DNA of 64,000 bases, taken from NCBI GenBank assembly GCA_945892765.1, contig CAMDDQ010000002.1, positions 3,427-67,426 of the forward strand, written 5' to 3'. Positions 1-64,000 of the stretch are shown one piece after another. This DNA is from Asaia bogorensis (lineage in GTDB: Bacteria > Pseudomonadota > Alphaproteobacteria > CACIAM-22H2). The position numbers and the translations under genes were made by a program. A model generated the notes under the pieces. The model had not been told where the DNA came from. It did not search any database and saw only the letters and a list, made by a program, of their open reading frames with translations. Within the stretch, counting starts at the first letter, position 1. The number at the start of each line of letters is the position of its first letter.

Positions 1-789
1 TTCATCGCCCAGCCCAGGCTTGAAATCGGTGGCTTTGGGCGCACGGGCCAGCGAAAGGCCCAGACGTTCACCCTCGTCCAAAAGGCGGCGCAGCCTCACG
101 CCATCGATCTTGCTGCCGGTCAGGATAAGGCGGCGGGGGCGGCGGCCGGACCTGTCGAGCTTTTCAACAACTTGAGGGAGATCGTCCAGCGTGCCCAAAA
201 CTTCGATGCCGCGGATGTTGCGGCCGACATGGGTGCCGCGATCGTCGATGATGCCAACCACGCGGTATTGCGCGGTCGGCCGGTGGTCCATGGCGCGAAT
301 GAACATCTCGGCGCCGCTATCGATTCCGACCAGAAGTACCGGCACCCGCCGATTCGCGGTCTGATCCTCGCCTGAACGCAGTTCGAGCCGGCCATCCTTC
401 ATCAATCGATAAAGGACGCGCGGACCGCCGAGGAGGATGAGCAGAACGAACCAATTGATGACCATCATCGATCGGGGCATCGCTTGCAGGCGGGTCAGAA
501 AAAACATGATCGGCAGAAAGATGAGAATCGAATAGGTGACCGCGCGGGCGATGGCGACAAGATCGCTCAAGGACGCATAACGCCAAATGCCCCGGTAAAG
601 CCGCAACGACCAGAACACGCTCGCGGAAACCAGCGTGAACATGACCGTGCCGATGATCAGAAAGTCCTGCGATGCCGACTGGAAGTCCTCGCCCAGCCGC
701 AGGCGCAGGGACAGGACAAAAGAAATTGCCGCCATCGTCATGTCATGCGCAAAGGCGACGACAGGCAGATATCGGCTAGGAAATTTCAC
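1..789 (-). CDS. Polysaccharide biosynthesis protein, WbpM/CapD/PglF-like membrane-anchored nucleotide-sugar 4,6-dehydratase. This is the N-terminal part; the gene continues beyond the window start.
   Basis: Manual minus-strand translation is open from about 789 to 1 with an in-frame stop at 838-840. The N-terminal TM segments read 'VAFAHDMTMAAISFVLSLRLRLG...'. A Rossmann/CoA-binding-like segment follows: 'VPVLLVGIDSGAEMFIRAMDHRPTAQYRVVGIIDDRGTHVGRNIRGIEVLGTLDDL', typical of WbpM-family N-termini. The start codon (GTG 787-789 or ATG 739-741) is uncertain. It was not listed in the ORF track because the stop lies outside the window. Confidence 0.6.
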   Translation of the reverse strand, partial: MKFPSRYLPVVAFAHDMTMAAISFVLSLRLRLGEDFQSASQDFLIIGTVMFTLVSASVFWSLRLYRGIWRYASLSDLVAIARAVTYSILIFLPIMFFLTRLQAMPRSMMVINWFVLLILLGGPRVLYRLMKDGRLELRSGEDQTANRRVPVLLVGIDSGAEMFIRAMDHRPTAQYRVVGIIDDRGTHVGRNIRGIEVLGTLDDLPQVVEKLDRSGRRPRRLILTGSKIDGVRLRRLLDEGERLGLSLARAPKATDFKPGLGDE

Positions 790-880
790 GAATTTTGACC
801 GTAGCTCACGATGACGGCGATTACAGGGCAGGCCAACTCAACCCGAGTCCGACACTACCACACCGAGCCGGCGGCTCGCA

Positions 881-1909
881 TCATCGCTGCGTGCTGCCGG
901 GTCCCCGATCGCGGGGGAGTCGCCCATCCGAAAAATGCCACAGAAGAGCAGCTACGGTGAAGGTCGCGGCGCCCAGTGCCGCCCAACGGGCGCCAGTCTC
1001 GGCCGAGACCGACAGTCCAATCAAGACGAGGTTGGCGATGAGGATGGCGCCGGCCGTCTGGGCGTGGGTAAACCCTCGACGCACCGCCTTTTGGTAGAAA
1101 TGCTGCGCGTGGGCCCGCCACACTTTTTCGCCGCGCGCGAGGCGTTTCAGCAAAGTGAGCGTGGCATCGGCCAGATAATAGAGGGGTAGAATCGCGGCGG
1201 CGCACCAAGCCCCATCGCTCGCCATCGACAAGAGAAGCCAGCCGAGCAGATAACCCAGCGTTACGCTTCCGACATCGCCCAGAAAAATGCGGGCCGGGTG
1301 CCAGTTCCACCACAGAAAACCCGCGGCCGCGCCGGCAAGGGTGGCACCGTGGAAGACCAACGCGCCGCTTAGTCCGAAAGTTGCCGCCACGGCCGCCACG
1401 CCGGATCCCAAAGCCAAGGTTTCAACGCCCGAAATTCCGTCGATTCCGTCCATGAAGTTGAAGAGATTGACAAACCACACCCACAAAACGCCGGTGACGG
1501 CGATATCGACGGCCGGCGGCAGCAATCCCTGAAAGATCGGCGGTTGGTCGAGAAAGGCGGTGAGGCCGACCGCAACTGCGATTGCCTGCCCCAGCAGCCG
1601 CCATGCCGGCGACAGGCCGCGCAGGTCGTCGAACCAACACAAGGCGGCAAGGCCCAGCGTGGCGGCAACGATCGACCAGAATCCGAAGGCTTCCGCAAAC
1701 CCCAGAAAAGCCAATCCGACCCAAACGATAAGCGTGGCGCCGACGACGGCGATACCGCCGCCGCGCGGCGTGGGCAGGCGATGCGAGCTGCGTTCATTGG
1801 GATGATCGAGGATGGCCTTCTGCCGCAGCAGGCGGATCAGGAACCCGGTGCCAGCGAAAGCCAGGGCTGCACACAGTCCCGCGGCGGCTATCGCGCCTGT
1901 CCACGCCAT
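881..1909 (-). CDS. Glycosyltransferase family 4, undecaprenyl-phosphate HexNAc-1-phosphate transferase (WecA/WbpL/MraY family). Initiating transferase.
   Basis: Contains the motif 'NLFNFMDGIDG' and a multi-TM profile typical of polyprenyl-phosphate sugar-1-P transferases. It sits next to the WbpM-like gene, as wbpL-wbpM do in Pseudomonas O-antigen loci. Confidence 0.8.
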   Translation of the reverse strand: MAWTGAIAAAGLCAALAFAGTGFLIRLLRQKAILDHPNERSSHRLPTPRGGGIAVVGATLIVWVGLAFLGFAEAFGFWSIVAATLGLAALCWFDDLRGLSPAWRLLGQAIAVAVGLTAFLDQPPIFQGLLPPAVDIAVTGVLWVWFVNLFNFMDGIDGISGVETLALGSGVAAVAATFGLSGALVFHGATLAGAAAGFLWWNWHPARIFLGDVGSVTLGYLLGWLLLSMASDGAWCAAAILPLYYLADATLTLLKRLARGEKVWRAHAQHFYQKAVRRGFTHAQTAGAILIANLVLIGLSVSAETGARWAALGAATFTVAALLWHFSDGRLPRDRGPGSTQR

Positions 1910-1915
1910 CGCCGG

Positions 1916-3283
1916 TCAGCGTTTTGCGCGGCCGATGGCGGCGGCGAAGGCAGCGGTCAACCACAATCCGCCCTGCCACCAGGCCTGCCACAGCCCGAAA
2001 CTTATTGATGCCAAGACCAGGGCAGTCGTGATCTGCGCCAGCCAGGCCGCCTTGACGTCGCGATCGGACAGCCTGCGAACCGCGGCGGCAGCGGCGAGAA
2101 TCAGCGCTGATCCCAGTGCGGCTCCCACGACGCCAAGCTCCAACCAGAGCTGCAGGGGGGCATTGTGGGGGTGCAGGGGCATCAAGTCGATTTCCTCGCC
2201 TTGAAACCACTGGCGCAGGCTTTGGTAGCGGGGATCGCTTTCGGCAACTTCCCGATCGAGTCGGAGTTTGGCGCCGGTCTCGCCAATATGGCGCGAGGCG
2301 TTCAATCCCCAACCGGAAATCGGCCTCTCCGCGATCTCATGAGCGGAGAACTCCCAAATCCGCACGCGGTGATAGACCGAGGCAAGGACCGAGTGGCTCA
2401 TCTGGATTTGGGTGAGCGGCGGGAGAACATAGGTCGCCAGCGCGGGCGCGAGGACGATTCCGGCGGTCAAGGTCGCGGCGACAAAAGCGGTCGTCGGCGC
2501 GGGCCAGGGCCGGGCAACAACAAAGACACCGGCCCCGGCGAAAAGGGCAACCAACGCCGCCATGCTTTCGGTTTGCGCCACCAGAGCGAAAGCTCCCGCA
2601 GCAACCGTGGCGCCGAGCCATGGAGAGCGCTTCCACAGGACCAGGCCTGCCGGCCACAGACCCAGCGCCACGATTGTGGCCGGGCGATTGAGGACGGTCG
2701 GAAAACTCACGCCCGCGCTGCCCGTCAGGGACCCAAAGGCGTGGCTCAGGAAGCCGGATGTCGCCCATTCACCGAAAAGCAGGGCAAGGCCGGCAAGCAA
2801 ACCGATGACCGCACCCCGTTCAACCGCGCGCCGCTCATCCTCATGAAGGCTCATGGCTAGCCCCAGGGCGACGAGACCACTGAGAAACTCAACCCCAAGT
2901 TCGATGCTTAACGATAGGCTCGAACCGGCGCGCGGCGACCACGCGGCGCTCACCGCGCCCCAGACAACAACGCCGAATACGATCAATGCCGGTGTCGCGG
3001 GGACGCGGGGCAAATAGCGGTGGCGATGCCAATGCACACCGAGACCCAGCAATGCCGTCGCCGGGAGCAGGACACTTAGTCCCTTGGGCGCCAGAACCGC
3101 GAGGGGGAGCAAGAGTGCGGCAGCCAAGCCCAAAGCATGCCCGCCGTGCAAACGCGCAGCGCCGCGCCGGGTCACGAACGGCCCGACAACGGACTTGGAG
3201 GGGTGAGATGACGCCGCTTCCGCCAAAGGTGGCTCCTTATTTCGGGCGCAGACAACACTCGCCGCCCGAATCCTCGACATCAT
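1916..3283 (-). CDS. O-antigen ligase/polymerase family (Wzy_C / WaaL-like) integral membrane protein.
   Basis: About 10 predicted TM helices. Contains 'RVRIWEFSAHEIAERPISGWGLNASR' and 'HPHNAPLQLWLELGVVGA' (H..N...E motif of the O-antigen ligase family). The ORF-track start at 3361 runs through the upstream terminator hairpin, so the start was trimmed to the ATG at 3283. Confidence 0.55.
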   Translation of the reverse strand: MMSRIRAASVVCARNKEPPLAEAASSHPSKSVVGPFVTRRGAARLHGGHALGLAAALLLPLAVLAPKGLSVLLPATALLGLGVHWHRHRYLPRVPATPALIVFGVVVWGAVSAAWSPRAGSSLSLSIELGVEFLSGLVALGLAMSLHEDERRAVERGAVIGLLAGLALLFGEWATSGFLSHAFGSLTGSAGVSFPTVLNRPATIVALGLWPAGLVLWKRSPWLGATVAAGAFALVAQTESMAALVALFAGAGVFVVARPWPAPTTAFVAATLTAGIVLAPALATYVLPPLTQIQMSHSVLASVYHRVRIWEFSAHEIAERPISGWGLNASRHIGETGAKLRLDREVAESDPRYQSLRQWFQGEEIDLMPLHPHNAPLQLWLELGVVGAALGSALILAAAAAVRRLSDRDVKAAWLAQITTALVLASISFGLWQAWWQGGLWLTAAFAAAIGRAKR

Positions 3284-3310
3284 CCCCGTGGATAACCTCC
3301 CCGTCACGCC

Positions 3311-3350
3311 AAAAAAGGAGCCCTCCGTATCAAATGATACGGAGGGCTCC
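3311..3350 (-). terminator. Rho-independent terminator on the minus strand: a 15-bp perfect stem with an AAAT loop, followed by T6.
   Basis: The plus strand reads aaaaaa GGAGCCCTCCGTATC aaat GATACGGAGGGCTCC. On the minus strand this is a hairpin followed by TTTTTT, immediately downstream of the stop of the 3379-4248 gene. Confidence 0.7.
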
Positions 3351-3378
3351 CTTGTCGGCAATCCAACCTATGACGGGG

Positions 3379-4248
3379 TTACATCCAGCCTCGCTCGACT
3401 TTCAGCCGCAATCCCTCGGCGAACGGACGCGGGTGGACGCCAAGGCGCGTCTGCATGTCGGAAATGTCGAACCGTTTATCCTCGCCGGCGCGGGCGAATT
3501 CCGCCGCATCGAAGGGAATCAGGATCCCACATCGCGCCGCGAGGCGGGCAAGCGCAGCCAGCCATCCCAGCGGCACCGCGAGAACACGCGCCTTTCTACC
3601 CATGGCGCCGGCGCAGGCGCGGACCATTTCGGCATAGGTGATCGGTTGTGGACCCGCGATTATGATGGGCGGGCCGAATGCCTGCTTTTGGCTCGTCGCC
3701 GCGACCAGGGCCGCGACCACGTCGTCGACGAAGACGGGTTGCAGGACGTTTCTACCCCCATCCGGCAGCGGCAGGATCAAGGGCAGAAAGCGCGGCCAGC
3801 CCCGTGCCAAGCGCAGGATGCGGTTGACGTTGCGCTCGTCCGGAGCGCCATAGATCATCGTCGGGTGCAACATCACACCCGGCCGTCCGGAGGCGAGGAA
3901 CGCGGCCTCGCCCTTACGCACGGCCTCCGCGGCGGGGTCCGGTAGACGCGTGAACTTGCGCGTGCTGCCGGTGAGTACGATGCGCGGGCATTCTTGCGGA
4001 ATAGCGGTCAGCAGGGTCTCGGTGAAGCGGGCATGAGCCAAACTGACGACACAGTCCACGGCGTCGAGTTTTCCTGCCAAGGTCCGTGGGTCTTCGAGGT
4101 CGGCCGGGATTCGCGAGGCGCGCGGGTCGAGCCGGTTCAGCTTTTCGGTGTTCCGCCCAAGGGCATGAACCTCATGGCCATCGGCGCAGAGCCTTTCAAT
4201 CAGATAGCGGCCGGTCTTACCCGTGGCGCCGAAGACCGCGATCCTCAT
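3379..4248 (-). CDS. NAD(P)-binding SDR / NmrA-like family oxidoreductase (nucleoside-diphosphate-sugar epimerase/reductase type).
   Basis: N-terminal 'MRIAVFGATGKTGRYLIERL' GxxGxxG Rossmann motif. About 290 aa. Confidence 0.6.
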   Translation of the reverse strand: MRIAVFGATGKTGRYLIERLCADGHEVHALGRNTEKLNRLDPRASRIPADLEDPRTLAGKLDAVDCVVSLAHARFTETLLTAIPQECPRIVLTGSTRKFTRLPDPAAEAVRKGEAAFLASGRPGVMLHPTMIYGAPDERNVNRILRLARGWPRFLPLILPLPDGGRNVLQPVFVDDVVAALVAATSQKQAFGPPIIIAGPQPITYAEMVRACAGAMGRKARVLAVPLGWLAALARLAARCGILIPFDAAEFARAGEDKRFDISDMQTRLGVHPRPFAEGLRLKVERGWM

Positions 4249-5381
4249 CGGCGGGCCGGAGCAACGCCGAGCAGTTCGATCTGCCGCTCCACGACTTTGG
4301 TTTCATCGTAAAGAGCGATTGCGCGGTCTCGTCCAGCCTCGCCCATGCGCGCCCGCAGGTCCCGGTCCACGACCAGTCGATTCAGGGCGGCCGCCAACGC
4401 GGGCGGGTCTTCCGCCGGCACCAGAATTCCGGTCGACTCCGCGGCAACCTCTTCGCGGCAGCCGCGGATATCGGTGGCCACCACGGGCAGGCCGGTAAAC
4501 ATGGCCTCGATGATCGACCGGGGCATGCCCTCGCGATGGGATGCCAACACGAAGATGTCGGCAGCCCCCAGCAAATTAGGTATGTCCGCGCGGTAGCCAA
4601 GCAGGCGAACCCGGCGATTGGGATCGGTTTGCGCCTTCTCAATCGCAACGTCGATGCCCGCCGCATGGTCGCTCGGCAACCTTTCGCCGACAGCCCACAA
4701 AATAGCGTTCACCTCGCGCATCGCCGTAAAAAGATCCGGATAACCCTTCTCGGCGACCAGCCTTCCCACAGTGACGATGACCACGGCCTCGTCCGGCGTT
4801 TCGAGCTGCGCGCGCAGAGCCGTACGCTCGCGGTCGCCAGCGGCCACGGGGTAAAACCGCGCGGGATCGGCGCCATTGCCGATCGCCTCGACGATCCCAC
4901 CGCGGCACAGGCGGAATCGCCGGGCCGTGGCCGCGTCCTCCGCCGACTGGGTGAATAGAATGTCAGTGACACGGCCCGGAACGAATTCAAGCGCCATGAA
5001 CAAAGTCCGCTTCCATAGCGGCATGCGGTCGTGAAAATAGAAACCGTGGGCGGTATAAACGATTCGCGGCACGCCGGCCCAGGCGGCGGCCAGACGCCCG
5101 ATCAAGGCACCGATCGGTGTGTGGGTATGAACAAGGTCGAAGTTTTCGCGGCGAAATAACCTCACCAAGGCGCGGAAGGCGCGGAGATGGGCCAAAGGGT
5201 TGTAGCCGCGGACGAAAGGCACGGTCTCGACTGTGAATCCCTGCGCCCGCACGCCGGCCAGAAGTGGTCCGTCGGCACAGACGCCCACGACCTGATGCCC
5301 CGCCTCCCGCATGCCGCGCATCAGCGGCAAGAGAAAGGTATGCAACGTGAAATCGACGGCGCAGAGCTGGCAGATTTTCAC
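4245..5381 (-). CDS. Glycosyltransferase family 1 (GT4).
   Basis: C-terminal 'GMPRSIIEAMFTGLPVVATDIRGCREEV' EX7E-type motif. A GTG start at 5381 overlaps the TGA of the upstream asnB-like gene (GTGA). Confidence 0.8.
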   Translation of the reverse strand: MKICQLCAVDFTLHTFLLPLMRGMREAGHQVVGVCADGPLLAGVRAQGFTVETVPFVRGYNPLAHLRAFRALVRLFRRENFDLVHTHTPIGALIGRLAAAWAGVPRIVYTAHGFYFHDRMPLWKRTLFMALEFVPGRVTDILFTQSAEDAATARRFRLCRGGIVEAIGNGADPARFYPVAAGDRERTALRAQLETPDEAVVIVTVGRLVAEKGYPDLFTAMREVNAILWAVGERLPSDHAAGIDVAIEKAQTDPNRRVRLLGYRADIPNLLGAADIFVLASHREGMPRSIIEAMFTGLPVVATDIRGCREEVAAESTGILVPAEDPPALAAALNRLVVDRDLRARMGEAGRDRAIALYDETKVVERQIELLGVAPARR

Positions 5382-7282
5382 GCGCGCGCCTCCGGCCGGC
5401 CATGCGCCTCGGCCCAGGACTGAAAGGCGAGCAGTGTCCACAAGGTCCAGGCCGTATCGCGGCGGCCGGATTTTAGGTCGGCCAGCCAGCGCTGTGGGGG
5501 TTCCGGCCTAAACAAACCCTGGCGCCTGAGCCGCGCCGGATCGATGGCGCGCCGCAAGCCGTCCGCCAGATCGCCGGTCAACCACGCGGCGACCGGCAAC
5601 TCGAAGCCTTTTTTGGGGCGCGTGAAGACTGATGCCGGGAGAACATCCGCGAAGGCGCGGCGCAGGATGCGTTTGCCGAGACCGGGTGCCAGCTTGAAGC
5701 CGCCGGGCATCGCCGCGGCGCATTCAATGACGTGGTGATCCAAATACGGGCATCTGACTTCGAGTCCGTTGGCCATGCTCATGCGGTCAACCTTCACCAG
5801 CATATCGCCAGGCAGGCCGAACGCGATTTCCGCGCCCAGCATGATATTGATCGGGTCGCTTCCGGGTTGGCCGTCACGGAGTTGTCCGACGAGCGCCTCC
5901 ACGGTCGGCGCCGCCGGTGCCGGTGAGACCAGCAACGCGTCGAGTTCATCTTCGTTCAGTGATCGCGCCCAGCCCGCCTGCCGTTCGGTCGCGGTCTTTC
6001 CGGCATGGGCGGCAAACCGCTTGATCCGCCGGCTCGCCTCCAGAACCGGGTTGTCCTTGCTCTCGGGCAAAAGGCGGACCAGGGACTCGATGACATTTTT
6101 TCGCAGCCAGCGCGGCAGGCGGCGATATCTCTCCGCATATAACTCGCCCTGATAACGGCGATAGCCACCAAACACTTCATCGGCGCCATCGCCCGACAGG
6201 GCAACCGTCACATGCGTCCGTGTTGCTCGCGAGACGAGATATGTCGGCACGGCCGAGCTATCGGCAAAGGGTTCATCGAGCCCGGCGAACACCTCCGGCA
6301 GCGCCGCCAATGCGTCGTTCGCGGAAACCGAGATTTCGGTGTGTTTGGTGCCGAGATGGTTGGCAACTGCGAGCGCGGCGGGTCTTTCTTCGTAATATTC
6401 GGGAGCGCCAGCAAAACCCACGGTAAAGGTACGGACCGTGCCACCCCGTTCGGCCATCACGGCGGCGATGATGGACGAATCGATGCCCCCGGAAAGAAAC
6501 GCGCCAACCGGAACATCGGCCACCAATCGATCCGCCACCGCGGTCTTCAAATGGCGCCTCAACACGGACGCGGCTTCATCCTCGGTGGCAAAGACAGGCG
6601 CGGCGGTTCTCTCGGGCCGATACCAGCGCGCGATGCTCATCCCTGGCGAGGAGAATCGGACAATATGCCCCGGCGGAACCTTGGTAACGCCGGATGCGAT
6701 CGATCGGGGCTCGGGGACGAAGCGCAAGGCGACATAGAGCCGCAACGCCTCCGGATCGATGGGGAATTGGGTACCCACTAGTTTTTCGAGGGCGATCAGA
6801 TCGGAGGCAAAGGCCAGCCGCTTTCCGTCATGGTGAAAAAGCAGAGGCTTCTTGCCGAATCGATCGCGTGCCAGGATCAACTCGCCTTTTTCGGGATCCC
6901 AGAGGGCGAAGGCGAACATGGCGGAAATCCGGTCGAGAAGGCCCTCGCCCCATTCGCGCCAACCCGCAAGCAGGATTTCGGTGTCGGATTGGGTCTGAAA
7001 GCGATGGCCGCGCGCCGCAAGCTCCTCGCGCAACGCGGTGAAATTATAGACTTCGCCATTATAGGTGACGACGAAACCATGGGCGGCCATCGGTTGGGCC
7101 GCCGCTTGAGTAAGGTCGATAATGGCAAGCCGGCGATGGCCGAAAGCGGCACGCTCGTCGAACCAGGTTGCTTCGCCGTCCGGACCGCGTCTCCGGAGCC
7201 GATCCAGTGCCGCCGCCAAGCGCGGTGCCACAATGGCCCGGTTGATGCCGCCGAGATCGACGAGTCCGGCGATGCCGCACAT
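5378..7282 (-). CDS. Asparagine synthase (glutamine-hydrolysing) family amidotransferase (AsnB/WbpS-like).
   Basis: N-terminal 'MCGIAG' with the Cys2 nucleophile. PP-loop 'SGGIDSS'. 634 aa. Confidence 0.85.
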   Translation of the reverse strand: MCGIAGLVDLGGINRAIVAPRLAAALDRLRRRGPDGEATWFDERAAFGHRRLAIIDLTQAAAQPMAAHGFVVTYNGEVYNFTALREELAARGHRFQTQSDTEILLAGWREWGEGLLDRISAMFAFALWDPEKGELILARDRFGKKPLLFHHDGKRLAFASDLIALEKLVGTQFPIDPEALRLYVALRFVPEPRSIASGVTKVPPGHIVRFSSPGMSIARWYRPERTAAPVFATEDEAASVLRRHLKTAVADRLVADVPVGAFLSGGIDSSIIAAVMAERGGTVRTFTVGFAGAPEYYEERPAALAVANHLGTKHTEISVSANDALAALPEVFAGLDEPFADSSAVPTYLVSRATRTHVTVALSGDGADEVFGGYRRYQGELYAERYRRLPRWLRKNVIESLVRLLPESKDNPVLEASRRIKRFAAHAGKTATERQAGWARSLNEDELDALLVSPAPAAPTVEALVGQLRDGQPGSDPINIMLGAEIAFGLPGDMLVKVDRMSMANGLEVRCPYLDHHVIECAAAMPGGFKLAPGLGKRILRRAFADVLPASVFTRPKKGFELPVAAWLTGDLADGLRRAIDPARLRRQGLFRPEPPQRWLADLKSGRRDTAWTLWTLLAFQSWAEAHGRPEARA

Positions 7283-7284
7283 GG

Positions 7285-8382
7285 TTAGGTCAAACCCAGG
7301 TGGAGCGCGTCGAAGGCGGCGGCGGCGCGGGCTACGGAAAAATTCTCTTCGATACGTCGGCGAGCGGCGATGCCGCGCTTGGCCAACGATTCCGGTCCCT
7401 CCCTCAGGAGCCCAACGATGGCCGCACTCATCGCAACCGGATCGGATGGCGGCACGATTCGACCGGTCTCGCCAATGATGCGCGCGGAATCACCGACATC
7501 GGTGGCGACCGCCGGCAACCCAGCGGCCATGCCTTCCGCGATCGCGCTCGGAAAACCTTCGCCGAAAGCCGAGGACGAAACCACTAGGTCGGCGGCAGCC
7601 AACACGCGCGCGACGTCGTCGCGTCGCCCGAGTCGATGCAGCCCGGCGCGTTCGGGGAGCGTCTCCGTGCCCAAACCGACGGCCAGCAATGTGGTTCCGG
7701 GCAACCGGTCGAGACTCGCGAGCATCGTTTCGTGATCCTTCATCGGGTCGCGGCGAGCCACCTGGATCAGGACATGCGCTCCGTCTGCGAGGCCGAGAGA
7801 CGCCCGCAACTCCGCCTTTGCCCTGGGGTCCGGGCGAAATCGTTCGGTGTCGATCCCGTTGTCGATCATGTGAAACCGCTGTGGCCGGTAGCCCAGCCGT
7901 TCATGCGTCGCCCGGCCGGCCTCCGAATTCGCAACGATGGCGTCGGGCAGGTGGGAGAGGCGGGCACCGGCCTGCACGATTAACCGCAACTGCCGGTCAT
8001 ATCGGCTGAGATCCATGTCGGAGCAACGTATGCCCCAGTAGAGCCCCGTCCCGCGGCGTCGACCTGATAGACCAAGGGCGAGGGTCGCCGCGAGATTACC
8101 GTGATACATCCAGCCTTGAATGGCGTGCGGCTTCCACGAGCGGATTTGACCGGCAAGTTTCCATAGTCCGGGGAGAATCGTTCCCACGCCGGCAATTCCC
8201 AGATCCGCGACGGGTACACCCGTATGGGTGATACGCGCGGCGAGGGGGCCGGCCGGGGTCAGGCTGACCACGGAAGCCCTGGGTGCGTTCGGCCGTCTTG
8301 CCTCAAGAAGTGTCGCCAACATGTTCTCGGCGCCGCCGACATCGAGGTCGGTAATGACATGCAGGACACGGTCGGTGCTCAC
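7285..8382 (-). CDS. Glycosyltransferase family 1 (GT4).
   Basis: 'LHVITDLDVGGAE' N-terminus and a C-terminal GT1 E..E region. GTG start with GTGA overlap to the upstream gene. Confidence 0.8.
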   Translation of the reverse strand: MSTDRVLHVITDLDVGGAENMLATLLEARRPNAPRASVVSLTPAGPLAARITHTGVPVADLGIAGVGTILPGLWKLAGQIRSWKPHAIQGWMYHGNLAATLALGLSGRRRGTGLYWGIRCSDMDLSRYDRQLRLIVQAGARLSHLPDAIVANSEAGRATHERLGYRPQRFHMIDNGIDTERFRPDPRAKAELRASLGLADGAHVLIQVARRDPMKDHETMLASLDRLPGTTLLAVGLGTETLPERAGLHRLGRRDDVARVLAAADLVVSSSAFGEGFPSAIAEGMAAGLPAVATDVGDSARIIGETGRIVPPSDPVAMSAAIVGLLREGPESLAKRGIAARRRIEENFSVARAAAAFDALHLGLT

Positions 8383-9533
8383 GGGGCTTCCTTCGCGCCA
8401 CAAAGGCGATGAAACAGGTCCGCATAACGGGCGGCGATACGGTCGGCGGAGAAGCGGTGCGAAGACTCGATCCCCGCCGCCCCCAGGCGCTTGGCCAAGG
8501 CAGGATCGTCGAACAGCCTTTTCATGCCGTCGGTCAGTCCCCCGATGTTCGCCGGTACCAGCAATCCGTCCTGTTCATGGCGGACGATGTCGGTGGGACC
8601 GTACGGGCAATCCGCCGCGATCACGGGGGTGCCAGAGGCCATGGCCTCGACGATGACATGACCGAAACCCTCCCAACGCGACGACAGGACGAACATGGCG
8701 GCGTGGGTCAGCCACGGAGCGATGTCCTCGGCGCTGGTCCGTATCCCGACGCGGCCTTCAATGCCGAGTTCGCCGGCAAGGTGTTGAAGGGCGTCGCGGT
8801 CGGGGCCGTCGCCGATAATGACCAGCCGAGCATTGTCCGGCGCCGCGGCCGCGAAAGCACGTAGAAGTAGGTCGAAACCCTTCTGCGCAACCAACCGGCC
8901 AAGCCCGACCACTACTGGTGCGTTATCTGTCCATGGCCGAATGGCGGCACGGGCGTTTGCTGCGATGTGTTCGACCTCGACCGGATTGTGAATGGTAACG
9001 ACCCGCGTCGGTTCGAGACCATAGGATTCAGTCAATTCGCGGCCGACGCCGCGTGAAAGCGCCACCACGGCATCGGCGCGGCGATAGGCCCAGGCGATCG
9101 CCGCGCGGCTTGCCCAAGACAAATCGGGACGATGGCGATGGCTATTGGTCTCGCGCAACACGACGGCCGGCCGGTCTGAAAGCCCGAGTGTCGCCAACGT
9201 GGCGACGACATTGGCGTGCGCGATGGTCGCGAAAACAAGGTTTGGGCGAGTCGCGGTGATCAAGCGCCTGAGGGGTAGGGGCGCGCCACGCAACCGGCCC
9301 GCGGCCAAGTCGACGAAGTTGATATCTTTCGCAAGCCACTCGCGCCCCGGTCCATTGGCCCGCGCCGCGGCCAGCATCGGCAAGACACCGGTTCGCGGCA
9401 AATTGTTGACCAAGTTGACAACGGTCCGTTGCGCGCCGCCGAGATCGAGGTCGGGCAGAAAAAATAGTACCCGAAGCGGCTCCTTCCCGCTTCGGGCCGC
9501 TGCGGTCAATGGGATTTCCGCAGCAACCACCAA
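8379..9533 (-). CDS. Glycosyltransferase family 1 (GT4).
   Basis: 'RVLFFLPDLDLGGAQR' N-terminus. C-terminal 'GFGHVIVEAMASGTPVIAAD'. Confidence 0.8.
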   Translation of the reverse strand: MVVAAEIPLTAAARSGKEPLRVLFFLPDLDLGGAQRTVVNLVNNLPRTGVLPMLAAARANGPGREWLAKDINFVDLAAGRLRGAPLPLRRLITATRPNLVFATIAHANVVATLATLGLSDRPAVVLRETNSHRHRPDLSWASRAAIAWAYRRADAVVALSRGVGRELTESYGLEPTRVVTIHNPVEVEHIAANARAAIRPWTDNAPVVVGLGRLVAQKGFDLLLRAFAAAAPDNARLVIIGDGPDRDALQHLAGELGIEGRVGIRTSAEDIAPWLTHAAMFVLSSRWEGFGHVIVEAMASGTPVIAADCPYGPTDIVRHEQDGLLVPANIGGLTDGMKRLFDDPALAKRLGAAGIESSHRFSADRIAARYADLFHRLCGAKEAP

Positions 9534-10138
9534 TTGACGTCGTCCAGCCCGGTTGTCCGCTTCCAGAAAAATCCATCGGCGACGTATTCAAGGTCGGGAA
9601 AGCCGTCGAGCCAAAGTCCGCCATAGTCGCGTTTGAATAGCAGGTCGCCATGCCCGCGATAGGTAATGGTCTGCGTCACCGGGGAGAAATATTCCATGCA
9701 GAGGATCCAGCGCCGGCTGACGCGATGAATCTCCCGCATGGCCGCGGCGAGCGCCTCGTCCGGTACATGGATCAACACCGTCGAGGTGAAAACGAGGTCA
9801 AACGAGGTATCCGCCAACGGCAGGGCCGCCGCCGTCGCGTCATGAACCCGCTCAGCCGGCAAAACGGATTCCGCAATCAAGATCTCGCGAGCTTGGCGGT
9901 TTGGCTCGACGGCGTGGAGCGCGGCCCCGGTTAGGCCGGTGAGCGCGCGCAGGTTGAGCCCGATATTGGCGCCGACCTCGAGAATCGACGCAGCCGGGGC
10001 ACCGGCGAGGTGAGGCAGGATCGAAGCAAAAGCCGCGATGCGCTGTCTTACACGTTCCGCGGTCGCTTGGTTGCGCTCGATATACGCGTTGCCAAAATCG
10101 CCGCGCCAGATGCCAAGTTGTTTTTCGCCGAGTGTCAT
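9506..10138 (-). CDS. Class I SAM-dependent methyltransferase, of the family associated with nonulosonic-acid (Pse-type) clusters.
   Basis: 'ILEVGANIGLNLRAL' SAM-binding motif. About 210 aa from the ATG at 10138, which overlaps the upstream stop (ATGA). Confidence 0.55.
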   Translation of the reverse strand: MTLGEKQLGIWRGDFGNAYIERNQATAERVRQRIAAFASILPHLAGAPAASILEVGANIGLNLRALTGLTGAALHAVEPNRQAREILIAESVLPAERVHDATAAALPLADTSFDLVFTSTVLIHVPDEALAAAMREIHRVSRRWILCMEYFSPVTQTITYRGHGDLLFKRDYGGLWLDGFPDLEYVADGFFWKRTTGLDDVNWWLLRKSH

Positions 10139-10890
10139 GGTGAGTCCTGCGGAAGTCCGCGATAAGGGTTTTGCGCCGTGGCGCGGTTGATGGCGAGCAG
10201 CTCCGGCCTGGCCGCGAACAATGCTTCGATGTCGGCGAAGCCAAAGCCCGGGCGCGTCGCATAGAGAGCGTCGAAGACGCGCCTCGCCAGTTCCAGATCC
10301 TCGGCGGTGTCGACCACAAGCCGCCAGTCCCGCCGCGTGGGGCGGCGATCGAGGAAGACACAGGGATAGCGATCCGGGCGGCGCCACAGGAAGGGTGTTA
10401 CGTGTTCGCGTTCATAGGAATCCACGGCTTCCCGATCCGCCTCCGCCAGGGCGTCCGCGCGGACGACTTCGATATCGAAGCCGAGGGGAAAACCGCTTGC
10501 GAACGCGGTTCGCGCATAGGGCAGGCCCGTGGCCTGCCGCATTGCGATAACCGCGGCGCAAACATCGGGGTCGATCATCGGGCAGTCCGACGTCAGCCGA
10601 ACGACGACATCCGCGCGGCACACCGTCGCGGCCATCGCCGTTCGGCGCAATACGTCGTCCTCCGGGCCACGCACCAACGTCACATCCCTCAACCCACGGA
10701 CCAGTTCGGCAATCGGGTCATGCGCCGGGCCTTCGGGAATGGCGACGCAGATGCGATCGAGCCCGCCGATGCGGCGCACGCGCTCGATCATGCGGGTCAG
10801 AAGCGGGGCGCCGGCCAGGGGCATGAGAACTTTGCCCGGCAAACGCGTGGACGTCATCCGCGCCTGGATGACGGCAACAACGTTGTTCAT
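10135..10890 (-). CDS. CMP-sugar cytidylyltransferase (SpsF/PseF-like, CTP_transf_3).
   Basis: N-terminal 'VAVIQARMTSTRLPGKVL' signature of acylneuraminate / spore-coat cytidylyltransferases. Confidence 0.7.
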   Translation of the reverse strand: MNNVVAVIQARMTSTRLPGKVLMPLAGAPLLTRMIERVRRIGGLDRICVAIPEGPAHDPIAELVRGLRDVTLVRGPEDDVLRRTAMAATVCRADVVVRLTSDCPMIDPDVCAAVIAMRQATGLPYARTAFASGFPLGFDIEVVRADALAEADREAVDSYEREHVTPFLWRRPDRYPCVFLDRRPTRRDWRLVVDTAEDLELARRVFDALYATRPGFGFADIEALFAARPELLAINRATAQNPYRGLPQDSP

Positions 10891-11543
10891 GCCGGCATTC
10901 CGCCGAAATCATCGGCAATGGCGCCGCCCAGTGCCTTGACGATCCGCCAGTTTGCCCGCAGGGCGGAGCCGAATCGGGGTTGTCCATCGCGCGGCCGGAT
11001 CGGTACAGATACGTTTGCCCAACGGTGGCCCGAGCGGATCGCAGCGAGCGCCATGGCGGTATTGATCGATCGCCTCGCCGCCGCCGCGCCATGGGTGCAA
11101 TAGACCGATGCCGAAAATGCCTTGAGGCCGCACAAGATGTCGGGAACGCCGAATTGGGCGCGCGCATAAAGATCGAACAGCCATTCGGAGGGTCGGGCGG
11201 GGTGCGGCCGCGCTCCTAGCACCAGGTCCGCTTGCCCGGCCGCGATTGGCGCCAGCATGCGCGCGATCACGGCGGGATCATGTTGGCCATCGGCGTCGAA
11301 AGACAAGGCGGCATCGAGCTTCAAAGACGCCGCTCGGGCGAAGCCACTGGCGAGCGCGCCGTCATAGCCGCGATTGGCGGCGTGCCGGACGACAATGGCG
11401 CCCGCCGTCTCGGCAAGCGCCGAAGTGGCGTCGCTGGAGCCGTCATCAACGACGATCACCTCGCCATAGGGGCGGACGCTACGCACGACCTCGGCGATGG
11501 TCTTCTCCTCATTCAGCGCCGGGATGACTATCCCGGCTTTCAT
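10887..11543 (-). CDS. Glycosyltransferase family 2.
   Basis: 'KAGIVIPALNEEKTIAEVV...VIVVDDGSSD' GT2 motifs. ATGA overlap with the downstream neighbour. Confidence 0.7.
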   Translation of the reverse strand: MKAGIVIPALNEEKTIAEVVRSVRPYGEVIVVDDGSSDATSALAETAGAIVVRHAANRGYDGALASGFARAASLKLDAALSFDADGQHDPAVIARMLAPIAAGQADLVLGARPHPARPSEWLFDLYARAQFGVPDILCGLKAFSASVYCTHGAAAARRSINTAMALAAIRSGHRWANVSVPIRPRDGQPRFGSALRANWRIVKALGGAIADDFGGMPA

Positions 11544-12610
11544 TCGACGTCGGCCAGCCGCACGCAATCGCCGGCGTCGATGGCGCGCCGGGCGACGTGA
11601 CCGATCAGTTCAGCCTTTCGATGCGGGGGCAACCCGTCCACCGGGCAAGGACGTAGCACGACAAGATCAGTCGCCTCGATCTTGCGACCACGCGGGATCG
11701 CCCGCGCCGCCCGGATGGCGCGGCGTTGCAGGACCACGGTTTCGACTTCGTTGTCTTCGACTTTCTTGATCCCATCGCCGAGTGCGGCCTCCAGTTCGCG
11801 CGTGCGATCCACCATCTCGCGCCAGTTGCGGGGATCCATCGAAAATTTGTGATCGGGCCCGGCGCGTTCGCAATCGTCGGTGAAGTGTTTTTCGATGGCT
11901 CTTGCCCCGAGCGCCACGGCGCCGAGCACCGTTGCATGACCGGGCGTATGATCGGAAAGACCGAGGATGACGTCCGGAAATTCTGCCGCGAAGGCAGTGA
12001 GTGCCTTCAGGTTGACGTGCCGGAAATTCTCAAGCGACGCGGTGTAGTTGGTGTTGCACTGCATCAGCACGATGTCGCTGCAATGTTTACGGGCGGCAGC
12101 CATCGCGGCGCGGACCTCGGCCATGGTCGAAGCGCCGGTGGCGATGATGAGGGGCTTGCCATCCTTCGCCATGCGTTCGATCGATTCATGCCAGGTCACA
12201 TCGCCCGAGCCTAGTTTCCAGGCGCAGACATGGGGCGCGAGTCGGTCGATCAGGTCGAGGTCGTAGGGCGCGGTGAAATAATCGATTCCGGCCGCGTTGC
12301 AGGTAGCCTTCAACGTCTCGGTCCACCCCACCGGCAAGGACGCATCGGCATAAACATCGAAGACGCTCTTTGCCCAATTGGCCTGGTGCGATTTCTGTCC
12401 GCCCAGCGCCTTGAAGCCATAGTCGGAAACGATGGTCTCCGCCCTGAAATTCTGGAACTTCGCGGCGTGGGCGCCGGCTTCCGCGCAAAGCCGTATCAGC
12501 CGCTTTGCGCGCTCGAGATCGCCATCGTGATTGGCGGCGACGTCGGCGATGAAATAGGTGGGATTGCGGCCACCCACGCGGTGGCGGCCTATGGTGAATT
12601 CCCGGCTCAT
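11540..12610 (-). CDS. NeuB-family nonulosonic acid (sialic/pseudaminic/legionaminic-like) synthase, paralog 1.
   Basis: 'YFIADVAANHDGDLERAKRLIRLCAEAGAHAAKFQ' TIM-barrel NeuB motif. C-terminal SAF/AFP-like domain. Confidence 0.85.
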   Translation of the reverse strand: MSREFTIGRHRVGGRNPTYFIADVAANHDGDLERAKRLIRLCAEAGAHAAKFQNFRAETIVSDYGFKALGGQKSHQANWAKSVFDVYADASLPVGWTETLKATCNAAGIDYFTAPYDLDLIDRLAPHVCAWKLGSGDVTWHESIERMAKDGKPLIIATGASTMAEVRAAMAAARKHCSDIVLMQCNTNYTASLENFRHVNLKALTAFAAEFPDVILGLSDHTPGHATVLGAVALGARAIEKHFTDDCERAGPDHKFSMDPRNWREMVDRTRELEAALGDGIKKVEDNEVETVVLQRRAIRAARAIPRGRKIEATDLVVLRPCPVDGLPPHRKAELIGHVARRAIDAGDCVRLADVE

Positions 12611-13446
12611 AGCCTGTCGATCTCTTCCTGAAGTGTGGGGAGGCGCCGCCCGAGAGCCGCCTCCAGACGGCTCACATCCATGCGCAGGTCGCGCGCCCGC
12701 CGGGCGCGGCCCGGAACGCCGCGTACGTAGCCGGAGGTCGCGCTGTCGGTCGCCAATCCGAGGCGCCGGGCGACGGCAAAGCCGAAATCCCGCTTCGACA
12801 TCCCGGCGCGGCTGCCGAAATTAAAAATGCCCGAGAGGTTCTTGTCCAAAGCCTCCGCGATCAACGCCGCCAGTGTATCCATTTGCAACGGCGAATAGAG
12901 GGAGTCCAAAAACAGTGTGATCGGATGGCGTTCCGCCAGATTTGCCGTGATCCAGTCCGAAAGGCTGAGACGCCCGGGGGTGCGCGACCGGCCGAAGAAA
13001 TTCGTGCGAATAATCAATGCGCCCGGATGCGCCATTGCCTCGCGTTCACCGTCAAGCTTGCTGCGGCCATAGGTGTTGACGGGGCCGGTGTTGTCCTCGG
13101 CATGCGGTCCGTCCGTGTCCGAATAGACCTGATCCGTCGAGATCGCGACGAGTCTGGTATCCGGGGCAAGAGCCGACACCAGATTGCGCGTCGCGTCGCG
13201 GTTGAGGGCGGCGGCGCGCGCCGGGTTCCCTTCGCATTCATCGACCAGGCTGAGCGCGGCGGAATGAATGACAATGCCGGGGTCGACCGACTCCACCATC
13301 CGACGTGTCGCCTGGGCATCGGTCAGGTCGCATGGGATATCCCCGCCGCGTCCGCCAGTGCCCACGACCTTGCCCCGTTTTGCCATCGTGTCGATCAGAT
13401 AGGGGCCGAGCAGGCCGGTGACACCCGTGACCAAGGTCGGCCGCAT
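12607..13446 (-). CDS. dTDP-4-dehydrorhamnose reductase-like (RmlD family) NDP-sugar 4-keto reductase.
   Basis: 'MRPTLVTGVTGLLG' N-terminus. 'YGRSKLDGE' YxxxK catalytic motif. About 280 aa. Confidence 0.75.
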   Translation of the reverse strand: MRPTLVTGVTGLLGPYLIDTMAKRGKVVGTGGRGGDIPCDLTDAQATRRMVESVDPGIVIHSAALSLVDECEGNPARAAALNRDATRNLVSALAPDTRLVAISTDQVYSDTDGPHAEDNTGPVNTYGRSKLDGEREAMAHPGALIIRTNFFGRSRTPGRLSLSDWITANLAERHPITLFLDSLYSPLQMDTLAALIAEALDKNLSGIFNFGSRAGMSKRDFGFAVARRLGLATDSATSGYVRGVPGRARRARDLRMDVSRLEAALGRRLPTLQEEIDRL

Positions 13447-13448
13447 GG

Positions 13449-14495
13449 TTAGGCAAGTAGTCCATTTTCAACGAGAACGCGGCGGAGCGATGCGGCGTCG
13501 AGCCACTCGGGATTGGTGTCGCTGGCGTACCGAAAGCCCTCGGCAACGCGCTTGGCGCCGCGATCGGCCAGTGACTCCGACCGCCAGAACTTGAGTGAAG
13601 GTTCGATAACAAAGCGGTCATCGAGTTCGACGGTCGTGCGGGCGTCGTCTTCGGTGACCATGACTTCGTGCAGCTTCTCGCCCGGACGAATGCCGACCGT
13701 TCGTTGAACGCGGCCAGGAAGCATCGCTTCGGCCAGGTCGGTGATGCGGACGCTGGGGATTTTGGGCACGAAGATTTCTCCGGCCTGCATTGCGGCAAGG
13801 GCGGACAGAACGAAATCAACCCCCTGGTCGAGCGTGATCCAAAAGCGCGTCATGCGGGGGTCGGTGATCGGCACGTCTCCCGCGCCCGCGGCCGCGAGCG
13901 TCTTGAACAGCGGTACGACGCTACCCCGAGACCCCAATACATTGCCATATCGAACGACGCAAAAATGCGCGCCGCCGCGGCCGCTCAGATGGTTGGCGGC
14001 GACGAAAATCTTGTCGGAGGCAAGTTTGCTCGCCCCGTACAGATTGATGGGGTTGACCGCCTTGTCGGTGGAAAGCGCCACGACCCGCTTCACGCCGGTG
14101 CGGAGCGCCGCCTTCACCACGTTCTCCGCACCCAAGACGTTGGTGCGGATGCATTCAAAGGGATTGTATTCGGCCGTCGGCACCTGTTTCAGCGCGGCGG
14201 CGTGGATGACATAGTCGACCCCGCGCATGGCCATCTCCAAGCGATCGGAATCGCGGACATCGCCAATAAAGTAGCGCATCGGGTTGCCCGCGCCGATCGT
14301 GGGATCGCCCTGCATTTCGTACTGTTTCATCTCGTCGCGGGAAAACACGATGAGGCGCTCGGGCCGCCAATGTCTCAATACCGCGCGTACGAAATGCCTG
14401 CCGAACGAGCCGCTCCCGCCGGTGATCAGGACGGTGGCGCCGTTTAAGTCGATGCGCGGCTGATAACGGCCGCTCCGGTCGGTATCAGGCTTCAT
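13449..14495 (-). CDS. UDP-GlcNAc 4,6-dehydratase, PseB/FlaA1/CapD-like (polysacc_synt_2).
   Basis: 'VLITGGSGSFGRHFV'. 'LYGASKLASDK' YxxxK motif. About 350 aa. The start was taken at the internal ATG (14495). Confidence 0.8.
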   Translation of the reverse strand: MKPDTDRSGRYQPRIDLNGATVLITGGSGSFGRHFVRAVLRHWRPERLIVFSRDEMKQYEMQGDPTIGAGNPMRYFIGDVRDSDRLEMAMRGVDYVIHAAALKQVPTAEYNPFECIRTNVLGAENVVKAALRTGVKRVVALSTDKAVNPINLYGASKLASDKIFVAANHLSGRGGAHFCVVRYGNVLGSRGSVVPLFKTLAAAGAGDVPITDPRMTRFWITLDQGVDFVLSALAAMQAGEIFVPKIPSVRITDLAEAMLPGRVQRTVGIRPGEKLHEVMVTEDDARTTVELDDRFVIEPSLKFWRSESLADRGAKRVAEGFRYASDTNPEWLDAASLRRVLVENGLLA

Positions 14496-16133
14496 CGCGG
14501 ATTTTCTCCAAACGGAAAGGGCCGAGGTAGAGCACGTCAAGGCCACTGCAGAAATAGGTGTGCAACGCTTCTAGCGGGGCGTTGACCGTCGGCTGTTCAT
14601 TGATGTTGAGGCTGGTGTTGAGCACAACCGGGACGCCACCCTTGGCCGCGAATGTCTCGATCAGGCGATGGAACAGCGGATTGTGTTCGGCGCTAACACT
14701 TTGCAGGCGCGCGGTGTTGTCGACATGGGTGACTGCCGGCAAAATGTCGGCGGTCCCGGGCCGTGCCGGAAAGGTCACGACCATGAACGGCGCATCAAAG
14801 CTGTTCTCAAAATAGTCGGCCTGCGCGGCCGGCAGAACCGACGGGCAAAAGGGCCTGAATTCTTCACGGTATTTGATGGTGGCGTTGATGCGGTCTTTCA
14901 TCGCCTTACTGCGTGGGTCGGCGAGAATGGATCGGTTGCCAAGGGCGCGTGGACCGAATTCCATGCGTCCTTGAAACCAGCCCACGGTCCGTTGCGCGAG
15001 CAAGTCGGTGGCCGCGGCTTCGGTCGGGTCGCGGCACTCGGCAAAACGCGCGCCGACCTGAACGAGCGTCCGGCGGATTTCGTCCGGTGAATATTCCGGT
15101 CCCCAATAGGCATGGGCGAGCGGCGCGATGGAATGCCCGTGTTCGACGCATTTCAGCATGGCCGCGCCCAAAGCGACGCCGGCATCATGCGGGACCGGCG
15201 GGACATAGAGCCGGCGGATTCCGGCTTCCCGCCAAATCTCCATGTTCATCTTGCAGTTCAGCGCGACGCCTCCAGCAAGGCACAGATCGGTGCAGCCGGT
15301 GCGTTGAACCAGCGTGCGGGCGAGATGAACGCCGATTTCCTCCAATCGCTTTTGACCACTTGCGGCGATATCGCGGAAGCGGTCGTCGAGTTTCTGACCG
15401 GGCAGACGGCGCGGGCCAAGAACCTCTTCGAGCAATTCCGTGAATATGCGTTCTTGTCGCGTCGAGAAATCGGTCGTGTATATCGGCGCATCGCGCAGCC
15501 GCTTGTCATAGCCGCGCTCGAGCACGAAGCCGAAGCCATCGGGGCGGAGGATACGGTCGAAGGCCTCCAGGAATCGCGGCGTGCCGTAGGAGGCAAGACC
15601 CATGACCTTGTATTCGTCATGCGTCATGGAGAACCCAAGGTACTGCGTCAGCATCCCGTAGAACAGGCCGAGGCTGTTGTGACGTTCGAAACGGACAACC
15701 TCCGACATCGTCTTTCCCCGGCCATGGATGGCGAGGCCCGAACTCGAATCGCCCGAGAAATCGACGCACAAGACGCCGGCCTCGTCGAAGCCGGAGCCGT
15801 AATAGGTGCTGGCAGCGTGGCAGAGGTGGTGGTCGTAGAGTTCTATTTTTGGGCTGTGGCCGAAATTGAAGGCGAAATAATCGGTCAGGCGCTGTGCATA
15901 GTGCGGATAGGATTTGAGCGGCGAACATACCCAATCGACATCGCGCATCGTGATGCCGGCCTTCTTGAGGCAGAATCGGATGGCGCCACGCGGTAGCTCC
16001 CCGCGCGCGTGTTTGGCGAGTGTGAACCGCTCCTCCTCGCTGGCGGCGATTAACTCGCCGTCTCGCAAGAGCACGGCGCCGCCGTCGTGGTGACCGTGTT
16101 TCAGGCCAGAACTGATGCCGATGACGTACATGG
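14485..16133 (-). CDS. Carbamoyltransferase (NodU/CmcH family).
   Basis: 'MYVIGISSGLKHGHHDGGAVLL...DHHLCHAASTYY' N-terminal Kae1/YgjD-like fold with a C-terminal carbamoyltransferase domain. Start at the internal ATG (16133), because the ORF-track start lies inside the upstream gene. Confidence 0.8.
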
Positions 16134-17369
16134 AGCCTTTGTGTTGAAAGAACCGCGAATGATGGAAATTTCCTGACCCACGCGCTCGTCCCAGCCGATC
16201 AAGATCTTGTCGGCGAGCCGCCGGGCGGCGGCGGCGTGGGCGGCGACCTGTTCGGGGCGGTCGAGCAATGCGATGAGTGTGTCGGCGAGACTTCGGGCTA
16301 TGTCGGCGCGAGAAACGCGCTTTGCACAGTCCCGGGGTAACAGCGACTCGGTGATCTGATCGATATGGGCCGCCGGATCGCCCTCCAGCACGACCATACA
16401 TTTGCCGGCGGCGAGCGCCTCAAGATTGGCGTTGCTCAAATTGCCATGTTTGTTGAGCGAGACATAGATATCGCAGGCCGCGTAGACTGCTGGCATCGCG
16501 TCATGCGGCAGACCGTCCAGAAGATGGATATCGCTGGGTCGGCCGGCATCCTGAAGACTCTGAAGTAGCGTGTCCTTGAGGCTGCCCGAACCGGCGATAA
16601 CGAACTGGGCGGCATCCGGCCGGTCCCTGAGGACAAGCAGCGCCGCATCGAGAAATTCCACGCAACCCTTCATGGTCTCCAGACGGCCGACAAAAAGGAT
16701 TGTCGGTCGCCGGTTCGGTCCAAGCCGGGCGCGTAGTGTCTCGACTTGTTCCGGGCTTGGCCCGTCCTGGTCCACGCCGTTCAGGAGAATCGAGAGCGGC
16801 GCCGAGGGCCGGAGCAAACGCGGCAGGTACCATTCGGCGCCGCTGCCCTCCTGAGTGCAGACCACGTGGTCGAAGGGCGCGGCATAGAGCCAGCGCACGA
16901 AACCGCCTCGGGATAGCGCCAGCGCCTGCTCCGCCGGGAACATGCCCATGAACCGCAAGATGACGCGGCCTAATCCAAGACGCGCGAAAAGCGCGGCTAT
17001 GGCGAAATTGGCGCTGGTGAAATAGATGACGTCGGGACGGTGGCGCAGATAGAGCCATAGACAACGCGCGGCATGTGTGAATTCGCGCCACGCCGTATCC
17101 AGCCCCGTCGCGGCGAGCCCGGGGCGCCGCCGATAGGGCAGGATGGCGCAGACGCCAAGGCGATCGACATTGGCCCATCGCCGCCCGGCGAATCGTTGTC
17201 CCGCGGGTTCGTCCTTACACCCGAAAACGGAGATCAGGTCGATGTCGGGGGCGTCGGCGAGGGCTTCCAGCAATTTGTAGATCGCGGGTTGGCCTTTCGG
17301 CCGCCAAGTGCCCGTCGCCAGCGAATCAGAGAAGCCGGAGAACAGCCGTGAGACGACCATCACGCGCAT
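16101..17369 (-). CDS. Glycosyltransferase family 1 (GT4).
   Basis: 'ILFVGRLETMKG...LEALAAGKCMVV' GT1 C-terminal domain. Confidence 0.7.
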   Translation of the reverse strand: MRVMVVSRLFSGFSDSLATGTWRPKGQPAIYKLLEALADAPDIDLISVFGCKDEPAGQRFAGRRWANVDRLGVCAILPYRRRPGLAATGLDTAWREFTHAARCLWLYLRHRPDVIYFTSANFAIAALFARLGLGRVILRFMGMFPAEQALALSRGGFVRWLYAAPFDHVVCTQEGSGAEWYLPRLLRPSAPLSILLNGVDQDGPSPEQVETLRARLGPNRRPTILFVGRLETMKGCVEFLDAALLVLRDRPDAAQFVIAGSGSLKDTLLQSLQDAGRPSDIHLLDGLPHDAMPAVYAACDIYVSLNKHGNLSNANLEALAAGKCMVVLEGDPAAHIDQITESLLPRDCAKRVSRADIARSLADTLIALLDRPEQVAAHAAAARRLADKILIGWDERVGQEISIIRGSFNTKAPCTSSASVLA

Positions 17370-19045
17370 TCGGCCTCGATCGCCCGTCCGTCGAGACCGA
17401 GACCCTTGGCGGCCAAATAGGCTTCGACATGCCAGGAAATGGCGTTGCGGTGATCGCGTCGATCCCGTCGCACGCGGGGATAGGGTGCGATCGCGTAATT
17501 GGCGACGACGTCCATCCAGTAAGCGAAGTGCGAGCGTTCAAATCGGTGCCAGCGCTTGCGGCCGAATGGCACGAACGCGGCCTTGGCGGCCAAGCGCAGT
17601 GGCGCGAGCCAGGCGGGAGATACACGCCGCGGAAAGGCCCAGCCCTGCCAGACGCCGCCCCAATTTTGTTCTTCGAGCATGCGGCGGTAGAGCGACTGCC
17701 CCGCCTTGGCGGCGAGTGGGGCCTCCGCCCAAAAGTCCAAATAGTCGTTGTCCCACAGCGGCAGCCGCCAATCGAAACCCAGGAATTCGTAAATGCGTTG
17801 GCCGCCGATCACGTATTTGCATTGGCGATTGCGGAATTCCGAAACCTCGAAAAGCCCGTGATCGGTCTCGGGCTCGCCAAGAACACCCCCGGACGCTGCG
17901 ATGTCCGTCTTTAGGCGCCCTTGGACCAACGCCAAATTCTCGCGCGTTTTGAGAGACCCCCACAGGCTGTAATGTTTGGCGACGAGCCCGTCGAGAATAA
18001 GGCGCCAGCGAGAATCGGCGTCGAGTTCGGATCGCGCCCGCCGCAGCGCCACAGGGATATGATTGCCGGCAATGAAATCGCCTGTCTGGCCATTAACGAG
18101 CACGGCGTCCTTCGGCAGCCAGCCGGAATCGCGAAGGCTGCGCACGGCATGGAAATCCTGCTGGAAGGGAACCGCGGCCAGGGTGTCGGCAAACCGGACA
18201 TAGGCCTGGTTGTCGGCCGAGGCGAAGACGTCGCGCTGGATTCTCGGATCGAGGCGAATGAATGTCCACGGATAGCCCAGCCGGTCGGCGATGCCGCGTC
18301 CCGCTTCGGCCTCGTAGTTTCCCGGAAGTCCGTAGGAAAAGCACCGCACCTGCCGAACACCGAGCCGATGGAGGCCGGAAACGATCAGGCGCGAATCCAG
18401 ACCCGCGCTGAGCGGCACCACGATCGGGCGGCCGCCCACCGAGGCGGCCATCCGTGCCAACACGCCGAGCGTTACGTCGGCAAGTTGGCTTGTCGTTTTT
18501 GCAGGTGTGCCGGCGCTGCTCTGCCAAGGCGTCCAGGCGTGGTAGCGCTTCTGTAGAGGTAGCGCCGGTCCTCGTATGAGTAGAAAATGGCCGGGCTCGA
18601 TTTGGTCGATGCGGCGGTCCAAAGTTTTGGCGCCGAGTGTGTAGCCTGACATTCCCAGCACCAGGGCCGCTTCGCGATCGAGGTATTCGGGCGATGGGCG
18701 AAGTCTTCCCTGCAAGCGCAAGGCATTGGCACCGATGATCGGCCCGCTGGAACCTTCCGTCACGAAGAGCGGGATGCTGCGAACCCGATCGACGGCGGCC
18801 AAGGTCCACTCCGGCGTCTCAGCAACAAGAGCAAAATGGCCGTGGAGCGAGAGCAAAGCGGAAGCGAGTTTGTCCGCGTCGGCATTGGCGAAAGCGCGCG
18901 CGAGCGATTCCGCCGACTGCCCGTCGACGTAGCCCTTGGTCCAAAGCGCCATCGTGCCATGGCGCGTCCGGCGCCAACCGTAGCCATCCTCAATGTCGAC
19001 AAACGTGGCGGCGGGGATGGCGGTTCGGGCGATTTGGGCGGTCAT
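17360..19045 (-). CDS. Asparagine-synthetase-domain protein lacking the N-terminal Cys nucleophile. AsnB C-terminal / β-lactam-synthetase-like ATP-dependent amidotransferase.
   Basis: PP-loop variant 'VPLSAGLDSRLIV'. The N-terminus 'MTAQIARTAIP' has no Cys2. Start ATG at 19045 overlaps the upstream stop (ATGA). Confidence 0.6.
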   Translation of the reverse strand: MTAQIARTAIPAATFVDIEDGYGWRRTRHGTMALWTKGYVDGQSAESLARAFANADADKLASALLSLHGHFALVAETPEWTLAAVDRVRSIPLFVTEGSSGPIIGANALRLQGRLRPSPEYLDREAALVLGMSGYTLGAKTLDRRIDQIEPGHFLLIRGPALPLQKRYHAWTPWQSSAGTPAKTTSQLADVTLGVLARMAASVGGRPIVVPLSAGLDSRLIVSGLHRLGVRQVRCFSYGLPGNYEAEAGRGIADRLGYPWTFIRLDPRIQRDVFASADNQAYVRFADTLAAVPFQQDFHAVRSLRDSGWLPKDAVLVNGQTGDFIAGNHIPVALRRARSELDADSRWRLILDGLVAKHYSLWGSLKTRENLALVQGRLKTDIAASGGVLGEPETDHGLFEVSEFRNRQCKYVIGGQRIYEFLGFDWRLPLWDNDYLDFWAEAPLAAKAGQSLYRRMLEEQNWGGVWQGWAFPRRVSPAWLAPLRLAAKAAFVPFGRKRWHRFERSHFAYWMDVVANYAIAPYPRVRRDRRDHRNAISWHVEAYLAAKGLGLDGRAIEAECA

Positions 19046-20688
19046 GCCTCTCCGGCCAACAGGCGGCGGAAGTCTGAAGGGTCCGCGCGTCCCGGGCCTC
19101 CGGCCACGGCCTCGACCAACGAAGGGGCGTCGACGATCGGCCGGTTTCGTTCGTCCATTTTCGCGGGAATGACTCGGCATCGTCGCGCGATCATCGCCGC
19201 GACCGGCGCCGCGAACGGGGCCATGCCCATGTCGATGAAGACCACTGGCCGGTCCGTGCACAGCGCCTTCCAAAAAGCGGTCGTCGAGGCGAAGTCGAAA
19301 ACGAAGACATCGGCGGCGTCGATCACATCTTCAAACGGGACATAGGTCGTGTCGGCGATTGCGGCGAGGGGATGGGGCCGGCCGCGCAGGAGCCCTTCGG
19401 GATGAGGCTTGCACAAGACATCGACCGGTGAGGCCTTTAACATTTCGGCCAAGCGCAACTGCCAGTCGAGATAGATGGGATCGGCAAGCCAGGGTTGAGG
19501 TAGTTGTCGGTAGCCACGGAGCAACGTCGGCGCGTAGACGGCCAGTCGCCGCCCGACTTTCGCCGGCCGCGGCGATTTGGAAACTGCGGCGAAAGCCGGA
19601 TCTCCATCAGCGCCCTCGATCCGACACTTTCGCCACGGCACCATACGTTCGGGCCGTGCCAGCCGTGCGATGGCGGCCATTGCTTCCGTGGCCACGACGT
19701 AACGGCCGGCTGCGGTAAATTCACGTTGCGCCGTGTCCTCGAGTCGGGCCAGCATGCCGAAGGTGCCGCCATGGTCGAAGCGGACAACCCCGCCGCCGCG
19801 GCGGAGGACCTCCAGCCCCGCGGCCCGAGCCGGCCAATACCCCCCGGTCCCCGACCACAGGATCTGGGGAAGGCGGATCTGCCGAATCGCGGCCAGGTCG
19901 CGGGCGGCTTGCTCGAACAGGCTTTGCGCCTGGTCCAAGACGAGCCACTCAAGGCGCAGGCGGACGAGGTCGCCGAGTCCCCCGATTCTGGTAAGCGCCG
20001 ACGCCGCCGACGCCGCCAGTTCGCCAACGGCGAAGAGCGGTTCGGCCATCCGAGAGCGGACGTCAAGAAGCAGACTTTCCGCATGTCCAAATCCGACGCC
20101 GCCTGGAAAACGGCGGGCCGCCGTCGCCAGCATCGGGTTGTGGCTTATCGCGGTCGCGCGTGGCGCCAGCAGGGCGCGCGGAAGCCGCCACGGCACCGTC
20201 CAACTGGCCGTGCGCAGCGCGCGCCGAATGACGGCGTATTTCGGTACGGAAGGCGGTTTGATGCGGGACAGACCGGCCGCGCGCGGCGGCGTGTCCGCTT
20301 CGCCGCGTAGCCAGGGCAATTCGGCGGGGCCGCCGCTAAGGCGAATTCCGGCCTGCTGTTCGCGGGTCACGGCGAGCGCGGACTCCGCCAACCAGCCGGC
20401 GGTCGCGACGAGGGTCAGTCCCGCCAGCACCGCGACGTCGCGATGGCTCTCGTCGCGGAGTGTTTGCAGGAATTCGAGCCACCGCTGCGTAAGCGCATCG
20501 ACCGTGGACGCGATTTCCGCTGGCGGCAGCGGCCACGCCACGCTTTCGCGCCACGCCGGGTCGCGTTCCATCGCCTCCAAGTCGAAGGCGACGGGCCGTG
20601 CCGCCTCGTTCACGCGTCGCGGGATTGCGGTCAATCGCGCTTCCGGCGCGCGACCGCGCGTTGCCATTGATCCGCGTACCAGGCGCAA
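19042..20688 (-). CDS. Hypothetical GT-B-like protein of the TagF/KpsS (CDP/CMP-sugar-dependent transferase) type.
   Basis: C-terminal 'VLCKPHPE...ADVFVFDFASTTAFWKALCTDRPVVFIDMG' resembles the K-P-H-P and D-Y/F-S-S motifs of CDP-glycerol glycerophosphotransferases and capsule KpsS/C proteins. The start is uncertain; the ORF overlaps the upstream gene by 58 nt. Confidence 0.4.
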   Translation of the reverse strand: MRLVRGSMATRGRAPEARLTAIPRRVNEAARPVAFDLEAMERDPAWRESVAWPLPPAEIASTVDALTQRWLEFLQTLRDESHRDVAVLAGLTLVATAGWLAESALAVTREQQAGIRLSGGPAELPWLRGEADTPPRAAGLSRIKPPSVPKYAVIRRALRTASWTVPWRLPRALLAPRATAISHNPMLATAARRFPGGVGFGHAESLLLDVRSRMAEPLFAVGELAASAASALTRIGGLGDLVRLRLEWLVLDQAQSLFEQAARDLAAIRQIRLPQILWSGTGGYWPARAAGLEVLRRGGGVVRFDHGGTFGMLARLEDTAQREFTAAGRYVVATEAMAAIARLARPERMVPWRKCRIEGADGDPAFAAVSKSPRPAKVGRRLAVYAPTLLRGYRQLPQPWLADPIYLDWQLRLAEMLKASPVDVLCKPHPEGLLRGRPHPLAAIADTTYVPFEDVIDAADVFVFDFASTTAFWKALCTDRPVVFIDMGMAPFAAPVAAMIARRCRVIPAKMDERNRPIVDAPSLVEAVAGGPGRADPSDFRRLLAGEA

Positions 20689-21707
20689 TAACGTTTATAC
20701 CCGGTCTCCAACCCCCATCCGGCCTTGAAGCCCAGTTCCTCCTCGGCCTTCTTTGTCGACAGGGTGCCGCGCACCGGTTTGTCGGCGGCGCGCGGTCTCT
20801 CCTCCAGCGTTGCGGTTGGCACCACTGTCTTCACGATGGCCGCAAGCTCGGCGATGGTGCGCGCGTTGCCGAAGGTCAGGTTGAACGTGTTGGTGTAACC
20901 GGGGCGCTTCTTGAGCGAGAGAGCGCGCGCCATGCCCTGAACCAGGTCCTCGATATAGGTGAAATCAAGTCGGCCATCGCCGCCGCCCTCGAGCAACAGC
21001 GGTTTGCCCGAAAGGGCGTTTTCGATGAACGCCTGGGAGACACGGCCGCTGATGCAACGCTCGCCATAAAGCGCGCTGGGACGAACCACGACGCAAGCGA
21101 TGCCGTGTTGGTCGGCATAGGTGCGAACCAGTCTTTCGCCCATGTATTTCGCATTCGCGTAGATGCCGCGAGGCTGGGGGCGCGTGGCCTCATCCACGGT
21201 CGGCGTCTCGAAATCGCCGTAGACGGTGCTCGAGCTCAGAAACATCACCTCGATCAGGTCACCCCCGCGACGGCACAATTCCAACACATTGCGAAGGGTG
21301 AGGAGTTGCAGGTCAAAGCAAAGGCCCGGGTCTTTGCCGGCATCGACGGCGCTGGCGATGGCCGCCAATTGAACGACCTTGTTGGGCCTGAATTCATCGA
21401 AGAGACGCGTGACGTCGGTCAAGTTGCGGGCGTCGGCATTGCGGATAAGTACGCCCGCCTCGCGCATCAGGCTGAACCGGTCGAGCAGAAAATCGAGATA
21501 CATCTGGCGGCGCAGCGGATCCAGCGCCGGGTCACCGACATTGGCGATCAGATTATTGACCACCAGATTGTCGGCGACCATGACCTCGGCGTTGGCGCGA
21601 CGAAGTGCCAGGGCCAAATTGTGTCCGATGAAACCGGCGCCGCCGACCAGCAGGATGCGCTGACCGGCGAGCGGCGCCACGAAGCTGTCATAGGAGATGA
21701 GGGGCAT
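20631..21707 (-). CDS. NAD-dependent epimerase/dehydratase (extended SDR).
   Basis: 'ILLVGGAGFIGHNL' and 'YANAKYMGE' YxxxK motifs. Confidence 0.8.
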   Translation of the reverse strand: MPLISYDSFVAPLAGQRILLVGGAGFIGHNLALALRRANAEVMVADNLVVNNLIANVGDPALDPLRRQMYLDFLLDRFSLMREAGVLIRNADARNLTDVTRLFDEFRPNKVVQLAAIASAVDAGKDPGLCFDLQLLTLRNVLELCRRGGDLIEVMFLSSSTVYGDFETPTVDEATRPQPRGIYANAKYMGERLVRTYADQHGIACVVVRPSALYGERCISGRVSQAFIENALSGKPLLLEGGGDGRLDFTYIEDLVQGMARALSLKKRPGYTNTFNLTFGNARTIAELAAIVKTVVPTATLEERPRAADKPVRGTLSTKKAEEELGFKAGWGLETGYKRYCAWYADQWQRAVARRKRD

Positions 21708-21719
21708 TGGGGGTGGCCG

Positions 21720-22598
21720 TCAAATGTCTCGGAAATGGGTTTGGGTGTCGCGGTGCCAGCGCTCGAAGAAATCCGACATCGCCTTGGGATCGTCCCCTTG
21801 CCACGGGATCGATTTGCCCTTGGCCTCCTTGCGCGCGACCACGACCAGCCAGTCCTGATCGACATAACGATTGATGGCGACGGGGGCAAAGCCGGAAACG
21901 GCCAGAATCCCGCGCAAGGAATTGGCGCTGAACCGGAAGCAATGGGTGTCGGCGGGATTCTTGCTCAAATAATAGTGCAGCGGCTTCTTGAACGGCACGA
22001 GCAGGCGGCTGCCTGTTGCCACCAGGATGTGACCGCCATCGGCGAGCACGTCATGAGCGGCGTCGAGCATGGCGCGGCAGGACTGGCAGTTTTCCAACGT
22101 CCACATGATGGTGACGACGTCGAAGCGGCGTTTTTGCCCATCCGGCCGGTCCCGATAATCCTCGATCGTGCCGTTGAAATGTTCGACGCCAAGCTCCCGA
22201 AGCCGGGCGCAATTGGCCGGCGACGGCTCGATCCCGAAGGTGCGGGCGCCATAAGGCTGCCCACCGGCAATGCGGAGAAATTCACCCTCGCCGCCGCCGA
22301 TGTCGCACAACGTCTTGCCCTTCAGCCCGATTTGTTCGTCGAGAAAGGCGGCGACGAACGTCAGCCGGGCCGTCACCGCCGGAATGCGCGCGGTGTACCC
22401 CTCGCCGAAGATGTCGTCGGACCAGGACGCCGCGATGTCCTTGGCCGATCGCCGGCTGCGAACATAGACAAACCCACATTGGCTACAGATGTAAACGGGC
22501 TGGTCGCCGGTGTATTCCCGGCTATGCGGCACCTCGACGGGCCGGTCGGCGCCGCACAGATCGCAAGGAAAATTCGTGTGCTTAACGGTCGGCATCAT
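21720..22598 (-). CDS. SAM-dependent methyltransferase with an N-terminal zinc-ribbon.
   Basis: 'CDLCG...CSQCG' Cys4 ribbon followed by 'LCDIGGGEGEF' class-I methyltransferase motif. Confidence 0.65.
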   Translation of the reverse strand: MMPTVKHTNFPCDLCGADRPVEVPHSREYTGDQPVYICSQCGFVYVRSRRSAKDIAASWSDDIFGEGYTARIPAVTARLTFVAAFLDEQIGLKGKTLCDIGGGEGEFLRIAGGQPYGARTFGIEPSPANCARLRELGVEHFNGTIEDYRDRPDGQKRRFDVVTIMWTLENCQSCRAMLDAAHDVLADGGHILVATGSRLLVPFKKPLHYYLSKNPADTHCFRFSANSLRGILAVSGFAPVAINRYVDQDWLVVVARKEAKGKSIPWQGDDPKAMSDFFERWHRDTQTHFRDI

Positions 22599-22618
22599 CA
22601 GCCTTTCTCAATGTCGAA

Positions 22619-23728
22619 TTAACGCAACGCGTTGCGCAAATGCCATTCATTGTCTTGAATCGTCCAGATTTCAGGATTTCGATGAAGATCGACGATGTGC
22701 TCGAATTCGCTGCGGCTAAGGCCCAGGAAATCGAGCGTGGCATCGATATGTTCCCCGGGGAACTCGCCGTCATAACGTTGGGCAAGCTCGAGACCCTGGG
22801 CCCGGGTCAGGCGGCCGTTTTGGATTTGCCTGCTGGCGTCGCGCACGGCCCGGCCAAATCCGAATTTGATGAATTGAAGGTAGTAATAGAGGTCGTCGAT
22901 CTTGTCGTCGAGGCTGTCGAAACTCGTGAACGTGCCTTCGCTGCGGCCCCAGGGAACAGTCTTGAAGTCTATCTTTTCGGCGATGAGTTCGTAATTGGAC
23001 ACCACGTCCCATCGATGGAAGTAGGCAAAATAGAGCGCCTTCACGCCGACGGCGGCGACGGCGTCGCGGTCGGGATAGTGATAGGGGTTGAGATCGCCGG
23101 CCCCAATCTTGTCATCGACCCAGTTGCGCGGATCGTCGCCGATCTGATGTTCGATGACTTCGGTGAAGTCTCGAATTTTCTTGGACTCCTCGTTACGGAC
23201 CTTGCCGCCATATTCGCTTTCACCATGTTCGGCGTAAAAGACCAGCGCGATGCGATAACGCACGGCGACCTGCAAGGGAATGGTATTGACCCCCGCGTCC
23301 CAGGCCACCTTGGGATTGCCGCGCTCGACAAAAAAGCGATGGGCGAGGTGCCGCGCTACTTGCTGATTCGGCCGGACGAGAAGGTGGTCGAATCCCGCCT
23401 TCAGCATCTGCTCGCGATTGTGTTGCGCGATTTCGGAGGGGATCATCGGCGAAAAGGTGACGAGCAGCGGATTAAGGCCGTAGTCGAATTTTAGTCGCCA
23501 GGCGATCGCGCTTGAATCCTTGCCGCCGCTCCAGGGCACGACACAATCCCAACTACCATCGGTGGATTTATAGGCGGCGATGAGGTCCAGGAACTCCTGG
23601 CCTCGGGCCGCCCAATCCACATGGTTTTTTTGTTCGGCATTGAGGCAACCGTTGCAGATTCCCTCGGGATTGAAGCCGATACGTGGCCTGCTCGACGGCA
23701 TCAGACATTTTTTGCAGAACTGGAACAT
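22619..23728 (-). CDS. N-acetyl sugar amidotransferase (WbuX/PseA/LPS biosynthesis PP-loop ATPase family).
   Basis: 'CKKCLMPSSRP...CNGC' Zn-ribbon. 'VVPWSGGKDSS' PP-loop. Confidence 0.8.
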   Translation of the reverse strand: MFQFCKKCLMPSSRPRIGFNPEGICNGCLNAEQKNHVDWAARGQEFLDLIAAYKSTDGSWDCVVPWSGGKDSSAIAWRLKFDYGLNPLLVTFSPMIPSEIAQHNREQMLKAGFDHLLVRPNQQVARHLAHRFFVERGNPKVAWDAGVNTIPLQVAVRYRIALVFYAEHGESEYGGKVRNEESKKIRDFTEVIEHQIGDDPRNWVDDKIGAGDLNPYHYPDRDAVAAVGVKALYFAYFHRWDVVSNYELIAEKIDFKTVPWGRSEGTFTSFDSLDDKIDDLYYYLQFIKFGFGRAVRDASRQIQNGRLTRAQGLELAQRYDGEFPGEHIDATLDFLGLSRSEFEHIVDLHRNPEIWTIQDNEWHLRNALR

Positions 23729-23751
23729 TGCCTACTCGATGGTGAACGACA

Positions 23752-24510
23752 TCATGGACGGACTTCGATTCCGGCTTTGGTGAGAAAGGATTTCGCGCTT
23801 TTGATCGCGGTCTCGGTGAAATGGTAGATGTTCTGGGTGCAGACGGCCGAGGCACGGGCCGCCCGGAATCCCTCGACGAAGTGTTGCCATTGGCCGGCGC
23901 CGCCGAGGATCAGGACCGGTACGTCGACCGCATCGGCGACTGCCCGGCAAAGTTCGAGATCGTAGCCCTCGAGCGACCCATCGCGGTCCACGGCCTGGAT
24001 AAGAATCTCCCCGGCCCCACGCCGCACCGCCTCCCGCGCCCATTTCTCCGGTGTTAGGCCGGTGGGCGAGGACGCGAAATCCGCGAATACTTCATAGCCG
24101 CCCTCGGCGTTTTTTCTGGCGTCGATGCAGACGACAACACATTGAGCGCCATAGGCCCGCGCGATTTCGGTAATGAAGTCCGGCCGCCGGATCGCCGCCG
24201 AATTGACCACGACTTTGTCCGCGCCGATGCCCATCATCTCGCGCACGTCATCGAGATGGCGAAGCCCGCCGCCGGCGGCGAGCGGCACGAAACACTTGCC
24301 GGCGAAACGGCGCACGACCTCAAGAAAATTGGCCCGCTGCCCACCGCCTGGCCGGGTGACGTCGAGCACCACGATTTCGTCCACGGACCACGCATCCACG
24401 AAATTGAGCGTATAGCGATAATCCGGCACGAAGTCCTTGGTCCGGAACAAGACCCCGTCGTTGAAGGTGAGGACGGTCACCAGGCGTTTGCGTAACACGA
24501 CCCTCCTCAA
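23752..24510 (-). CDS. Imidazole-glycerol-phosphate synthase cyclase subunit homolog (HisF-like, WbuZ type).
   Basis: 'VPLAAGGGLR', 'VVVNSAAI' and 'VPVLILGGAG' HisF barrel motifs. Encoded inside a glycan locus next to HisH-like and WbuX-like genes. Confidence 0.8.
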   Translation of the reverse strand: MRRVVLRKRLVTVLTFNDGVLFRTKDFVPDYRYTLNFVDAWSVDEIVVLDVTRPGGGQRANFLEVVRRFAGKCFVPLAAGGGLRHLDDVREMMGIGADKVVVNSAAIRRPDFITEIARAYGAQCVVVCIDARKNAEGGYEVFADFASSPTGLTPEKWAREAVRRGAGEILIQAVDRDGSLEGYDLELCRAVADAVDVPVLILGGAGQWQHFVEGFRAARASAVCTQNIYHFTETAIKSAKSFLTKAGIEVRP

Positions 24511-25127
24511 CCCTCTTCGAGGAAATTCCGTAACACGGTGAGGCCGTGTCGCTGGCTCTTTTCGGGATGAAATTGGGTCCCGTAGATCCGCCCCTTCTCG
24601 ACCGTGGCCGTAACCGGCCCGCCATAATCGGTCTCCCCGGTGATGACGTCGTCGTCGCCGCGGATGTGAAAACTATGGACGTAGTAGAAGAGCGCGTCGT
24701 CGGGGACGTTCTTGAACAACACGCTATCGCGCTTTCGGCGCAACTCGTTCCATCCGACATGCGGGACGCGCAGGTTCGTATCCGTTGGTTCGATGCGAAC
24801 AACCTCGGCGTCCAGCCAACCCAGGCCGCGGTGATCGCCGAATTCCGCGCTGCCGCGAGCGAGCAATTGAGCGCCGAGACAAATGCCCAGGATCGGCTTG
24901 CCCGCCCCCAGAACCAGTCGGTTCAGCGCATCGGCGAGGCCGCGGCGGCGCAGCTCGGCCATCCCATCGCCGAAGGCGCCAACCCCCGGCAGGATATATT
25001 TGTCTGCGGTTTCAAGCGCTGCGGGCTCGGCGGCAAGCCGGGGCGCGAAACCGAGCCGTTCGACCGCCCCGGCCACCGAGGTAAGGTTGCCCAGCCCGTA
25101 ATCGACGATGGCGATCGTCGCCGTCAA
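24507..25127 (-). CDS. Glutamine amidotransferase class I, HisH-like (WbuY type).
   Basis: 'IAIVDYGLGNLTSV' and 'GICLGAQLL' (catalytic Cys) with 'HSFH'. ATGA overlaps on both sides. Confidence 0.8.
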   Translation of the reverse strand: MTATIAIVDYGLGNLTSVAGAVERLGFAPRLAAEPAALETADKYILPGVGAFGDGMAELRRRGLADALNRLVLGAGKPILGICLGAQLLARGSAEFGDHRGLGWLDAEVVRIEPTDTNLRVPHVGWNELRRKRDSVLFKNVPDDALFYYVHSFHIRGDDDVITGETDYGGPVTATVEKGRIYGTQFHPEKSQRHGLTVLRNFLEEG

Positions 25128-26950
25128 GCCGCTGCTCGGCGATCGAGGAAAAGGCGGGCCGACACGAAACTGAACAGAAATTTCGAGAAGCTGTTGTCGG
25201 TCATGTCGGCGTCGAAGAATTCGAGAAAACGCTTGCGATCAACGACGTCGAAAATTGGACCAGGGGCAAGCAGGCGCTCGCGCACCCGCGGATCGCGGCG
25301 GTCGAGTAGCGATTCGATGGAGGCATTGAATCCCCGCTTGCGCCGGTCCAGGCGCACGCGGTCATGCAGACTTCCGGCCCCGGCTTCGCGCAGCGGCCAT
25401 TTGACGAAGCCGTCGCGAATCAGGTGCGCGTTGGGAATCCGATAAGCGAACTCCGCCAGATCGCGGTCGAGATAGGGCGAACGGTTCTCGATGGAATATT
25501 CCATCGAATTCATGTCGTCCTCTCCGAGGATCACCGGGATGGATTCGTGTTGGAGTTCGTTCAGCATCCGGTTGCGCAGCAAATTGCCGCTATAGGCCGC
25601 CTCCGCGAAGGGTTCGTCGAAGGGATCGCGCAACAGGGAAGAAAAGAAGGCGGCGTTCAGGAAAATATGGTCGCGCGCGCAGGGCTCGGAGACAAAACGG
25701 AGGGGCTCCTGGAGCAGCGGGTTCTGGACAAAGGCGCCATAACTCTTGCGCCATTCGTCGAGGACGCGCGGGAAATCGTTGCGGTCGCGTTGTTCGGCCA
25801 ACCAGAAGGCGTAGTGGTCGTAATAGCCGGTGAAGAGTTCGTCGGCGGCGGTACCCGAGATCGCGACCTTATAACCTCGTGCCGCGATCGCCTGCGACAG
25901 GAACGCGTGCAGGTAATAGGTGATCGTCGCCACCGGGGCGTCGTGATAGGCGATTTGCGAGTCGAGGCGGTCGAGGAAACCCTCGGTCGATGTGTGGACG
26001 ATGTGATGCTCGCAGCCGAGATCCTCGACCACGGTCGCAATATTTGCGCTTTCGTTGTAGCGGGCGTCGCCGTCGATGATCGAAAAGGCATGGAGGCGGG
26101 CGCCGAAATGTTTGACCGCCAGGGCCGCCAGGGTTCCCGAATCGATGCCGCCGGACAGGCAGAAGGCGACCGGGACGTCCGCGCGCAGCCTGATTTCAAT
26201 GGCTCGAGTCAGGCGTGCGCGCACGCCATCGGCGGCGTCCTGCGCCGACATGGCCTGAGGCGTGTATTCCAGCCGCCAGTAGCGGCGGGGCATGGGCAGA
26301 TCCGGACCGGCCAACTCGGCGAAGGATGAGGCCGGCAGCGCGCCGACTCCGTCGAAGAAGGTGTCTTGTCGCTTGTATAACGACTTGTAGCCATTAACGA
26401 GGTAGCGCCGCACCTGACGAAGATTGGCGGCGGGCCGATGACCCGACAGCGCCTCGAGAAATTTCACTTCGGAAGCGAAGTACAAGGCGCCGTCATGGCG
26501 CATGAAATAAAGCGGCTTTTCGCCGAAGCGGTCGCGCGACAGGATCAACCTGTCGCTTGCCGTATCGAGAAGGGCGAACGCCCACATCCCCTCGAAGCGG
26601 TCGAACGAAGCCTTGCCCCACTCCCGCCATGCCTCGACGATGACCTCGGTATCCGACGTCGTCGTGAAGCGGTGTCCTAGCCCCTCCAACTCCGCGCGCA
26701 GTTCGACATAATTGTAGATTTCGCCATTGTAGATCAGGGCGAGGTTGCCGCGCATGAAGGGCTGATTGGCGCGCGGATCGAGATCGATGATGGCCAGTCG
26801 CGTGTGAAGCAGGGTCACGGAAAAGCCACCCAAGATGCCGCGATGGATGCCGCTGCCATCGGGTCCGCGGTTCTTCATCGCGGCGAAGGTCGCGGCGATG
26901 CGCTTATCATCGAGCGGGATTCTATGGATAGCGCCGGCAATGCCGCACAT
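25124..26950 (-). CDS. Asparagine synthase (glutamine-hydrolysing) family amidotransferase, second copy.
   Basis: 'MCGIAGAI' Cys2. 'LSGGIDSG' PP-loop. 608 aa. Confidence 0.85.
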   Translation of the reverse strand: MCGIAGAIHRIPLDDKRIAATFAAMKNRGPDGSGIHRGILGGFSVTLLHTRLAIIDLDPRANQPFMRGNLALIYNGEIYNYVELRAELEGLGHRFTTTSDTEVIVEAWREWGKASFDRFEGMWAFALLDTASDRLILSRDRFGEKPLYFMRHDGALYFASEVKFLEALSGHRPAANLRQVRRYLVNGYKSLYKRQDTFFDGVGALPASSFAELAGPDLPMPRRYWRLEYTPQAMSAQDAADGVRARLTRAIEIRLRADVPVAFCLSGGIDSGTLAALAVKHFGARLHAFSIIDGDARYNESANIATVVEDLGCEHHIVHTSTEGFLDRLDSQIAYHDAPVATITYYLHAFLSQAIAARGYKVAISGTAADELFTGYYDHYAFWLAEQRDRNDFPRVLDEWRKSYGAFVQNPLLQEPLRFVSEPCARDHIFLNAAFFSSLLRDPFDEPFAEAAYSGNLLRNRMLNELQHESIPVILGEDDMNSMEYSIENRSPYLDRDLAEFAYRIPNAHLIRDGFVKWPLREAGAGSLHDRVRLDRRKRGFNASIESLLDRRDPRVRERLLAPGPIFDVVDRKRFLEFFDADMTDNSFSKFLFSFVSARLFLDRRAAA

Positions 26951-26953
26951 GGA

Positions 26954-27970
26954 CTATGTCACCGCGTCCCGCGGAACGATTTCACCCCGGCGCAAAGCGC
27001 GCAGCAGACGCCGTCCGATAAGCGTCGGACGTTCCGCGGCGAGGAACTGCGTTGCCGGCCGCGCATACAGCAGATCGTCATCGGTCAACACGACTCCGGC
27101 GGCAAGGTCGTGTTTGGCGACGATGCCCTTTCGGATTGCATCTCGGTTCCCGGCTTCCGCCGCCTGCACGGTCTTCGCCGCATCGCCCAGCGCGGATTTC
27201 ACGCCCCGGATGGATTGGATGAGCGCCGCCAGCTCGGGCCCGGTGAACGACAGGCGGTGATCGCGGAAGCTGCTCGTCTCCCTCAGATCGGCATCGGTAA
27301 CGTGGACTTCGATGATTGCGGCGCCCAAAGCCACGGCCGCCAGCACGGCCTCGGACCCAATGACATGGTTGGAGTAGCCGACCGTTAGATCATAACGCGT
27401 CTTCAGGAAGGACACGGCGCGTACATTGGCCTGTTCGATCGGCGTGGGATAGCCGGACACGCAATGCAGCAGCACCAACCTTTCGTTCAATGCCTTCTGA
27501 CCAACCTCGTCGCGTACCCAACCGACCGCTCGGTCGATTTCGTCGACAACACCGCAGCCGGTCGAAAGGAGGACCGGCTTGCCGGTGCGGGCGGCGGCGC
27601 GGATCACCGTCTCAAAGGTCAAATCGCCACTGGCGATCTTGATGGCGGGCGCGAATTCGGCGATTCGCGGGACCCAATCTTCGGAAAGCGGCGTCGAAAG
27701 CAAGGGAATGCCGAGTGCCTTGGCTTCCGCCGCCAGGCGGTGGTGGGCGGCGATGTCGAGGGCGACGCGTGAAACTCGCGCAAAACGTTCGGCGTCCGAA
27801 GCGGACGTGTAACGCTCGGGCGTGTAGCTCTGAAGCTTGACCGCGTCGGCCCCGGCCTTCGCGGCGGCGGCGAGGATTCGGGAGGCGGCGTCGACATTGC
27901 CTTCGTGGTTGACGCCGATTTCGGCGACCACGGCGACCTCCCGATCAAGGTCACGGCCGAACAGGTTCAT
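26954..27970 (-). CDS. NeuB-family nonulosonic acid synthase, paralog 2.
   Basis: 'VAVVAEIGVNHEGNVDAASRILAAAAKAGADAVKLQ' with a C-terminal SAF domain. The true start ATG at 27970 overlaps the upstream stop (ATGA). The ORF-track N-terminal extension of 200 aa is spurious. Confidence 0.8.
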   Translation of the reverse strand: MNLFGRDLDREVAVVAEIGVNHEGNVDAASRILAAAAKAGADAVKLQSYTPERYTSASDAERFARVSRVALDIAAHHRLAAEAKALGIPLLSTPLSEDWVPRIAEFAPAIKIASGDLTFETVIRAAARTGKPVLLSTGCGVVDEIDRAVGWVRDEVGQKALNERLVLLHCVSGYPTPIEQANVRAVSFLKTRYDLTVGYSNHVIGSEAVLAAVALGAAIIEVHVTDADLRETSSFRDHRLSFTGPELAALIQSIRGVKSALGDAAKTVQAAEAGNRDAIRKGIVAKHDLAAGVVLTDDDLLYARPATQFLAAERPTLIGRRLLRALRRGEIVPRDAVT

Positions 27971-28917
27971 GCCGCGCCCTCCGGTTGGGCCAAGAACGGA
28001 TAGGGGCGGTTCTCGAACCCGACCATGTCGCGACGGATATGGAAGGGGTTGGTGATTCCAAGATCGTTGGACCCCGCCATGGCGCTCGGCGCATGATCGA
28101 AGCCGCGTTCGCGCAGATGGCCGATGACATGGTCGTCGTAATCGTCGGCCTGGCCCTCGGGGTAGGAAAACAGGCTGCAACGCCGTCCTAGCTCGCGTTC
28201 TAGAGCGGCGACCGATTCGTTGATCTGGCGGCGCATCTCGACCTCCGGCACCTTCGCCAGCGACACATGGTCCACGGTGTGGGCACCAAAATCGACAAGC
28301 GGCGACCGGGTCATCGTCCGGACCTCGTCCCAATCGAGAAAGCGATAGAGCGGGTGATTGGGATCGGCCTGCGCTTGGAGCTGCGATTCCACCGCGGCCA
28401 CGATTGCGTCCTTGTCGGAATTGGGCAGACCTTTGCAGGCGCGTTTGACCGAGGCCAGAGCCTGGAGGCGGGACTCGCTTCCCGTCAGGGAAAAACGCGT
28501 CTCCACGCCGCTCAAGACAAGAGTCAGCCGGTCGCGTTTGGTCTGCACAATCGCCGCTTCCAACCGGTCGGTCCATATCGCGCGGCCAGTGCCGATGAAC
28601 CCGGTCGCGAGATAGAAGGTCGCGGGAACGCCGAATTTCTCAAGAACAGGCAAGGCCTCGGCGAGATTGTTGTAGAAGCCATCATCGAAGGTGACGGCGA
28701 CCGCACCCGCCGGCAGGTCGCGCTCGCCGCGATGGGCGGCGGCGATGTCGCTCAAGCGGACGACCGGACGGTTTGCCGCCAAATGCTGCATCTCGGCGGC
28801 GAAACGCGACCGCGGCACATGTTTTCCCGAACTATTGCGATGGTTGAGTTCGAGATCATCGGCGTGAACGCCGTGATAGAGCAGAACGAAATATCGGCCC
28901 GGCGGGTCGGCGATCAT
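27967..28917 (-). CDS. Polysaccharide deacetylase family (CE4).
   Basis: 'VAVTFDDGFYNN' NodB motif 1. 'HTVDH' His motif. Start ATG at 28917, with ATGA overlap. Confidence 0.7.
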   Translation of the reverse strand: MIADPPGRYFVLLYHGVHADDLELNHRNSSGKHVPRSRFAAEMQHLAANRPVVRLSDIAAAHRGERDLPAGAVAVTFDDGFYNNLAEALPVLEKFGVPATFYLATGFIGTGRAIWTDRLEAAIVQTKRDRLTLVLSGVETRFSLTGSESRLQALASVKRACKGLPNSDKDAIVAAVESQLQAQADPNHPLYRFLDWDEVRTMTRSPLVDFGAHTVDHVSLAKVPEVEMRRQINESVAALERELGRRCSLFSYPEGQADDYDDHVIGHLRERGFDHAPSAMAGSNDLGITNPFHIRRDMVGFENRPYPFLAQPEGAA

Positions 28918-29738
28918 GGCGACTCCGCATAGGCGCGCAGCAGGCGGCCGGCGCGTTGCCTTAGTAGCCAGGGCATCGGACCGAAGTAACGGCCTTCGCC
29001 CGTCTGCGGCTCCGCTTTGGCGGTGCCGGCGACAAAACATGCGAGCAGATCAATGGTCATGCGCGCGCACAAAATGGCGGTATGGCAGCGCAGATTGACG
29101 ACATTCATGCCCTTGATGCGGCCGATGGGCTCGGCGGCGTAAATCGCGCCGGTATCGATTCCGGCGTCGATGCCGTGCAGAGTGACATTCATATCCTGGG
29201 GTCGCCCTTCAAGCACCGCCCATAGATTGGTGTCGAGGCCGCGATAGGCCGGCAATTTTCCGCCATGGGCGTTGACCGTGCCGAGCCTTGGCGCATCGAA
29301 GATCCGCGCCTTGACCACGCCGGTGCCATAGACCAGTTGAAGGTCCGGCGACGCCTCGGCAAGCGCCGCCGCCGCGTCGTCATCGTTGATGGATCGTACC
29401 TTTTTGACCGAGAGAGATTGGGGCAGGCTGCTGTCGCCATCGGGGAAGAAAAGTGAATTTTCGAACTCGGCTTGGGCGCGGGCGAAGGATAGGGGCTGGA
29501 AATAGGGGTTGAGCGCAAGGCCGCGCCATAGATTTGGGAAAGTCTGCCGCAAGTGTCGCTTCGCGTTGCGGCCCCACGGATAGGGCCTGGTCTCGAACAG
29601 CGCGAGAACAAGTTCGACACGTTCCGGCTTCTCCCGCCACAAGCGGCGAAGATAATAACGGTGGTGCGGTGTGTCGGTCGTAAGCACGGCAACCCGAATG
29701 ACGCCATCCCGCTTCGTGGAGCCGGCATCTTCGTTCAT
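28914..29738 (-). CDS. Formyltransferase (Fmt / ArnA-N-terminal-like sugar N-formyltransferase).
   Basis: 'NAHGGKLPAYRGLDTNLWAVLEG' resembles the formyl_trans_N H..LP.YRG motif. Start ATG at 29738 overlaps the upstream stop. Confidence 0.6.
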   Translation of the reverse strand: MNEDAGSTKRDGVIRVAVLTTDTPHHRYYLRRLWREKPERVELVLALFETRPYPWGRNAKRHLRQTFPNLWRGLALNPYFQPLSFARAQAEFENSLFFPDGDSSLPQSLSVKKVRSINDDDAAAALAEASPDLQLVYGTGVVKARIFDAPRLGTVNAHGGKLPAYRGLDTNLWAVLEGRPQDMNVTLHGIDAGIDTGAIYAAEPIGRIKGMNVVNLRCHTAILCARMTIDLLACFVAGTAKAEPQTGEGRYFGPMPWLLRQRAGRLLRAYAESP

Positions 29739-31663
29739 GTTCTCGTGGCGATCAGCGGGGCCGCGCCAGCCGTTTGCTTCGCGAAGGCCTCGGCATACCA
29801 ACCGCCCCGGCGAAGCAGGGCCTCATGGGCGCCGATGGCGACGAGTCTGCCGCCATCAATGACGATGATCTGATCGGCGTCGGCAACGGTCGACAGGCGG
29901 TGGGCGATCACAACGATGGTCGTTGCCGTGTCCCGCCGGATGCGGCGCAGCGCCTCGCGAAACTTCACCTCGGCGTCCGCGTCGAGTTGACTGGTTGGCT
30001 CGTCGAGGATCAGGACGGCAGACTGTCGCGCGAGGGCGCGGGCGAGGTCGAGACGCTGGCGTTGGCCCCCGGAAAGTCGATGCCCATCTTCGCCAAGTGC
30101 GGTGTCGTAGCCCTTCGGCAACTTCTCGATGAACTCCGCCGCCCCCGCCAGATTGGCCGCCGCGCGCACCTCGTCATCCGTGGCCTTCGGGTTGCCATAT
30201 CGAATGTGCTCGGCGACGAGGACGTCGAAAATCTGGGGGCTCTGCGACACATAGGCAATGCCGGCGCGCAGGGAATCGAGCGCGAATTCGGTGAGCGCCG
30301 CACCATCGATAGAAATCGAACCGCCTGTCGGATCGCGGAGGCGTGGCAAGAGGTCGATCAAGGTCGATTTGCCGCTGCCCGAAGGCCCGACCAAGGCCGT
30401 CATTTGACCGGCGGGGATGTCGAAGGAAATGTCGTGCAGCGCCGGTACTTCCGTTCCCAGGCCGTAATCGAATGTCACGCCGTTGAAGCGGATCGCCCGC
30501 CGCAGCCCGCTGAAGCGGCGCTCCCCGCCCTTGTCTTCGCGGGCCGCGTCGAGGGCTGCCAGCCTTTGTTCCACGGCGCGGAGACTCGCCGAGAATCCGA
30601 GGACGACATGGTGCATCTTGACCATTTCGGTTACGGCCGGAAGCAGACGCAGCAGGATCAACAGAAATAAACCGATCGTTTCGAGCGGCATCGCGGCAAC
30701 GGTCGTGGCCACGTACAGCATGACGAAGCTGAAGGCCACGACGACCGGCTCCATCAGGGTGTTGATGCTCGCCCCCAGCGATTGGAAACGTACGGCCCTT
30801 TTGGCCTGTCGCAGCGTCAACATTTCCATGCGCGCAATCTCGCCGGCTTGGGTGCCGGATAGACGAATGAGGCGCACGGCCTTCAATCGCTCGGCGAGGA
30901 ACGTGGCCACACTGCGACTCGACTCGCTGATCCTCTGACTGGCTTCGCGGCTTTGCCCGATCAGGCCGCGGAGCATTCCGACCGAGCCGCCGAACACAAC
31001 CAATGACGCGAGCGTCATCCAGGGCGACAGCAGGGTCAGCAATCCGGCGTAGAAGGCCATCAGGATAGTGCCGCCCGCGACGCGAACGACGCACATTACT
31101 GCGCCGACGGCGCGCGGGGCCTCGACGACCAGGTCATTCACGACCGCGCCGAGCCGAGCGTCTTCCTGCGCGGTGACGCGTGCGGTCAAATAGCGGCGAA
31201 ACCCAAGATTGCGCAGCGATTGGATGGACGACTCATTGACCCGCGCCTCATAGATCATGCGGGCGTAGACGAAGGCCTGGCGAAGAAGAATTCCGGCGAA
31301 ACTCGCGGCCAGCAGGGTGACCAGGCTGACCTGGAGGCCGAGGGCCTCGTGCGCCGAGATGATCCAGCGCCAAAACGTTCCTTGGGCGAGCGGGCCAATA
31401 GCCTCGCCGGCTTGCATGAATTGAAATACAGGCAGCAGCATCGAAACGCCGAGGCCCTCGAAGGCGACGGCGCCAACCTGCAACACCAGCAATATCCCGA
31501 CACGGCGGCGCGTGAAGCCGACCCGCGGCGCGGCGCGTATGGCGTCCTTGTACGCCAAATCCGTCACTCCGACCGCGGCCTTGCTCCGTCGAGCAAGAGG
31601 CTCCTGATCGGATCGCCGCCGAATCGATGACCGTCGAAACGGCCGGAGAAGGAGGGACGACAT
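29735..31663 (-). CDS. ABC transporter, fused permease-ATPase type I exporter (MsbA-like).
   Basis: Six TM helices followed by 'GPSGSGKSTL' Walker A, 'LSGGQRQRLDLARAL' signature and 'ILDEPTSQLD' Walker B. The N-terminal 100 nt overlap the upstream ORF, so the start is uncertain. Confidence 0.8.
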   Translation of the reverse strand: MSSLLLRPFRRSSIRRRSDQEPLARRSKAAVGVTDLAYKDAIRAAPRVGFTRRRVGILLVLQVGAVAFEGLGVSMLLPVFQFMQAGEAIGPLAQGTFWRWIISAHEALGLQVSLVTLLAASFAGILLRQAFVYARMIYEARVNESSIQSLRNLGFRRYLTARVTAQEDARLGAVVNDLVVEAPRAVGAVMCVVRVAGGTILMAFYAGLLTLLSPWMTLASLVVFGGSVGMLRGLIGQSREASQRISESSRSVATFLAERLKAVRLIRLSGTQAGEIARMEMLTLRQAKRAVRFQSLGASINTLMEPVVVAFSFVMLYVATTVAAMPLETIGLFLLILLRLLPAVTEMVKMHHVVLGFSASLRAVEQRLAALDAAREDKGGERRFSGLRRAIRFNGVTFDYGLGTEVPALHDISFDIPAGQMTALVGPSGSGKSTLIDLLPRLRDPTGGSISIDGAALTEFALDSLRAGIAYVSQSPQIFDVLVAEHIRYGNPKATDDEVRAAANLAGAAEFIEKLPKGYDTALGEDGHRLSGGQRQRLDLARALARQSAVLILDEPTSQLDADAEVKFREALRRIRRDTATTIVVIAHRLSTVADADQIIVIDGGRLVAIGAHEALLRRGGWYAEAFAKQTAGAAPLIATRT

Positions 31664-32499
31664 TTATGCGCCGGGGCATATTGAATAATACAAACGACGC
31701 GAACGCCACCGCGGCATCGAGAGCCGAAATGCAGGCAGTTCGAGGTGTCGACGAATGCCCCTCGGCCGGCCGGACCGACCAGCGCAACGGCGTCTTCGGG
31801 GCGGCAATGTTGAAACACTTCTTCGTCGCTCAGGCGAGTATCGCCCGAATATGAGCGGCGCTCGTAGGATGTCGCGCCGCGAACGCGGGACGTAACATCC
31901 GCCGGCAGAAAGGTCAGGGGGCCGCTTTCGGGTCCGACGTCCAGCACATTGAGGAATGCCTGCAGGAATCCCACGCTCGGTTTATCGAGGTGGTAAAGCT
32001 CGCTCTGGATTGAGGCGGCGCGGCCTGGGGACACGCAGAGCATGATGTTTTGCAGGCGCGGCATCGTGCCGAAATAGCCGGCGGCGATCTCTACCATCGC
32101 GGGCGACAGGGCCGCGTCGAGAAAGGCGGGGCGATCGAGAATGTCGCGCGATGTCAGGATGTCATAGAAAGGCTGCGCCCCATCTTGAGGTACGGAACTC
32201 GCGCGTTCGGCGTAAAGCGCCTGCCCGGCGGAAACCAACGCCGCGACCTCCGGGACGATCGATGAATCGATAGGCGCAAATCCCTTCGCCCGGGGAATGT
32301 GGTTCCCCCGCGGCGACCCCGCCGACACCGATCGGGCGACCCTGCGGCGAGGCCAGCAATCCAACGGCCGGCGCGCAACGTCCAGGGCCTCCGCGGCGAC
32401 CCTGATCGCCGGAAAGGGCAAGCCCGCGCGCAGGCCGTAAATGAACATCATTTCTTGGACCGGTGTGCGGCGCGGTTTGATTTTGGCGGGGACGTCCAT
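31564..32499 (-). CDS. Putative Fe(II)/2-oxoglutarate-dependent oxygenase (PhyH-like).
   Basis: 'LYHLDKP' (HxD) and a later 'NCLHFGS' His, consistent with the PhyH facial triad. The match is weak. Confidence 0.35.
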   Translation of the reverse strand: MDVPAKIKPRRTPVQEMMFIYGLRAGLPFPAIRVAAEALDVARRPLDCWPRRRVARSVSAGSPRGNHIPRAKGFAPIDSSIVPEVAALVSAGQALYAERASSVPQDGAQPFYDILTSRDILDRPAFLDAALSPAMVEIAAGYFGTMPRLQNIMLCVSPGRAASIQSELYHLDKPSVGFLQAFLNVLDVGPESGPLTFLPADVTSRVRGATSYERRSYSGDTRLSDEEVFQHCRPEDAVALVGPAGRGAFVDTSNCLHFGSRCRGGVRVVCIIQYAPAHKCRPSFSGRFDGHRFGGDPIRSLLLDGARPRSE

Positions 32500-32505
32500 G
32501 GTTGC

Positions 32506-33348
32506 CTATCCCTGCGCCGCCGCCGCCCGTGGCTGAGAAATCGCCGCGCTCGGCCGCAAACGGAAACGGGCCATGCGGATGGGCACGGTTGGCTTGTAGC
32601 CCGCGGTCGCCCATTCGCGAACTTCCTCGCAATCCAGCCGCGTCCCTTTGATCGCATCCATAAAGAATCGCGAGTTGTGGTGCCAATTGACGTTGTCGTT
32701 TTGGTATTCGCAATCGGAGTCCGCATAGGTGAAGGTCAGCAGGAATACGCTTCGTTCGTGAATGAAATCGGCCATGTCGCGGATCAATTGTCGAACCGCC
32801 TCGGGCGGCATATGCACAACGACATCTTGGGCGTAGATGACATCAAACTTTTTCCCGGCCAGCGCGGCCAGCGAGCCGCCGCTCAAATGAACGAAATTCG
32901 GGTTCTTGTGCGAAAGGCCACATGTGGCAACCCACCCGCGCGCGCGTTCGAGGCATTCGCTTGAGATGTCGGCGCCGGTGTAACGGCCAGGCCCCAGATG
33001 CAGAATGAAATTGACCCCCGTGGCGCCCCCGCCGCAGCCATAGTCCAAGAACGTCGTCGCCGGCGTAATCCAACCGTGGGTTGCGAAATATTCCGGCGCG
33101 AACCGGCGGCGACGCTCCTCGGGTGTGCCGGTAACGGCCGCGCCCGATTTGCCCGTCCAGGCGCCGCGGGCGCGGCGGTCCATCATCCGCTCGTAGAAAT
33201 CGGTGTAGCTGCCGCCCCGAAGCCTTGTCGTCCACAACAGCCACTTATTCACGGTGCGCCGGAACGGCTTTTTGACTCTATTGAGGAAGGCCAGGACGAT
33301 CGGGAACAGCCCGAGTGCCACCAATATTCTCTTCAGAATCTTGCGCAT
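32506..33348 (-). CDS. Class I SAM-dependent methyltransferase with an N-terminal TM anchor.
   Basis: 'ILVALGLFPIVLAFL' hydrophobic N-terminus. 'FLDYGCGGGATG' SAM motif. Confidence 0.65.
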   Translation of the reverse strand: MRKILKRILVALGLFPIVLAFLNRVKKPFRRTVNKWLLWTTRLRGGSYTDFYERMMDRRARGAWTGKSGAAVTGTPEERRRRFAPEYFATHGWITPATTFLDYGCGGGATGVNFILHLGPGRYTGADISSECLERARGWVATCGLSHKNPNFVHLSGGSLAALAGKKFDVIYAQDVVVHMPPEAVRQLIRDMADFIHERSVFLLTFTYADSDCEYQNDNVNWHHNSRFFMDAIKGTRLDCEEVREWATAGYKPTVPIRMARFRLRPSAAISQPRAAAAQG

Positions 33349-33403
33349 GGTTCCATCCGGTGTTTATCGCTGGGACGCCTGCCAATGGCCAAGGGGCGGC
33401 AGA

Positions 33404-34420
33404 TCACTCGATTGCCTCGGGCGTGAGCGCCTCGAACGCCGCGATGCGCCGCCGAAGCCTGCGGCCGGAAAGATGAGGCGCATCAGCTGGGGACAGCGGT
33501 CCCTCCGGACGAATGATCTTGATGTCAGTTTCGGCGATCCTGTGGCCGGCATCGAGGTCGCGTGCAGCGTAAAGCCCGCGGCGCATGCGCCGGCGCATGG
33601 CGTCCTCGCCCGGCGCCGGAATCTTTTGTCCGTTGCCTAACATCCGTTCAATGCGGCGGATCGAGGTTACCAATCCCGCCATACCGACGGGATCAAGCGA
33701 CAGCGGGTGATCGCCGGGGCGCTGATTGCTGTCCAGCGTGAAGTGCTTCTCGATCACCCGTGCCCCCAACGCCACGGCCACGATGGGTGCCTCGGCGCCG
33801 ATCGTGTGGTCGGAGTAGCCCAGCGTGACATCGGGGAACCGGGCGCGCATGGTCTTAAGCGCGAGCAGATTGGCGTCCTCGTCGGGCAACGGATAAAGCG
33901 ACACGCAGTGCAGCAGCACAAGCCGTTCGGCCGGAACCAAAGCTGCGGCCCCGGCGACTTCGTCAAGCGTGGACATCCCCGTGGACAGCAGCACCGGCTT
34001 GCCGGTCGCGGCCCCGGCACGGATCAATTGGTGGAACGTGAGATCGCCTGAAGCGATCTTGATTGCCGGCATGCGTGGCGCCATTGCGTCAAGGATGTCG
34101 AGGGCGAATGGTGTCGTCAGGAAGTCGATTCCGAGGCCCGCGCAACGGTCGATAATTCGATCATAGGTCTCGGGGGGAAGCTCCAAAGATTTGAATCGTT
34201 CGAACTGGGATCTATAGGCGCTTCCGGCCATCGGCATCGGCGCGGCATTTGGGTGAATCAGAGACCCGGCGTCATAGGTCTGAAATTTGACGGCATCAGC
34301 GCCAGCGCCAGCCGCTTCCTCCACGAGTCGCAGCGCGACCGTCGAATCGCCATTGTGGTTGCCGCCGATCTCCGCGACGACATAGACGTGGCGGCCCAGG
34401 TCGGTGCGGCCGATGATCAT
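33404..34420 (-). CDS. NeuB-family nonulosonic acid synthase, paralog 3.
   Basis: 'VYVVAEIGGNHNGDSTVALRLVEEAAGAGADAVKFQ' with a C-terminal SAF domain. Start at the internal ATG (34420). Confidence 0.8.
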   Translation of the reverse strand: MIIGRTDLGRHVYVVAEIGGNHNGDSTVALRLVEEAAGAGADAVKFQTYDAGSLIHPNAAPMPMAGSAYRSQFERFKSLELPPETYDRIIDRCAGLGIDFLTTPFALDILDAMAPRMPAIKIASGDLTFHQLIRAGAATGKPVLLSTGMSTLDEVAGAAALVPAERLVLLHCVSLYPLPDEDANLLALKTMRARFPDVTLGYSDHTIGAEAPIVAVALGARVIEKHFTLDSNQRPGDHPLSLDPVGMAGLVTSIRRIERMLGNGQKIPAPGEDAMRRRMRRGLYAARDLDAGHRIAETDIKIIRPEGPLSPADAPHLSGRRLRRRIAAFEALTPEAIE

Positions 34421-34421
34421 C

Positions 34422-35834
34422 CTAGGTCGCGACCCCGTGAGGGGCGGAACCGGCGCCCTGCCATGAATCGGCGCCACGGGTCATGTGTTGCGCCGTCCAG
34501 TAGTCGAAGGGCGTGGCGATGCGCAGCGCATCATAGGGCGCCAACTCGATATGCCCGACGGCGCGGCCGAACAAATCGCTGCCCGAGATCAGATTTTCAG
34601 CCTTTAATGCGTACAGGCCGCCAGCCTCGCGGTAGATGACGTCGCGATCCTGGCGCACGACTCGTTTCTGGTAGCCGACCGGCGTGAGTCCGAATCGTCC
34701 GACTTTCCAGTGATAGGTGAGGTCTTCCACGACCGCGACGACCGAATCTGTATCGTAGAGCAGTAGGGTATCCAGCGCCTCTACGACATGGTCGCGGCGA
34801 ATGAAAGGCGATGTGGGATGGATGATCAGGACGAGATCCGGCTGATATCCATCGTCGGCCTGAAGGCGGTGCAACAGGTCGGTCAAGACCGCCTCGAACG
34901 CGATGGCCGGACTGTTCAGCGCCTTGCTACGCAGGAAGGGAGCCTCGGCGCCGGCCGCCCGCGCTGCATCCGCGACCTCGGCATCGTCGGTCGAGACAAC
35001 AATGCGCTCGATCATTTCGACGCCGCGGAGCTTATCGATGCAGCGGGCCAGCAGGTTGCCGTTCTCGAGGGATAGCAAGGGCAGCTTCGATCCATTGAAC
35101 CGGTCGGCCCTCGCCGGAAGGACGGCGAGGACCCGCCGCTGGAAGCGTTCGCGATGTTCTGCGACGAAGCGGTGTTTGACCGCCCGCCGCGTTTCCATCC
35201 GCCCTTCCCAGTTTCGAGACATGCTCTTGCCGTGCTCGCGGCGGAAGTAGAGCGGCAACGATACATTCCGAACTTGGAACTTTTCGATGAACTTGATCCA
35301 GAAGTCATAGTCTTCTTGGTAGCGAATGGACTCATTGTAGCCGCCGATCGCGTCGAAACAGGGGCGGCGATACATGGCGCCGGCGGCCGGCGCGGAGCGA
35401 TCGAGCAGCTCCACCTCTTCATTCACACGGTAGTGTCGTACGCGCTCGATGATGTCGCCATGCGAATCAACGGCGACGAGGTCGCAGAAGACAAGTCCAA
35501 TATCGGGGTGACGATCGAGATAGGTCGCCAGCACCAGAGCCAGGTTTTCGTCGTACCAGTCATCAGCGTCGAGTCGCACAATGTATTCGCCCGTCGATGC
35601 GGCGATCCCGCGATTGCAGGCGGCGGCCAGGCCGATCCCGGCGGTGCGGACGATCTTCAATCCGGGTCTTCCCTCATAACGAAGGAGAATTTGAGGCGTT
35701 TCATCGGTCGACCCATCGTCGACGACGACGACTTCGACCGCCGCATAATTCTGGCTGAGCGCGCTGTCCAGTGCGCGCGGCAAGTATTTCGCGTAGTTGT
35801 GCGCAGTGACGATGATGCTGACGGGAGTAGGCAC
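34422..35834 (-). CDS. Bifunctional fusion: an N-terminal GT2 glycosyltransferase and a C-terminal NeuA-like CMP-sugar cytidylyltransferase.
   Basis: N-terminal 'VSIIVTAHNYAKYL...VVVVDDGSTD...RLDADD' GT2. C-terminal 'LAVLPARADRFNGSKLPL' CTP_transf_3 signature. GTG start overlaps the upstream TAG by 1 nt. Confidence 0.7.
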   Translation of the reverse strand: MPTPVSIIVTAHNYAKYLPRALDSALSQNYAAVEVVVVDDGSTDETPQILLRYEGRPGLKIVRTAGIGLAAACNRGIAASTGEYIVRLDADDWYDENLALVLATYLDRHPDIGLVFCDLVAVDSHGDIIERVRHYRVNEEVELLDRSAPAAGAMYRRPCFDAIGGYNESIRYQEDYDFWIKFIEKFQVRNVSLPLYFRREHGKSMSRNWEGRMETRRAVKHRFVAEHRERFQRRVLAVLPARADRFNGSKLPLLSLENGNLLARCIDKLRGVEMIERIVVSTDDAEVADAARAAGAEAPFLRSKALNSPAIAFEAVLTDLLHRLQADDGYQPDLVLIIHPTSPFIRRDHVVEALDTLLLYDTDSVVAVVEDLTYHWKVGRFGLTPVGYQKRVVRQDRDVIYREAGGLYALKAENLISGSDLFGRAVGHIELAPYDALRIATPFDYWTAQHMTRGADSWQGAGSAPHGVAT

Positions 35835-36601
35835 TATTCTCTGTCTCCGCGTAGCCTGACGTTGATTGACGAGTCGATCTCCATCGCCGGTACTTGGCTG
35901 TTCAACGCGACGATTTCCGGATGGGCGTCAAGCCAGGCGATAATTTCCTTGAGCCGCGGGGGATTGCCTCCGAAGGCCTCATAGACCGCGCGGACGACGG
36001 CAAGGTCCTGCGGCGTGTCGATCGTCAACCGCAGTTCCGGCCGCCTTAGCGCGGGGTCGGCGACTGCGAATTTGCAAACATTGAATCGATCCGGCCGGCG
36101 AATCATCAAAGTCATGTACTCGCTGGCCTTGGGGTCTTCGGCGAGATCATGGCAGCGTTCGAGCGCCTTCAACGACATGACTTCGCATCGCGTGCCGCGC
36201 GGCGGATCCTCCGTGTAGGTATAATCGGCGCCGGCCTCTTTATGGGCCGCCAGCAACTGGTCCATGATTTCCGGATCGGTCAGCGGATTGTCACCCGTAA
36301 TCCGGACGATTGTGTGGGTGGCTCGACTCCAAGCCACCTCGATGAAGCGCGACATCACGTCGAGCTCGTCGCCACGGTAGACGCGCGCGCCGATCGTCCC
36401 AGCCAGTTCCTCAAGCGGATCGTCGTCCGGGTTCGTCGATGTACACCAGACGACATCCTCCGAAAGCCTCGCCTGCGAGACACGTTCGTGAAGTCGAAGA
36501 ATCAATGGTTTGCCCACGAGGTCGGCCAGGGCCTTCCTGGGAAGCCTTGAGGATTTTAGCCGTACGGCAACCAGGGCCAGCGTGCCGCTATGCGGGATCA
36601 T
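35834..36601 (-). CDS. CMP-sugar cytidylyltransferase (SpsF/PseF-like), second stand-alone copy.
   Basis: 'LALVAVRLKSSRLPRKAL' signature. Confidence 0.7.
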   Translation of the reverse strand: MIPHSGTLALVAVRLKSSRLPRKALADLVGKPLILRLHERVSQARLSEDVVWCTSTNPDDDPLEELAGTIGARVYRGDELDVMSRFIEVAWSRATHTIVRITGDNPLTDPEIMDQLLAAHKEAGADYTYTEDPPRGTRCEVMSLKALERCHDLAEDPKASEYMTLMIRRPDRFNVCKFAVADPALRRPELRLTIDTPQDLAVVRAVYEAFGGNPPRLKEIIAWLDAHPEIVALNSQVPAMEIDSSINVRLRGDRE

Positions 36602-37590
36602 GGGAGATCCTCCGCCAGGATCGGCTCGTCAGGCAGTTTGGCCGCCGCCAACAGCCGTCCCGCGAGCCGTTCAACGTCCGACTCGCTTAGCCCGGCCCGA
36701 TTGGTGCGCTTAAAGACCGCGTCTTTGGCGGTGAGGTGGTGGTCCCTGGGCAATGAACCCGCGGCGACAGCCTGCCGTTTCATCTCGTAGCGATACTTCG
36801 TCTCCGCGGGCGAGAGTGCGTCGCCGCCGTCGCCGAGGGATGTCCCGACGAGGCGCAGGAATCGCGTGAAGTCGGCGAACTCGGCGGGCTCGAGCGCCGA
36901 GAAATGGTCGCGACCCTTCCTCGACCGATCGTCCGTCACGTGTTTTTCAATGACCTCCGCTCCGGCCGCGAGCGCCATCGCCGGCAGGGTTCGGGCTTGT
37001 TCGCGGGCCGATGCGTCGGTGTGATCGGCAAATCCGACCGGCAACCCGAAACGCTGCTTCAAAGCCGGAAGTCGCGCGAGCTTCATGTCCTCTATCCGCG
37101 TGGGATAGCTCTGAAATCCGTGCATGAGCGTGACGCGCGCCTGGGTGAGGGGACTAATGACACCCAGCGCCGCGGCAATCTCTGCGTCCGTGGCGCCGCC
37201 GACGGCAAGGTGCAGGGGCTTGCCCGTGTGCGCCGCCGCCGCAAGGAAACGAAGGTTCGCGATATCCGAGGTAGGAAGCTTGTAGCCGCTGACGCTGCCG
37301 CTGCCTTCGGCCAGGTCCAAGCTAGGCTCATCGAAGGCCTCAACCCAAATTGCGACCGACGCACCGCGATATTCCGCAAGAATTTCTCGCCATGTTTCGG
37401 CGGCGATTTCGATCTGTCCAAAGGATTCGAATTTCGGATGGAAACGCGAAATCAGCGCGTCGCGGCGGAAGATCTGGAATTTTACCGCGTCAGCTCCGGT
37501 TCCCGCGGCCAGTTCAAACAATCGCCTTGCCAGCGCGGGGTCGCCTTCGTGAGCGGAGGCGATCTCGGCAACGATATAGGGAAGGTTCAC
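36598..37590 (-). CDS. NeuB-family synthase, paralog 4 (divergent).
   Basis: 'YIVAEIASAHEGDPALARRLFELAAGTGADAVKFQ' with a C-terminal SAF domain. 330 aa. Confidence 0.75.
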   Translation of the reverse strand: MNLPYIVAEIASAHEGDPALARRLFELAAGTGADAVKFQIFRRDALISRFHPKFESFGQIEIAAETWREILAEYRGASVAIWVEAFDEPSLDLAEGSGSVSGYKLPTSDIANLRFLAAAAHTGKPLHLAVGGATDAEIAAALGVISPLTQARVTLMHGFQSYPTRIEDMKLARLPALKQRFGLPVGFADHTDASAREQARTLPAMALAAGAEVIEKHVTDDRSRKGRDHFSALEPAEFADFTRFLRLVGTSLGDGGDALSPAETKYRYEMKRQAVAAGSLPRDHHLTAKDAVFKRTNRAGLSESDVERLAGRLLAAAKLPDEPILAEDLP

Positions 37591-37631
37591 GCCGATCCAA
37601 CTCTAGTTGAAGGGCCCAATTGCAACACTGG

Positions 37632-38771
37632 CTATATCGCGGTCGCGTCGTGGCGCCGCTGTTCTTCGGCCTTATCGGCGTGATGTTCGTGGTGATCGAC
37701 ATCGGCGCGAATGAAGCGGCCCGGCGCGGACTCCGATTCCTTCGCCAGCCGTTCGCGTTCGGCCAACTCGGTTGGGCTCATCTTCCGCCATTCATAGGAC
37801 GTCATGACGAAGCAGCCCTTGCAGGGGTCGAATTCGTCCAGACGACCGCTGCGATTCCAGTCGCGCAGCGTCTCCATGCGTTCGCCCTTCCAGATGTCTT
37901 TGAGCGGCACCTTCGTCGCGTCGCCGATGGTATAGGTGCGCTCCCAATCCGAACAGCAAGGGAAGACCTTGCCGTCGCGGGCGACGATCATGCGCTGCCA
38001 GGGCTGGTTGCACCGCTTGCGTCCGACGGCGATCTGGTCGCCGCTGTAAAAGGCGTTGCCTTGGCCGCGGTCGCTGACATCCTTGACCGCGATGTCGTCG
38101 GCGATCTCCTTCCACATTTCAAGAAAACGATCGACCTCGGCCTGATTCTCCTTCATGCGCACCATTTGAATGCGGATGAACGGCTTGACGCGGCCCTTGG
38201 CCTCTCGAACTTCGTGGAATTTGCGGATGTTGGCAGTCAGGCGGTCGTAATCCGAGCCGACCCGAACTTTCTCGTAGGTCTCCTTGGTCGCCCCATCCAT
38301 GGAAAAAATGATGCGGTCGAGACCGGCATCGATCAGCTTCTCGATGCGCTTTTGCGTGTAGGGGATGCCGTTGGTGTTGATCTGGACCTCGAGGATTCCC
38401 TTCTTCTTGGCGTAAGCCACGAGGTCCTCGAGCCCGGTGTGCAAGGCCGGCTCGCCGCGCCAATTGAACTTGATCGATTTCGTGCCGCCGGCGGCCGCCT
38501 GATCGATGGTGGATTTGGCGAAAGACATGTCCATGCGACCGGTGATCGGAACCCCGGTCGTGCCATGAACGCACATGATGCAGCGCAGATTGCAGGCCTC
38601 CGTCACCTCGATGTCGAGATGCAGGGGGAACGGCGTCACATGATCGTATTTCGCGACGAATCCCCATTTGGCCCGATAGATGAAGAAATTGAGATCGAAG
38701 CCGCGCTTGGCCCATTCGAGCGCCGCGTTGATCTTGCGGGCGAAGCCGTTGATTTCTTCATACTTGGCCAT
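37632..38771 (-). CDS. Radical SAM enzyme with a C-terminal SPASM/twitch-like Cys cluster.
   Basis: 'EVTEACNLRCIMCVHG' CxxxCxxC. C-terminal 'CNQPW...FPCCSDW...CKGCF'. Start at the internal ATG (38771). Confidence 0.75.
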   Translation of the reverse strand: MAKYEEINGFARKINAALEWAKRGFDLNFFIYRAKWGFVAKYDHVTPFPLHLDIEVTEACNLRCIMCVHGTTGVPITGRMDMSFAKSTIDQAAAGGTKSIKFNWRGEPALHTGLEDLVAYAKKKGILEVQINTNGIPYTQKRIEKLIDAGLDRIIFSMDGATKETYEKVRVGSDYDRLTANIRKFHEVREAKGRVKPFIRIQMVRMKENQAEVDRFLEMWKEIADDIAVKDVSDRGQGNAFYSGDQIAVGRKRCNQPWQRMIVARDGKVFPCCSDWERTYTIGDATKVPLKDIWKGERMETLRDWNRSGRLDEFDPCKGCFVMTSYEWRKMSPTELAERERLAKESESAPGRFIRADVDHHEHHADKAEEQRRHDATAI

Positions 38772-39774
38772 GATGCGTCCCACTGTAGCCGACTTCGCCC
38801 GCTTGCCTGAAATAGTCGAAGGTGCGGCGCACGCCTTCTTCGAGTGCAATTCGCGGCATGAAATCAAGCAATCGAGCCGCTTTGGATATGTCGGCGAAGC
38901 TGCGGCGGACCTCGCCGGCACGCTCCGGATGGTGCTTTAAACCGATTGTCCGACCGGTGCCGTGGCGAACAACTTCGGTGATCAAAGCGGCGAGCTCGTT
39001 GACCGTGCTTTCGGTTTGGGTGGCGATTTGGATGACTTCGCCGCCGATTCCGGGGCGAGTCGCCGCGCGAAAAATTGCCTCGATCAGATCGTCGACAAAG
39101 ACGAAATCGCGGCTTTGGTCGCCGTCGCCGTAAACCTCGAGAGGTTTGCCGGCCAAGGCACGCTTCAGAAAGGCGGCGACGACGCTGTCCTTGTGCGCCG
39201 ATCCGGGTCCGTAGACATTGCCGAAGCGCAGAGCCACGGTTTCAATGGCGAATGTGTGGAAATAGGCGCTGCAATAACCCTCGCCCGATAGTTTGCTCGC
39301 GCCATAGGGGGATTTCGGCCGGGGCGGCAGATTCTCGTGCAGCGGTGGGGCATGATCGCCCAGCGGTGCGGCCGACGATGCGAAGACAAATCGCCCGACG
39401 CGGTTTTTGCGCGCTGCCTCCAGATAGTTGAGCGTGCCGACCACGTTCACGGCGCAGTCGAAGGCCGGATCGGCGATGGACGACATCACACCGGCGTTGG
39501 CAGCAAGATGGACAATGACATCTGCGCCATCGGCCGCGCGCAAGGCCGCCGCCGCGTCGCGTATGTCGGCGATCATGACTTGGCAACCGGCCCATTCAGG
39601 CCCGGCACCATTGCCGCCCGAGTCGACCGCGTTGGTGCCATCGGGCAATGCCGAGCGCTTACCGGTCGATAGATTGTCGACGACCCGCATGGAAGCGCCC
39701 TCGCCATGCAGCCGCGCGACCAGGGCCGACCCAATGAAACCGCAGCCGCCAGTAATCAGCCAATTCATGCCCAT
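38758..39774 (-). CDS. NAD-dependent epimerase/dehydratase (UDP-hexose 4-epimerase-like extended SDR).
   Basis: 'WLITGGCGFIGSAL' and 'YGASKLSGE'. Confidence 0.8.
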   Translation of the reverse strand: MGMNWLITGGCGFIGSALVARLHGEGASMRVVDNLSTGKRSALPDGTNAVDSGGNGAGPEWAGCQVMIADIRDAAAALRAADGADVIVHLAANAGVMSSIADPAFDCAVNVVGTLNYLEAARKNRVGRFVFASSAAPLGDHAPPLHENLPPRPKSPYGASKLSGEGYCSAYFHTFAIETVALRFGNVYGPGSAHKDSVVAAFLKRALAGKPLEVYGDGDQSRDFVFVDDLIEAIFRAATRPGIGGEVIQIATQTESTVNELAALITEVVRHGTGRTIGLKHHPERAGEVRRSFADISKAARLLDFMPRIALEEGVRRTFDYFRQAGEVGYSGTHHGQV

Positions 39775-40913
39775 TTCACTCGCGGTAGGATGTAGTCCTT
39801 GCGTATGGCGTTGCCGTGACGGCGCACGAAATCGATCATGCCCACAATCAGTTCATCCGAGAGCGGATGGGGCTTCAATCCCAAATCCAGCAACCCGGTG
39901 TTCTTGGGATTGTAGTAGTGCTCTTCGGCCTCGCGCCTAGGGTTGTCGACCGGCCTTATCGCTACCTTGATCCCCGCGGCTTTGCCTGCTCGCTGAACGC
40001 GGTTCGCCAGTTCGTTCACCGAGAAGGTTTCGGTGAATTGGTTCAGTACACGGAATTCGCCGACCTTCGCCGGCTGGCGCAGAGCAAGTGCGACGCATTG
40101 GAGCGTGTCGCGAATGTCGAGATAGCCACGGGTCTGACCACCCTTGCCATACACAGTCAGCGGCTCGCCCGCTACCGCCTGCACGACAAATCGGTTCAAG
40201 ACGGTGCCGAAGATGTCGTCGTAGTTGAACAGCGGCGCGAGACGTTCGTCGGCGGCCAGTTCCTCCGTCTCGATCCCGTAGACCGGCCCTTGGTTCAAAT
40301 CGGTTACGGCAATATTCCAAACGCGCACGGCCAGATAGAGCAAGTCGCTGTCCTGGACCTTGGTCAGGTGATAGATCGATCCCGGCGTTTTCGGATAGAG
40401 GAAGCGATGTTCGCGTCCGTTGTGGGTGACGTCCAGATACCCTTCCTCAATATCTATATTCGGCGTCCCGTATTCGCCCATCGTGCCAAGCTTGACGATG
40501 TGGCAGCCGGGTGCTTTTTCGCGAACCGCCCATACAACGTTGAGCGTCGCCAGAAGATTGTTTTGAACGGTCGCGGCGGCGTGAGGCTGGCTCATCATCG
40601 AAAAAGGCGCCGAGGGTTGCTCGGCATAGTGAACGACGGAATCGGGACCGAATTCCCCGAACAGGCGCCGTAGGAATGCGTAGTCGGTGACGTCGCCGAC
40701 ATGCACGGCGATGCCGCGCCCACCGGCCGCGCGCCAGATCGCGGCGCGCTCGGGCATTTCCGGAACCCCAACCAATGGCTGGCAATCGAGATCGCGGCAA
40801 TTGCGCCGGCGCAAGTAGTTGTCCGCCACTGCCACGTCATGGCCCTGCGCGGCGAGGTTCATGGCCGTCGCCCAGCCGAGATAGCCGTCGCCGCCGAGCA
40901 CGAGCACTCTCAT
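39765..40913 (-). CDS. UDP-sulfoquinovose synthase homolog (SQD1/SqdB/Agl3 family).
   Basis: Near-identity to the SQD1 signature: 'VLVLGGDGYLGWATA', 'HYAEQPSAPFSM', 'VKLGTMGEYGTPNIDIEEGY', 'YHLTKVQDS', 'TDLNQGPVYGI'. Confidence 0.8.
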   Translation of the reverse strand: MRVLVLGGDGYLGWATAMNLAAQGHDVAVADNYLRRRNCRDLDCQPLVGVPEMPERAAIWRAAGGRGIAVHVGDVTDYAFLRRLFGEFGPDSVVHYAEQPSAPFSMMSQPHAAATVQNNLLATLNVVWAVREKAPGCHIVKLGTMGEYGTPNIDIEEGYLDVTHNGREHRFLYPKTPGSIYHLTKVQDSDLLYLAVRVWNIAVTDLNQGPVYGIETEELAADERLAPLFNYDDIFGTVLNRFVVQAVAGEPLTVYGKGGQTRGYLDIRDTLQCVALALRQPAKVGEFRVLNQFTETFSVNELANRVQRAGKAAGIKVAIRPVDNPRREAEEHYYNPKNTGLLDLGLKPHPLSDELIVGMIDFVRRHGNAIRKDYILPRVKWA

Positions 40914-41953
40914 GCGGCGGTCTCGGGTCTCAGAAGGCCGCTATCCCTTAAATAGGCGCGCAGCGAGTCGCGGTCCATGGGTGGGTGGTTGGCCGATGTA
41001 TAGGGCTGCTCCACCTGTTCGCGGAGAGTTTCGGGATAGCTGAAGTTCACATCGCGATAGAGATCGCGCAGGGCCGGGAGCACGGCAAAATGACGGCCAA
41101 GCTCGACTGACCGCCGGGTCTCCTCGCTGGTCATCAACTCCTCATAGAGCTTTTCTCCGGGGCGTGAGCCGATTTCCTTGATAAGGATCGCCTTCGGGTC
41201 AAGACCGAAAACCGGCGCCAATTCCTCGATCATCACACGCGCGAGGTCGGAGATGACGATCGTCGCCATCTTCGGGATGAAGACCTCGCCCCCGCGGGCC
41301 AGCGCCCCGGCCCCCAACACTAGATCGACGGCCTCGTCCAACGTCATGATGAACCGGGTCATCGCGCGATCGGTCAACGTGACGGCTCCGCCGCGCCGAA
41401 TTTGTTCGCGGAACAGCGGCACGACTGAACCGCGCGAACCCAGGACATTGCCGAAGCGGGTCGACGTGAATAGCGTTCCGTCGGGTGAAACGGCGGCAGC
41501 CGACATCAATCGCTCGCCCATCAGTTTCGATGCGCCCATCACATTGGTGGGGTTCACGGCCTTGTCGGAAGAGGTGTAGACGACCCTTGCCACCTTCGCC
41601 GCGCGGGCCGCGGCCACTACGTTTTGCACGCCCAGAATATTGGTTTGTACGGCTTCGAGCGGGCTGCGTTCGCACAGCGGCACATGTTTCAATGCCGCGG
41701 CGTGGAGGACGATGTCTACTCCCCGGCAGGCGTCGGCTACCTTGTCGCCGTCACGCACGTCGCCAAGGAGGGGAACAACCCGGTCCGCCCTGTGAGTCTC
41801 GGCCAGAAAGAACAGCTCGCTTTCATTGTTGTCGAGGGCGCGCAGTTCTCCCACGCCGAGGCCGAGCAGCCGAGTGACAAGCGCTCGCCCGACCGTGCCA
41901 GCCGCGCCGGTAACAAGCACGACGCGGCCTGAGAAAAGCATGCTAGGAGTCAC
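40910..41953 (-). CDS. PseB/CapD-like UDP-HexNAc 4,6-dehydratase, second copy (polysacc_synt_2).
   Basis: 'VVLVTGAAGTVGRALV' and 'MGASKLMGE'. Paralog of the 13449-14495 gene. Confidence 0.8.
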   Translation of the reverse strand: MTPSMLFSGRVVLVTGAAGTVGRALVTRLLGLGVGELRALDNNESELFFLAETHRADRVVPLLGDVRDGDKVADACRGVDIVLHAAALKHVPLCERSPLEAVQTNILGVQNVVAAARAAKVARVVYTSSDKAVNPTNVMGASKLMGERLMSAAAVSPDGTLFTSTRFGNVLGSRGSVVPLFREQIRRGGAVTLTDRAMTRFIMTLDEAVDLVLGAGALARGGEVFIPKMATIVISDLARVMIEELAPVFGLDPKAILIKEIGSRPGEKLYEELMTSEETRRSVELGRHFAVLPALRDLYRDVNFSYPETLREQVEQPYTSANHPPMDRDSLRAYLRDSGLLRPETAA

Positions 41954-42085
41954 GGATGGACTCGGCGACGTTCAACGGCCGATCGCCTCGATCCACGAAG
42001 TTTCCCGACGCGTACGCCGAGCGAGGCCCGTTCGCGAACTCATTGATAGCCTTGGGTACAGATAACATCTCGCTATGTGTAAGAA

Positions 42086-43624
42086 TCAGGTGGCTTGTTG
42101 GAGAACGGCATTCACGTCGCTTTCGCCAAGGCTGTCGATTAGGCCCCCAAACGCGTTCTTTACGGCGGCGTCCAAGAGTGGCTCGGTCTGACCCTTGGTC
42201 TTGAGAGCAAAATTGTGCATATCGAAGGAACAGGCGATAGCCGCAGCCAGGAAACGGCTTCCATCCTTCCATGCCTTTTCGGCATCGACACCGTAGAGCG
42301 CGCGCTGAATGAACCCTTTGATTTGCGCCTCATCAATAACCGTCATGACGTGAGGGGCCATCGCATACATATTGTGTCGGCCGAACGTAATGACTGGCCG
42401 ACCGAGTGCCGCGGCTTCAAATCCCGCGGTCCCGGTAATGGTCACCGTAAATGCGGCCCGTCGCGCGCAATCAATGCCGCTTTCGCCCACATGGAGAAAG
42501 ACGACATTCTTCAAATCACCGATCTGATCGTAGAAATCGGTTGGCCGACGTCCGAGGGTGTAGAGATTTTCCTTGATCGCGAGAACGACACCCGCCGGTA
42601 GATCGCGGGCGATGGAGAGAATCGCGGCATGTTGGTTGAAGTATTCCGGAGACATGAGTTGCAAACTGGTTTCCGGCTCCTTGTGCAATGGGAAATATGC
42701 AAAGCGTCGGTCGGCAAGATCGGCAAGCCGGATGGTGCGTGAACCTGTCATGCGACGATAGGCGGCGTGTTCCCGAAGCGGGAAAGAAACGAACTCGCCG
42801 AAATCGAAACTCCGGGCTTTCTGATAGCCGCGTAGTTTCCAGTAGCCGTAGCTCAACGCGGCTACCGCGGCGCGGCGCAAACTTGTCGCGAGCGAGTGGC
42901 CGGTAAACCAGGTTTTCTTGGCGACAGCCATGCTGTAAGGCTGCTCTATTGTCGATTCCGGCCATGATGTCATGGCATGATAGGCGCGCTCGACCGCTGG
43001 GTTGAAGTAGTACTCGGTCGGCGTCCAATACCAGTAGTTTTTGTAGCGGCTCGTATCGAGTCGACGATAGAGAATGCCATGGGCGCGCGCCATCACGGCA
43101 GCGTCCTTGTCGCCTTGAAGCAGGATGGTCAGACCCTTGCCCTCGATTTCGCGGCGCCAGAAATCGAGCAACTCGCTATGCGCGTGCAGCATCTGGATAT
43201 AGCTGACGTCCCGATAGTGCTTCGATCGCGGGTAGTGAAAACTGCCGGGGCTGAAACCGCGTCCGAAATGCCGGTGGATGCAAGCAATCAGGCTGAATGT
43301 CGTGTCGCTCAGCTTCTCGAACGCCTGGGCGCGGGCGATGACCTCGGTTTCGTTCAGATCCGTGGCGCGCATGGCTTCCGGAATAACGTTGTTGTTGGAT
43401 ACGGAATCCCAGCGGCCGTGGGCGTTCATTTCTCGGAAGGCGCGGAGTTCCTCCGGACTGCGAACGTAAAGGTGGATCTTGGAGCCGTACCGCTCCTTGA
43501 GGCGGTCCGCCAGCTTGAGCGCGAGATCGCGCCAAACCGCGCGCACCTCAATCCCAACGCTGGCGAATCGACGTGACGCCGTCGCCTCATCGACATCTGG
43601 CGAGAATCCCGTGGCCGAACTCAT
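42086..43624 (-). CDS. Capsule-polysaccharide-biosynthesis (KpsS/KpsC-like, Capsule_synth) GT-B protein. Putative CMP-ulosonic-acid transferase.
   Basis: 'FAYFPLHKEPETS' and C-terminal 'TVTITGTAGFEAAALGRPVITFG' resemble KpsS/KpsC family motifs. The assignment is from memory of the family profile, not a computed search. Confidence 0.5.
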   Translation of the reverse strand: MSSATGFSPDVDEATASRRFASVGIEVRAVWRDLALKLADRLKERYGSKIHLYVRSPEELRAFREMNAHGRWDSVSNNNVIPEAMRATDLNETEVIARAQAFEKLSDTTFSLIACIHRHFGRGFSPGSFHYPRSKHYRDVSYIQMLHAHSELLDFWRREIEGKGLTILLQGDKDAAVMARAHGILYRRLDTSRYKNYWYWTPTEYYFNPAVERAYHAMTSWPESTIEQPYSMAVAKKTWFTGHSLATSLRRAAVAALSYGYWKLRGYQKARSFDFGEFVSFPLREHAAYRRMTGSRTIRLADLADRRFAYFPLHKEPETSLQLMSPEYFNQHAAILSIARDLPAGVVLAIKENLYTLGRRPTDFYDQIGDLKNVVFLHVGESGIDCARRAAFTVTITGTAGFEAAALGRPVITFGRHNMYAMAPHVMTVIDEAQIKGFIQRALYGVDAEKAWKDGSRFLAAAIACSFDMHNFALKTKGQTEPLLDAAVKNAFGGLIDSLGESDVNAVLQQAT

Positions 43625-44916
43625 TCGGCGCCCAACAGCGACATCAGCTTGTCAAGGCGCGGCGGATGGGCCGCCAACAGGCGCTCGCGCTCGACGAAAA
43701 GGCTCCCACCCTCCCAAGGCGCGTCGCTTAATGCAGATTCCAGCCGTCTTTCGAAATCTGGCGCCGCTGGGTTGACGAATATCGTGCCATATCCCTGACC
43801 GAGCGACGTCTCGCCCTGCCGGTCGTAGTGCTCTTCCCGGTAGTCCGCGCAATCGATGAAACGTCCTTCGGGGCTCGTGAATGCGACATTGGTCGGTGCG
43901 TTCACGATCGCCCGCCTGGACAGGGCGATCAGCACCTCTGGATGGGCGAGGCTGACAACGATGTGGGGATCGTGAAGCCAGCCAAGAGTATCGGAGAGGT
44001 AGGCGGCATTTTCGGCGAGAGGATGCGGTCGCACGAGAATCGTCGATTTCCGGCGGAGTTGCCGAAGGGCCATTAGAATCTGGCGGAAAGTCCTTTCTGC
44101 GGAATCGGGCGTGCGTAGATTGGCCGAGCTTGCCGTCTTCGGCGCAAAGAAGCAGTAGATCTCCCCAATTGGGTGCCCCGTCGCCCGCAACCGCTCCCGC
44201 TCGGCCGCCGCTTCGGCGATCACCAAGCGACGCCACGCTTCCAATTGGTTCGGGAGGCCCATGCACAAATTCGGTAGCGGCTGAACTGTGCCCCATCGAT
44301 TCAAAGCGTTCAGATAAAGGGTCTGCCGGTCATGGTAGTGGATCAGCGCATCGGCATCCCGCCCGAACAGCCGTCGCACCATGCTGGGTCCCAAATCCGA
44401 CACCATCAGGCGTGGCTGTACATGAGGATGAATGCCGGCATCGACTCCTCGCCCGCCCGCCAGGATGATGCCGCGGCCACGGCGCAGCCGCGCCAAAAGG
44501 AACCAGACCGGGTATGGGCCCGAGCTGAATTGTCGCCCGGCGAATAGGATCGGCCGCTTCCATCGCAACACCCAAACGCAGATGCGCCCGAATCCCGATA
44601 TTCTTCGCCACCATCGGACCAGGGTATTGGGCGCAGTCTTGGCATCGAGACAATGAAGCGTGCCGCATCGTTCGAGCCCGCGCATCAGCGTCGAATTGCG
44701 CCGGATGAAATCGAAATTCTTGGCGGAGAAGGTGACAAAACGGATTTGCCAGTCCGGCCGGGCTTCCTTCAACGCCAGCGCGGTTGGTAGATAGGTGTCG
44801 AAGTCGATGACTCGGGGCGAAAGCATGAAGACAACAAGACGCCGCCGGGATGCGCGCGCCGGCGCGAACGCAGCAGCGCCGTCCGCCATCGGGGTGTCCG
44901 CGTTCTCCGCCAGCAC
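43621..44916 (-). CDS. Hypothetical TagF-like GT-B protein (putative CDP/CMP-sugar transferase).
   Basis: 'ILVRPHPL' and downstream 'IVNAPTNVAFTSPEGRFI', similar to the HP and C-terminal motifs of glycerophosphotransferase-like enzymes. The match is weak. Confidence 0.4.
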   Translation of the reverse strand: MLAENADTPMADGAAAFAPARASRRRLVVFMLSPRVIDFDTYLPTALALKEARPDWQIRFVTFSAKNFDFIRRNSTLMRGLERCGTLHCLDAKTAPNTLVRWWRRISGFGRICVWVLRWKRPILFAGRQFSSGPYPVWFLLARLRRGRGIILAGGRGVDAGIHPHVQPRLMVSDLGPSMVRRLFGRDADALIHYHDRQTLYLNALNRWGTVQPLPNLCMGLPNQLEAWRRLVIAEAAAERERLRATGHPIGEIYCFFAPKTASSANLRTPDSAERTFRQILMALRQLRRKSTILVRPHPLAENAAYLSDTLGWLHDPHIVVSLAHPEVLIALSRRAIVNAPTNVAFTSPEGRFIDCADYREEHYDRQGETSLGQGYGTIFVNPAAPDFERRLESALSDAPWEGGSLFVERERLLAAHPPRLDKLMSLLGAE

Positions 44917-45675
44917 CTAACGCCGCTTCGCCGGAGAGGTCGCGCGCTGGTCGCAACGCATCATGTCGTCGCGTTCGGCGAACCACTCGGCCGAATATTC
45001 GCAATCCCGGTATTCGTCGAAATAGGGTCCGCCGATTGTGTAGTGGACCAACGCCGCATCGGGTCGGGGCGCTGACACGCCGACCAAGTGGTTCCATTTC
45101 GACGGCAGCTCGCCGATCAGTGAGTCGTCCTCGAGCCATTTAAACTGGTGGAGTTTAAGTCCGTTTGCCGCATTGACATAGGCCGGCGTCAACGCCCGAC
45201 ACCGGTCGCAATTGAACAGCATGACACTCGACCAGTTCTTCTTCCCGTATTTGGACTGCGGCTCATCGAGAAATTTCTTGGTCTCGGACGGGACATGATT
45301 GTGTTTGACCGCCATGACGGCGAAACGTTCGTCACGGAGGTGCCACAACGCGCCGATGTCCTCGCGCATGATCATGTCGCAATCCATGAAGATCGCCCAA
45401 CCGCGATAGTCCACAAGATGCGGCGTAAGGAATCTGGAAAACGAAAAATCCGACGATTGCAACGGCTCGCGCGGCCGCGTGAGTGAGCCGGCGAGTTGGG
45501 TCAACATTAGAGGCACCACACAAACCGGCTGGGTCGCCCGTTTGTGTATGCTGTGGACCAGCACGCTGAAGGCTGCCGCCTCGCGCGGGTCATAACCGAT
45601 GAAAACTCTGATCATTTTGGGAAGGAAACCTTGTGATCTCGGCAAAGCTACCGCAGTCCGGGTGAAAGCCTTCAC
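44917..45675 (-). CDS. Putative nucleotide-sugar glycosyltransferase with a DxD motif (Gly_transf_sug / OCH1 / Gb3-synthase-like).
   Basis: 'IRVFIGYDPREAAAFSVLVHSI' and 'AIFMDCDMIM' (DxD). Confidence 0.5.
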   Translation of the reverse strand: MKAFTRTAVALPRSQGFLPKMIRVFIGYDPREAAAFSVLVHSIHKRATQPVCVVPLMLTQLAGSLTRPREPLQSSDFSFSRFLTPHLVDYRGWAIFMDCDMIMREDIGALWHLRDERFAVMAVKHNHVPSETKKFLDEPQSKYGKKNWSSVMLFNCDRCRALTPAYVNAANGLKLHQFKWLEDDSLIGELPSKWNHLVGVSAPRPDAALVHYTIGGPYFDEYRDCEYSAEWFAERDDMMRCDQRATSPAKRR

Positions 45676-45755
45676 CCAGTGGAACTCGACACCAACCGCG
45701 CTCTAGGCCGCGGCAAACTGGGCTCGCCGAGGGCGAGCGCCAGAGACAGAGACGC

Positions 45756-46259
45756 CTAGGCGCAGGCGGCCACCGCGTCGAGCGGAAGCCTCACGCGCAC
45801 CGGGCGGCCAAGGAGTTGCAGAAGGACGACAACACGCTGAGAATCGGACCCGTCGTCAAACAACCCGATCTGATCGCTCAATGCCCCGGTGACCACGCGT
45901 ATCCGATCGCCCTTCGCGAAAATTGTCCCCCGGCCAAGGACCACGAAGCCGCAATCATCCTCGCGCGCCCGGATCGCCTCGATCACCTCCGGCGGCACGG
46001 GAATTGGTCCGTCACCGCCCGATACCAGCCGGTGAACGCCGACGGTGGAGTCGATGGAACGCCACCGCTGCCGCTCCATGTCGATGCCAACGAACAGATA
46101 GCCCGGAAACAGGGGGGCGGCGACAATTTCCGCGCGACCCGCATGCCGGCGCTGTTTCTTGTGACGGGGCAGGTAGACGGCGAATTCCTGGCGGCGCAAA
46201 TGCATTTCGGCCTGGGCTTCGGCGCGCGGCTGCGTATGGGCGACGTACCAGCGCTGCAT
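45756..46259 (-). CDS. NusG-family transcription antiterminator paralog (RfaH/UpxY-like).
   Basis: 'RWYVAHTQPRAEAQAEMHL' NGN domain. C-terminal KOW-like 'FAKGDRIRVVTGALSDQIGLF'. It lies directly upstream of, and on the same strand as, the glycan operon. Confidence 0.7.
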   Translation of the reverse strand: MQRWYVAHTQPRAEAQAEMHLRRQEFAVYLPRHKKQRRHAGRAEIVAAPLFPGYLFVGIDMERQRWRSIDSTVGVHRLVSGGDGPIPVPPEVIEAIRAREDDCGFVVLGRGTIFAKGDRIRVVTGALSDQIGLFDDGSDSQRVVVLLQLLGRPVRVRLPLDAVAACA

Positions 46260-46260
46260 G

Positions 46261-46890
46261 TCAGCGGTTCCGTCCGTGCGTGAGCCGTAGCAGATTGGGA
46301 GTCAGGATGCGTTCTGGATCGAAATTTGCTGCGGCTTCGTCAAAGGCGGCCTGCGGTGATCGCGTCTCGGTGAGGATGACGGCATCGACCGTGCCAAGCT
46401 GGCCCGGCAGCCTCGATACCTTCAGCCCGGCGAAAGTGTCGGCCTTACTCTTCGAATCCTGGATGCCGACCAGGACCACGCCATGTTCACGCGCGCATAG
46501 GGTGGCGATTTCCGCCAACTCGCTCGAACCCCACAGGGCGATGCGGCGCCAGTTTCGTTGCTCGCACAGTCCGAACAATTCCGAGAGCTGGCTGCGGGCC
46601 TTGCGAAAAAAATTGAACGACGACGACAGGTATTCCGCGGTCAGCCGGCTTTTTTCGGCGAATCCCTTGGGCGTGAGATAATACGCATAACGCTTCCGGG
46701 GAATTTGCCGGACCTTAATCAATCCCTTGCTCACACACCGGCGCAGATAGGCGTTCGTCAGTCCCAGCGCGATGCCAAGATCGCGGGATGCCGATCGCTG
46801 CGTGAGATCGCTGTTTTTTTCGACGGCGTTGAGCAAACCGAGCGTGATTTCGGTATCGCCCGCGCCCGTCGATGCCTGTGACTTCGCCAA
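46261..46890 (-). CDS. Winged helix-turn-helix transcriptional regulator with a C-terminal Rossmann-like domain.
   Basis: 'TQRSASRDLGIALGLTNAYLRRCVSKGLIKV' wHTH. TTG start at 46890 preceded by an AAGGA Shine-Dalgarno sequence. It is the first gene of the locus. Confidence 0.5.
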   Translation of the reverse strand: MAKSQASTGAGDTEITLGLLNAVEKNSDLTQRSASRDLGIALGLTNAYLRRCVSKGLIKVRQIPRKRYAYYLTPKGFAEKSRLTAEYLSSSFNFFRKARSQLSELFGLCEQRNWRRIALWGSSELAEIATLCAREHGVVLVGIQDSKSKADTFAGLKVSRLPGQLGTVDAVILTETRSPQAAFDEAAANFDPERILTPNLLRLTHGRNR

Positions 46891-46900
46891 GGGTATCCTT

Positions 46901-46939
46901 GTTCAGATCGTGAACGATACCCCGTTCATGGCATGAACG
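46901..46939 (-). promoter_or_regulatory. Tandem inverted repeats GTTCA-N5-TGAAC (candidate operator) in the locus promoter region.
   Basis: 'gttcagatcgtgaac' at 46901-46915 and the perfect 17-bp palindrome 'cgttcatggcatgaacg' at 46923-46939, centre-to-centre about 23 bp. They lie 10-50 bp upstream of the regulator TTG start. Confidence 0.5.
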
Positions 46940-46993
46940 TCAAGGCGCCCCGCCGCATTTCCTGTAGAGGAATTCCGGGATGAATCGCGGCGG

Positions 46994-48571
46994 TCAAGCC
47001 TTCGTCGGAAGGCGTTTGATGGCCCATTTCACCGCGGCATCGTCGGTTCCAGTCGCTCCCTCGACGACGATCTGCTCGCAACGCCGGGGCTTGCCAGCCT
47101 TGCCCAAATAGACGCTCTCCGCGAGCCCGATCCGCCCGCCCGCGACCTGAAGGCGCCAGCCGGGCCCGCGCGGTGGCCGCAACAGCGCCATGGCGCTGTT
47201 TTGCGCGAGCGACACCTGCACTTCGGGATGGATGTGGAAGCGGAGAGCGAAAGGCCGTCCGGCGGGACCGGTCAGGCGATCCTCGCCGCGCAAGTCATCG
47301 CCGGCGGCGGAAAGATAAAGCCGACGATGGTGGATGACGCCGAGCGTGCCGTACCCGTCGTGGCTTGCTTCGATCCAGATATTCTCATCGGCTTCGGCGC
47401 GGCGGCACTCCACGTGCACTGGCCGATGGCCGAGACCGCCATCGGCGAGCAGCTCCGACGAATTGGTGTTGGCAACCACGACGGTGCTGTGGGCGGCGGT
47501 GGCGCGCTGGGCCGTCCGCCACGCGGACGAATCCGCGCGTGTACCGCAATTGACGATCAGGCGTTCGCGGCCGACGCTCATCTCAAAGCTGAGCGTGCCG
47601 GCATGGGCTCTCCGATCGAGCCCCGGCGGCGGTGGCGCGCCGGCGTCGAAAATAACCAGCGTGCGCTCCGCGCTCAGGCGTTGGAAGCCCAGATGCGGCG
47701 CCGCGGCCGGTGGTTTGCCCTTGGCTTCGCTGGCGGCAAGGATAGCGTCGATCTCGGCGCCGTCCTCCTCGCCGCTGTCGTTGAACAGGGCCAGACCGCC
47801 ATCGCCATGCCGAAAGAAGCGGAGCATCGGAGCAACGCGGTCGATGGCGTGATGCAGGGCCTCGGGCACGCCGATGCCGCAATCGCTCAAGAGGACGCGC
47901 AACTCGACAAGAGCCCGCAGCGCTTCGAGTTGGGCGGCCGGCGAACGTTCGACATGTCCGCCGTCCACCAAGATTTGGCGCCCAAGCTCGCGCTCGAGCA
48001 AGGTCAGGCCGCGGGTGAGGAGGGCGTCCCGGCCGGGCAGGCAGGCCCCGGCAAAGATCAATCCCTTGATGGCGATGAGGCGGGCAACTCCGTCGGGCCC
48101 CGCGCCGGCGCTGCGCGCGAGACGGCGGAGTTGCCGGGCGAAGCTTCGGCGGAGGCGAAGGTCAAGGTCGGCGTCGGGTTTGAGAAAATCGTAAGCGCGC
48201 AGCCACGACGTCAAGCGAGCGCCCAGAATGTCGGCGCGCCAGGATACCGGATTCGGATCGCCATGGAGGTCGATCCAGGACGAAACCTCGGCGATAGCCA
48301 GGTTCCGCGCATCGGCGTCGCCCGACGCGCGCAAATCACTCAACCACTCAAAAGAATGGAAGCCGGCGCCAGCCGAATCGCCGGCTTCTGCTCGGGCTTT
48401 TTCTTCGAAGGCAATTTGGGCGCCACGATTGGGATCGCCGGCCCAGGGGTAGGATGGAATGCAATGTGGCCGTGGAACGGCGCCGGTGGTCCAGTCACGC
48501 CACAGCCGCGATAGCCGCGCGATCAATGTGGGCGGGCGAGAACGGGGCGCCTTCCCGGCGGTGCCTTCCAT
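46994..48571 (-). CDS. Heparinase II/III-like family protein (conserved alphaproteobacterial housekeeping neighbour of rpe).
   Basis: 525 aa. 'VDGGHVERSPAAQLEALRAL' and C-terminal Hepar_II_III-like regions. Confidence 0.65.
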   Translation of the reverse strand: MEGTAGKAPRSRPPTLIARLSRLWRDWTTGAVPRPHCIPSYPWAGDPNRGAQIAFEEKARAEAGDSAGAGFHSFEWLSDLRASGDADARNLAIAEVSSWIDLHGDPNPVSWRADILGARLTSWLRAYDFLKPDADLDLRLRRSFARQLRRLARSAGAGPDGVARLIAIKGLIFAGACLPGRDALLTRGLTLLERELGRQILVDGGHVERSPAAQLEALRALVELRVLLSDCGIGVPEALHHAIDRVAPMLRFFRHGDGGLALFNDSGEEDGAEIDAILAASEAKGKPPAAAPHLGFQRLSAERTLVIFDAGAPPPPGLDRRAHAGTLSFEMSVGRERLIVNCGTRADSSAWRTAQRATAAHSTVVVANTNSSELLADGGLGHRPVHVECRRAEADENIWIEASHDGYGTLGVIHHRRLYLSAAGDDLRGEDRLTGPAGRPFALRFHIHPEVQVSLAQNSAMALLRPPRGPGWRLQVAGGRIGLAESVYLGKAGKPRRCEQIVVEGATGTDDAAVKWAIKRLPTKA

Positions 48572-48583
48572 TCCGGCAGGCGA

Positions 48584-49246
48584 TCAGCCGTTCCTGAGGC
48601 GCCGGATGTTTTCGGCGTAGGCGGTCGGGCCGCCGGTGAACGTCGCCGTGCCGGCAACCAGAACATCGGCGCCGGCGGCGGCGGCGCTGCGCGCGGTCTC
48701 GAGATTGATCCCGCCATCGACTTCAAGATCGACACTTCGGCCCAGGGCATCGATGCGCCGGCGCAAAACCCGAATTTTGTCTAGTTGGCTGGCGATGAAT
48801 GCCTGACCGCCGAAGCCCGGATTGACCGACATGACCAAGACCAGGTCGATGTCGCCGAGGATGAAATCGATCGCCTCCACCGGGGTCGCCGGGTTCAGCG
48901 ATACGCCCGCTTTCTTTCCCAAGGATTTGATGAGCTGCACCGTGCGGTGCAGATGCGGACCGGATTCCGGGTGAACCGTGATGATGTCGGCACCGGCCTC
49001 CGCGAAATCCCGGATAAACGGGTCGACCGGGGCGATCATGAGATGTACGTCGAAAACCAGCTTCGTGTGGGGCCGCAACGCCTTCACGACACCTGGGCCG
49101 ATGGTGATGTTGGGCACGAAGTGGCCGTCCATGACGTCGACATGGATGTAGTCGGCGCCCGCCGAGGTCACTGCCCGCACCTCTTCCCCAAGCCGGGCGA
49201 AATCGGCCGACAAGATCGACGGTGCGATGCGCACGGATTGCTGCAT
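48584..49246 (-). CDS. rpe: Ribulose-phosphate 3-epimerase.
   Basis: '[16 protein letters not shown]...[13 protein letters not shown]...[10 protein letters not shown]'. Confidence 0.9.
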
Positions 49247-49342
49247 GGATGACCTTAAAGATTTCCCCGTGTCGTATCAGGTGGAAGTGTTGACGACAAG
49301 GGACAAGGCTAATGGCGGCAAGCTGCCGCCCTTCCGCGAAGG

Positions 49343-50368
49343 TTAGGTGGCACGCTGCATATAGTTCTTGATGAGGTGTTCGGCGATCTGGACCGCATTC
49401 AGCGCGGCGCCCTTGCGCAGATTGTCGCCAACCACCCACAAGGCGAGGCCGTGCGGCACCGTATGGTCTTCCCGAATGCGGCTGACAAAGACATTATCCT
49501 CGCCGGCCACCTCGATCGGCGTCACATAACCCTCGTCGGCGCGTTGGTCGACCACCGAAACCCCGGGCGCCTTCTTGAGAGCGGCCCGCGCTTCGGCGGC
49601 CGAAATCGGCCTGGCGAATTCAACGTTGAGTGATTCAGCGTGGCCGATGAACACGGGCACACGCACACAGGTGGAGATGACCTCGATATCGCGATCGAGA
49701 ATCTTCCGCGTTTCCACCCGCATTTTCCATTCTTCCTTGGTCGCGCCGTCGTCCATGAAGACGTCGATGTGCGGGATGACGTTGAAGGCGATCTGCTTGG
49801 TGAATTTGTTGAGCTCGATTCTGTCGTTGACGAATATCGCGCGGGTTTGGCTGAACAGCTCGTCCATCGCCTCTTTTCCCGCGCCCGAGGTCGATTGATA
49901 AGTGGACACGACCACCCGTTTGATTCGGGCGATATCGTGCAGGGGTTTGAGGGCAACCACCATCTGGATGGTCGAACAATTGGGATTGGCGATGATATTG
50001 CGCCGGGCGTAATTGGCGATCGCCTCCGGGTTCACCTCGGGCACGACGAGCGGCACGTCCGGCTCCATGCGGAATTGCGACGTGTTGTCGATAACGACGC
50101 AACCCGCCTTGGCGGCCTTCGGGGCGAAGACCGCGGACACTTTCGAGCCCGGCGAGGACAGCGCGATATCGATTCCCTTGAAATCGAATTTCGCGAGGTC
50201 GCGGACCTTCAAGACATTGTCCTCGCCGAATGAGATTTCCGAACCGACCGATCGCTCGGACGCCAGCGCCACGACGTCATCGACGGGAAATTTGCGTTCA
50301 GCGAGCGTCGCCAGCATTTCGCGCCCGACATTGCCGGTGGCCCCAACCACTGCAACCCGGTAACCCAT
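49343..50368 (-). CDS. asd: Aspartate-semialdehyde dehydrogenase.
   Basis: 'VAVVGATGNVGREML...NPNCSTIQMVVAL...STYQSTSGAG'. ATG at 50368 with an AAGGA Shine-Dalgarno sequence. Confidence 0.9.
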   Translation of the reverse strand: MGYRVAVVGATGNVGREMLATLAERKFPVDDVVALASERSVGSEISFGEDNVLKVRDLAKFDFKGIDIALSSPGSKVSAVFAPKAAKAGCVVIDNTSQFRMEPDVPLVVPEVNPEAIANYARRNIIANPNCSTIQMVVALKPLHDIARIKRVVVSTYQSTSGAGKEAMDELFSQTRAIFVNDRIELNKFTKQIAFNVIPHIDVFMDDGATKEEWKMRVETRKILDRDIEVISTCVRVPVFIGHAESLNVEFARPISAAEARAALKKAPGVSVVDQRADEGYVTPIEVAGEDNVFVSRIREDHTVPHGLALWVVGDNLRKGAALNAVQIAEHLIKNYMQRAT

Positions 50369-50532
50369 GGTCCTTGATCTCCGTTTGGCTTGACAAGCAA
50401 GACCGCGTTGCTTACCCCTCATGGAAGGGCGATTGCAAGTGCGCTTGCCGGTTCCTTGCAGCAATGGCGGCGTGGGCGGCAGGGGCGCGCGTCTGACAAC
50501 CAGACGGCACGCTTTCCCCGGGGTCTAGCATT

Positions 50533-51219
50533 ATGCCCAATCCTCCGTCCAGCCACTTCCACCGCAGGTTGCGAGGCGTCGTCGCCGCCCGGCTCAATGA
50601 TGCCTTTGGCCTTGGCATAGGCGATATCCCGGCCCAACCAGCCAAGCGTGGCGAGGATCTGCTGTTTCTGGGGCGCTGGCTTGCCAATCCCCTGAAAGTC
50701 GGGTCGGTGCTGCCGAGTTCCCCGGCGCTGGCGCGCCTTGTCGCAAAACACGTCAAAGTTGCCGAAGATCAGGCCATCATCGAGCTTGGCGCCGGTACCG
50801 GTGCCGTGACCCGCGCTCTGAGAGCCTCAGGGATCCCCAACGACCGCCTATTCGTCGTGGAAATCGACGGCCGAATGGCTGCGTTCTTGCGGAAGCAATT
50901 CGCCAGTCTTCAAGTCATCCATGGCGACGCCACCAACCTCTCACATTTGGTGCCAGCGGCGTGGCATGGCCGGATCGGCACGGTCATCTGCGGAATTCCG
51001 ATGGTGAATCTGCCGCTTGCCATTCAAAAGCGGATCGTCGATGAGTGCTTTTCGGTCTTGGCGCCCCGGGGCCGCTTCCTGCAATTCACCTATTTGCCGG
51101 TATCCCCTCTGCCCAAGGGTCGGCTCGGCCTCACGGGCAAACGGTTGGGCACGACAATCTTCAACCTGCCGCCCGCCTCGGTTTGGGCCTATCAAAAGGC
51201 CGAACCGGAAGCCGCTTAG
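50533..51219 (+). CDS. Class I SAM-dependent methyltransferase (phospholipid / rRNA-adenine-methylase-like).
   Basis: 'IIELGAGTGAVTRAL' motif I. 228 aa. Confidence 0.55.
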   Translation: MPNPPSSHFHRRLRGVVAARLNDAFGLGIGDIPAQPAKRGEDLLFLGRWLANPLKVGSVLPSSPALARLVAKHVKVAEDQAIIELGAGTGAVTRALRASGIPNDRLFVVEIDGRMAAFLRKQFASLQVIHGDATNLSHLVPAAWHGRIGTVICGIPMVNLPLAIQKRIVDECFSVLAPRGRFLQFTYLPVSPLPKGRLGLTGKRLGTTIFNLPPASVWAYQKAEPEAA

Positions 51220-51224
51220 GCCGT

Positions 51225-52337
51225 TCAGGCCGAGAGCTGGTCGAGCTCCCTTAACACGGCGTCGCCCATTCCGGTCGTTGAAACGGGTGTCTTGCCGGGT
51301 TGCATGATGTCGGCAGTACGAATGCCGGCGTTCAGCGCGGCCTCGACGGCTCGCTCAACCAACCTCGCATCTTCCTCGAGGTCGAACGAATAGCGCAGCA
51401 TCATCGCGAAGCTCAGCACGGTGGCCAGCGGATTGGCGATATCTTTGCCCGCGATGTCGGGGGCGCTGCCATGGACGGGTTCGTACAGCGCCCGGCGCCG
51501 TCCCGAACCGTCGGCCTGGCCCAGCGAGGCTGAGGGCAACATGCCGAGCGAGCCGGTCAGCATCGCGGCGCAATCGGAGAGCAAGTCACCGAATAGATTG
51601 TCGGTGACGATGACGTCGAATTGCTTCGGCGCGCGCACGAGCTGCATGGCGCAGTTGTCGGCGTACATGTGCGACAGCTCGATGCGTGGATAGGAGAAAT
51701 CGCGCAGCTTCTGCACCTCCTCGCGCCAAAGCTGGCCGCTTTCCATGACATTGGCTTTTTCCACGGAACAGAGTTTCCCGCGGCGTTTACCGGCAAGCTC
51801 GAAGGCGACACGGGCGACGCGGTCGATTTCCGCGGTCGTGTAGACCTGGGTATTCACACCGCGTCGGCTGCCGTCCGGCAATGTCTCGATGCCGCGGGGC
51901 AGGCCGAAATAGACGCCACCGGTCAACTCGCGGACGATCAAAAGATCGAGACCGCGTACAATTTCAGGTTTAAGCGTCGAAGCGTCGAGCAAGGCCTCGA
52001 ATAGGAAGGCCGGCCGCAGATTCGCGAACAAGTCCAAATCCTTTCGCAGCCGCAACAGGCCGCGCTCAGGCTTCTTGACGAAGGGTACCGAATCCCATTT
52101 TGGGCCGCCGACGGCGCCGAACAACACAGCGTCGGCCTGCATCGCCCGATCGAGCGTGGCATCGGTGAGCGGTGTGCCATGAACGTCGTAAGCGGCGCCG
52201 CCGACCAACCCTTCTTCGATATCGAAATCGACGGCGCGGTTGCGACTCATCCATTCGATGATGCGGCGAACTTGCCGCATGGATTCGGGACCGATGCCGT
52301 CGCCGGCAAGGATCAGGAGTCTGCGTTTGGCGGGCAT
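51225..52337 (-). CDS. leuB: 3-isopropylmalate dehydrogenase.
   Basis: '[12 protein letters not shown]...[26 protein letters not shown]'. Confidence 0.9.
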
Positions 52338-52342
52338 CGGGT

Positions 52343-52954
52343 TCACTTGAACAGCCACGGCTGGGTTCGCCGCGCCGCCTGTTCGTAAGTTGCGATCGCG
52401 GGCGCCTTCTCCAGGGTCAATTCAATATCGTCCAGGCCGTTGAGCAGGCAATGTTTGCGGAAGGGGTCGATCTCGAAGGTCACCGTCCTGCCGTCGGGAT
52501 CGATGATTTCCTGTTTCGCCAAATCTATGGTGAAAACCGCGTTGGCGCCGCGCCCGGCGCACTCTGTGAGGCGGGCGATTTCCGGCTTTGGCAAAACCAC
52601 GGGCAGAATGCCGTTCTTGAAGCAGTTGTTATAGAAAATATCGGCGAAGCTTTCGGCGATGACACAACGGATGCCGAAATCGAGTAGGGCCCAGGGCGCA
52701 TGCTCCCGGCTCGATCCACAGCCGAAATTCCCTCCCGCGATCAGGATGCCGGCCTTGCGGTAGCGGGGTTGGTTGAGGACGAAATCCGGCCTCTCGCTGC
52801 CGTCGGCGTTGTAACGCAGGGGATAGAGCAGGGCCGTGCCGAGTCCGCTCCGCCTAATTGTTTTCAGGAACCGGGCCGGAATGATCCTGTCGGTATCGAC
52901 GTTGTCGATCGGTAGCGGAGCCGCGACTCCGGAAAGCGTGTCAAACTTTTGCAT
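52343..52954 (-). CDS. leuD: 3-isopropylmalate dehydratase small subunit.
   Basis: '[21 protein letters not shown]...[18 protein letters not shown]'. Confidence 0.9.
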
Positions 52955-52987
52955 TTTTGTCCGCTTGTTGTCGTCGTGTCGGCAGCG

Positions 52988-54394
52988 CTACACGACCTCG
53001 CGCACATCCGCGAGGCGGCCGGCCAACGCGGCCGCAGCAGCCATTTCAGGGCTCATCAGATGGGTTCGTCCGCCCGGTCCCTGCCGTCCCTCAAAATTGC
53101 GATTGGAGGTCGAGGCGCAGCGCTCGCCGGGCTTCAACTTGTCGGCGTTCATTGCCAGGCACATGGAACAGCCAGGTTCGCGCCATTCAAATCCCGCGTC
53201 GATGAAGACGCGATCAAGCCCCTCCGTTTCCGCCTGGTTCTTGACCAGGCCGGACCCGGGAACCACCAACGCCCGGACCGAATCGGCCACATGGCGGTTC
53301 TTGACGACGGCGGCGGCGGCGCGCAGATCCTCAATGCGTGCATTCGTGCAGGAACCAATGAACACGGTGTCGATCTGTATGTCGCGAAGGTTCATGCCTG
53401 GCGTGAGACCCATATAGCTCAGGGCGCGCTCCATGGCTTCCCGGCGTCGCGGATCGGCCTGTTCGGCCGGATCGGGGACCGTTCCATCGATCGCGGCCAC
53501 ATCTTGGGGGCTGGTGCCCCAAGTGACCTGGGGCGCGATTGCGCCGGCATCGAGCGCGACCTCGCTCTCGTAAATCGCCCCGGGATCGGAGGGCAGCGTC
53601 TTCCAATAGGCGAGCGCCATTTCCCAGGCCCCGGCCTTCGGCGCCAACGGACGCCCGCCAAGATAGGCGAAGGTCTTTTCATCCGGAGCGATCAAACCCG
53701 CCCGTGCTCCCGCCTCGATGGACATGTTGCACATGGTCATGCGGCCTTCCATCGACAGCTCGGCCACCGCCTCTCCGGCAAATTCGATGACATGTCCGGT
53801 GCCGCCGGCCGTTCCGATCTGGCCGATGATCCCCAAGACCAAATCCTTGGCCGCGACGCCTTTTCCACGCCGCCCCGACACGGTGACGCGCATGTTCGAG
53901 GCCGGACGCTGGATCAGGGTTTGCGTGGCCAGCACATGCTCGACCTCGGAGGTGCCGATGCCAAAGGCCAGCGCGCCGAAGGCGCCGTGGGTGGACGTAT
54001 GGCTGTCGCCGCAGACGATGGTCATGCCCGGTTGGGTCAAACCCTGCTCCGGGCCCACGATATGAACGATGCCCTGCCTTATATCCCCCATGTCGAAATA
54101 GCGGATGCCGAAGGCGGTGCAGTTCTGCCCCAAGGTTTCGACCTGGAGCAGCGATTGTTCGTCGGTTATGCCGAGCCGGCGGTCGGTTGTCGGGACGTTG
54201 TGATCGGCGACGGCGAGCGTCAGGTCCGGGCGGCGCACCGGCCGCCCGGCGCTACGCAATCCCTCGAAGGCCTGCGGCGAGGTGACCTCGTGAATGAGGT
54301 GGAGGTCGACGTAGATGAGGCACGTACCGTCCTTCTGCCGATCAACGACATGGTGGTTCCAAATCTTGTCGAACAGGGTGAGCGGCTTCGACAT
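52988..54394 (-). CDS. leuC: 3-isopropylmalate dehydratase large subunit.
   Basis: '[12 protein letters not shown]...[24 protein letters not shown]' aconitase-family motifs. Confidence 0.9.
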
Positions 54395-54426
54395 GTCGCT
54401 CCCGCCTCACCGCGCCGGTTCGTGGA

Positions 54427-54864
54427 TCATTTGTCCGCCTTGGCCGCCTCCGCCGCGACCGGGGTGGCGTCCGCAATCAGCTCAGCTTCTGGCAAATCCG
54501 AGGCCGTCGCCGCACGTTCGGCGATACGCGCCTTCTTGCCGGTCCGGCCGCGCAGGTAATACAGCTTGGCCCGGCGCACATCGCCGTGGCGGACGACTTC
54601 GATATCGGCGATCCGGGGAGAATAAAGCGGGAAAACACGTTCAACACCCTCGCCGAACGAGATTTTGCGCACGGTGAAGGACGAGTTGAGTCCGGAATTG
54701 CGGCGCGCGATACACACGCCCTCGAACGCCTGTAGACGCTCGCGCGTGCCCTCGACCACCTTGACGCTGATCTTGAGCGTATCGCCCGGTCGGAAGCTCG
54801 GCACTTTGCGTTGCGCCGTCAGCTTGGCGATCTGTTCATTCTCGAGTTGTTCGATGACGTTCAT
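54427..54864 (-). CDS. rplS: 50S ribosomal protein L19.
   Basis: 'MNVIEQLE...[16 protein letters not shown]...[41 protein letters not shown]'. Confidence 0.85.
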
Positions 54865-54887
54865 GGTTAGTCCTTTCTGCGAATGCA

Positions 54888-55607
54888 CTACGCGCGGGCA
54901 GCCACATATCGGGCCCACAAGTCGGGCCGCCGCTCGCGCGTTATTTGTTCGGCCTGACTAAGGCGCCAGGCCCGGATTTTCTCATGGTGACCCGAGACCA
55001 ACACATCGGGCACGGGTCTTTCTTGCCAAATCTGTGGCCGGGTGTAGTGCGGATATTCCAGGAGGCCGCGCTCGAAGCTCTCCTCCGCCAGCGATTGTTC
55101 CTGCCCCATGACGCCGGGCAACAGCCGCACGCAGGCATCGATCAGCGCGATTGCCGCCGGTTCGCCGCCAGACAGCACGAAGTCGCCGAGGCTGACTTCT
55201 TCCAATCCGCGCGCGGCGATGACCCGTTCATCGATGCCCTCGAATCGACCGCACACCATGACGACGCCGGGGGCTTCGGCAATCTCGCGGATGCGCCGTT
55301 GCGCCAGCAGGTTGCCGCGCGGCGATAGGCAGATCGTGGGCCGCGCCGGGCCGCGCTGGACCGCCCAAGCAAGCGCGGCGTCGATGACGTCGGGACGCAT
55401 GACCATCCCCGGGCCGCCGCCGAAGGGGTAATCATCAACCGTGCGATGGCGGTCGGTGGCGAAGCCGCGAATGTCCACGGCCTCCAACGCCCAACGCCCA
55501 TCGGCCAGGGCGCGGCCGGCCAAGGAATGGCCGAGCGGCCCCGGAAACATCTCCGGGAACAACGTCAGCACCGTAGCTGACCAGGGAAGCCTTGCGGTCT
55601 CGGTCAT
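54888..55607 (-). CDS. trmD: tRNA (guanine37-N1)-methyltransferase.
   Basis: '[17 protein letters not shown]...GGGPGMVM...LSPRG...[12 protein letters not shown]'. Confidence 0.85.
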
Positions 55608-55611
55608 TCCA

Positions 55612-56208
55612 TCAATCCCGATCGACGGATCGTCCGCTCGCAGGGAGGGGCGGGCGAAGCCCGCCTTGTTCGATATCCGGGTCATCGTCGGTTTCCGTCG
55701 GAGGATCGACAACGACGCGTCCTCCGCCCAGATCGACGACCGGCACCGTCCGGCGACCGAAGGGAATCATCATTTCAGACGTTTCGCCGGCGATTTCGAG
55801 ATAGGGCCCGCCGCCATGGTTGTGGACAGCCTTGACCGTTCCCAAAAAGCCGCCGTCGCTCGACTCCGCGCGCAAGCCGATCAGATCGGCTTGGTAGTAT
55901 TCCTCCTCGGCCAGTTTCGGCAGGGCATCGCGCGAGGTAAACAGCCGCGTGCCCGCCAATGCCGCGGCGGCGTCGCGGTCTTCGACGCCGCGGATCGCCG
56001 CGACCAGCCCTCCCCTTGCCGCCGCCAGCTTCTTCAACGCGAAGCGCCGCGAGCCCGACTCGTCGAAAAGGGGTTGATAGGCGGTGATCGCGGCCGGGTC
56101 GGAGGTGAAGCTCTGGACACGCACGGCGCCGCGCACGCCGTGTGGCCCCACGATCACACCGACGCAGATGGGCTGCGTCGGCGTTCCAGGCTGCTTCACT
56201 GCGACCAT
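55612..56208 (-). CDS. rimM: Ribosome maturation factor RimM.
   Basis: '[22 protein letters not shown]...YYQADLIGL'. Operon order is rpsP-rimM-trmD-rplS. Confidence 0.8.
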
Positions 56209-56223
56209 CGTCCGATCCGGCGT

Positions 56224-56586
56224 TTAGGCGGCGGGCGCGCCGCTGGCCGGCGCCGTAGCGGCGGCGGCCTCGGTGCGCTCGCGTGTCTTCTTGCGGGGCG
56301 CGCTCTTTTTCGGGCTTTCGCCATAGGTCGGCATCGGCGCCAGACCGGCTTTCCCTAGGAAGCGGCCGACACGATCGCTCGGCTTGGCGCCGACCGATAG
56401 CCAATATTTGATGCGTTCGGCATCCAGCGTTACGCGGTCGGGATGGTTGTCGGCGACCATCGGGTTATAGGTGCCGAGCTTTTCGATGAAACGTCCGTCC
56501 CTTGGGCAACGGCTATCGGCGACGACGATACGGTAGAACGGCCGTTTCTTGGCTCCGGCCCGGCTCATGCGAATTTTCAAGGCCAT
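56224..56586 (-). CDS. rpsP: 30S ribosomal protein S16, with a C-terminal Ala/Pro-rich extension.
   Basis: '[42 protein letters not shown]'. Confidence 0.85.
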
Positions 56587-56620
56587 GTCGGTCTCGACCT
56601 CATTTCTGGTTGGAGTGACA

Positions 56621-57001
56621 TCATTCCGGCTTGTGACAGACGGCCTCGATGTGATGGCCGTCGGGATCGATAACAAAAGCGCCATAGTAGTCTGCATGGT
56701 AGCGTGGCCGGGGGCCGGGCTTGCCGTTGTCCTTGGCGCCCGCCGCGATCGCCGCCTTGTAGAAACGATCCACGGATTTGCGGTCGGCGGCCACAAAAGC
56801 AACGTGGAAACCGGGCATCACTTTGGGTTTTGCGCGCCCGGCCGCCTGGCCGGGCCAGAAACTCGGCTTGCCCTCGCGGCCGTAACCGACTGCGTGGGGA
56901 AAGGTGAGCGCGCGTTTGTAGCCCATCGGCTTCAGTACCTTGTCATAAAAGCCGCGGCTGCGCGTCAAGTTCGCGACCCCGACGGATAGGTGATCGATCA
57001 T
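56621..57001 (-). CDS. VOC family protein (glyoxalase/bleomycin-resistance/dioxygenase fold).
   Basis: '[23 protein letters not shown]...[10 protein letters not shown]...GHHIEAVC'. Confidence 0.6.
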
Positions 57002-57016
57002 GGTTCGGTCCCCGGC

Positions 57017-58381
57017 CTAATGACGCCGCATGAGCGCGGCCATGCCTTGGCGCGCCAATCCCTTTTGGCCCATGCGGCCGACCTGTTTCACGATCCGGCT
57101 CATTTCCATGTACTGCTTGATCAACCGATTGACGTCTTCGACGGACGTGCCCGAGCCGCCGGCGATGCGACGCTTGCGCGACGCGTTGAGCAATTTGACG
57201 TTGCGGCGTTCACCCCGCGTCATCGATCCAATGATCGCCTCCTGGCGCCGCAGGACATGCTCATCGACTTTCGCACCGGCTAGCTTCCGTTTGATCTGAC
57301 CGATGCTCGGCAGCATGCCCATGACCCCAGACAACCCGCCCATGCGGCGGATTTGGCGCAGTTGGGACGCCATATCGTCGAGGTCAAAATCGCCTTTTTG
57401 CATTTTGCTGGCGATCTTCTCGGCCTCGTCGCGTTCGACCGTTTCGGCGGCGCGTTCGACCAAGCCAACGATGTCGCCCATGCCAAGGATTCGGGACGCG
57501 ATGCGGTCGGGTTGGAAAATCTCAAGCGCATCGGGTTTTTCGCCGGTGCCGATCAATTTGATCGGCCGACCGGTGACCGCGCGCATGGACAAGGCCGCGC
57601 CGCCGCGGGCATCGCCATCGACACGGGTCATGACGATGCCGGTAACACCGAGCTGTTCATTGAAGGCCCGCGCCAAATTGACCGCGTCCTGCCCGGTCAT
57701 GGCGTCGACGACCAAAAGCGTCTCGGTGGGCGAGGCGATCGCCCCGATGGCGCGTGCCTCCGCCATCAACTCATCGTCGATATGCAGGCGGCCGGCGGTG
57801 TCGAGCAGGAGTACATCGCAGCCCTCGCGGCGGGCGGCATCCAAGGCGCGGCGGGTGATTGCCTCGGGCTGCTCGCCGATGACGATCGGCAACGTAGCCA
57901 CGTCCACCTGGGTTCCCAGAACGGCGAGTTGCTCCTGCGCCGCCGGGCGCCTGGTGTCGAGCGAGGCCATCAAAACCTTTTTGCGCTCGCGGGTCTTGAG
58001 GCGCAGCGCGATCTTGGCGGTCGTCGTCGTCTTGCCCGAACCTTGAAGTCCGACCATGAGGACGACCACGGGAGCGGCCGCGCGCAGATTGATGCCGGCT
58101 TCATCGACCGGCTGACCGCCGCCCAATAGCTCGACCAGCTGATCGTGGACGATCTTCACCACCATCTGGCCGGGCGTAACGCTCCGGATCACGTCCTGGC
58201 CGATAGCGGCGCCGCGAACACGCCCGGTGAAGTCCTTGACCACGGACAGGGCGACGTCGGCTTCAAGCAGGGCAACGCGCACTTCGCGCAGCGCGGCGTC
58301 GACATCGGCCTCCGACAACGCCCCGCGCTTGCGCAAGCGTTCGAAGACTTCACCGAGTTTTCCCGTCAAGGATTCAAACAT
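57017..58381 (-). CDS. ffh: Signal recognition particle protein Ffh.
   Basis: 'MFESLTGKLGEVFERLRKRG...VGLQGSGKTTTTAKIA...DTAGRLHID' and a C-terminal M-domain. Confidence 0.9.
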   Translation of the reverse strand: MFESLTGKLGEVFERLRKRGALSEADVDAALREVRVALLEADVALSVVKDFTGRVRGAAIGQDVIRSVTPGQMVVKIVHDQLVELLGGGQPVDEAGINLRAAAPVVVLMVGLQGSGKTTTTAKIALRLKTRERKKVLMASLDTRRPAAQEQLAVLGTQVDVATLPIVIGEQPEAITRRALDAARREGCDVLLLDTAGRLHIDDELMAEARAIGAIASPTETLLVVDAMTGQDAVNLARAFNEQLGVTGIVMTRVDGDARGGAALSMRAVTGRPIKLIGTGEKPDALEIFQPDRIASRILGMGDIVGLVERAAETVERDEAEKIASKMQKGDFDLDDMASQLRQIRRMGGLSGVMGMLPSIGQIKRKLAGAKVDEHVLRRQEAIIGSMTRGERRNVKLLNASRKRRIAGGSGTSVEDVNRLIKQYMEMSRIVKQVGRMGQKGLARQGMAALMRRH

Positions 58382-58569
58382 CGCCGCGGCGCCGCCTTGC
58401 CAAAAACAACAACACGCCGGTGCGCGAAACTCGCGGACCGGCGGACCCTCAAGGGGTTCGAATCGCCACAAACTGCGTGGACGGGCGAAATCTAGAAGTC
58501 GCGCCCTGCTTCGTCAAGCATCCCCAGATCCGTTCGGCCGGGAGCGTTGCGGTTGCGCCGGCGCGCGAC

Positions 58570-59352
58570 TCATTCAGCCGAGGTGTACGGCCAACCCCAT
58601 TTGGCGAAGATAGACGACCCTTGCTGGCTCGCCAGGAAGGCGACGAAGGAATGCGCCAAGGTCTTGGATTCACCCAGATCGGTGAACATGACACTTGTCG
58701 GGCGGTACAGCGATTCCGGCAGGCCGCCCGAAATTTCGGCGAATTCGCTCTCCTCGACCTTTCCGGCGCCCCAATTCAGCCAGACATCGATCGTGGTGTT
58801 CATCGCCCAAAACTGTTCGGCTTCCTTGCGGTCCCTGGCGACGGCGACAACATTGTCGAGGAGTGCGCTTAACAGAACTGCATCCGCCGCATCGGCCGGC
58901 GTGGATGCCTGCAACCAATCATGGGTGCCCGATACAACCATGATGTTCGTGCCGGGTCGCGCCAGATCGCGCACCGTGGAAATGTTTTCCGGGTTGCCCG
59001 GCCTGACGACAACGGAGGGCGGCCGCGAGAAGAGCGGTATCGCGGGCCGCGGCGCCAACCCGACGGGCAAGCCGGCCGCGATTTCAGTCAACGCCGTCTC
59101 CCCGTCGTCGAAAAGAAGATCCGCGCCCGCCGCGGCTTGGAGGGCTCCGTTCGCTGAGGCGATCGAGATCTCGATGCGCCCATCCTGCTTCTTGGCGAAG
59201 GCCTCGGCGGCTTCGACGAAGGCAGGAGCCGCGCCGGCCGCGCCAAGAACCTTCACGACCAAGGGCGCACCGGAGACCTGCGGCCCCGAGAGGCAAGTGG
59301 CACCGACGAACCCGATGAGTCCAAGCGCGGCAGCGGCGATACGTACGTACAT
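58570..59352 (-). CDS. Periplasmic substrate-binding protein (ModA / PBP-like, type 2) with a signal peptide. It is an orphan: no permease or ATPase gene is adjacent.
   Basis: N-terminal 'MYVRIAAAALGLIGFVGATCLSG' signal peptide. About 260 aa with a layout similar to ModA-type binding proteins. Confidence 0.45.
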   Translation of the reverse strand: MYVRIAAAALGLIGFVGATCLSGPQVSGAPLVVKVLGAAGAAPAFVEAAEAFAKKQDGRIEISIASANGALQAAAGADLLFDDGETALTEIAAGLPVGLAPRPAIPLFSRPPSVVVRPGNPENISTVRDLARPGTNIMVVSGTHDWLQASTPADAADAVLLSALLDNVVAVARDRKEAEQFWAMNTTIDVWLNWGAGKVEESEFAEISGGLPESLYRPTSVMFTDLGESKTLAHSFVAFLASQQGSSIFAKWGWPYTSAE

Positions 59353-59536
59353 GGGCTCACCTTATTTTGTATGTCGACCGGCCAGCGAAACGACTGTGTC
59401 CCTTATATGTACGTTGCCCCCGCCGATTTCCTCTGGTGGTCACGGGGAAGTGAGCCAACGTGACAGGCATTTGGCGGCCTCGCGGCGAAGGGCGAATCCT
59501 ATGGACTTGCGGACTTCGGCCGCCCTATAAGCCGAA

Positions 59537-60373
59537 ATGACGAGCGGACGGGCTTTTCTCAAGATGCATGGGCTCGGCAACGATTTTGTCGTCGTTGACG
59601 CTCGCGGCGAGCCATTTGTTGCGGATGAACGCGTGGCGCGACACATCGCCGATCGCCATATCGGAATTGGCTGCGATCAGCTTATCGTCATCGAAAAACC
59701 TCGAAATGGGCAGGCCGACGCGTTCATGCGGATTCGCAACGCCGATGGCGGCGAGGTTGCCGCATGCGGCAACGCCACGCGCTGCGTTGCCCAGCTCTTG
59801 ATGGCCGAATCGGGTCGAGACCATGCCTACATCGAGACCGTGGCCGGACGGCTCGAGGCCGCGCGCGCCGATCGTGGACGGATCGCGGTGGATATGGGTC
59901 CGGCGCGAACCGACTGGCGCGACATTCCGCTGGCGCGCGCCATGGACACACAAAGGCTGCCAATTTCGCTCGGTCCCCTGAAAGACCCGGTCGCGGTGAG
60001 CATGGGGAACCCACATATGGTTTTCTTCGTGGACGACGCAGACGCGGTGGACCTCGCGACGCTGGGGCCGGTGTTGGAGACCAACGCGCTGTTTCCCGAA
60101 CGGGCCAATGTCGGCGTGGCCACCGTTCTAGCCCCCGACCGGGTTCGTCTGCGCGTGTGGGAACGAGGCGCCGGCCTCACGCGGGCCTGCGGCAGCGGCG
60201 CCTGCGCCGCGATTGTCGCCGCCCATCGGCGCGGTCTTTCGGAACGCCGCGCCGTGGTCGCCGTGGATGGCGGTGAACTGTCGATCGAGTGGTTGCCCAA
60301 CGGACACGTCACGATGATCGGACCGGCGGCCATCGCCTTCACCGGAATCATGGACGGGACGTTGCTGTCATGA
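59537..60373 (+). CDS. dapF: Diaminopimelate epimerase.
   Basis: 'FLKMHGLGNDFVVVD...IIEKPRNGQADAFMRIRNADGGEVAACGNATRC...ACGSGACAA'. Confidence 0.9.
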   Translation: MTSGRAFLKMHGLGNDFVVVDARGEPFVADERVARHIADRHIGIGCDQLIVIEKPRNGQADAFMRIRNADGGEVAACGNATRCVAQLLMAESGRDHAYIETVAGRLEAARADRGRIAVDMGPARTDWRDIPLARAMDTQRLPISLGPLKDPVAVSMGNPHMVFFVDDADAVDLATLGPVLETNALFPERANVGVATVLAPDRVRLRVWERGAGLTRACGSGACAAIVAAHRRGLSERRAVVAVDGGELSIEWLPNGHVTMIGPAAIAFTGIMDGTLLS

Positions 60374-61608
60374 GCGGTCCCGAGATCGTCACTTTCGGCT
60401 GTCGGCTCAACGCTTATGAATCAGAAGCCATACGCGCGGCGACCGCCGGGCGCGACGACCTCGTCATCGTCAATACCTGCGCCGTCACGGCGGAGGCCGA
60501 GCGGCAAGCACGGCAGGCGATTCGCCGCCTGCGGCGCGAACGACCGAACGCCTGTATCGTCGTCACCGGCTGCGCCGCCCAGATCAATCCAGGCGCCTTC
60601 GCAGCGATGCCCGAAGTCGACCGTGTCCTTGGCAATAGCGAGAAATTCCGACCGGAGCGCTATGCGGACACCGAGGCTCGCGTGACCGTCGGCGACATCA
60701 TGGCGGTTCGAGAGACGGCCGGGCATCTTGCCGCTGGTTTTCGTGAACGCGTCCGCGCCTTCGTTCAAGTGCAGAACGGCTGCGACCATCGATGCACCTT
60801 CTGCATCATTCCTTACGGACGTGGTCCCAGCCGCAGCGTGCCGACTTCGCGCATAGAAGAAGAACTGAAGGCGCTGGTCGCGGCCGGTTATCGCGAGATC
60901 GTTCTCACCGGCGTCGATCTTACCTCCTATGGCGGCGATCTGCCGGAGCGCCCGCAACTTGGCGGCATGATTCGCGGCTTGCTCGATGCGGTTCCGGGGC
61001 TGGCTCGTCTGCGGCTCTCCTCGGTCGATCCCGCCGAAGTAGATGACGATCTGTTTCGTCTGTTCGCCGAAGAAGGCCGGCTGATGCCCCATCTCCATCT
61101 CAGCCTTCAATCCGGCGACGATCTCATCCTCAAGCGCATGAAACGCCGGCACAGCCGCGCCGATGTCGTTCGGTTGTGCGAGCGCCTACGCGAGGTGCGT
61201 CCCGATATCGCCTTCGGCGCCGATCTCATCGCTGGCTTTCCGACCGAAACCGAGGAGATGGCGGCGGGGACGCGATCGTTGCTCGACGAATGCGGCATCG
61301 CCTTCCTGCATGTCTTTCCCTTTTCGCCGCGAGTGGGAACGCCGGCCGCGCGGATGCCGCAGCTTCCCGTGGCGCTGCGGCGCGAACGTGCCGCCCAATT
61401 GCGGGAGCAGGGCGTCGTGTTGAGACGGCGATTTCTCGCCGGCCTCGTTGGCGCAACCGCCGATGTGCTGGTCGAGGATGGGTCGTTCGGGCGCACCGAA
61501 CATTTTGCGCCGGTCCGCGTCGATCGCGAGTCGCACCTCGGCGCCTTGGTTAAGGCTCGCCTAGAGGCCGTCGAAGGCGAAGAGCTGCGCGCCCGCGTCT
61601 TGGCGTGA
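60370..61608 (+). CDS. mtaB: tRNA t6A37 methylthiotransferase (MiaB-like MtaB), radical SAM.
   Basis: 'IVTFGCRLNAYESE...VNTCAVT...VQNGCDHRCTFCIIP'. ATGA overlap with the dapF stop. Confidence 0.8.
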   Translation: MSGPEIVTFGCRLNAYESEAIRAATAGRDDLVIVNTCAVTAEAERQARQAIRRLRRERPNACIVVTGCAAQINPGAFAAMPEVDRVLGNSEKFRPERYADTEARVTVGDIMAVRETAGHLAAGFRERVRAFVQVQNGCDHRCTFCIIPYGRGPSRSVPTSRIEEELKALVAAGYREIVLTGVDLTSYGGDLPERPQLGGMIRGLLDAVPGLARLRLSSVDPAEVDDDLFRLFAEEGRLMPHLHLSLQSGDDLILKRMKRRHSRADVVRLCERLREVRPDIAFGADLIAGFPTETEEMAAGTRSLLDECGIAFLHVFPFSPRVGTPAARMPQLPVALRRERAAQLREQGVVLRRRFLAGLVGATADVLVEDGSFGRTEHFAPVRVDRESHLGALVKARLEAVEGEELRARVLA

Positions 61609-61615
61609 TCTCGGC

Positions 61616-62572
61616 ATGACCGAAACGACCGCCGAGGGCCGCGGCTGGTTGGGCCGGCTCAAAACCGGGTTGAGCCGCTCGTCCTCGCGTTTGGTCGAAG
61701 GCATCGCCTCCGCGCTCACCAGTGGCAAACTCGATGAGGCCACTCTCGAGCGGTTGGAGGAGTTGCTCGTCGGCGCCGATCTGGGTCCGCGCACGGCGGC
61801 GGCGCTGGTTGCCGCCTTGAAGGCGCGCAGGTTCGACCGCGGTGTTACGGCCGACGACGTTCGCGCCGCACTGGCCGGCGAAATCGCAACCCGTCTTGCG
61901 CCCGCGGCCCGTCCCCTTGTTCTCGACCCCGCGCGCCGGCCCTTCGTCGTGCTCGTCGTCGGCGCCAATGGCGGCGGCAAGACCACGACCGTCGGCAAAC
62001 TCGCCAGCCTGTTCGGCGCCGATGGCAAGCAAGTCGTCCTGGCAGCCGGCGACACTTTCCGCGCTGCCGCCGTCAGCCAGTTGCGGCTGTGGGGCGATCG
62101 TGTCGGCTGTCCGGTGATCGTTGGCCCCGAAGGCGGCGATCCCGCGTCCCTTGCTTATGACGCTCTCGAAGAAGCGCGTCGCCGTGACGCCGACCTCCTC
62201 CTCATCGACACCGCCGGGCGTCTTCACAACAAGGCCGGCCTCATGGCCGAATTGCAAAAGATCGTACGCGCTCTGCGCAAGGCCGACCCAACCGCGCCGC
62301 ATGAATGTCTGCTGATCCTCGACGCAACCATCGGCCAAAATGCCTTGGCTCAAGTCGAGACATTTCGCACCATGGTCGATGTCAGCGGACTCGTTTTGAC
62401 GAAGCTCGATGGCTCCGCGCGCGGCGGCATCTTGGTCGCGTTGGCCGAAAAATTTTCGCTTCCCGTGCGTGCCATCGGCGTCGGCGAAGGCGCGAAAGAT
62501 TTTCGGCAGTTCGATGCGGTGGAATTTGCAGGGGGGCTGTTGTCGGAACCGCTGCAACCGCAAGATGTATGA
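61616..62572 (+). CDS. ftsY: Signal recognition particle receptor FtsY (short form, NG domain only).
   Basis: 'VVGANGGGKTTTVGKLA...DTAGRLHNKAGLMAEL...VLTKLDGSARGG'. Confidence 0.9.
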   Translation: MTETTAEGRGWLGRLKTGLSRSSSRLVEGIASALTSGKLDEATLERLEELLVGADLGPRTAAALVAALKARRFDRGVTADDVRAALAGEIATRLAPAARPLVLDPARRPFVVLVVGANGGGKTTTVGKLASLFGADGKQVVLAAGDTFRAAAVSQLRLWGDRVGCPVIVGPEGGDPASLAYDALEEARRRDADLLLIDTAGRLHNKAGLMAELQKIVRALRKADPTAPHECLLILDATIGQNALAQVETFRTMVDVSGLVLTKLDGSARGGILVALAEKFSLPVRAIGVGEGAKDFRQFDAVEFAGGLLSEPLQPQDV

Positions 62573-62914
62573 CGATCTCTCCGCTATCGCTCAGTTTGTG
62601 CAGTTACCAGCGTTGTTGTGTGGAAGTGTCATACCACGGCGTGTGCTAACAAATTTCACGTACGCAACCATTGGGGGCATACGCAATATTTGGATGATTT
62701 GCAAACTCGACCCACAGGATATTGAATTTTCTTGACAGGGGGTTGAATTGCCATGATCTTCTGCCGCTTAGGACCGGTTGCGCGTTGTGTGCAGTGGTCG
62801 AGGGGTGGCCCGATCATCATGCGATGATCAAGTCCGCGAAAAAGCTCCGCGGTACCGACAGCCACCACCCTCGGCCGACCCGGTCCTTAGTGTGACCAAT
62901 AGGAGGTCAATGAC

Positions 62915-63004
62915 ATGCCAGTGAAGAAGGCTGCTGCAAAGAAACCGGCGAAGAAGACCGTGGCGAAGAAGCCCGCCGCAAAAAAGACTGCAAAAAAGAA
63001 GTAG
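62915..63004 (+). CDS. Candidate 29-aa Lys/Ala-rich polycationic micro-protein (histone-H1-tail-like).
   Basis: ATG at 62915 is preceded by a perfect AGGAGG (62901-62906) at 8 nt spacing. It encodes MPVKKAAAKKPAKKTVAKKPAAKKTAKKK. A 10-bp stem hairpin (63011-63047) follows. It is below the ORF-track length cut-off. Confidence 0.4.
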   Translation: MPVKKAAAKKPAKKTVAKKPAAKKTAKKK

Positions 63005-63010
63005 TTGGTT

Positions 63011-63047
63011 GGAGTCTTCATCGGCCTAGCGGCCGTTTGAAGACTCC
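63011..63047 (+). terminator. Stem-loop (GGAGTCTTCA...TGAAGACTCC) downstream of the micro-ORF. No T-tract follows.
   Basis: 10-bp perfect inverted repeat with a 17-nt loop that contains a ggcc/ggcc mini-palindrome. Confidence 0.35.
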
Positions 63048-63478
63048 ATCGCGTCCGGGCGCGGTTTGCCCCCGGCCTGCTTCAGTCGGCGGCCCTCTGG
63101 GTCGCCGACTTCCTTTTTTGGGCAACAACGTTTTAGCGTTGCCCGAGCCGTCCATCCCTCAGATTCAGACGAGAATGTTCAGCAGGCTCCCGCGCGGGAC
63201 CGTAGGCAGATGGGAAATCGCGACCGGTTTATTGGCCCCCGGTTGGGGCTGGGCGGCGACCGCTAGACGAGCATTGGTCGCCGTCAGCGGTTGCGTTCGC
63301 GCGGCAGCCGTCGTGGGTGGTTGCGGTTTGACCGGCGCCGGGCGCGGCGCCCCGCCATTGGCGGGGGCGACGTGTCGCGAAAGTGCTTCCAAGACGGAAA
63401 AGCTGGGTGGGATTTGCATCCGGGCGCTCGCGTGTCATTGCCGTCGCCCTGTTGTATGCGCCCGTGACTAACGATCGG

Positions 63479-64000
63479 TTAACGGCGGTATTGAATGCGC
63501 CAGACGACATTGCCGACATCGTCGGCGGCGAGCAGGCTGCCATCGTCGGCGATCGCGAGGCCAACCGGGCGGCCCCAAACCCGAGCACGGCCGGGGCCCT
63601 GTGTGGCAAAGCCGGTGGCGAAAGCCTCGTAGTGGCCGGAGGGGCGTCCATTCGTGAAGGGCACGCGAACAATCATGTAGCCGGTCGTCTGGCTTGCATT
63701 CCAGGAACCGTGAAAGGCAACGAACGCGTCGCCGCGATAATCGTCGGGGAACTGCGTCCCAGCGTAAAACGCTAGGCCCAGCGGGGCCGAGTGGCTCTGG
63801 AACAGCACATCGGGAACCAGGCTGCGTGCAACGAGATCCGGGCGTCTTTCGGCAAGTCGAGGCTGCGGATTGCGTCCGATATAGGCATAAGGCCACCCGT
63901 AGAAGCCGCCATTCTCAATCCGCGTGAGATAGTCCGGAACCAAACCGTCGCCCAGACCGTCACGTTCATTGACGACGACGTAGAGGTCGGCGGACCCCGG
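63479..64000 (-). CDS. PQQ-dependent sugar dehydrogenase (soluble aldose / sorbosone dehydrogenase, β-propeller). C-terminal part; the gene continues beyond the window end.
   Basis: 'GFYGWPYAYIG...GRPVGLAIADDGSLLAADDVGNVVWRIQY' C-terminal blades of the SGDH family. The minus-strand frame is open to the window edge. Confidence 0.55.
   Translation of the reverse strand, partial: PGSADLYVVVNERDGLGDGLVPDYLTRIENGGFYGWPYAYIGRNPQPRLAERRPDLVARSLVPDVLFQSHSAPLGLAFYAGTQFPDDYRGDAFVAFHGSWNASQTTGYMIVRVPFTNGRPSGHYEAFATGFATQGPGRARVWGRPVGLAIADDGSLLAADDVGNVVWRIQYRR

Follow-up and report, generated by a model that had tools for sequence, protein, structure and literature searches.

A composite glycan locus with four divergent NeuB-family synthases in a presumed uncultured Rhodospirillaceae bacterium

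Nonulosonic acid loci with more than one synthase have been described previously. Leptospira interrogans LA_1605-1615 contains two NeuB and two NeuA genes (PMC4758666), and three NeuB variants are encoded by C. jejuni (PMC7371886). In having more than one NeuB, more than one cytidylyltransferase and, probably, more than one nonulosonic acid, the locus described here resembles both L. interrogans LA_1605-1615 and the flagellin glycosylation locus of C. jejuni. However, those loci combine two synthases with canonical aminotransferases, NeuC and NeuD, while the present locus holds four synthases without these. An earlier sequence-only reading of this DNA had credited known loci with a single synthase each, which is false: besides the two systems above, among 80 fetched genome loci with relatives of the synthase here named NeuB4, inspected within 10 kb to either side, 33 hold two NeuB genes and three hold three (36 of 80 in all).

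The window, meaning the whole 64,000-nucleotide stretch analysed, is taken from a metagenome-assembled contig. An ORF survey of the window delimited a run of 42 complete genes between 881 and 46890, all on the minus strand, in which nearly all neighbours overlap or lie less than 60 bp apart and the widest intergenic gap is 132 bp. About 45 tightly packed, co-directional genes had been proposed; the packing and direction stand, while the count is 42. MarR-like and RfaH-like regulators are located at the head of the run, with Wzy_C and WecA-like genes at its end. The right edge is sound, having a promoter-like site (46943-46914) upstream of the first regulator gene. The left edge falls outside the window, position 1 cutting through another minus-strand gene whose start is near 800. 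A contig of 106,444 bp from another sample (ERZ1305449; hereafter the sister contig) has its genes in the same order over the span bounded by the radical SAM and WecA-like genes, which takes in all four synthases. Because the order is repeated in this independent contig, the four-synthase locus is not an assembly artefact.

The synthases are distributed over three cassettes, A, B and C, and each cassette is found separately elsewhere; the locus is thus composite. To our knowledge the three recurrent cassettes have never been studied. On balance, the best explanation as a whole is that this is an O-antigen/LPS-type locus of more than 47 kb, directing an undecaprenyl-phosphate-based glycan in an uncultured Rhodospirillaceae bacterium, which has gathered three conserved ulosonic-acid cassettes. 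The cell would then probably make three or four different nine-carbon 2-keto-3-deoxy acids, activated with CMP, by routes that all differ from the textbook ones to Neu, Leg and Pse. With Pfam, PF03102 (NeuB) matches four full-length ORFs, exactly where the sequence-only reading had placed them:

11540..12610, minus: NeuB1, synthase with SAF domain (PF03102 231 bits; TIGR03569 265 and TIGR03586 228 bits, neither reaching its cut-off)
26954..27970, minus: NeuB2, synthase with SAF domain, cassette B (PF03102 195 bits; TIGR03569 250 bits, below cut-off)
33404..34420, minus: NeuB3, synthase with SAF domain, second synthase of cassette C (PF03102 249 bits; TIGR03569 293 bits, below cut-off)
36598..37590, minus: NeuB4, most divergent synthase, degenerate SAF domain (PF03102 160 bits; TIGR03569 188 bits)

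A SAF domain had been claimed for each synthase, and three do exceed the Pfam threshold; NeuB4 is the exception (18.2 bits, 21 needed), though its C-terminal domain can still be aligned with solved NeuBs, the counterpart of Arg314 being conserved. The mechanical ORF of NeuB2 extends to 28576; public databases carry the 338-aa form (26954-27970). None of the four reaches the NCBIfam equivalog cut-offs for NeuB/LegI or PseI, NeuB1 falling short of the one for PseI (228 bits, 340 needed). Pairwise identity among NeuB1-4 is 28-44%, which places them as far apart as PseI, NeuB and SpsE (33-35% mutual identity). Equivalents of the metal-binding, PEP-binding and Arg314 catalytic residues are kept in all four, with Asp replacing Glu25 in NeuB1 and the remainder of its catalytic residues retained. 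The discriminating Phe of PseI is Gly in NeuB1; NeuB4 has Ser at the position that is Gly in Neu/Leg synthases and Phe in PseI, and several of its sugar-side residues are changed. The best solved relative of NeuB3 is PseI 8h2c (167 bits). NeuB2 belongs to a large family at about 60% identity, and only about 60 database clusters contain NeuB4 relatives at 40% identity or more. The four fall in four separate subfamilies, each of them conserved across phyla and accompanied by distinct neighbour genes. Pfam and NCBIfam scans of the locus gave no DegT aminotransferase, NeuC/LegG, PseG or PseH. These absences, the sub-cut-off synthase scores, and the SQD1 homologue and radical SAM/SPASM enzyme lying beside NeuB4 set the locus apart, and the sequence-only reading had missed them. 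Since the divergence is like that between PseI, NeuB and SpsE and the catalytic residues are kept, the most reasonable reading is that of several distinct ulosonic acids or else of substrates other than the canonical ones, and the locus probably yields several unusual nine-carbon acidic sugars, as judged from sequence. Their union in one polymer, as formerly proposed, was an overstatement given that the three cassettes occur separately; that all the sugars share a single glycan is presumed.

Other enzyme counts of the sequence-only reading held. Three CTP_transf_3 cytidylyltransferases are present (10135-10890, 35834-36601 and 34422-35834, the last a GT2::CTP_transf_3 fusion), and the two or three 4,6-dehydratases correspond to two Polysacc_synt_2 enzymes (13449-14495 and 40910-41953) beside several further SDRs. 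Of about seven GT1/GT2 enzymes expected, four GT1-type and two GT2 were found, along with single proteins of three further kinds: weak GT8-like, WecA-type and KpsC-like GT-B.

Among the closest known relations of cassette A is the Pse pathway of Campylobacter and Helicobacter (PseB, C, H, G, I, F), with which it shares a PseB equivalog, a NeuB-family synthase, a CTP_transf_3 enzyme and the TIGR03587 methylase. Where that pathway has the PseC aminotransferase, PseH acetyltransferase and PseG hydrolase, cassette A instead has a conserved RmlD-like reductase and a GT2 protein. Along with NeuB1 the cassette comprises:

9506..10138, minus: Pse-associated methylase (TIGR03587 160.5 bits, cut-off 112 passed)
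10135..10890, minus: CTP_A, SpsF/FlmC-type cytidylyltransferase (PF02348 84.5 bits)
10887..11543, minus: small soluble GT2-fold protein (PF00535 82 bits)
12607..13446, minus: RmlD-like 4-ketoreductase (PF04321 133 bits; TIGR01214 119 bits)
13449..14495, minus: PseB, inverting UDP-GlcNAc 4,6-dehydratase, a true equivalog (TIGR03589 512 bits, cut-off 408)

In 30 of the 35 related loci the RmlD-like gene immediately precedes NeuB1, and in 26 the small GT2 gene directly follows NeuB1. CTP_A shares 32% identity with CTP_C of cassette C. Gene content, family membership, catalytic residues, synteny and cassette conservation are observations; every substrate and product given here, and the order of the steps, we infer. 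PseB would form a UDP-4-keto-6-deoxy sugar as the first step, and the RmlD-like reductase would reduce C4 in place of transamination. The small GT2 protein is proposed to free the sugar from UDP, after which NeuB1 would join it to PEP, with CTP_A activating and the Pse-associated methylase tailoring the product. These steps predict a sugar of fusaminic-acid type, namely a 5-acylamino-7-hydroxy-3,5,9-trideoxy-nonulosonic acid. Fusaminic acid, from the O-antigen of Fusobacterium nucleatum ATCC 25586, is a 5-N-acyl-3,5,9-trideoxy-nonulosonic acid whose C7 bears a hydroxyl group instead of nitrogen, the structure expected were the PseB product reduced and then condensed with PEP. It accompanies L-6dAltNAc and bears an acetimidoyl group, and the present locus has WbuX, HisH and HisF. 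We know of no genes for fusaminic acid, and its tie to cassette A is one of chemical logic alone.

Cassette B consists of NeuB2 with the first three genes below; the three acetamidino genes follow:

25124..26950, minus: AsnB-type amidotransferase 2 (PF00733 186 bits)
27967..28917, minus: polysaccharide-deacetylase-family protein (PF01522 77 bits)
28914..29738, minus: formyltransferase-family protein (PF00551 37 bits; NF005414 48 bits)
22619..23728, minus: WbuX-family N-acetyl sugar amidotransferase, which makes acetamidino groups (TIGR03573 315 bits, cut-off 203 passed)
23752..24498, minus: WbuZ/HisF2-like partner of WbuX (PF00977; WbuZ model 220 bits, AglZ/HisF2 model 187 bits)
24507..25127, minus: HisH-type glutaminase partner, WbuY-like (PF00117; TIGR01855 218 bits)

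An AsnB gene is also found beside NeuB2 relatives in two other loci (L089 and L090), and the four enzymes of cassette B may together carry out an N-acyl group exchange. Conversion of N-acetyl to acetamidino on the cassette A sugar could proceed through WbuX and its HisH/HisF partners, or through an AsnB enzyme. A WbuX equivalog with HisH/HisF partners is likewise a feature of acetamidino O-antigen clusters (WbuXYZ of E. coli O145; WbpG, HisH2 and HisF2 of Pseudomonas aeruginosa O5). The WbpL/WbpM-type terminal pair of O-antigen clusters also has a counterpart, the WecA-type enzyme at the 3' end coming just before a membrane protein whose N-terminus is of WbaP/WbpM type. Unlike the acetamidino clusters, the present locus is far larger, has four synthases and, lacking Wzx and Wzz, has an ABC exporter instead.

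Cassette C contains NeuB3 and NeuB4 together with the first six genes below; the seventh is linked to it by its place in other contigs:

34422..35834, minus: GT2::CTP_transf_3 fusion (PF00535 110 bits and PF02348 39 bits; PseF model 73 bits, C-terminal half)
35834..36601, minus: CTP_C, SpsF/FlmC-type cytidylyltransferase (PF02348 87 bits)
37632..38771, minus: radical SAM/SPASM enzyme (PF04055 and PF13186; TIGR04321 spiro-SPASM 88 bits)
38758..39768, minus: GalE/WbgU/WbpP-like SDR, 4-epimerase type (PF01370 196 bits; best solved relatives UDP-hexose 4-epimerases)
39765..40913, minus: SQD1/SqdB-type UDP-sulfoquinovose synthase homologue (455 bits over the full length of Arabidopsis SQD1 1qrr)
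40910..41953, minus: Pen/CapE/FnlA-like UDP-GlcNAc 4,6-dehydratase (PF02719 318 bits; best solved relative 6bwc, 266 bits)
43621..44889, minus: rare protein of an unannotated family, placed by synteny (in other contigs cassette C encloses it, with the radical SAM gene on one side and NeuB4 on the other)

The first enzyme of the cassette is most similar to Pen (6bwc) of the Pen/Pal route of Bacillus thuringiensis. The SQD1 homologue keeps Thr145, Tyr182, His183 and Lys186 and aligns along its whole length with the plant enzyme of the sulfolipid pathway, a family that includes SqdB and Agl3 (Sulfolobus N-glycan). However, it scores below the equivalog cut-off (NF041015 441 bits, cut-off 575), has no adjoining sulfolipid genes and is embedded between dehydratase and epimerase genes upstream of NeuB. 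This placement, with the Pen-like dehydratase and the 4-epimerase-like SDR to either side and the radical SAM gene and NeuB4 directly downstream, was found in the window and in seven other contigs at 58-71% identity, the gene being fragmented in two of the seven (L005 and L006). Radical SAM/SPASM copies in related cassettes share 68-73% identity, and some of these cassettes also have B12-dependent radical SAM enzymes. The fusion is conserved in cassette C relatives, and a CTP_C-type gene nearly always directly follows the NeuB4-type gene among the NeuB4-relative loci listed. The core of the cassette is spread from archaea to Nitrospira. The rare protein has only 86 relatives among 1.84 billion representatives and no Pfam or PDB matches. 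A UDP-hexose or UDP-hexosamine may be remodelled by the dehydratase, the SQD1 homologue and the SDR, with the radical SAM/SPASM enzyme and the rare protein acting around NeuB4 and CTP_C; NeuB3 would be served by the fusion.

The remaining genes are:

1..800, minus: 5' portion of a further gene (membrane helices and N-terminal domain as in WbaP/WcaJ/WbpM-type enzymes; NCBIfam EPS_sugtrans 63 bits, N-terminal half of model)
881..1909, minus: WecA/MraY-type polyprenyl-phosphate sugar-1-phosphate transferase, initiating enzyme (PF00953 109 bits; at least 6 hydrophobic segments)
1916..3226, minus: Wzy_C-domain membrane protein of O-antigen ligase, polymerase or O-oligosaccharyltransferase type (PF04932 51 bits; at least 8 hydrophobic segments; 436-aa form called in the sister contig)
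3379..4248, minus: NAD(P)-binding SDR-like protein (PF13460 and PF01370, N-terminus only)
4245..5381, minus: GT1-type (Glycos_transf_1) glycosyltransferase a (PF00534 108 bits)
5378..7282, minus: AsnB-type glutamine amidotransferase 1 (PF00733 341 bits and GATase domains; TIGR01536 465 bits)
7285..8385, minus: GT1-type glycosyltransferase b (PF13692 and PF00534)
8379..9485, minus: GT1-type glycosyltransferase c (PF00534 123 bits)
14485..16131, minus: NodU-type carbamoyltransferase (PF16861 and PF02543; NodU model 145 bits)
16101..17369, minus: GT1-type glycosyltransferase d (PF00534 61 bits)
17360..19045, minus: diverged AsnB-like protein (PF00733 27 bits only; no detectable glutaminase domain; 561-aa form called in the sister contig)
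19042..20667, minus: protein without Pfam or NCBIfam match (37% relative in locus L092, adjoining a cassette A)
20631..21707, minus: SDR epimerase/dehydratase (PF01370 144 bits)
21720..22598, minus: methyltransferase (PF13489 69 bits)
29735..31558, minus: fused transmembrane and ATPase ABC exporter, HepA/MsbA/PglK-like, candidate lipid-linked glycan flippase (PF00005; 6 hydrophobic segments; HepA 358, MsbA 337, PglK 168 bits, all below cut-off)
31564..32499, minus: protein without match in family searches
32506..33348, minus: methyltransferase (PF13649)
42086..43624, minus: GT-B protein, KpsC/WbbB beta-Kdo transferase-like, candidate CMP-ulosonic-acid transferase
44917..45675, minus: weak GT8-like protein (PF01501 25 bits)
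45756..46259, minus: RfaH/UpxY-like NusG paralogue, operon antiterminator (PF02357; RfaH model 129.5 bits, cut-off 144.5)
46261..46890, minus: EPS-associated MarR-type regulator, the gene that opens the locus (PF13412; TIGR04176 64 bits)

The candidate GT-B transferase went undetected by Pfam (PF05159 sub-threshold) and shares 12-15% identity with the retaining beta-Kdo transferases KpsC, KpsS and WbbB. In the assembly proposed, the WecA-type enzyme would lay down the primer, GT-B transferases including the KpsC-like one would extend the glycan, the ABC exporter would flip it and the Wzy_C protein would ligate or polymerise it, the RfaH-like antiterminator permitting read-through of the long operon.

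An unlikely but serious alternative to a single assembly line is that two or three adjacent glycoconjugate pathways, for example O-antigen plus flagellin, pilin or S-layer glycosylation, each use one or two synthases, so that no polymer carries three or four ulosonic acids. The independence of the cassettes in other genomes is consistent with this, as are the annotation of sister proteins as 'flagellin modification protein FlmC', the occurrence of Wzy_C domains in protein O-oligosaccharyltransferases as well, and the small set of ordinary glycosyltransferases (four to seven), few for a repeat unit that would be very complex. Against it stand the 42 mostly overlapping genes on one strand with no gap above 132 bp, the one regulator pair at the head, the identical order in the sister contig, and Pfam scans of the locus that gave no Maf or FlmG-type flagellin glycosyltransferase domain. 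Slightly more doubtful is that NeuB4, and perhaps NeuB3, makes no ordinary nonulosonic acid, cassette C feeding a sulfonated or radical-SAM-remodelled sugar into PEP condensation and giving a new class such as a 9-deoxy-9-sulfo-nonulosonic acid. The intact catalytic residues of the SQD1 homologue, its repeated placement by the radical SAM gene and NeuB4 in seven other contigs, the Ser and altered sugar-side residues of NeuB4 and the B12-dependent enzymes argue for such chemistry. However, the cassette C core occurs in distant phyla without SQD1 (at 50% identity or more, in 0 of the 80 NeuB4-relative genome loci), sulfite-supplying genes are absent from the locus, and no sulfonated ulosonic acid of this kind is reported in the literature searched. 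Rhodobacter SqdD is a GT8 enzyme, and with a weak GT8-like gene in the locus the homologue may simply provide UDP-sulfoquinovose to a glycosyltransferase.

That some synthases are redundant isozymes or inactive partners, such as heterodimer subunits, leaving only one or two distinct sugars, is very improbable. NeuB enzymes form domain-swapped dimers (as in the N. meningitidis structure), a second NeuB accompanies the NeuB4-type gene in 36 of the 80 loci, and four synthases face three cytidylyltransferases; yet all four retain the catalytic residues, belong to separate cross-phylum subfamilies with their own neighbours, and diverge as much as enzymes whose specificities are known to differ. An assembly or binning chimera, which the metagenomic origin of the contig might suggest, is scarcely credible: the sister contig comes from another sample and matches across all four synthases, short contigs from three more assemblies are exact matches to the NeuB4 region, and GC content is even along the locus.

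The glycan locus runs on the minus strand from 46890 to 881 and holds 42 complete genes, every one on that strand. Gaps between neighbours are below 60 bp, or replaced by overlaps, nearly throughout; the two wider ones are 80 and 132 bp. Three groups of ulosonic-acid genes, named cassettes A, B and C, lie within it and are listed here with the other landmarks.

1-800, minus strand: incomplete gene with its start near 800, running off the window start, encoding several membrane helices and a WbaP/WcaJ/WbpM-type N-terminal domain
Last complete genes of the locus, minus strand: Wzy_C-domain membrane protein (PF04932, 51 bits) and WecA/MraY-type initiating transferase (PF00953, 109 bits)
9506-14495, minus strand: cassette A, in pathway order PseB, RmlD-like reductase, NeuB1 (11540-12610), small soluble GT2 protein, cytidylyltransferase, methylase
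25124-29738, minus strand: cassette B, with an AsnB-type amidotransferase on one side of NeuB2 (26954-27970) and a polysaccharide-deacetylase-family gene, then a formyltransferase-family gene, on the other
33404-41953, minus strand: cassette C, in order Pen/CapE-like dehydratase, SQD1 homologue, GalE/WbgU-like SDR, radical SAM/SPASM enzyme, NeuB4 (36598-37590), cytidylyltransferase, GT2::cytidylyltransferase fusion, NeuB3 (33404-34420)
42086-43624, minus strand: putative GT-B protein of a KpsC-like family
43621-44889, minus strand: unannotated 431-aa protein
Second gene of the locus, minus strand: RfaH/UpxY-like NusG paralogue (RfaH model 129.5 bits, UpxY model 79 bits)
First gene of the locus, minus strand: MarR-type regulator of the EPS-associated kind
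46943-46914: promoter-like site directly upstream of the first regulator
46994-48571, minus strand: heparinase II/III-like protein (PF07940 C-terminal domain, 234 bits)
48584-55712: housekeeping flank with rpe, asd, a small plus-strand methyltransferase, leuB, leuD, leuC and trmD

The incomplete gene at 1-800 indicates that the locus extends past the window and is longer than 47 kb. At the other end, the heparinase II/III-like gene is on the same strand as the locus and directly upstream of its head; its protein had no match in an NCBIfam search, and the gene could be part of the glycan system or just its neighbour. G+C content is about 63% across the whole window, and because the housekeeping flank resembles the locus in this respect, nothing obvious points to a recent horizontal transfer. 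Scans of the window for tRNAs and Rfam families gave no matches. Several window proteins have exact copies in public collections, on a contig of 68,617 bp. The RfaH-like protein is identical to MSO89789, and co-members of the 90%-identity clusters of window proteins (MSO89797-MSO89800) are annotated 'MAG: Rhodospirillaceae bacterium'.

A run of four synthases could be produced by chimeric assembly. This was ruled out, because a 106,444-bp contig from another sample (ERZ1305449) carries the identical order, radical SAM gene, NeuB4, NeuB3, NeuB2, NeuB1 and WecA-like gene, and three other assemblies contribute short contigs that are exact matches to the NeuB4 region. An RfaH ops element in the leader was also looked for and rejected. 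The element (GGCGGTAGNNTG) has no exact match in the window, and its seven one-mismatch matches, none of them in the leader, are within chance, 7 of 100 shuffles giving as many. The NusG paralogue, a candidate regulator of the RfaH type, scores below the RfaH model cut-off of 144.5 bits.

The sequence-only reading had placed four NeuB-type synthases in this locus, each with a SAF domain. All four belong to the family and occupy the coordinates given in that reading, NeuB1 to NeuB4 scoring 231, 195, 249 and 160 bits against PF03102 (cut-off 22.1). The SAF domain is above threshold in NeuB1-3 but falls short in NeuB4 (18.2 against 21 bits), where the alignment with solved NeuBs nevertheless extends through it; all four have the equivalent of Arg314, which does not vary across the NeuB4 subfamily. 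Lys53, Gln55, Lys129, Tyr186, His215, Glu234, His236 and Asp247 (N. meningitidis numbering), comprising the metal-binding His pair and the PEP-binding/catalytic set, are kept throughout. The sole change among the residues checked is at Glu25, kept in NeuB2-4 and replaced by Asp in NeuB1. The three cytidylyltransferase genes, one of them the GT2::CTP_transf_3 fusion, also held up, with PF02348 at 84.5, 86.8 and 39.4 bits (cut-off 22.6) in genes that adjoin a synthase; none of the three reached an NCBIfam equivalog such as PseF or KdsB.

Pairwise identities among the four synthases are 28-43%, a range that also covers those between C. jejuni PseI, N. meningitidis NeuB and B. subtilis SpsE (33-35%). 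None could be assigned to a known specificity by equivalog models: in the order NeuB1-4, scores were 265, 250, 293 and 188 bits for TIGR03569 (NeuB/LegI), all below its cut-off of 399.65, and 228, 203, 239 and 135 bits for TIGR03586 (PseI), all below 340.25. Phe versus Gly at one position is reported to separate Pse-type from Neu/Leg-type synthases (PMC7371886). At the position of N. meningitidis Gly133, NeuB1-3 have Gly and NeuB4 has Ser, so that the PseI-type Phe is found in none of the four. Mechanical ORF calling extends NeuB2 to 26954-28576, adding 202 in-frame upstream codons that overlap the deacetylase gene; as NeuB2 is 338 aa in public databases, the long ORF is a high-GC artefact.

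Several enzymes of the textbook pathways are missing from the locus. Domain scans of the 42 genes detected no DegT, no GNAT or hexapeptide acetyltransferase and no Glyco_tran_28_C domain, and PseC, PseH, PseG, the LegC aminotransferase and Epimerase_2 (the hydrolysing UDP/GDP-HexNAc 2-epimerase, NeuC/LegG) were likewise not found there. A tblastn search with two DegT proteins as queries gave no match in the window. Without these amination and hydrolysis enzymes, the textbook routes to Neu5Ac, legionaminic acid and pseudaminic acid are not completable from the locus alone.

The PseB of cassette A is a true equivalog (TIGR03589, 512 bits, cut-off 408), and the methylase of the cassette passes the model 'pseudaminic acid biosynthesis-associated methylase'. 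A metagenome scan with NeuB1 returned at least 587 relatives confirmed by tblastn, and neighbourhoods were read from 35 of the loci, each 9 kb or longer. In these an RmlD-like gene lies directly upstream of the NeuB1 relative in 30 loci and a GT2 directly downstream in 26, while PseB is nearby in 23 and a cytidylyltransferase in 19; with 8 kb read to each side, a DegT gene of any kind was seen in 7. PseB, reductase, NeuB1 and GT2 form an uninterrupted run in many of the 35. A canonical Pse pathway whose accessory genes are located elsewhere in the genome was considered as an explanation for cassette A, and was not adopted because most related loci keep the RmlD-like reductase immediately between PseB and NeuB1. 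We favour a route built around this reductase. By the simplest chemistry, the 4-keto product of PseB would be reduced without transamination, and the resulting 6-deoxy-hexosamine would be freed from UDP and condensed with PEP, giving a 5-acylamino-7-hydroxy-3,5,9-trideoxy-nonulosonic acid. The solved relatives of the small GT2 protein are ordinary GT2/GT81 transferases. Close kinship between it and the GT2 domain of the cassette C fusion, which would have spoken for a shared role, was also looked for, but the two are not close relatives (E = 0.08).

A sugar of the type predicted for cassette A exists in fusaminic acid of Fusobacterium nucleatum, which has been linked to colorectal cancer. Fusaminic acid is 5-acetimidoylamino-3,5,9-trideoxy-non-2-ulosonic acid, and in the O-antigen of F. 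nucleatum 25586 it adjoins L-6dAltNAc (PMC13014188). As of 2020 its gene cluster had 'not been investigated yet' (PMC7371886), and we found no later report on it in the literature. The locus also encodes an acetamidino-forming trio of WbuX (315 bits, above cut-off), HisF-like and HisH-like proteins. Cassette A is put forward as a concrete candidate for the pathway to fusaminic-acid-type sugars.

Cassette B is centred on a large subfamily, with 3,751 matches to NeuB2 at E < 1e-30 and relatives about 60% identical in Ferrovibrio, Xanthobacteraceae and Nitrospira. In two other genomes an AsnB gene again adjoins the NeuB2 relative, together with DegT, Gfo/Idh/MocA and cytidylyltransferase genes; in the window no dedicated cytidylyltransferase stands beside NeuB2. 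The deacetylase- and formyltransferase-family genes could carry out an N-acyl swap from acetyl to formyl. One of these two loci, on an unrelated contig (L089, 4848-5983), is headed as in the window by a MarR-type and NusG-like pair, which suggests a shared regulatory head for such alphaproteobacterial glycan loci.

In cassette C, the closest solved relative of the Pen/CapE-like dehydratase is 6bwc. Arabidopsis SQD1 (1qrr) and the SQD1 homologue align over their full length (residues 2-381, 455 bits), and the homologue keeps all four catalytic residues (Thr145, Tyr182, His183 and Lys186); against the UDP-sulfoquinovose synthase equivalog NF041015 it scores 441 bits, below the cut-off of 575. 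The same gene order was found in eight other contigs at 45-73% protein identity; one locus is represented twice among them, by the nearly identical L005 and L006. Five of these eight contigs have a relative of the 431-aa protein between the radical SAM gene and NeuB4, and this place inside other cassettes makes the protein a member of cassette C, though its gene is 6 kb upstream in the window. In L005 and L006 (about 700-1900 and 6300-8500) the SQD1 homologue is in fragments and IS66-type transposase genes separate the radical SAM gene from NeuB4; this copy of the cassette appears to be decaying.

The 431-aa protein belongs to a rare family, with 86 relatives among 1.84 billion representatives, in which Asp31, Pro35, His289 and His316 are invariant and Pro317 nearly so (an 'HP' motif). 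Pfam scans of 54 members assigned no family to the shared domain. Methyltransferase domains were detected in one member, presumably in the N-terminal part of the fusion protein P0329 (735 aa), a relative that carries the shared domain in its C-terminal part at residues 322-730. A five-sequence profile retrieved nothing credible from PDB sequences, and a single-sequence AlphaFold model (pLDDT 40) was unusable. A relationship with the KpsC-like family was not supported, profile-profile comparison being non-significant (0.2% and 2.6% probability).

The NeuB4 subfamily is also rare. Approximately 60 clusters at 40% identity or more were found among 5.8 billion proteins, all of metagenome or MAG origin, and the closest match among species-representative genomes is only 40-42% identical. 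Among 80 fetched genome loci, 33 had two NeuB genes and 3 had three within 10 kb on either side, and 14 combined the radical SAM gene, the GT2::CTP fusion and two NeuBs. Hosts of this core include archaea, Omnitrophota, Nitrospira, Desulfovibrionaceae, Planctomycetes, Cloacimonadota and Pelagibacteraceae; the core is ancient and widespread. The NCBIfam model 'spiro-SPASM' describes one protein in which a cytidylyltransferase-like part is fused to a radical SAM/SPASM part, and in the window it matches two separate genes on either side of NeuB4, linking the two functions. This arrangement suggests, from sequence, that the radical SAM/SPASM enzyme works on a cytidylylated intermediate. Additional B12-binding-domain radical SAM genes (about 400-710 aa), one or more per locus, accompany four cassette C copies. 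In L007, L008 and L172 they adjoin the SPASM enzyme, whereas L173 has them a few kb upstream of it. Their presence suggests that some lineages C-methylate the same intermediate; the window has no such genes.

On a more far-reaching reading, cassette C would be a widespread, so far uncharacterised two-synthase pathway in which the radical SAM/SPASM enzyme acts on a cytidylylated or UDP-linked intermediate, and in the alphaproteobacterial version the SQD1-type enzyme would add a C-6 sulfonate ahead of PEP condensation. Such a pathway would yield a sulfonated nonulosonic acid, for instance a 9-deoxy-9-sulfo form, a class of sugar that to our knowledge has never been described. Our literature searches found nothing that pairs sulfoquinovose synthase with nonulosonic acids, nothing on 'spiro-SPASM', and nothing on N-acetylneuraminate synthase combined with radical SAM and cytidylyltransferase. 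Taken jointly, that cassette C makes a sulfonated or radical-SAM-tailored nonulosonic acid and that cassette A is the missing fusaminic-acid route is a pair of proposals we think unlikely to hold together.

Nonulosonic acids (sialic, legionaminic and pseudaminic) shape the recognition of bacterial surfaces by hosts, phages and predators, and their biosynthesis is thought to run by three textbook routes. To these the locus adds three recurring NeuB-centred cassettes without the textbook aminotransferase and hydrolase steps. In hosts that range from archaea to Nitrospira and SAR11 relatives, cassette C combines two synthases with a radical SAM enzyme, and alphaproteobacteria add an SQD1 homologue to the set; this make-up suggests sugar chemistry so far unseen. 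The three cassettes constitute a defined gene set for heterologous expression and help to re-annotate many environmental genes labelled 'N-acetylneuraminate synthase family protein'.

The initial premise that known loci carry a single synthase is wrong. Two of the three C. jejuni NeuB variants are located in the flagellin glycosylation locus, and the related contig L171 has three NeuB genes in 21 kb, its cassette C being followed at 14908-20999 by an ABC exporter and a canonical Pse set of dehydratase, DegT, PseG/acetyltransferase fusion and third NeuB. C. jejuni encodes three NeuB variants (PMC7371886), and NeuB and NeuA are each encoded twice in LA_1605-1615 of L. interrogans (PMC4758666). 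Multi-synthase loci are thus already known. New here are the combination of four synthases in a single locus, the lack of the canonical enzymes for amination and hydrolysis, and three recurring uncharacterised cassettes, one of which encloses an SQD1 homologue and a radical SAM enzyme. Four NeuB genes occurred in none of 173 fetched loci, where flanks reach just 8-10 kb. While its one-synthase premise fails, the sequence-only reading's proposal of non-canonical ulosonic-acid chemistry fits the evidence best, with every product inferred.

As for assembly, the initiating transferase (PF00953) and the Wzy_C protein (PF04932) are those of an undecaprenyl-diphosphate, O-antigen-type system. A Wzx-type protein was not found in the locus. 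The only membrane proteins among its complete genes are the WecA-type enzyme, the Wzy_C protein and a fused ABC exporter, which matches HepA (358 bits), MsbA (337 bits) and PglK (168 bits), each below its own cut-off. Decorating enzymes include a carbamoyltransferase of the NodU type, three more methyltransferases and two complete amidotransferases of the AsnB type. A diverged AsnB-like protein of 561 aa (17360-19045) has a weak synthetase-domain match (27 bits) and no detected glutaminase domain; this paralogue is kept in the 106,444-bp sister contig.

Follow-up and report, generated by a model that had tools for sequence, protein, structure and literature searches.

The genes for PseB1, Red, NeuB1, GT2s and CMP1, located on the minus strand of the 64,000-nucleotide stretch of Asaia bogorensis DNA analyzed here (the window), are five translationally coupled genes, and we consider the chances a little better than even that, as one operon, they encode a reductase branch of the pathway to pseudaminic acid. 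As a PseB-type dehydratase, a rhamnose-type reductase and an unusual synthase are found here without the customary amino-adding enzymes, the product would probably be a mono-amino sugar: a rare nine-carbon surface sugar in which a hydroxyl replaces the second amino group. The best reading of its class is a CMP-5-acylamino-3,5,9-trideoxy-nonulosonic acid. The module recurs in many environmental bacteria.

The window is tiled from position 1 to 46890 by 43 minus-strand ORFs, all scanned against Pfam, with gaps of at most 132 bp. The PseB, RmlD-like and NeuB genes that an earlier note on this DNA had placed side by side are all present, on the minus strand and with Pfam support (Table 1). Within the five-gene set, one junction reads TAAccATG and the three that follow are ATGA overlaps; according to the gene calls, the stop of the carbamoyltransferase gene overlaps the PseB1 start by 11 bp. 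Four NeuB paralogs were counted in the window, the number implied earlier, and WbpM, an SDR and a WecA-like gene are also encoded there.

Table 1. Coordinates of the module and of neighboring genes in the window.
Feature	Position	Strand	Support and remarks
PseB1	13449..14495	-	PF02719, 4.6e-102; ORF can extend to 14546
Red, predicted RmlD-fold NAD(P)H 4-ketoreductase, 279 aa	12607..13446	-	PF04321, 1.7e-38
NeuB1, nonulosonic acid synthase from a clade of its own, 356 aa	11540..12610	-	PF03102, 1.7e-68, plus SAF domain
GT2s, small soluble GT-A protein, DPM1/ArnC/PpgS-like, 218 aa	10887..11543	-	PF00535, 4.6e-23
CMP1, CTP_transf_3 cytidylyltransferase, presumed CMP-sugar synthetase, 251 aa	10135..10890	-	PF02348, 1.2e-23
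MT1, SAM methyltransferase after CMP1, 210 aa	9506..10138	-	PF08241; possible tailoring enzyme
Carbamoyltransferase, NodU/CmcH type	14485..16131	-	PF16861 and PF02543; possible tailoring enzyme, link tentative
WbuX, HisF-like (WbuZ-like) and HisH-like proteins	22619..25127	-	NCBIfam scores; putative N-acetyl to N-acetimidoyl conversion
Fused ABC exporter	29735..31663	-	Pfam ABC_tran

The claim that aminotransferase and acetyltransferase genes are missing from the locus was borne out. None of the 43 minus-strand ORFs gave a Pfam match to PF01041 (DegT), PF00202, or the Hexapep or GNAT families, and a six-frame tblastn of the window and the contig extension with four DegT proteins, two class-III aminotransferases, three GNATs and one Antibiotic_NAT as queries returned no aminotransferase or acetyltransferase match better than E = 0.03. 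The parent contig, of 68.6 kb in total, reaches 4.6 kb past window position 1, where it had been suggested that such genes might lie; this extension contains only the remainder of a WbpM/PglF-like dehydratase (626 aa in full) together with purH and an incomplete gene. With respect to the pathway to CMP-pseudaminic acid (PseB, PseC, PseH, PseG, PseI, PseF), PseC, the DegT-family 4-aminotransferase, was not found in the 68.6-kb contig by Pfam or by six-frame tblastn with the four DegT queries. PseH was not found in the window (no GNAT or Hexapep Pfam match; negative tblastn with GNAT queries), nor was PseG (no Glyco_tran_28_C Pfam match), NeuC (PF02350) or any other UDP-sugar hydrolase by Pfam and NCBIfam, and the unannotated ORFs of the window gave no NCBIfam matches. 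NeuC is missing from most loci with the PseB-Red-NeuB1 triad as well. Relatives often have a class-III aminotransferase and N-acyltransferases downstream, and the contig covers only 68.6 kb of the genome; both points count against the reductase-branch reading. Other N-modifying enzymes encoded in the locus are WbuX/HisH/HisF, three AsnB-like proteins, a polysaccharide deacetylase, a formyltransferase-like protein and the carbamoyltransferase.

What the locus shares with the CMP-pseudaminic acid pathway is a true PseB as first enzyme. PseB1 passes the PseB equivalog TIGR03589 (512.3 bits, cutoff 407.75) and fails the FnlA model (247 bits, cutoff 730); its scores are 386 bits with H. pylori FlaA1 (2GN4), 220 with Pen (6BWC) and 224 with CapE. 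The catalytic motif [ST]DK...Yx3K (PMC8987622) is present as STDK...YGASK (STDKAVNPINLYGASK, residues 142-157). We regard as very improbable the reading in which PseB1 and Red, in the manner of Pen and Pal in the Bacillus thuringiensis Pse pathway, constitute a two-enzyme route to a 4-keto sugar whose keto group awaits amination. Such a splitting of the PseB reaction has precedent (PMC5109656, PMC8987622), in both systems a second SDR comes after a PseB-like enzyme, ahead of the aminotransferase in the Pen/Pal case, and Pen has the same TDK...Yx3K motif as PseB, but PseB1 scores far higher with FlaA1 than with Pen. Moreover, Pal is a GalE/RmlB-like SDR of 328 aa, unlike Red, which has the RmlD fold and whose profile gives 61 bits with Pal (6BWL) versus 120-190 with RmlDs.

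Red keeps the GxxGxxG motif (G8-G14), S103/T104 and Y126-x3-K130, and its AF2 model (pLDDT 97) aligns with structures 8CTR, 1VL0 and 1KBZ with TM scores of 0.88-0.91. RmlD chemistry is the 4-keto reduction of an L-configured 6-deoxy-4-hexulose, the class to which the PseB product belongs. That Red might be a true dTDP-4-dehydrorhamnose reductase for L-rhamnose is hardly credible. It shares with RmlD the Pfam RmlD_sub_bind match, the fold and the Ser/Thr-Tyr-Lys residues, and databases annotate its homologs as RmlD; however, its identity to RmlD structures is at most 29%, it stays below the rmlD equivalog cutoff (TIGR01214; 119.1 versus 224.05 bits), RmlA, RmlB and RmlC partners were not found in the window (no PF00483, PF00908 or RmlB equivalog match), and the Red clade stands apart from ordinary RmlD homologs, always lying beside PseB.

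CapE/FnlA with CapF/FnlB gives L-PneNAc and L-FucNAc, and WbvB with WbvR gives L-RhaNAc and L-QuiNAc; WbvR is RmlD-like and WbvB is FnlA-like. These UDP-6-deoxy-L-HexNAc pathways, reportedly described by Kneidinger et al. (2003) and Mulrooney et al. (2005), have in common with the locus a Polysacc_synt_2 dehydratase/5-epimerase acting on UDP-GlcNAc and then a 4-ketoreductase. They differ from it in several respects: the dehydratase of the locus is of the PseB type (YxxxK, FnlA model failed), a 2-epimerase is lacking, and the reductase is coupled to a NeuB and a CMP-transferase. Red gives no match at E ≤ 1e-5 to the CapF/WbjC/FnlB-type model NF047837, a type that has two domains and about 370 aa, whereas Red has a single domain and 279 aa. 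The WbvR/QnlB-type reductase, known from V. cholerae O37 WbvR and forming UDP-L-RhaNAc, pairs with the FnlA-like WbvB, whereas Red pairs with a PseB-type dehydratase.

NeuB1 is, judging from its sequence, a member of the NeuB superfamily of PEP-dependent ulosonic acid synthases, and together with its clade it conserves the catalytic and metal residues K53, Q55, K129, H215, H236, D247 and R314. It is 53-70% identical to the Red-adjacent NeuB proteins of other genomes and 29-37% identical to its three paralogs in the window, and it lies below the cutoffs of both NeuB_NnaB (TIGR03569; 265.3 versus 399.65 bits) and PseI (TIGR03586; 227.8 versus 340.25 bits). The clade signature is D25, G131-S132-G133, A154, T184 and a loop GFKxLGGQxSHQAxWKKSV. 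In NmNeuB numbering, the active-site signature of PseI is A-S-F-E with Ser184 (PMC7371886); NeuB1 has G-S-G-D with Thr184 instead and differs from PseI in clade and in G133/T184/D25 versus F/S/E, while the PseC-linked NeuB proteins of four loci (L012, L013, L034, L084) carry the PseI signature. The Trp-containing loop is common to NeuB1 and PseI and missing in NmNeuB, and its region has been assigned to sugar C4-C6 (PMC7371886). At the PseI Phe that has been associated with the altro configuration at C2, NeuB1 has Gly, a substitution that counts against the reductase-branch reading.

Beyond this genome, at least 24 more, spread over several phyla, have PseB, a Red-clade gene and a NeuB1-clade gene next to one another; genomes with the module include those of Alphaproteobacteria, Oxalobacteraceae, Verrucomicrobia, Psychrobacter sp. 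Arc29, Myxococcaceae, Pseudobdellovibrio and many Anaerolineae. A PseB ortholog lies within 7 kb in all 29 Red-clade members and in one of 44 other RmlD-like homologs (Fisher p = 1.6e-19), and a NeuB1-clade gene directly follows Red in 24 of the 29. In a reciprocal test, three NeuB1-clade proteins selected solely for their long contigs all showed the order PseB, RmlD-like, NeuB, GT4, CTP_transf_3, and no aminotransferase was found within 7 kb around these three genes. Such linkage of the three clades is what a route from a 6-deoxy-hexosamine to a 7-hydroxy-9-deoxy nonulosonic acid would predict.

Red occupies beside pseB the gene position that pseC holds in Azospirillum, and homologs of Red are fused to PseC (DegT) in L013 and P0303/L098, the latter being 50% identical to the window Red, or precede PseC in the order PseB-Red-PseC (L030, L031, L034). 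Reductase and aminotransferase can therefore occur together, and the fusions in two organisms suggest that Red is a branch beside PseC and not a strict replacement of it. With 68.6 kb of the genome covered, these arrangements are also what could be expected if the pathway were the ordinary one to 5,7-diamino pseudaminic acid, with pseC, pseH and pseG elsewhere in the genome and Red accessory to PseC. We consider this improbable: the PseI signature is not seen in NeuB1, which also falls short of the PseI equivalog model, most triad loci showed no DegT in the surrounding 7-10 kb, and the fusions are rare (one among the 150 best representatives). Locus L012 is a natural control in this regard. 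Behind a single PseB it has PseC and a PseI with the canonical A-S-F/S184 residues, as well as Red and NeuB1; the canonical PseI goes with PseC, and NeuB1 goes with Red.

The best PDB and NCBIfam relatives of GT2s are DPMS, GpgS, ArnC and PpgS; it conserves the motifs FDADGQH and DxLCGxK, and no TM segment was predicted. It follows NeuB1 in 10 loci; in Chloroflexi a GT4-family protein takes its place, and a few loci lack it. Candidate roles for GT2s are those of a UDP-sugar hydrolase, a polyprenyl-phosphate sugar synthase or an ordinary transferase, and from its PpgS/DPMS/ArnC motifs it looks more like the synthase than the hydrolase. A glycosyl-donor role for the first two enzymes would fit this: PseB1 and Red would make UDP-6-deoxy-L-AltNAc (or UDP-6-deoxy-L-IdoNAc) solely as a donor, GT2s would load it onto undecaprenyl phosphate or a glycan, NeuB1 and CMP1 would build a different ulosonic acid from another aldose, and the genes would adjoin merely as the sugars adjoin in the polymer. 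The window yielded no UDP-sugar hydrolase, PseB-Red-PseC loci without NeuB1 exist, and in Fusobacterium nucleatum 25586, according to the sources cited below, the nonulosonic acid has L-6dAltNAc as a neighboring residue in the chain. We nevertheless hold this explanation to be unlikely, since there is no conserved association of NeuB1 with a pathway to some other NeuB substrate, NeuC being missing from the window and from most triad loci, and since the adjacency of Red and NeuB1 is seen from the NeuB1 side too and persists in loci without GT2s.

The pathway that we propose for the reductase branch shares the logic of CMP-pseudaminic acid synthesis, from UDP-GlcNAc through a 6-deoxy-L-hexosamine to PEP condensation by a NeuB-family enzyme and CMP activation, and differs from it in that PseC, PseH and PseG are lacking and an RmlD-fold reductase follows PseB. 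By equivalog-level homology, PseB1 would convert UDP-GlcNAc to UDP-2-acetamido-2,6-dideoxy-beta-L-arabino-hex-4-ulose. Red would then use NAD(P)H to reduce the 4-keto group, where PseC would aminate it, to give UDP-6-deoxy-L-AltNAc or its 4-epimer. UDP would have to be removed, an activity for which GT2s is a tentative candidate, and NeuB1 would condense the free 6-deoxy-hexosamine with PEP to 5-acetamido-3,5,9-trideoxy-non-2-ulosonic acid, with a 7-OH and 9-deoxy, which CMP1 may activate to the CMP-sugar, as family-level homology suggests. [quoted passage not shown] The mono-amino, 7-hydroxy, 9-deoxy sugar put forward in the earlier note, a predicted product, is favored by gene content and clade linkage, and the missing UDP-release enzyme and the Red::PseC fusions weigh against it.

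The suggestion that the sugar might be novel was not upheld, since its class is chemically known from F. nucleatum. According to PMC7371886 and PMC13014188, which cite Vinogradov et al. (2017), the O-chain of strain ATCC 25586 contains a trideoxy fusaminic acid, 5-acetimidoylamino-3,5,9-trideoxy-non-2-ulosonic acid, which in its 5-N-acyl, 7-OH and 9-deoxy features corresponds to the predicted class, as well as 2-acetamido-2,6-dideoxy-L-altrose, the expected precursor. D-QuiNAc is present in this O-antigen along with the 5-acetimidoyl group, and the window has gene capacities to match in WbpM, the SDR and the WecA-like gene and in WbuX/HisH/HisF; the Fusobacterium sugar is documented as a chemical structure. 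No gene assignment for a trideoxy fusaminic-acid-type sugar was found in the literature searched. Fusobacterium was not among the best 80 loci of the genome-collection scan, and neither protein search returned Fusobacterium names.

As regards tailoring, WbuX/HisH/HisF may turn the 5-N-acetyl into a 5-N-acetimidoyl group. WbuX reaches 315 bits with TIGR03573, whose cutoff is 203, the WbuZ model gives 220 against 300 and HisH gives 218; homologs of these proteins are found no more than 10 kb from the core in loci L007, L094, L093, L009 and L057. Their link to the NeuB1 module is tentative because the window has four NeuB paralogs. Methyl- and carbamoyltransferases may modify the sugar further, and methyltransferases are also found inside the module in loci L007, L093, L094 and L012. 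The ABC exporter of the window is orthologous (40-46%) to the ABC gene located directly before PseB in relatives, with tblastn matches in loci L005, L007, L093 and L094.

The polysaccharide locus extends from window position 1 to ~46890, lies nearly entirely on the minus strand and is bordered on its right by housekeeping genes; the GC content of the window is 63%. The 43 minus-strand ORFs tiling the locus, with gaps of at most 132 bp, were translated and scanned with Pfam, and key ORFs were also compared with NCBIfam models. Five consecutive genes code for a PseB-type dehydratase (PseB1), an RmlD-fold putative 4-ketoreductase (Red), a NeuB paralog (NeuB1), a small GT2 protein (GT2s) and a cytidylyltransferase (CMP1), and their junctions consist of TAAccATG and three ATGA stop/start overlaps. 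A methyltransferase gene directly follows CMP1, and a carbamoyltransferase gene lies at the other side of the group. At the head of the locus lie genes for a NusG paralog and an HTH_24 protein; the latter has homologs (31-36% identical) that head PseB-Red-NeuB loci in seven Chloroflexi genomes (L018, L022-L025, L027, L032), ~7 kb upstream of the reductase. The 3′ end of the locus has genes for a WbpM/PglF-like membrane dehydratase, a WecA/WbpL-like initiating transferase, a 289-aa SDR and a Wzy_C protein, the usual set to start a chain with D-QuiNAc or D-FucNAc. Plus-strand AT skew is unusually high in window 1-4000 (0.25, 0.19) when compared with ~0.1 or less across most of the window.

Features of the window and of related loci (L-numbers)
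Feature	Position	Remarks
3′-end stretch with WbpM/PglF-like membrane dehydratase	1-4248	dehydratase 626 aa, partly beyond window; also L089:11169-13049
WecA/WbpL-like initiating transferase	881-1909
CTP_transf_3 cytidylyltransferase (CMP1)	10135-10890	after NeuB1 and GT2s
GT2 protein (GT2s)	10887-11543	218 aa, after NeuB1
NeuB1	11540-12610	NeuB family and SAF domain
Red	12607-13446	Pfam RmlD_sub_bind
PseB1	13449-14495
NodU/CmcH-type carbamoyltransferase	14485-16131	overlaps PseB1 start by 11 bp
Stretch with WbuX and NeuB2	22619-29801
NeuB2	26954-~27990
Polysaccharide deacetylase	27967-29040	after NeuB2 stretch
Formyltransferase-like protein	28914-29801	after NeuB2 stretch
Second module	33404-41953
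NeuB3	33404-34477
GT2::CTP_transf_3 fusion	34422-35834	second module
NeuB4	36598-37590	no SAF domain
UDP-sulfoquinovose-synthase-like protein	39765-40913	full-length, 441 bits vs cutoff 575; second module
PseB-like dehydratase	40910-41953	MxxxK in place of YxxxK; second module
Capsule_synth (PF05159)	42086-43624	weak match
HTH_24 protein and NusG paralog	45756-46890	head of locus
Reductase::PseC fusion	L013:1062-3206	714 aa, Uhrbacteria MAG
Reductase::PseC fusion (P0303)	L098:1890-3971	693 aa, high-GC organism

The earlier note had described a PseB-like dehydratase, an RmlD-like reductase and a NeuB without aminotransferase or acetyltransferase, and had predicted from it a mono-amino, possibly novel sugar. 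The three gene identities are borne out by Pfam, NCBIfam equivalog scores and motifs, and the observation on gene content is therefore correct. PseB1 passes the NCBI curated PseB equivalog model (512 bits vs cutoff 408) and stays below the FnlA model (247 bits vs 730); it gives 386 bits to H. pylori FlaA1, 220 to Pen and 224 to CapE, and PseB identity to Azospirillum is 66-69%, which together with the 63% GC points to an alphaproteobacterium as the probable source. Red matches the Pfam RmlD family, but reaches only 119 bits with the RmlD equivalog (cutoff 224). It retains GxxGxxG, Ser103/Thr104 and Tyr126-x3-Lys130, and its AlphaFold model, built with 31 homologs as input (pLDDT 97), superposes onto RmlD structures with TM 0.88-0.91 at identities of 29% or lower. 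A true RmlD role in dTDP-rhamnose synthesis was judged very unlikely, no RmlA, RmlB or RmlC being encoded in the window. The succession of PseB1 and Red also recalls the Pen/Pal system, in which a second SDR follows a PseB-like 5,6-dehydratase; this precedent was rejected because PseB1 is FlaA1-like, and the Red profile scores Pal with 61 bits vs 120-190 for RmlDs.

No match to DegT (PF01041), Aminotran_3, Hexapep or any GNAT was obtained among the ORFs of the locus with Pfam, permissive thresholds being used for unannotated ORFs. Six-frame tblastn searches with Azospirillum PseC (from an annotated plasmid) and, all from related loci, three further DegT proteins, two class-III aminotransferases, three GNATs and one Antibiotic_NAT yielded nothing better than E=0.03. 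The parent metagenome contig (ERZ27280297:k141_1179186, 68,617 bp, encoding a WecA-like protein identical to that of the window) reaches 4.6 kb past window position 1, and in this extension the remainder of the WbpM/PglF-like dehydratase is followed by purH and by a partial gene with which the contig ends. The genes that, according to the earlier note, would have refuted its claim if located just past the window start are hence missing from the extension, and the absence of an aminotransferase or acetyltransferase from the locus holds within the 68.6 kb of genome visible.

The arrangement is genuine and more widespread than the window alone could show. In metagenomes, Red belongs to a tight family (~280 aa, 45-68% identity) after which identity drops to the 30-35% of ordinary RmlD; 603 cluster representatives (50% identity) were retrieved at E<=1e-30. 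The order PseB, (methyltransferase), Red, NeuB, small GT2, CTP_transf_3 recurs in two alphaproteobacterial MAGs and two further contigs. We then scanned genomes, one per species, and subjected the best 80 loci to local tblastn and clustering. PseB and Red stand next to a NeuB with 53-70% identity to NeuB1 in 22 of them, including Oxalobacteraceae, Verrucomicrobia, the cultured Psychrobacter sp. Arc29, Myxococcaceae, Pseudobdellovibrio and Betaproteobacteria; about a dozen are Anaerolineae/Chloroflexota. In a neighbour-joining tree all reductases linked to PseB group in a single clade, to which the other RmlD-like matches do not belong. A PseB ortholog lies within 7 kb of 29/29 members of this clade vs 1/44 outside it (p=1.6e-19, the counts not being phylogenetically independent), and a NeuB1-type gene follows Red in 24 of the 29, several phyla being covered. 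The NeuB1 clade is a very large one in metagenomes, centred on Anaerolineae: when the search was started from NeuB1, the best 120 metagenomic matches were all above 650 bits, most of the named ones being Anaerolineae. Three members, chosen solely for their long contigs, all showed the order PseB, RmlD-like, NeuB, GT4, CTP_transf_3, with Wzm/Wzt genes alongside and no aminotransferase within 7 kb. The linkage of PseB, Red and NeuB1 thus holds from the Red side and from the NeuB1 side. Among plasmids the best match to Red (34%) was an ordinary RmlD, and nothing closer was found. In Psychrobacter sp. Arc29 (L011, 6597-14309; NZ_JASMRR010000001.1, module at about 83.6-88.1 kb), PseB, a cytidylyltransferase, Red, NeuB and GT2s are placed between two Capsule_synth (PF05159, KpsC/KpsS-like) proteins, the donors of which are CMP-linked ulosonic acids.

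Several related loci combine the reductase with an aminotransferase. Single ORFs in which a Red-clade reductase is fused to a PseC-type DegT protein directly follow PseB in two unrelated organisms. In one of them, P0303, the reductase domain is 50% identical to Red of the window and the PseC domain 53% to Azospirillum PseC; a partial ORF behind it, suspected to be PseG, found no match in a PDB sequence search. Gene order PseB-Red-PseC occurs in L030, L031 and L034. These fusions show that the reductase is not just a plain PseC substitute; since the PseB product is plausibly a ligand of either domain, a branch-point enzyme is possible. Downstream, close relatives often carry N-acyltransferases, an adenylation/carrier pair and a class-III aminotransferase, which in some cases is fused to the cytidylyltransferase. 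All of these are missing from the window; in the organisms that have them, they hint at tailoring at a late stage. Related loci also have cytidylyltransferase::class-III aminotransferase fusions, one NTP_transferase::ABC exporter fusion (L012:13374-15395; L093:12596-14689; L093:4954-7860) and, beyond the core in the downstream direction (L093, L094), genes of the Antibiotic_NAT, AMP-binding and PP-binding families; none is present in the window.

NeuB1 falls short of both curated synthase models (Neu5Ac synthase, 265 vs cutoff 400; Pse synthase, 228 vs 340). We aligned its clade with N. meningitidis NeuB and a PseI of solved structure. All catalytic and metal residues are kept, and the clade has a signature of its own (Asp25, Gly131-Ser132-Gly133, Ala154, Thr184) together with a conserved loop, GFKxLGGQxSHQAxWKKSV, the Trp of which is common to NeuB1 and PseI and missing in N. 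meningitidis NeuB. The region corresponding to this loop is linked to recognition of sugar C4-C6, and PseI is characterized by A-S-F-E plus Ser184, its Phe being tied to the altro C2 configuration (PMC7371886). NeuB proteins encoded beside PseC (L012, L013, L034, L084) have the canonical PseI signature. The most telling locus is L012, where one PseB is followed by PseI and PseC and then by Red and NeuB1, a gene set as would be expected of two branches from the PseB product.

From gene content and sequence, the most likely product of the module is a mono-amino 9-deoxy nonulosonic acid of fusaminic type. Reduction in place of amination at the 4-keto group of PseB's product would give a 2-acetamido-2,6-dideoxy-L-hexose as the free sugar; with PEP, this 6-deoxy-hexosamine would yield 5-acetamido-3,5,9-trideoxy-non-2-ulosonic acid. 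Reduction after condensation would give the identical net product. A free hydroxyl of the predicted sugar would be a possible site for the carbamoyltransferase. The O-chain of F. nucleatum ATCC 25586 is [4-beta-Non5Am-4-alpha-L-6dAltNAc3PCho-3-beta-D-QuiNAc] (PMC13014188), and its acid is described as a counterpart of the diamino fusaminic acid and as the sole reported nonulosonic acid of the trideoxy kind (PMC7371886). The window could supply comparable parts: D-QuiNAc or D-FucNAc from the WbpM-like dehydratase, the SDR and the WecA-like transferase, L-6dAltNAc from PseB and Red, and the acetimidoyl group from WbuX (315 bits vs cutoff 203) with its HisH-like and HisF-like partners. WbuX/HisH/HisF genes adjoin the core module in L007, L094, L093, L009 and L057. 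In the main surviving rival explanation, the UDP-6-deoxy-L-AltNAc made by PseB and Red serves only as a donor and NeuB1 uses another aldose; against it, no pathway to another substrate is conserved together with NeuB1. A full-text literature search found no second natural source of the 9-trideoxy acid, the literature searched assigns no genes to it, and Fusobacterium entries were absent from the best 80 genome-scan loci and from two profile searches. As for the proposed novelty, the sugar class is already chemically known from F. nucleatum 25586, and what is new is the gene module: a conserved, apparently undescribed variant of known nonulosonic acid pathways, not a new class of sugar.

For sugar release from UDP, the window contains no gene resembling PseG, NeuC or LegG. 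GT2s is the sole conserved candidate for a UDP-sugar hydrolase in proteobacterial loci; Chloroflexi have a GT4-family protein at this position, and both are missing from a few loci. No TM segment is predicted for GT2s. The motifs FDADGQH and DxLCGxK, and DPMS, ArnC, GpgS and PpgS as the best relatives, would favour a polyprenyl-phosphate sugar synthase at least as much as a hydrolase. A Rosetta-stone link to the GT2 domain of the GT2::CTP_transf_3 fusion was discarded (BLASTP E=0.097, no meaningful similarity).

Nonulosonic acids occupy the tips of bacterial surface glycans, where Siglecs, antibodies and phages depend on them for recognition; their genome-based prediction relies on three routes of biosynthesis, Neu, Leg and Pse. 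It appears to us rather unlikely, judging from sequence, that PseB, Red and the NeuB1 clade constitute a fourth, undescribed route to 7-hydroxy-9-deoxy (fusaminic-type) acids, present in hundreds to thousands of environmental genomes, chiefly Anaerolineae, and mis-annotated as RmlD and N-acetylneuraminate synthase, with GT2s (the GT4 protein in Chloroflexi) as a new kind of UDP-sugar hydrolase in the stead of PseG. A reductase branch of the Pse pathway, for its part, would provide the genetic basis for a mono-amino, 9-deoxy fusaminic-type sugar, and five genes and a Psychrobacter isolate in culture would allow a direct test. Such a branch would also mend a widespread annotation error, the naming of these proteins as RmlD and N-acetylneuraminate synthase, and offer enzymes for chemoenzymatic synthesis of 7-OH/9-deoxy sialic acid analogues.

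The four NeuB paralogs of the window are very divergent (29-43% mutual identity), keep their catalytic residues in 4/4 cases and share the locus with four CTP_transf_3 domains; for none of them does the locus contain a NeuC, PseG, LegG or aminotransferase. The stretch with NeuB2 also encodes WbuX (N-acetyl sugar amidotransferase), HisF-like, HisH-like and AsnB-like amidotransferase proteins and, as predicted from sequence, its enzymes could jointly exchange N-acetyl for acetimidoyl or formyl groups. The second module further includes NeuB3 and NeuB4, a cytidylyltransferase, a radical SAM/SPASM enzyme and a GalE-like SDR; its product might conceivably be a sulfonated ulosonic acid or another unusual one.

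Follow-up and report, generated by a model that had tools for sequence, protein, structure and literature searches.

A family 2 glycosyltransferase fused to a NeuA-derived domain with a remodelled active site marks a conserved gene cassette of bacteria and archaea

The fusion gene at 34422..35834 (minus strand) of the window, that is, the whole analysed stretch of 64,000 nucleotides, encodes a single polypeptide in which a glycosyltransferase family 2 (GT2) domain and a linker helix are followed by a NeuA-derived domain, denoted NeuA* in the following. The assignment is based on the list of open reading frames (ORFs), Pfam and NCBIfam profiles, homologues, an AlphaFold2 (AF2) model and Foldseek. 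Going by its sequence, we lean slightly towards reading the protein as an active GT2 with a fused, non-catalytic module that would bind a CMP-linked sugar acid: the residues for the synthesis of a CMP-sugar are gone from NeuA*, so that the domain probably binds, and does not make, a cytidine-linked sugar acid. A preliminary description of the window had proposed that the fusion couples CMP activation to transfer with substrate channelling. This proposal is poorly supported, because the residues that handle the CTP phosphates and Mg2+ are lost and canonical enzymes are encoded alongside.

The fusion is a single reading frame of 470 aa with a GTG start that shares one base with the TAG stop of a 255-aa gene (junction TAGTG). 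The description of a 470-aa polypeptide combining GT2 and CTP_transf_3 domains is borne out by Pfam, homologues, AF2 and Foldseek, with the GT2 domain extending from residue 1 to approximately 228, and the cytidylyltransferase peptide quoted there, LAVLPARADRFNGSKLPL, is found at residues 236-253 of the fusion. A second assembly, Logan contig L001 (run SRR8561391), aligns to window positions 33272-41189 with 98.5% identity (115 mismatches, 0 gaps) and carries the same intact ORF, its product differing from the window protein at 2 amino acids. More than 115 full-length homologues (452-496 aa, 42-66% identity) are found, and the AF2 model of the 470-aa protein has a pLDDT of 90.2 and a pTM of 0.89. 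The gapless second assembly, the homologues and the model rule out a frameshift or assembly artefact as the origin of the fusion, a concern that the preliminary description had itself raised. The pTM of the model suggests a fixed arrangement of the two domains. The maximum 19-residue Kyte-Doolittle hydropathy of the fusion is 1.17, and a transmembrane segment is absent.

The GT2 domain (GT-A fold; residues 1-228, 35151..35834, minus strand) is delimited by Pfam, PDB matches, Foldseek and invariant columns. The Pfam profile Glycos_transf_2 (PF00535) matches residues 6-131 (E = 1.8e-31, 109.8 bits vs. a cutoff of 23.3) and Glyco_tranf_2_2 (PF10111) matches residues 7-210. Sequence matches are obtained to PDB entry 6p61 from Leptospira (E = 6.8e-30, 32% identical) and to the chondroitin polymerase K4CP, with both of which the GT2 half aligns at the DXD and catalytic-base motifs; in Foldseek the target-normalised TM-score to 6p61 is 0.92. 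The motifs comprise DDGS (residues 39-42), DADD (residues 89-92, nt 35559-35570) and QEDYD (residues 173-177), and the 34 columns that are invariant among 72 homologues include D40, D89, D91, D92, E174, D175 and D177. By profile and motifs the domain is a member of glycosyltransferase family 2 and, as read from the alignments, keeps every catalytic motif. The GT-A fold together with DDGS, DXD and ED is shared with small soluble GT2 proteins (Leptospira 6P61; EpsE and SpsA of B. subtilis) and with the GT2 domains of K4CP and PmHS2, but, unlike the fusion, none of these proteins has a cytidylyltransferase-fold domain. The mean identity of the GT2 half across phyla is 58%, far more than for typical glycan-assembly glycosyltransferases. 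The interdomain linker (residues 209-227, 35154..35210, minus strand) is a confident helix in the AF2 model and is conserved, with R212, R216, K220 and F223 invariant or nearly so.

NeuA* (residues 233-455, 34470..35138, minus strand) is a domain of NeuA-type cytidylyltransferase fold whose active site has been remodelled, as judged by profile, Foldseek and a table of active-site residues. Its membership in the CTP_transf_3 fold family is supported by the fold and by a match above the cutoff (PF02348, residues 252-368, E = 7.6e-10, 39.4 bits vs. 22.6) that covers only profile positions 17-125 of 217. A profile of NeuA* retrieves the NeuA structures 9ftb (6.8e-24), 9t4z (1e-23), 6ifd (2e-22), 1eyr (3.9e-20) and 1qwj (4.3e-18), and the target-normalised TM-score to NeuA structures is approximately 0.8. 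The same fold is thus seen in the NeuA synthetases of N. meningitidis (1EYR), V. cholerae (6IFD) and mouse (1QWJ) as well as in the likewise NeuA-type CMP-Pse5Ac7Ac synthetase of A. caviae (9FTB/9FTC) and the CMP-Kdn synthetase PpNeuA (9T4Z). NeuA* has in common with the NeuA synthetases the motifs VSTDD and GAEVPFLRP, the equivalents of R71, R165 and Y179 and the dimerisation arm, but lacks the GGSK...KN P-loop, Q104 and the Mg2+ ligands D209/D211 and is fused to a GT2. The PseF equivalog TIGR03584 scores the fusion at 73.1 bits, below its cutoff of 205.7; this match spans profile positions 20-218 and hence excludes the P-loop.

The loss of catalytic residues was counted over 117 family members, with residues numbered as in the N. 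meningitidis enzyme, and was confirmed in alignments to five solved NeuA structures. Of the NeuA* domains, 58% keep R12 and 30% have Met in its place; K21 and N22 are kept in 0%, Q104 in 13% and D211 in 12%. At the position of D209, 116 of the 117 domains have Arg, His or Lys, and none has Asp. According to the alignments and the residue table, the canonical PARGGSKG-P-KN loop is replaced in the window protein by the degenerate P-loop PARADRFNGSKLPLL (residues 240-254, 35073..35117, minus strand). The equivalents of K21/N22 are Leu and Pro/Ala across the family and L251 and P252 in the window protein, where R242 preserves R12 and K250 immediately precedes the K21 position. The length of the P-loop is variable, haloarchaeal loci having insertions as long as 11 aa. 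The Mg2+-binding motif (S)IDIDT is replaced by ALRIAT (residues 436-441, 34512..34529, minus strand; alignments to 1eyr, 6ifd and 1qwj, column counts and published mutagenesis, PMC2901514), with R438 in the place of D209 and A440 in that of D211. The N. meningitidis enzyme is inactivated by D209A, and D211A lowers its kcat 15,000-fold (PMC2901514). NeuA* therefore has neither the P-loop Arg/Lys-Asn nor the Mg2+ aspartates of a functional CMP-nonulosonate synthetase. The stand-alone NeuA proteins encoded next to the fusion in other loci serve as a control: all 19 keep R12, K21 and N22, 16 keep D209 and 15 keep D211, and as a group they show the canonical R-K-N-Q-D-D signature, Q104 included; among the GT2-fused representatives (50%-identity cluster level), K21 or N22 occurs in 0 of 27. 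A few matches carry the fusion-type NeuA* signature and lack the GT2; these sequences are short, possibly fragments.

NeuA* retains the residues for binding of cytosine and the sugar acid. The R71 position (R302) is kept in 97% of the NeuA* domains, the R165 position (R394) in 89%, with Lys in a further 8%, and the Y179 position (Y408) in 96%. Polar residues that are conserved specifically in this family include E352, D371, R391, E403, E430 and R438. We note, as a point against a non-catalytic reading, that catalytic residues may have shifted to other positions: E403 and E430 are carboxylates new to this family and nearly invariant in it. In 14 matched loci the mean pairwise identity of NeuA* is 44%, to be compared with 45% for the synthase NeuB(b), 41% for the SpsF-like enzyme and 39% for stand-alone NeuA; judged from these sequences, NeuA* is under purifying selection and is not decaying.

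Within the window, the fusion is embedded in a row of genes on the minus strand. The 255-aa gene at 35834..36601, translationally coupled to the fusion, encodes a stand-alone KdsB/SpsF-type cytidylyltransferase, as assigned by Pfam, PDB match and motifs (CTP_transf_3, E = 2.4e-24, 86.8 bits; best PDB match 6oew at 1.7e-16). Its motifs RLKSSRLPRK, TGDNPL and IDTPQD align to the KdsB P-loop, QGDEP and VDTPED, respectively, and profile and motifs place it in the KdsB/SpsF type, with KdsB equivalog scores under their cutoffs. The gene had been described as a second cytidylyltransferase that follows the fusion; it does adjoin it, but on the coding strand it lies upstream. Next to it are NeuB(a) (36598..37590, minus strand), a divergent NeuB-family synthase of 330 aa (Pfam NeuB, E = 6.5e-47), which is joined to the SpsF-like enzyme in one protein in loci L004/L017 and L010; a radical-SAM/SPASM protein (37632..38771, minus strand; Pfam Radical_SAM and SPASM, C-terminal half of TIGR04321); and three short-chain dehydrogenase/reductase (SDR) nucleotide-sugar enzymes (38758..41941, minus strand; domain matches and gene calls), of which the middle one (39765-40913) resembles UDP-sulfoquinovose synthase. 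On the other side, the junction TAG-G-ATG leads to NeuB(b) (33404..34420, minus strand; Pfam NeuB, E = 4.8e-74), a NeuB-family synthase of 338 aa from the ATG at 34420, with a SAM-dependent methyltransferase downstream (32506..33348, minus strand; domain match). Locus L003 likewise has a methyltransferase downstream of the fusion, and L004 has one following NeuB(b).

The NCBIfam family TIGR04321 ('spiro-SPASM') combines a cytidylyltransferase-like N-terminus and a radical-SAM/SPASM part in one polypeptide. Its N-terminal half matches the SpsF-like enzyme of the window and its C-terminal half the radical-SAM/SPASM protein at 37632-38771, which are separate genes here and score 44.8 and 87.6 bits, below the cutoff of 250.

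At a distance from this row, the third cytidylyltransferase named in the preliminary description is indeed present at 10135..10890 (minus strand; 251 aa, KdsB/SpsF-type, CTP_transf_3 E = 1.2e-23) and is 32% identical to that at 35834-36601. Beside it and a NeuB at 11540-12610 lies a stand-alone GT2 of 226 aa (10887..11567, minus strand; Pfam). A split version of the fusion, composed of this GT2 and the cytidylyltransferase at 10135-10890, is ruled out: the GT2 belongs to a different subfamily, with no BLASTP match to the fusion GT2 and 15.6 bits to the fusion-GT2 HMM, and the cytidylyltransferase is of KdsB/SpsF type and not of NeuA type. In total, the 64-kb window contains 4 NeuB paralogues and only 2 canonical cytidylyltransferases, and no stand-alone NeuA-type enzyme was found within it.

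When 185,579 species genomes were scanned by motif, 30 related loci emerged, 27 with a complete fusion and 1 with a copy cut by a contig end; the 30 related loci, 28 of them with the fusion, are a lower bound. The architecture, described beforehand as uncommon, is accordingly rare per genome, yet the family is large and phylogenetically wide, with homologues in many bacterial and archaeal groups, cultured haloarchaea included. The recurrent cassette consists of three SDR enzymes, the radical-SAM/SPASM protein, a NeuB, the SpsF-like enzyme, the fusion, sometimes a NeuA, and a second NeuB, and is common to Alphaproteobacteria, Nitrospirota, Omnitrophota, Desulfobacterota, Elusimicrobiota, haloarchaea, Hadarchaeia and DPANN archaea. 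The radical-SAM/SPASM gene accompanies the fusion in 20 of 29 loci (21 of 30 by clustering, with the window included), 26 of 29 contain a NeuB(b)-type gene, the SpsF-like gene occurs with the fusion in most loci, and the SDR trio also adjoins the fusion in L002, L037, L008 and L009. At least one canonical cytidylyltransferase lies beside the fusion in 28 of 29 loci; 19 of 29 have an additional canonical NeuA, in many cases directly 3' of the fusion. Given this neighbourhood and the catalytic losses in NeuA*, CMP activation is most likely the task of the stand-alone enzymes nearby.

The core cassette recurs over bacterial phyla and archaea, whereas the surrounding assembly glycosyltransferases vary. 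In a clustering of all ORFs, the only recurrent partners are NeuB, the SpsF-like enzyme, the radical-SAM/SPASM protein and the SDR enzymes; a comparison of the unannotated ORFs of the window with the 29 loci and the same clustering reveal no further conserved partner, such as an acceptor protein or a dedicated ulosonate transferase. Canonical Pse/Neu blocks in the same loci carry their own PseG or NeuC, but the core cassette has neither. The cassette probably makes an ulosonic-acid sugar.

Fusions are known from nonulosonate pathways: H. pylori HP0326 is a PseF-PseG fusion, and NeuA enzymes with an esterase domain at the C-terminus occur. Locus L037 encodes a PseG-PseH fusion. The natural fusions likewise combine a cytidylyltransferase fold with a glycosyltransferase-like pathway enzyme in a NeuB cluster; however, their cytidylyltransferase is canonical and the partner (PseG) is of GT-B fold, whereas the fusion described here has a non-canonical domain and a GT-A (GT2) partner. 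The idea of activation plus transfer is embodied in an engineered CMP-Neu5Ac synthetase/sialyltransferase fusion, reportedly made by Gilbert et al. in 1998, and that of hexose plus sialic acid in the two-domain capsule polymerases of N. meningitidis W/Y. These proteins have an active cytidylyltransferase or a true sialyltransferase (GT42/52 or GT97), catalytic features that are absent here. A literature search for a GT2-cytidylyltransferase fusion or a pseudo-NeuA returned nothing relevant.

In the favoured reading, an active GT2 with a non-catalytic binding module, the fusion would be soluble and probably dimeric, with catalysis of a known type only in the N-terminal GT2 domain. NeuA*, a descendant of a NeuA-type CMP-nonulosonate synthetase that has lost the machinery for the CTP triphosphate and Mg2+, most likely has a cytidine nucleotide as its ligand, for which the CMP-ulosonic acid produced by the adjacent NeuB and stand-alone cytidylyltransferases is a plausible candidate. 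As a tentative extension, the mechanism that we find most likely within this reading although doubtful when taken alone, the GT2 might act at the precursor level on the NDP-sugar of the SDR trio while NeuA* senses the CMP-ulosonate end product, similar to the sialic-acid enzyme GNE, which is feedback-inhibited by CMP-Neu5Ac. The GT2 may then fill the NDP-sugar-cleaving step, for which the cassette has no NeuC or PseG. This hydrolase-plus-sensor model is drawn only from the apparently missing step and from analogy, and we know of no dedicated NDP-sugar hydrolase with a GT-A fold. In a close variant, the CMP-ulosonate presented by NeuA* would be the acceptor that is glycosylated by the GT2.

That the fusion is instead a bifunctional enzyme, in which NeuA* converts what NeuB(b) produces into a CMP-ulosonate and the GT2 transfers this sugar or acts next, with channelling, is unlikely. 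The strong similarity of NeuA* to NeuA enzymes in fold and profile and its cytosine- and sugar-binding residues are in line with such a role, as is the gene order NeuB(a)-SpsF / fusion-NeuB(b), which resembles two synthase/activator pairs; in the window, with four NeuB, two canonical cytidylyltransferases and no stand-alone NeuA, a cytidylyltransferase role would also be convenient, and a metal site could conceivably be re-formed by the carboxylates E403 and E430. Against this stand the absence of K21 and N22 in all members, the basic residue at the D209 position in 99%, the Met at R12 in 30% and the unconstrained P-loop length; a genuine NeuA is crippled by D209A and D211A (PMC2901514), 19 of 29 loci hold an extra canonical NeuA, and the strictly conserved DXD of the GT2 argues for an NDP-sugar donor and not for a CMP-sugar.

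The lost catalytic residues would also fit a NeuA* that binds no ligand and provides structural or dimerisation support for the GT2; the NeuA dimerisation arm (residues 372-398) is conserved in the fusion (W376, G382, L383), and there is a precedent in vertebrate CMP-sialic acid synthetase, whose C-terminal domain is inactive and serves for oligomerisation. A mere scaffold would not, however, need the pocket residues that stay conserved (R302, the S-P-F motif, R394 and Y408), nor the conserved polar residues E403, E430 and R438, which replace hydrophobic residues around the old active site, and we consider it improbable. Slightly more improbable again is a NeuA* re-tooled as a transferase that uses CMP-ulosonate, which would make the fusion a two-headed enzyme or polymerase alternating hexose and ulosonic acid: the phosphate would be contacted by a basic residue in place of Mg2+, and catalysis would fall to new acid/base residues. 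The cytidylyltransferase and GT-A folds are related, NeuA* retains the pocket for the reaction product CMP-ulosonate, the residue at the D209 position is invariantly basic with conserved H428, E430 and E403 nearby, and full-length Foldseek matches to K4CP and PmHS2 reveal two Rossmann-like domains in the same order, albeit at an rmsd of approximately 20 A. This proposal is nevertheless pure conjecture, and no glycosyltransferase derived from a cytidylyltransferase is known as a precedent; separate candidate ulosonate transferases exist in some loci (GT30-like in L004, Capsule_synth-like in L029), and the fusion is conserved along with precursor genes and not with assembly genes. If it were true, NeuA* would be the first of this kind.

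If, as favoured here, the C-terminal half is a remnant of NeuA that binds a ligand, it would clearly exemplify how an enzyme fold can be put to new use as a sensor or substrate-presenting module in a sugar pathway. Databases label the protein either "glycosyltransferase" or "CMP-N-acetylneuraminic acid synthetase", and the latter label probably mis-assigns its activity. The fusion marks a conserved and so far uncharacterised cassette of an SDR trio, a radical-SAM/SPASM protein, two NeuB, an SpsF-like enzyme and the fusion itself. Cultured strains of Haloarcula and Halosimplex encode the fusion and may offer an experimental route.

The fused gene (34422..35834, minus strand) is a single ORF of 470 aa with a GTG start. 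The preliminary description had proposed a GT2 glycosyltransferase joined to a CTP_transf_3 cytidylyltransferase domain, an architecture borne out by Pfam matches and Foldseek comparisons. In Pfam, Glycos_transf_2 matches residues 6-131 (E 1.8e-31) and PF10111, a longer GT2 model, extends to residue 210; CTP_transf_3 matches residues 252-368 (E 7.6e-10), spanning only positions 17-125 of the 217 in its profile. An AlphaFold2 model built from 72 sequences (pLDDT 90.2, pTM 0.89) confidently predicts a helix linking the two domains (residues 209-227), in which R212, R216, K220 and F223 vary little or not at all. The N-terminal half resembles the Leptospira GT2 6p61 (target-normalised TM-score 0.92) as well as chondroitin polymerase; the C-terminal half resembles NeuA-type synthetases (9t4z, 9ftc, 6ifd, 1qwj and 1eyr, target-normalised TM-scores about 0.8). 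No transmembrane segment was found in the 470-aa protein.

A frameshift or assembly error is ruled out by the intact ORF in a second assembly and by many full-length homologues. A 7.9-kb contig of run SRR8561391 (98.5% identical to the window, 115 mismatches, no gaps) holds the same ORF with two amino-acid differences. Among proteins, at least 115 homologues span the full length (452-496 aa, 42-66% identity), by name from Alphaproteobacteria, Omnitrophota, Nitrospirota, Elusimicrobiota, Planctomycetota and Hadesarchaea. Scanning species-representative genomes by motif gave 30 related loci. The fusion is present in 28 of these, whole in 27 and truncated by the contig end in one, and the loci include some from complete genomes of cultured organisms, Haloarcula regularis and Halosimplex sp. 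TS25. Databases name the homologues "glycosyltransferase" or "CMP-N-acetylneuraminic acid synthetase", and our literature search found no paper on the GT2-NeuA-fold architecture.

The two halves are unequally conserved. In an alignment of 72 sequences, 34 columns are invariant in the GT2 half, which retains all catalytic motifs, and only three in the C-terminal half. Among the 34 are D40, D89, D91, D92, E174, D175 and D177 (nucleotide-binding, DXD and catalytic-base motifs). The NeuA-derived domain was compared with NeuA enzymes of known structure using the single sequence, a family profile (E down to 6.8e-24) and hmmalign. The three alignments agree and are summarized here in N. meningitidis numbering over 117 fused members and 19 stand-alone NeuA proteins aligned to the same HMM. 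The cytosine contact R71 (R302 in the window) is kept in 97% of fused domains and 19/19 stand-alone proteins. Of the sugar-acid contacts, R165 (R394) is kept in 89% (stand-alone R 9, K 7) and Y179 (Y408) in 96% (stand-alone Y 13, F 4). The phosphate- and metal-binding residues are lost. Among the CTP-phosphate contacts, all present in 19/19 stand-alone proteins, R12 (R242) is kept in 58%, with Met in 30%, and K21 (L251) and N22 (P252) in none. The sugar/metal residue Q104 (H339) is kept in 13% (stand-alone 16/19), and of the Mg2+ ligands D209 (R438) is absent throughout (R 94, H 13, K 9, Q 1; stand-alone 16/19) and D211 (A440) is kept in 12% (stand-alone 15/19). In place of the canonical P-loop PARGGSKG-P-KN there is a loop of variable length, which in haloarchaea is extended by as many as 11 inserted residues. 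For the N. meningitidis enzyme, the activity of D209A is too low to measure and the kcat of D211A is reduced 15,000-fold; K21 and R12 are important catalytic residues according to earlier work cited there (PMC2901514). The top NCBIfam match of the C-terminus, to the PseF model, scores 73 bits where the cutoff is 205.7; as it begins at profile position 20, the P-loop lies outside the match. The protein belongs to the GT2 and CTP_transf_3 fold families at the Pfam level; as a functional NeuA, PseF or LegF it fails both by its residues and by its equivalog score.

Over the 14 loci holding all components, mean pairwise identity is 58% for the GT2 domain, 44% for the NeuA-derived domain, 45% for NeuB(b) (33404-34420), 41% for the SpsF-like enzyme and 39% for stand-alone NeuA. 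Polar residues specific to the fused family, E352, D371, R391, E403 (100%), E430 and R438, are conserved at sites that are hydrophobic or variable in stand-alone NeuA, and H428 is conserved in 81% of the family. The NeuA-derived domain is therefore rewired, not decaying, and remains under selection.

Canonical cytidylyltransferases are encoded beside the fusion: at least one, SpsF-like or NeuA, in 28/29 non-redundant loci, the sole exception being a 7.4-kb contig. A stand-alone NeuA-type gene (about 240 aa) occurs in 19/29, in many directly 3' of the fusion. Among representatives of 50%-identity clusters, K21 or N22 is found in 0/27 GT2-fused domains, and unfused NeuA carries the canonical R-K-N-Q-D-D signature. 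The two further cytidylyltransferases of the preliminary description (35834..36601, 255 aa, and 10135..10890, both minus strand, 32% identical) are confirmed as KdsB/SpsF-type, and the first retains the KdsB-type P-loop and the TGDNP and IDTPQD motifs. Its adjacency to the fusion stands, although on the coding strand it precedes the fusion instead of following it: its TAG stop overlaps the fusion GTG by one base, and a single base separates the fusion stop from the ATG of a NeuB gene. The genes lie in a tightly packed operon.

In all-against-all clustering, only the families of one cassette recur with the fusion. Its members are three SDR enzymes of nucleotide-sugar metabolism (among them the UDP-sulfoquinovose synthase-like one), a radical-SAM/SPASM protein, NeuB(a), the SpsF-like enzyme, the fusion, in some loci NeuA, then NeuB(b) and, frequently, a methyltransferase. 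It is also found in Nitrospirota, Omnitrophota, Magnetospirillum, Hadarchaeia, DPANN archaea and others, and the surrounding assembly glycosyltransferases differ from locus to locus. In the window the sulfoquinovose synthase-like protein (39765-40913, 382 aa, E 3.8e-132, below the equivalog cutoff) has an SDR on each side, and the same trio adjoins the fusion in Nitrospirota and other loci. The radical-SAM/SPASM protein accompanies the fusion in 20/29 loci. The NCBIfam family TIGR04321 ("spiro-SPASM") matches the SpsF-like enzyme (35834-36601) in its N-terminal half and the radical-SAM/SPASM protein (37632-38771) in its C-terminal half; by sequence, the pair looks like a split form of this spirochaete fusion, whose function is uncharacterised. 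A single protein of about 590-600 aa, encoded directly upstream of the GT2-NeuA gene, combines NeuB(a) with the SpsF-like enzyme in an Omnitrophota genome (L004/L017, 6223-8001) and a Desulfomonile genome (L010, 4100-5914). Candidates for a dedicated ulosonate transferase near the fusion differ by lineage: a weak Capsule_synth/KpsS-like match in Haloarcula regularis (L029, 13728-15359) and a GT30 Kdo-transferase-like protein in Omnitrophota (L004, 11100-12407).

The core cassette contains no NDP-sugar-cleaving enzyme of the PseG/NeuC type. Canonical Pse or Neu blocks sharing loci with it have their own PseG or NeuC; an Epimerase_2 gene lies near the cassette in one locus only (L006), paired with a UDP-sugar dehydrogenase, and no NeuC, PseG or DegT was found among the window ORFs scanned.

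The loss of phosphate- and metal-binding residues and the canonical enzymes alongside speak against the proposal that the fused domain supplies CMP activation coupled to transfer. A non-canonical but still active cytidylyltransferase is unlikely, even though the window has no stand-alone NeuA and E403 and E430 provide new carboxylates. With cytosine and sugar-acid contacts retained, the domain probably no longer synthesises CMP-sugars and would bind a cytidine nucleotide, most plausibly a CMP-ulosonate from the neighbouring enzymes. That it serves purely as a scaffold is improbable, and its re-tooling as a CMP-ulosonate transferase slightly more so.

Since the fusion travels with precursor-synthesis genes in bacteria and archaea whose final glycans differ, and its GT2 half is unusually conserved, we infer that it acts at the level of nucleotide sugars. 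In our preferred mechanism the SDR-trio product would be the substrate of the GT2 domain, which may supply the missing NDP-sugar-cleaving step feeding NeuB, and the NeuA-derived domain would sense CMP-ulosonate as the end product. Such control would be analogous to the feedback of CMP-Neu5Ac on GNE. In a close variant, CMP-ulosonate held by the NeuA-derived domain would be the acceptor for the GT2 domain. The interest of the fusion lies mainly in this rewired domain and in the uncharacterised cassette that it marks.

In the window the fusion belongs to a surface-polysaccharide locus that spans about 45 kb on the minus strand and has housekeeping genes to its right. At its head lie a NusG paralogue (45756-46259) and a winged-helix regulator (46261-46890), which suggests dedicated anti-termination control by analogy with RfaH/UpxY-type factors; a Wzy_C protein and a WecA/MraY-type transferase (881-3361) mark the far end. 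The locus has four NeuB paralogues (11540-12610, 26954-27970, 33404-34420 and 36598-37590, all minus strand, pairwise 28-43% identical) but only two canonical cytidylyltransferases. Five sizeable ORFs within it have no Pfam match (42086-43624, 43621-44826, 19042-20688, 22619-23728 and 31564-32499), and of these the 401-aa ORF alone has clear counterparts in two related alphaproteobacterial loci (L007, L027). The block 23752-31558, with HisF-like, HisH-like and asparagine-synthase-like amidotransferase genes, the third NeuB, a polysaccharide deacetylase, a formyltransferase and an ABC transporter, looks like a module modifying nonulosonic-acid N-acyl groups. A carbamoyltransferase (14485-16401, 638 aa) hints at O-carbamoylated sugars.
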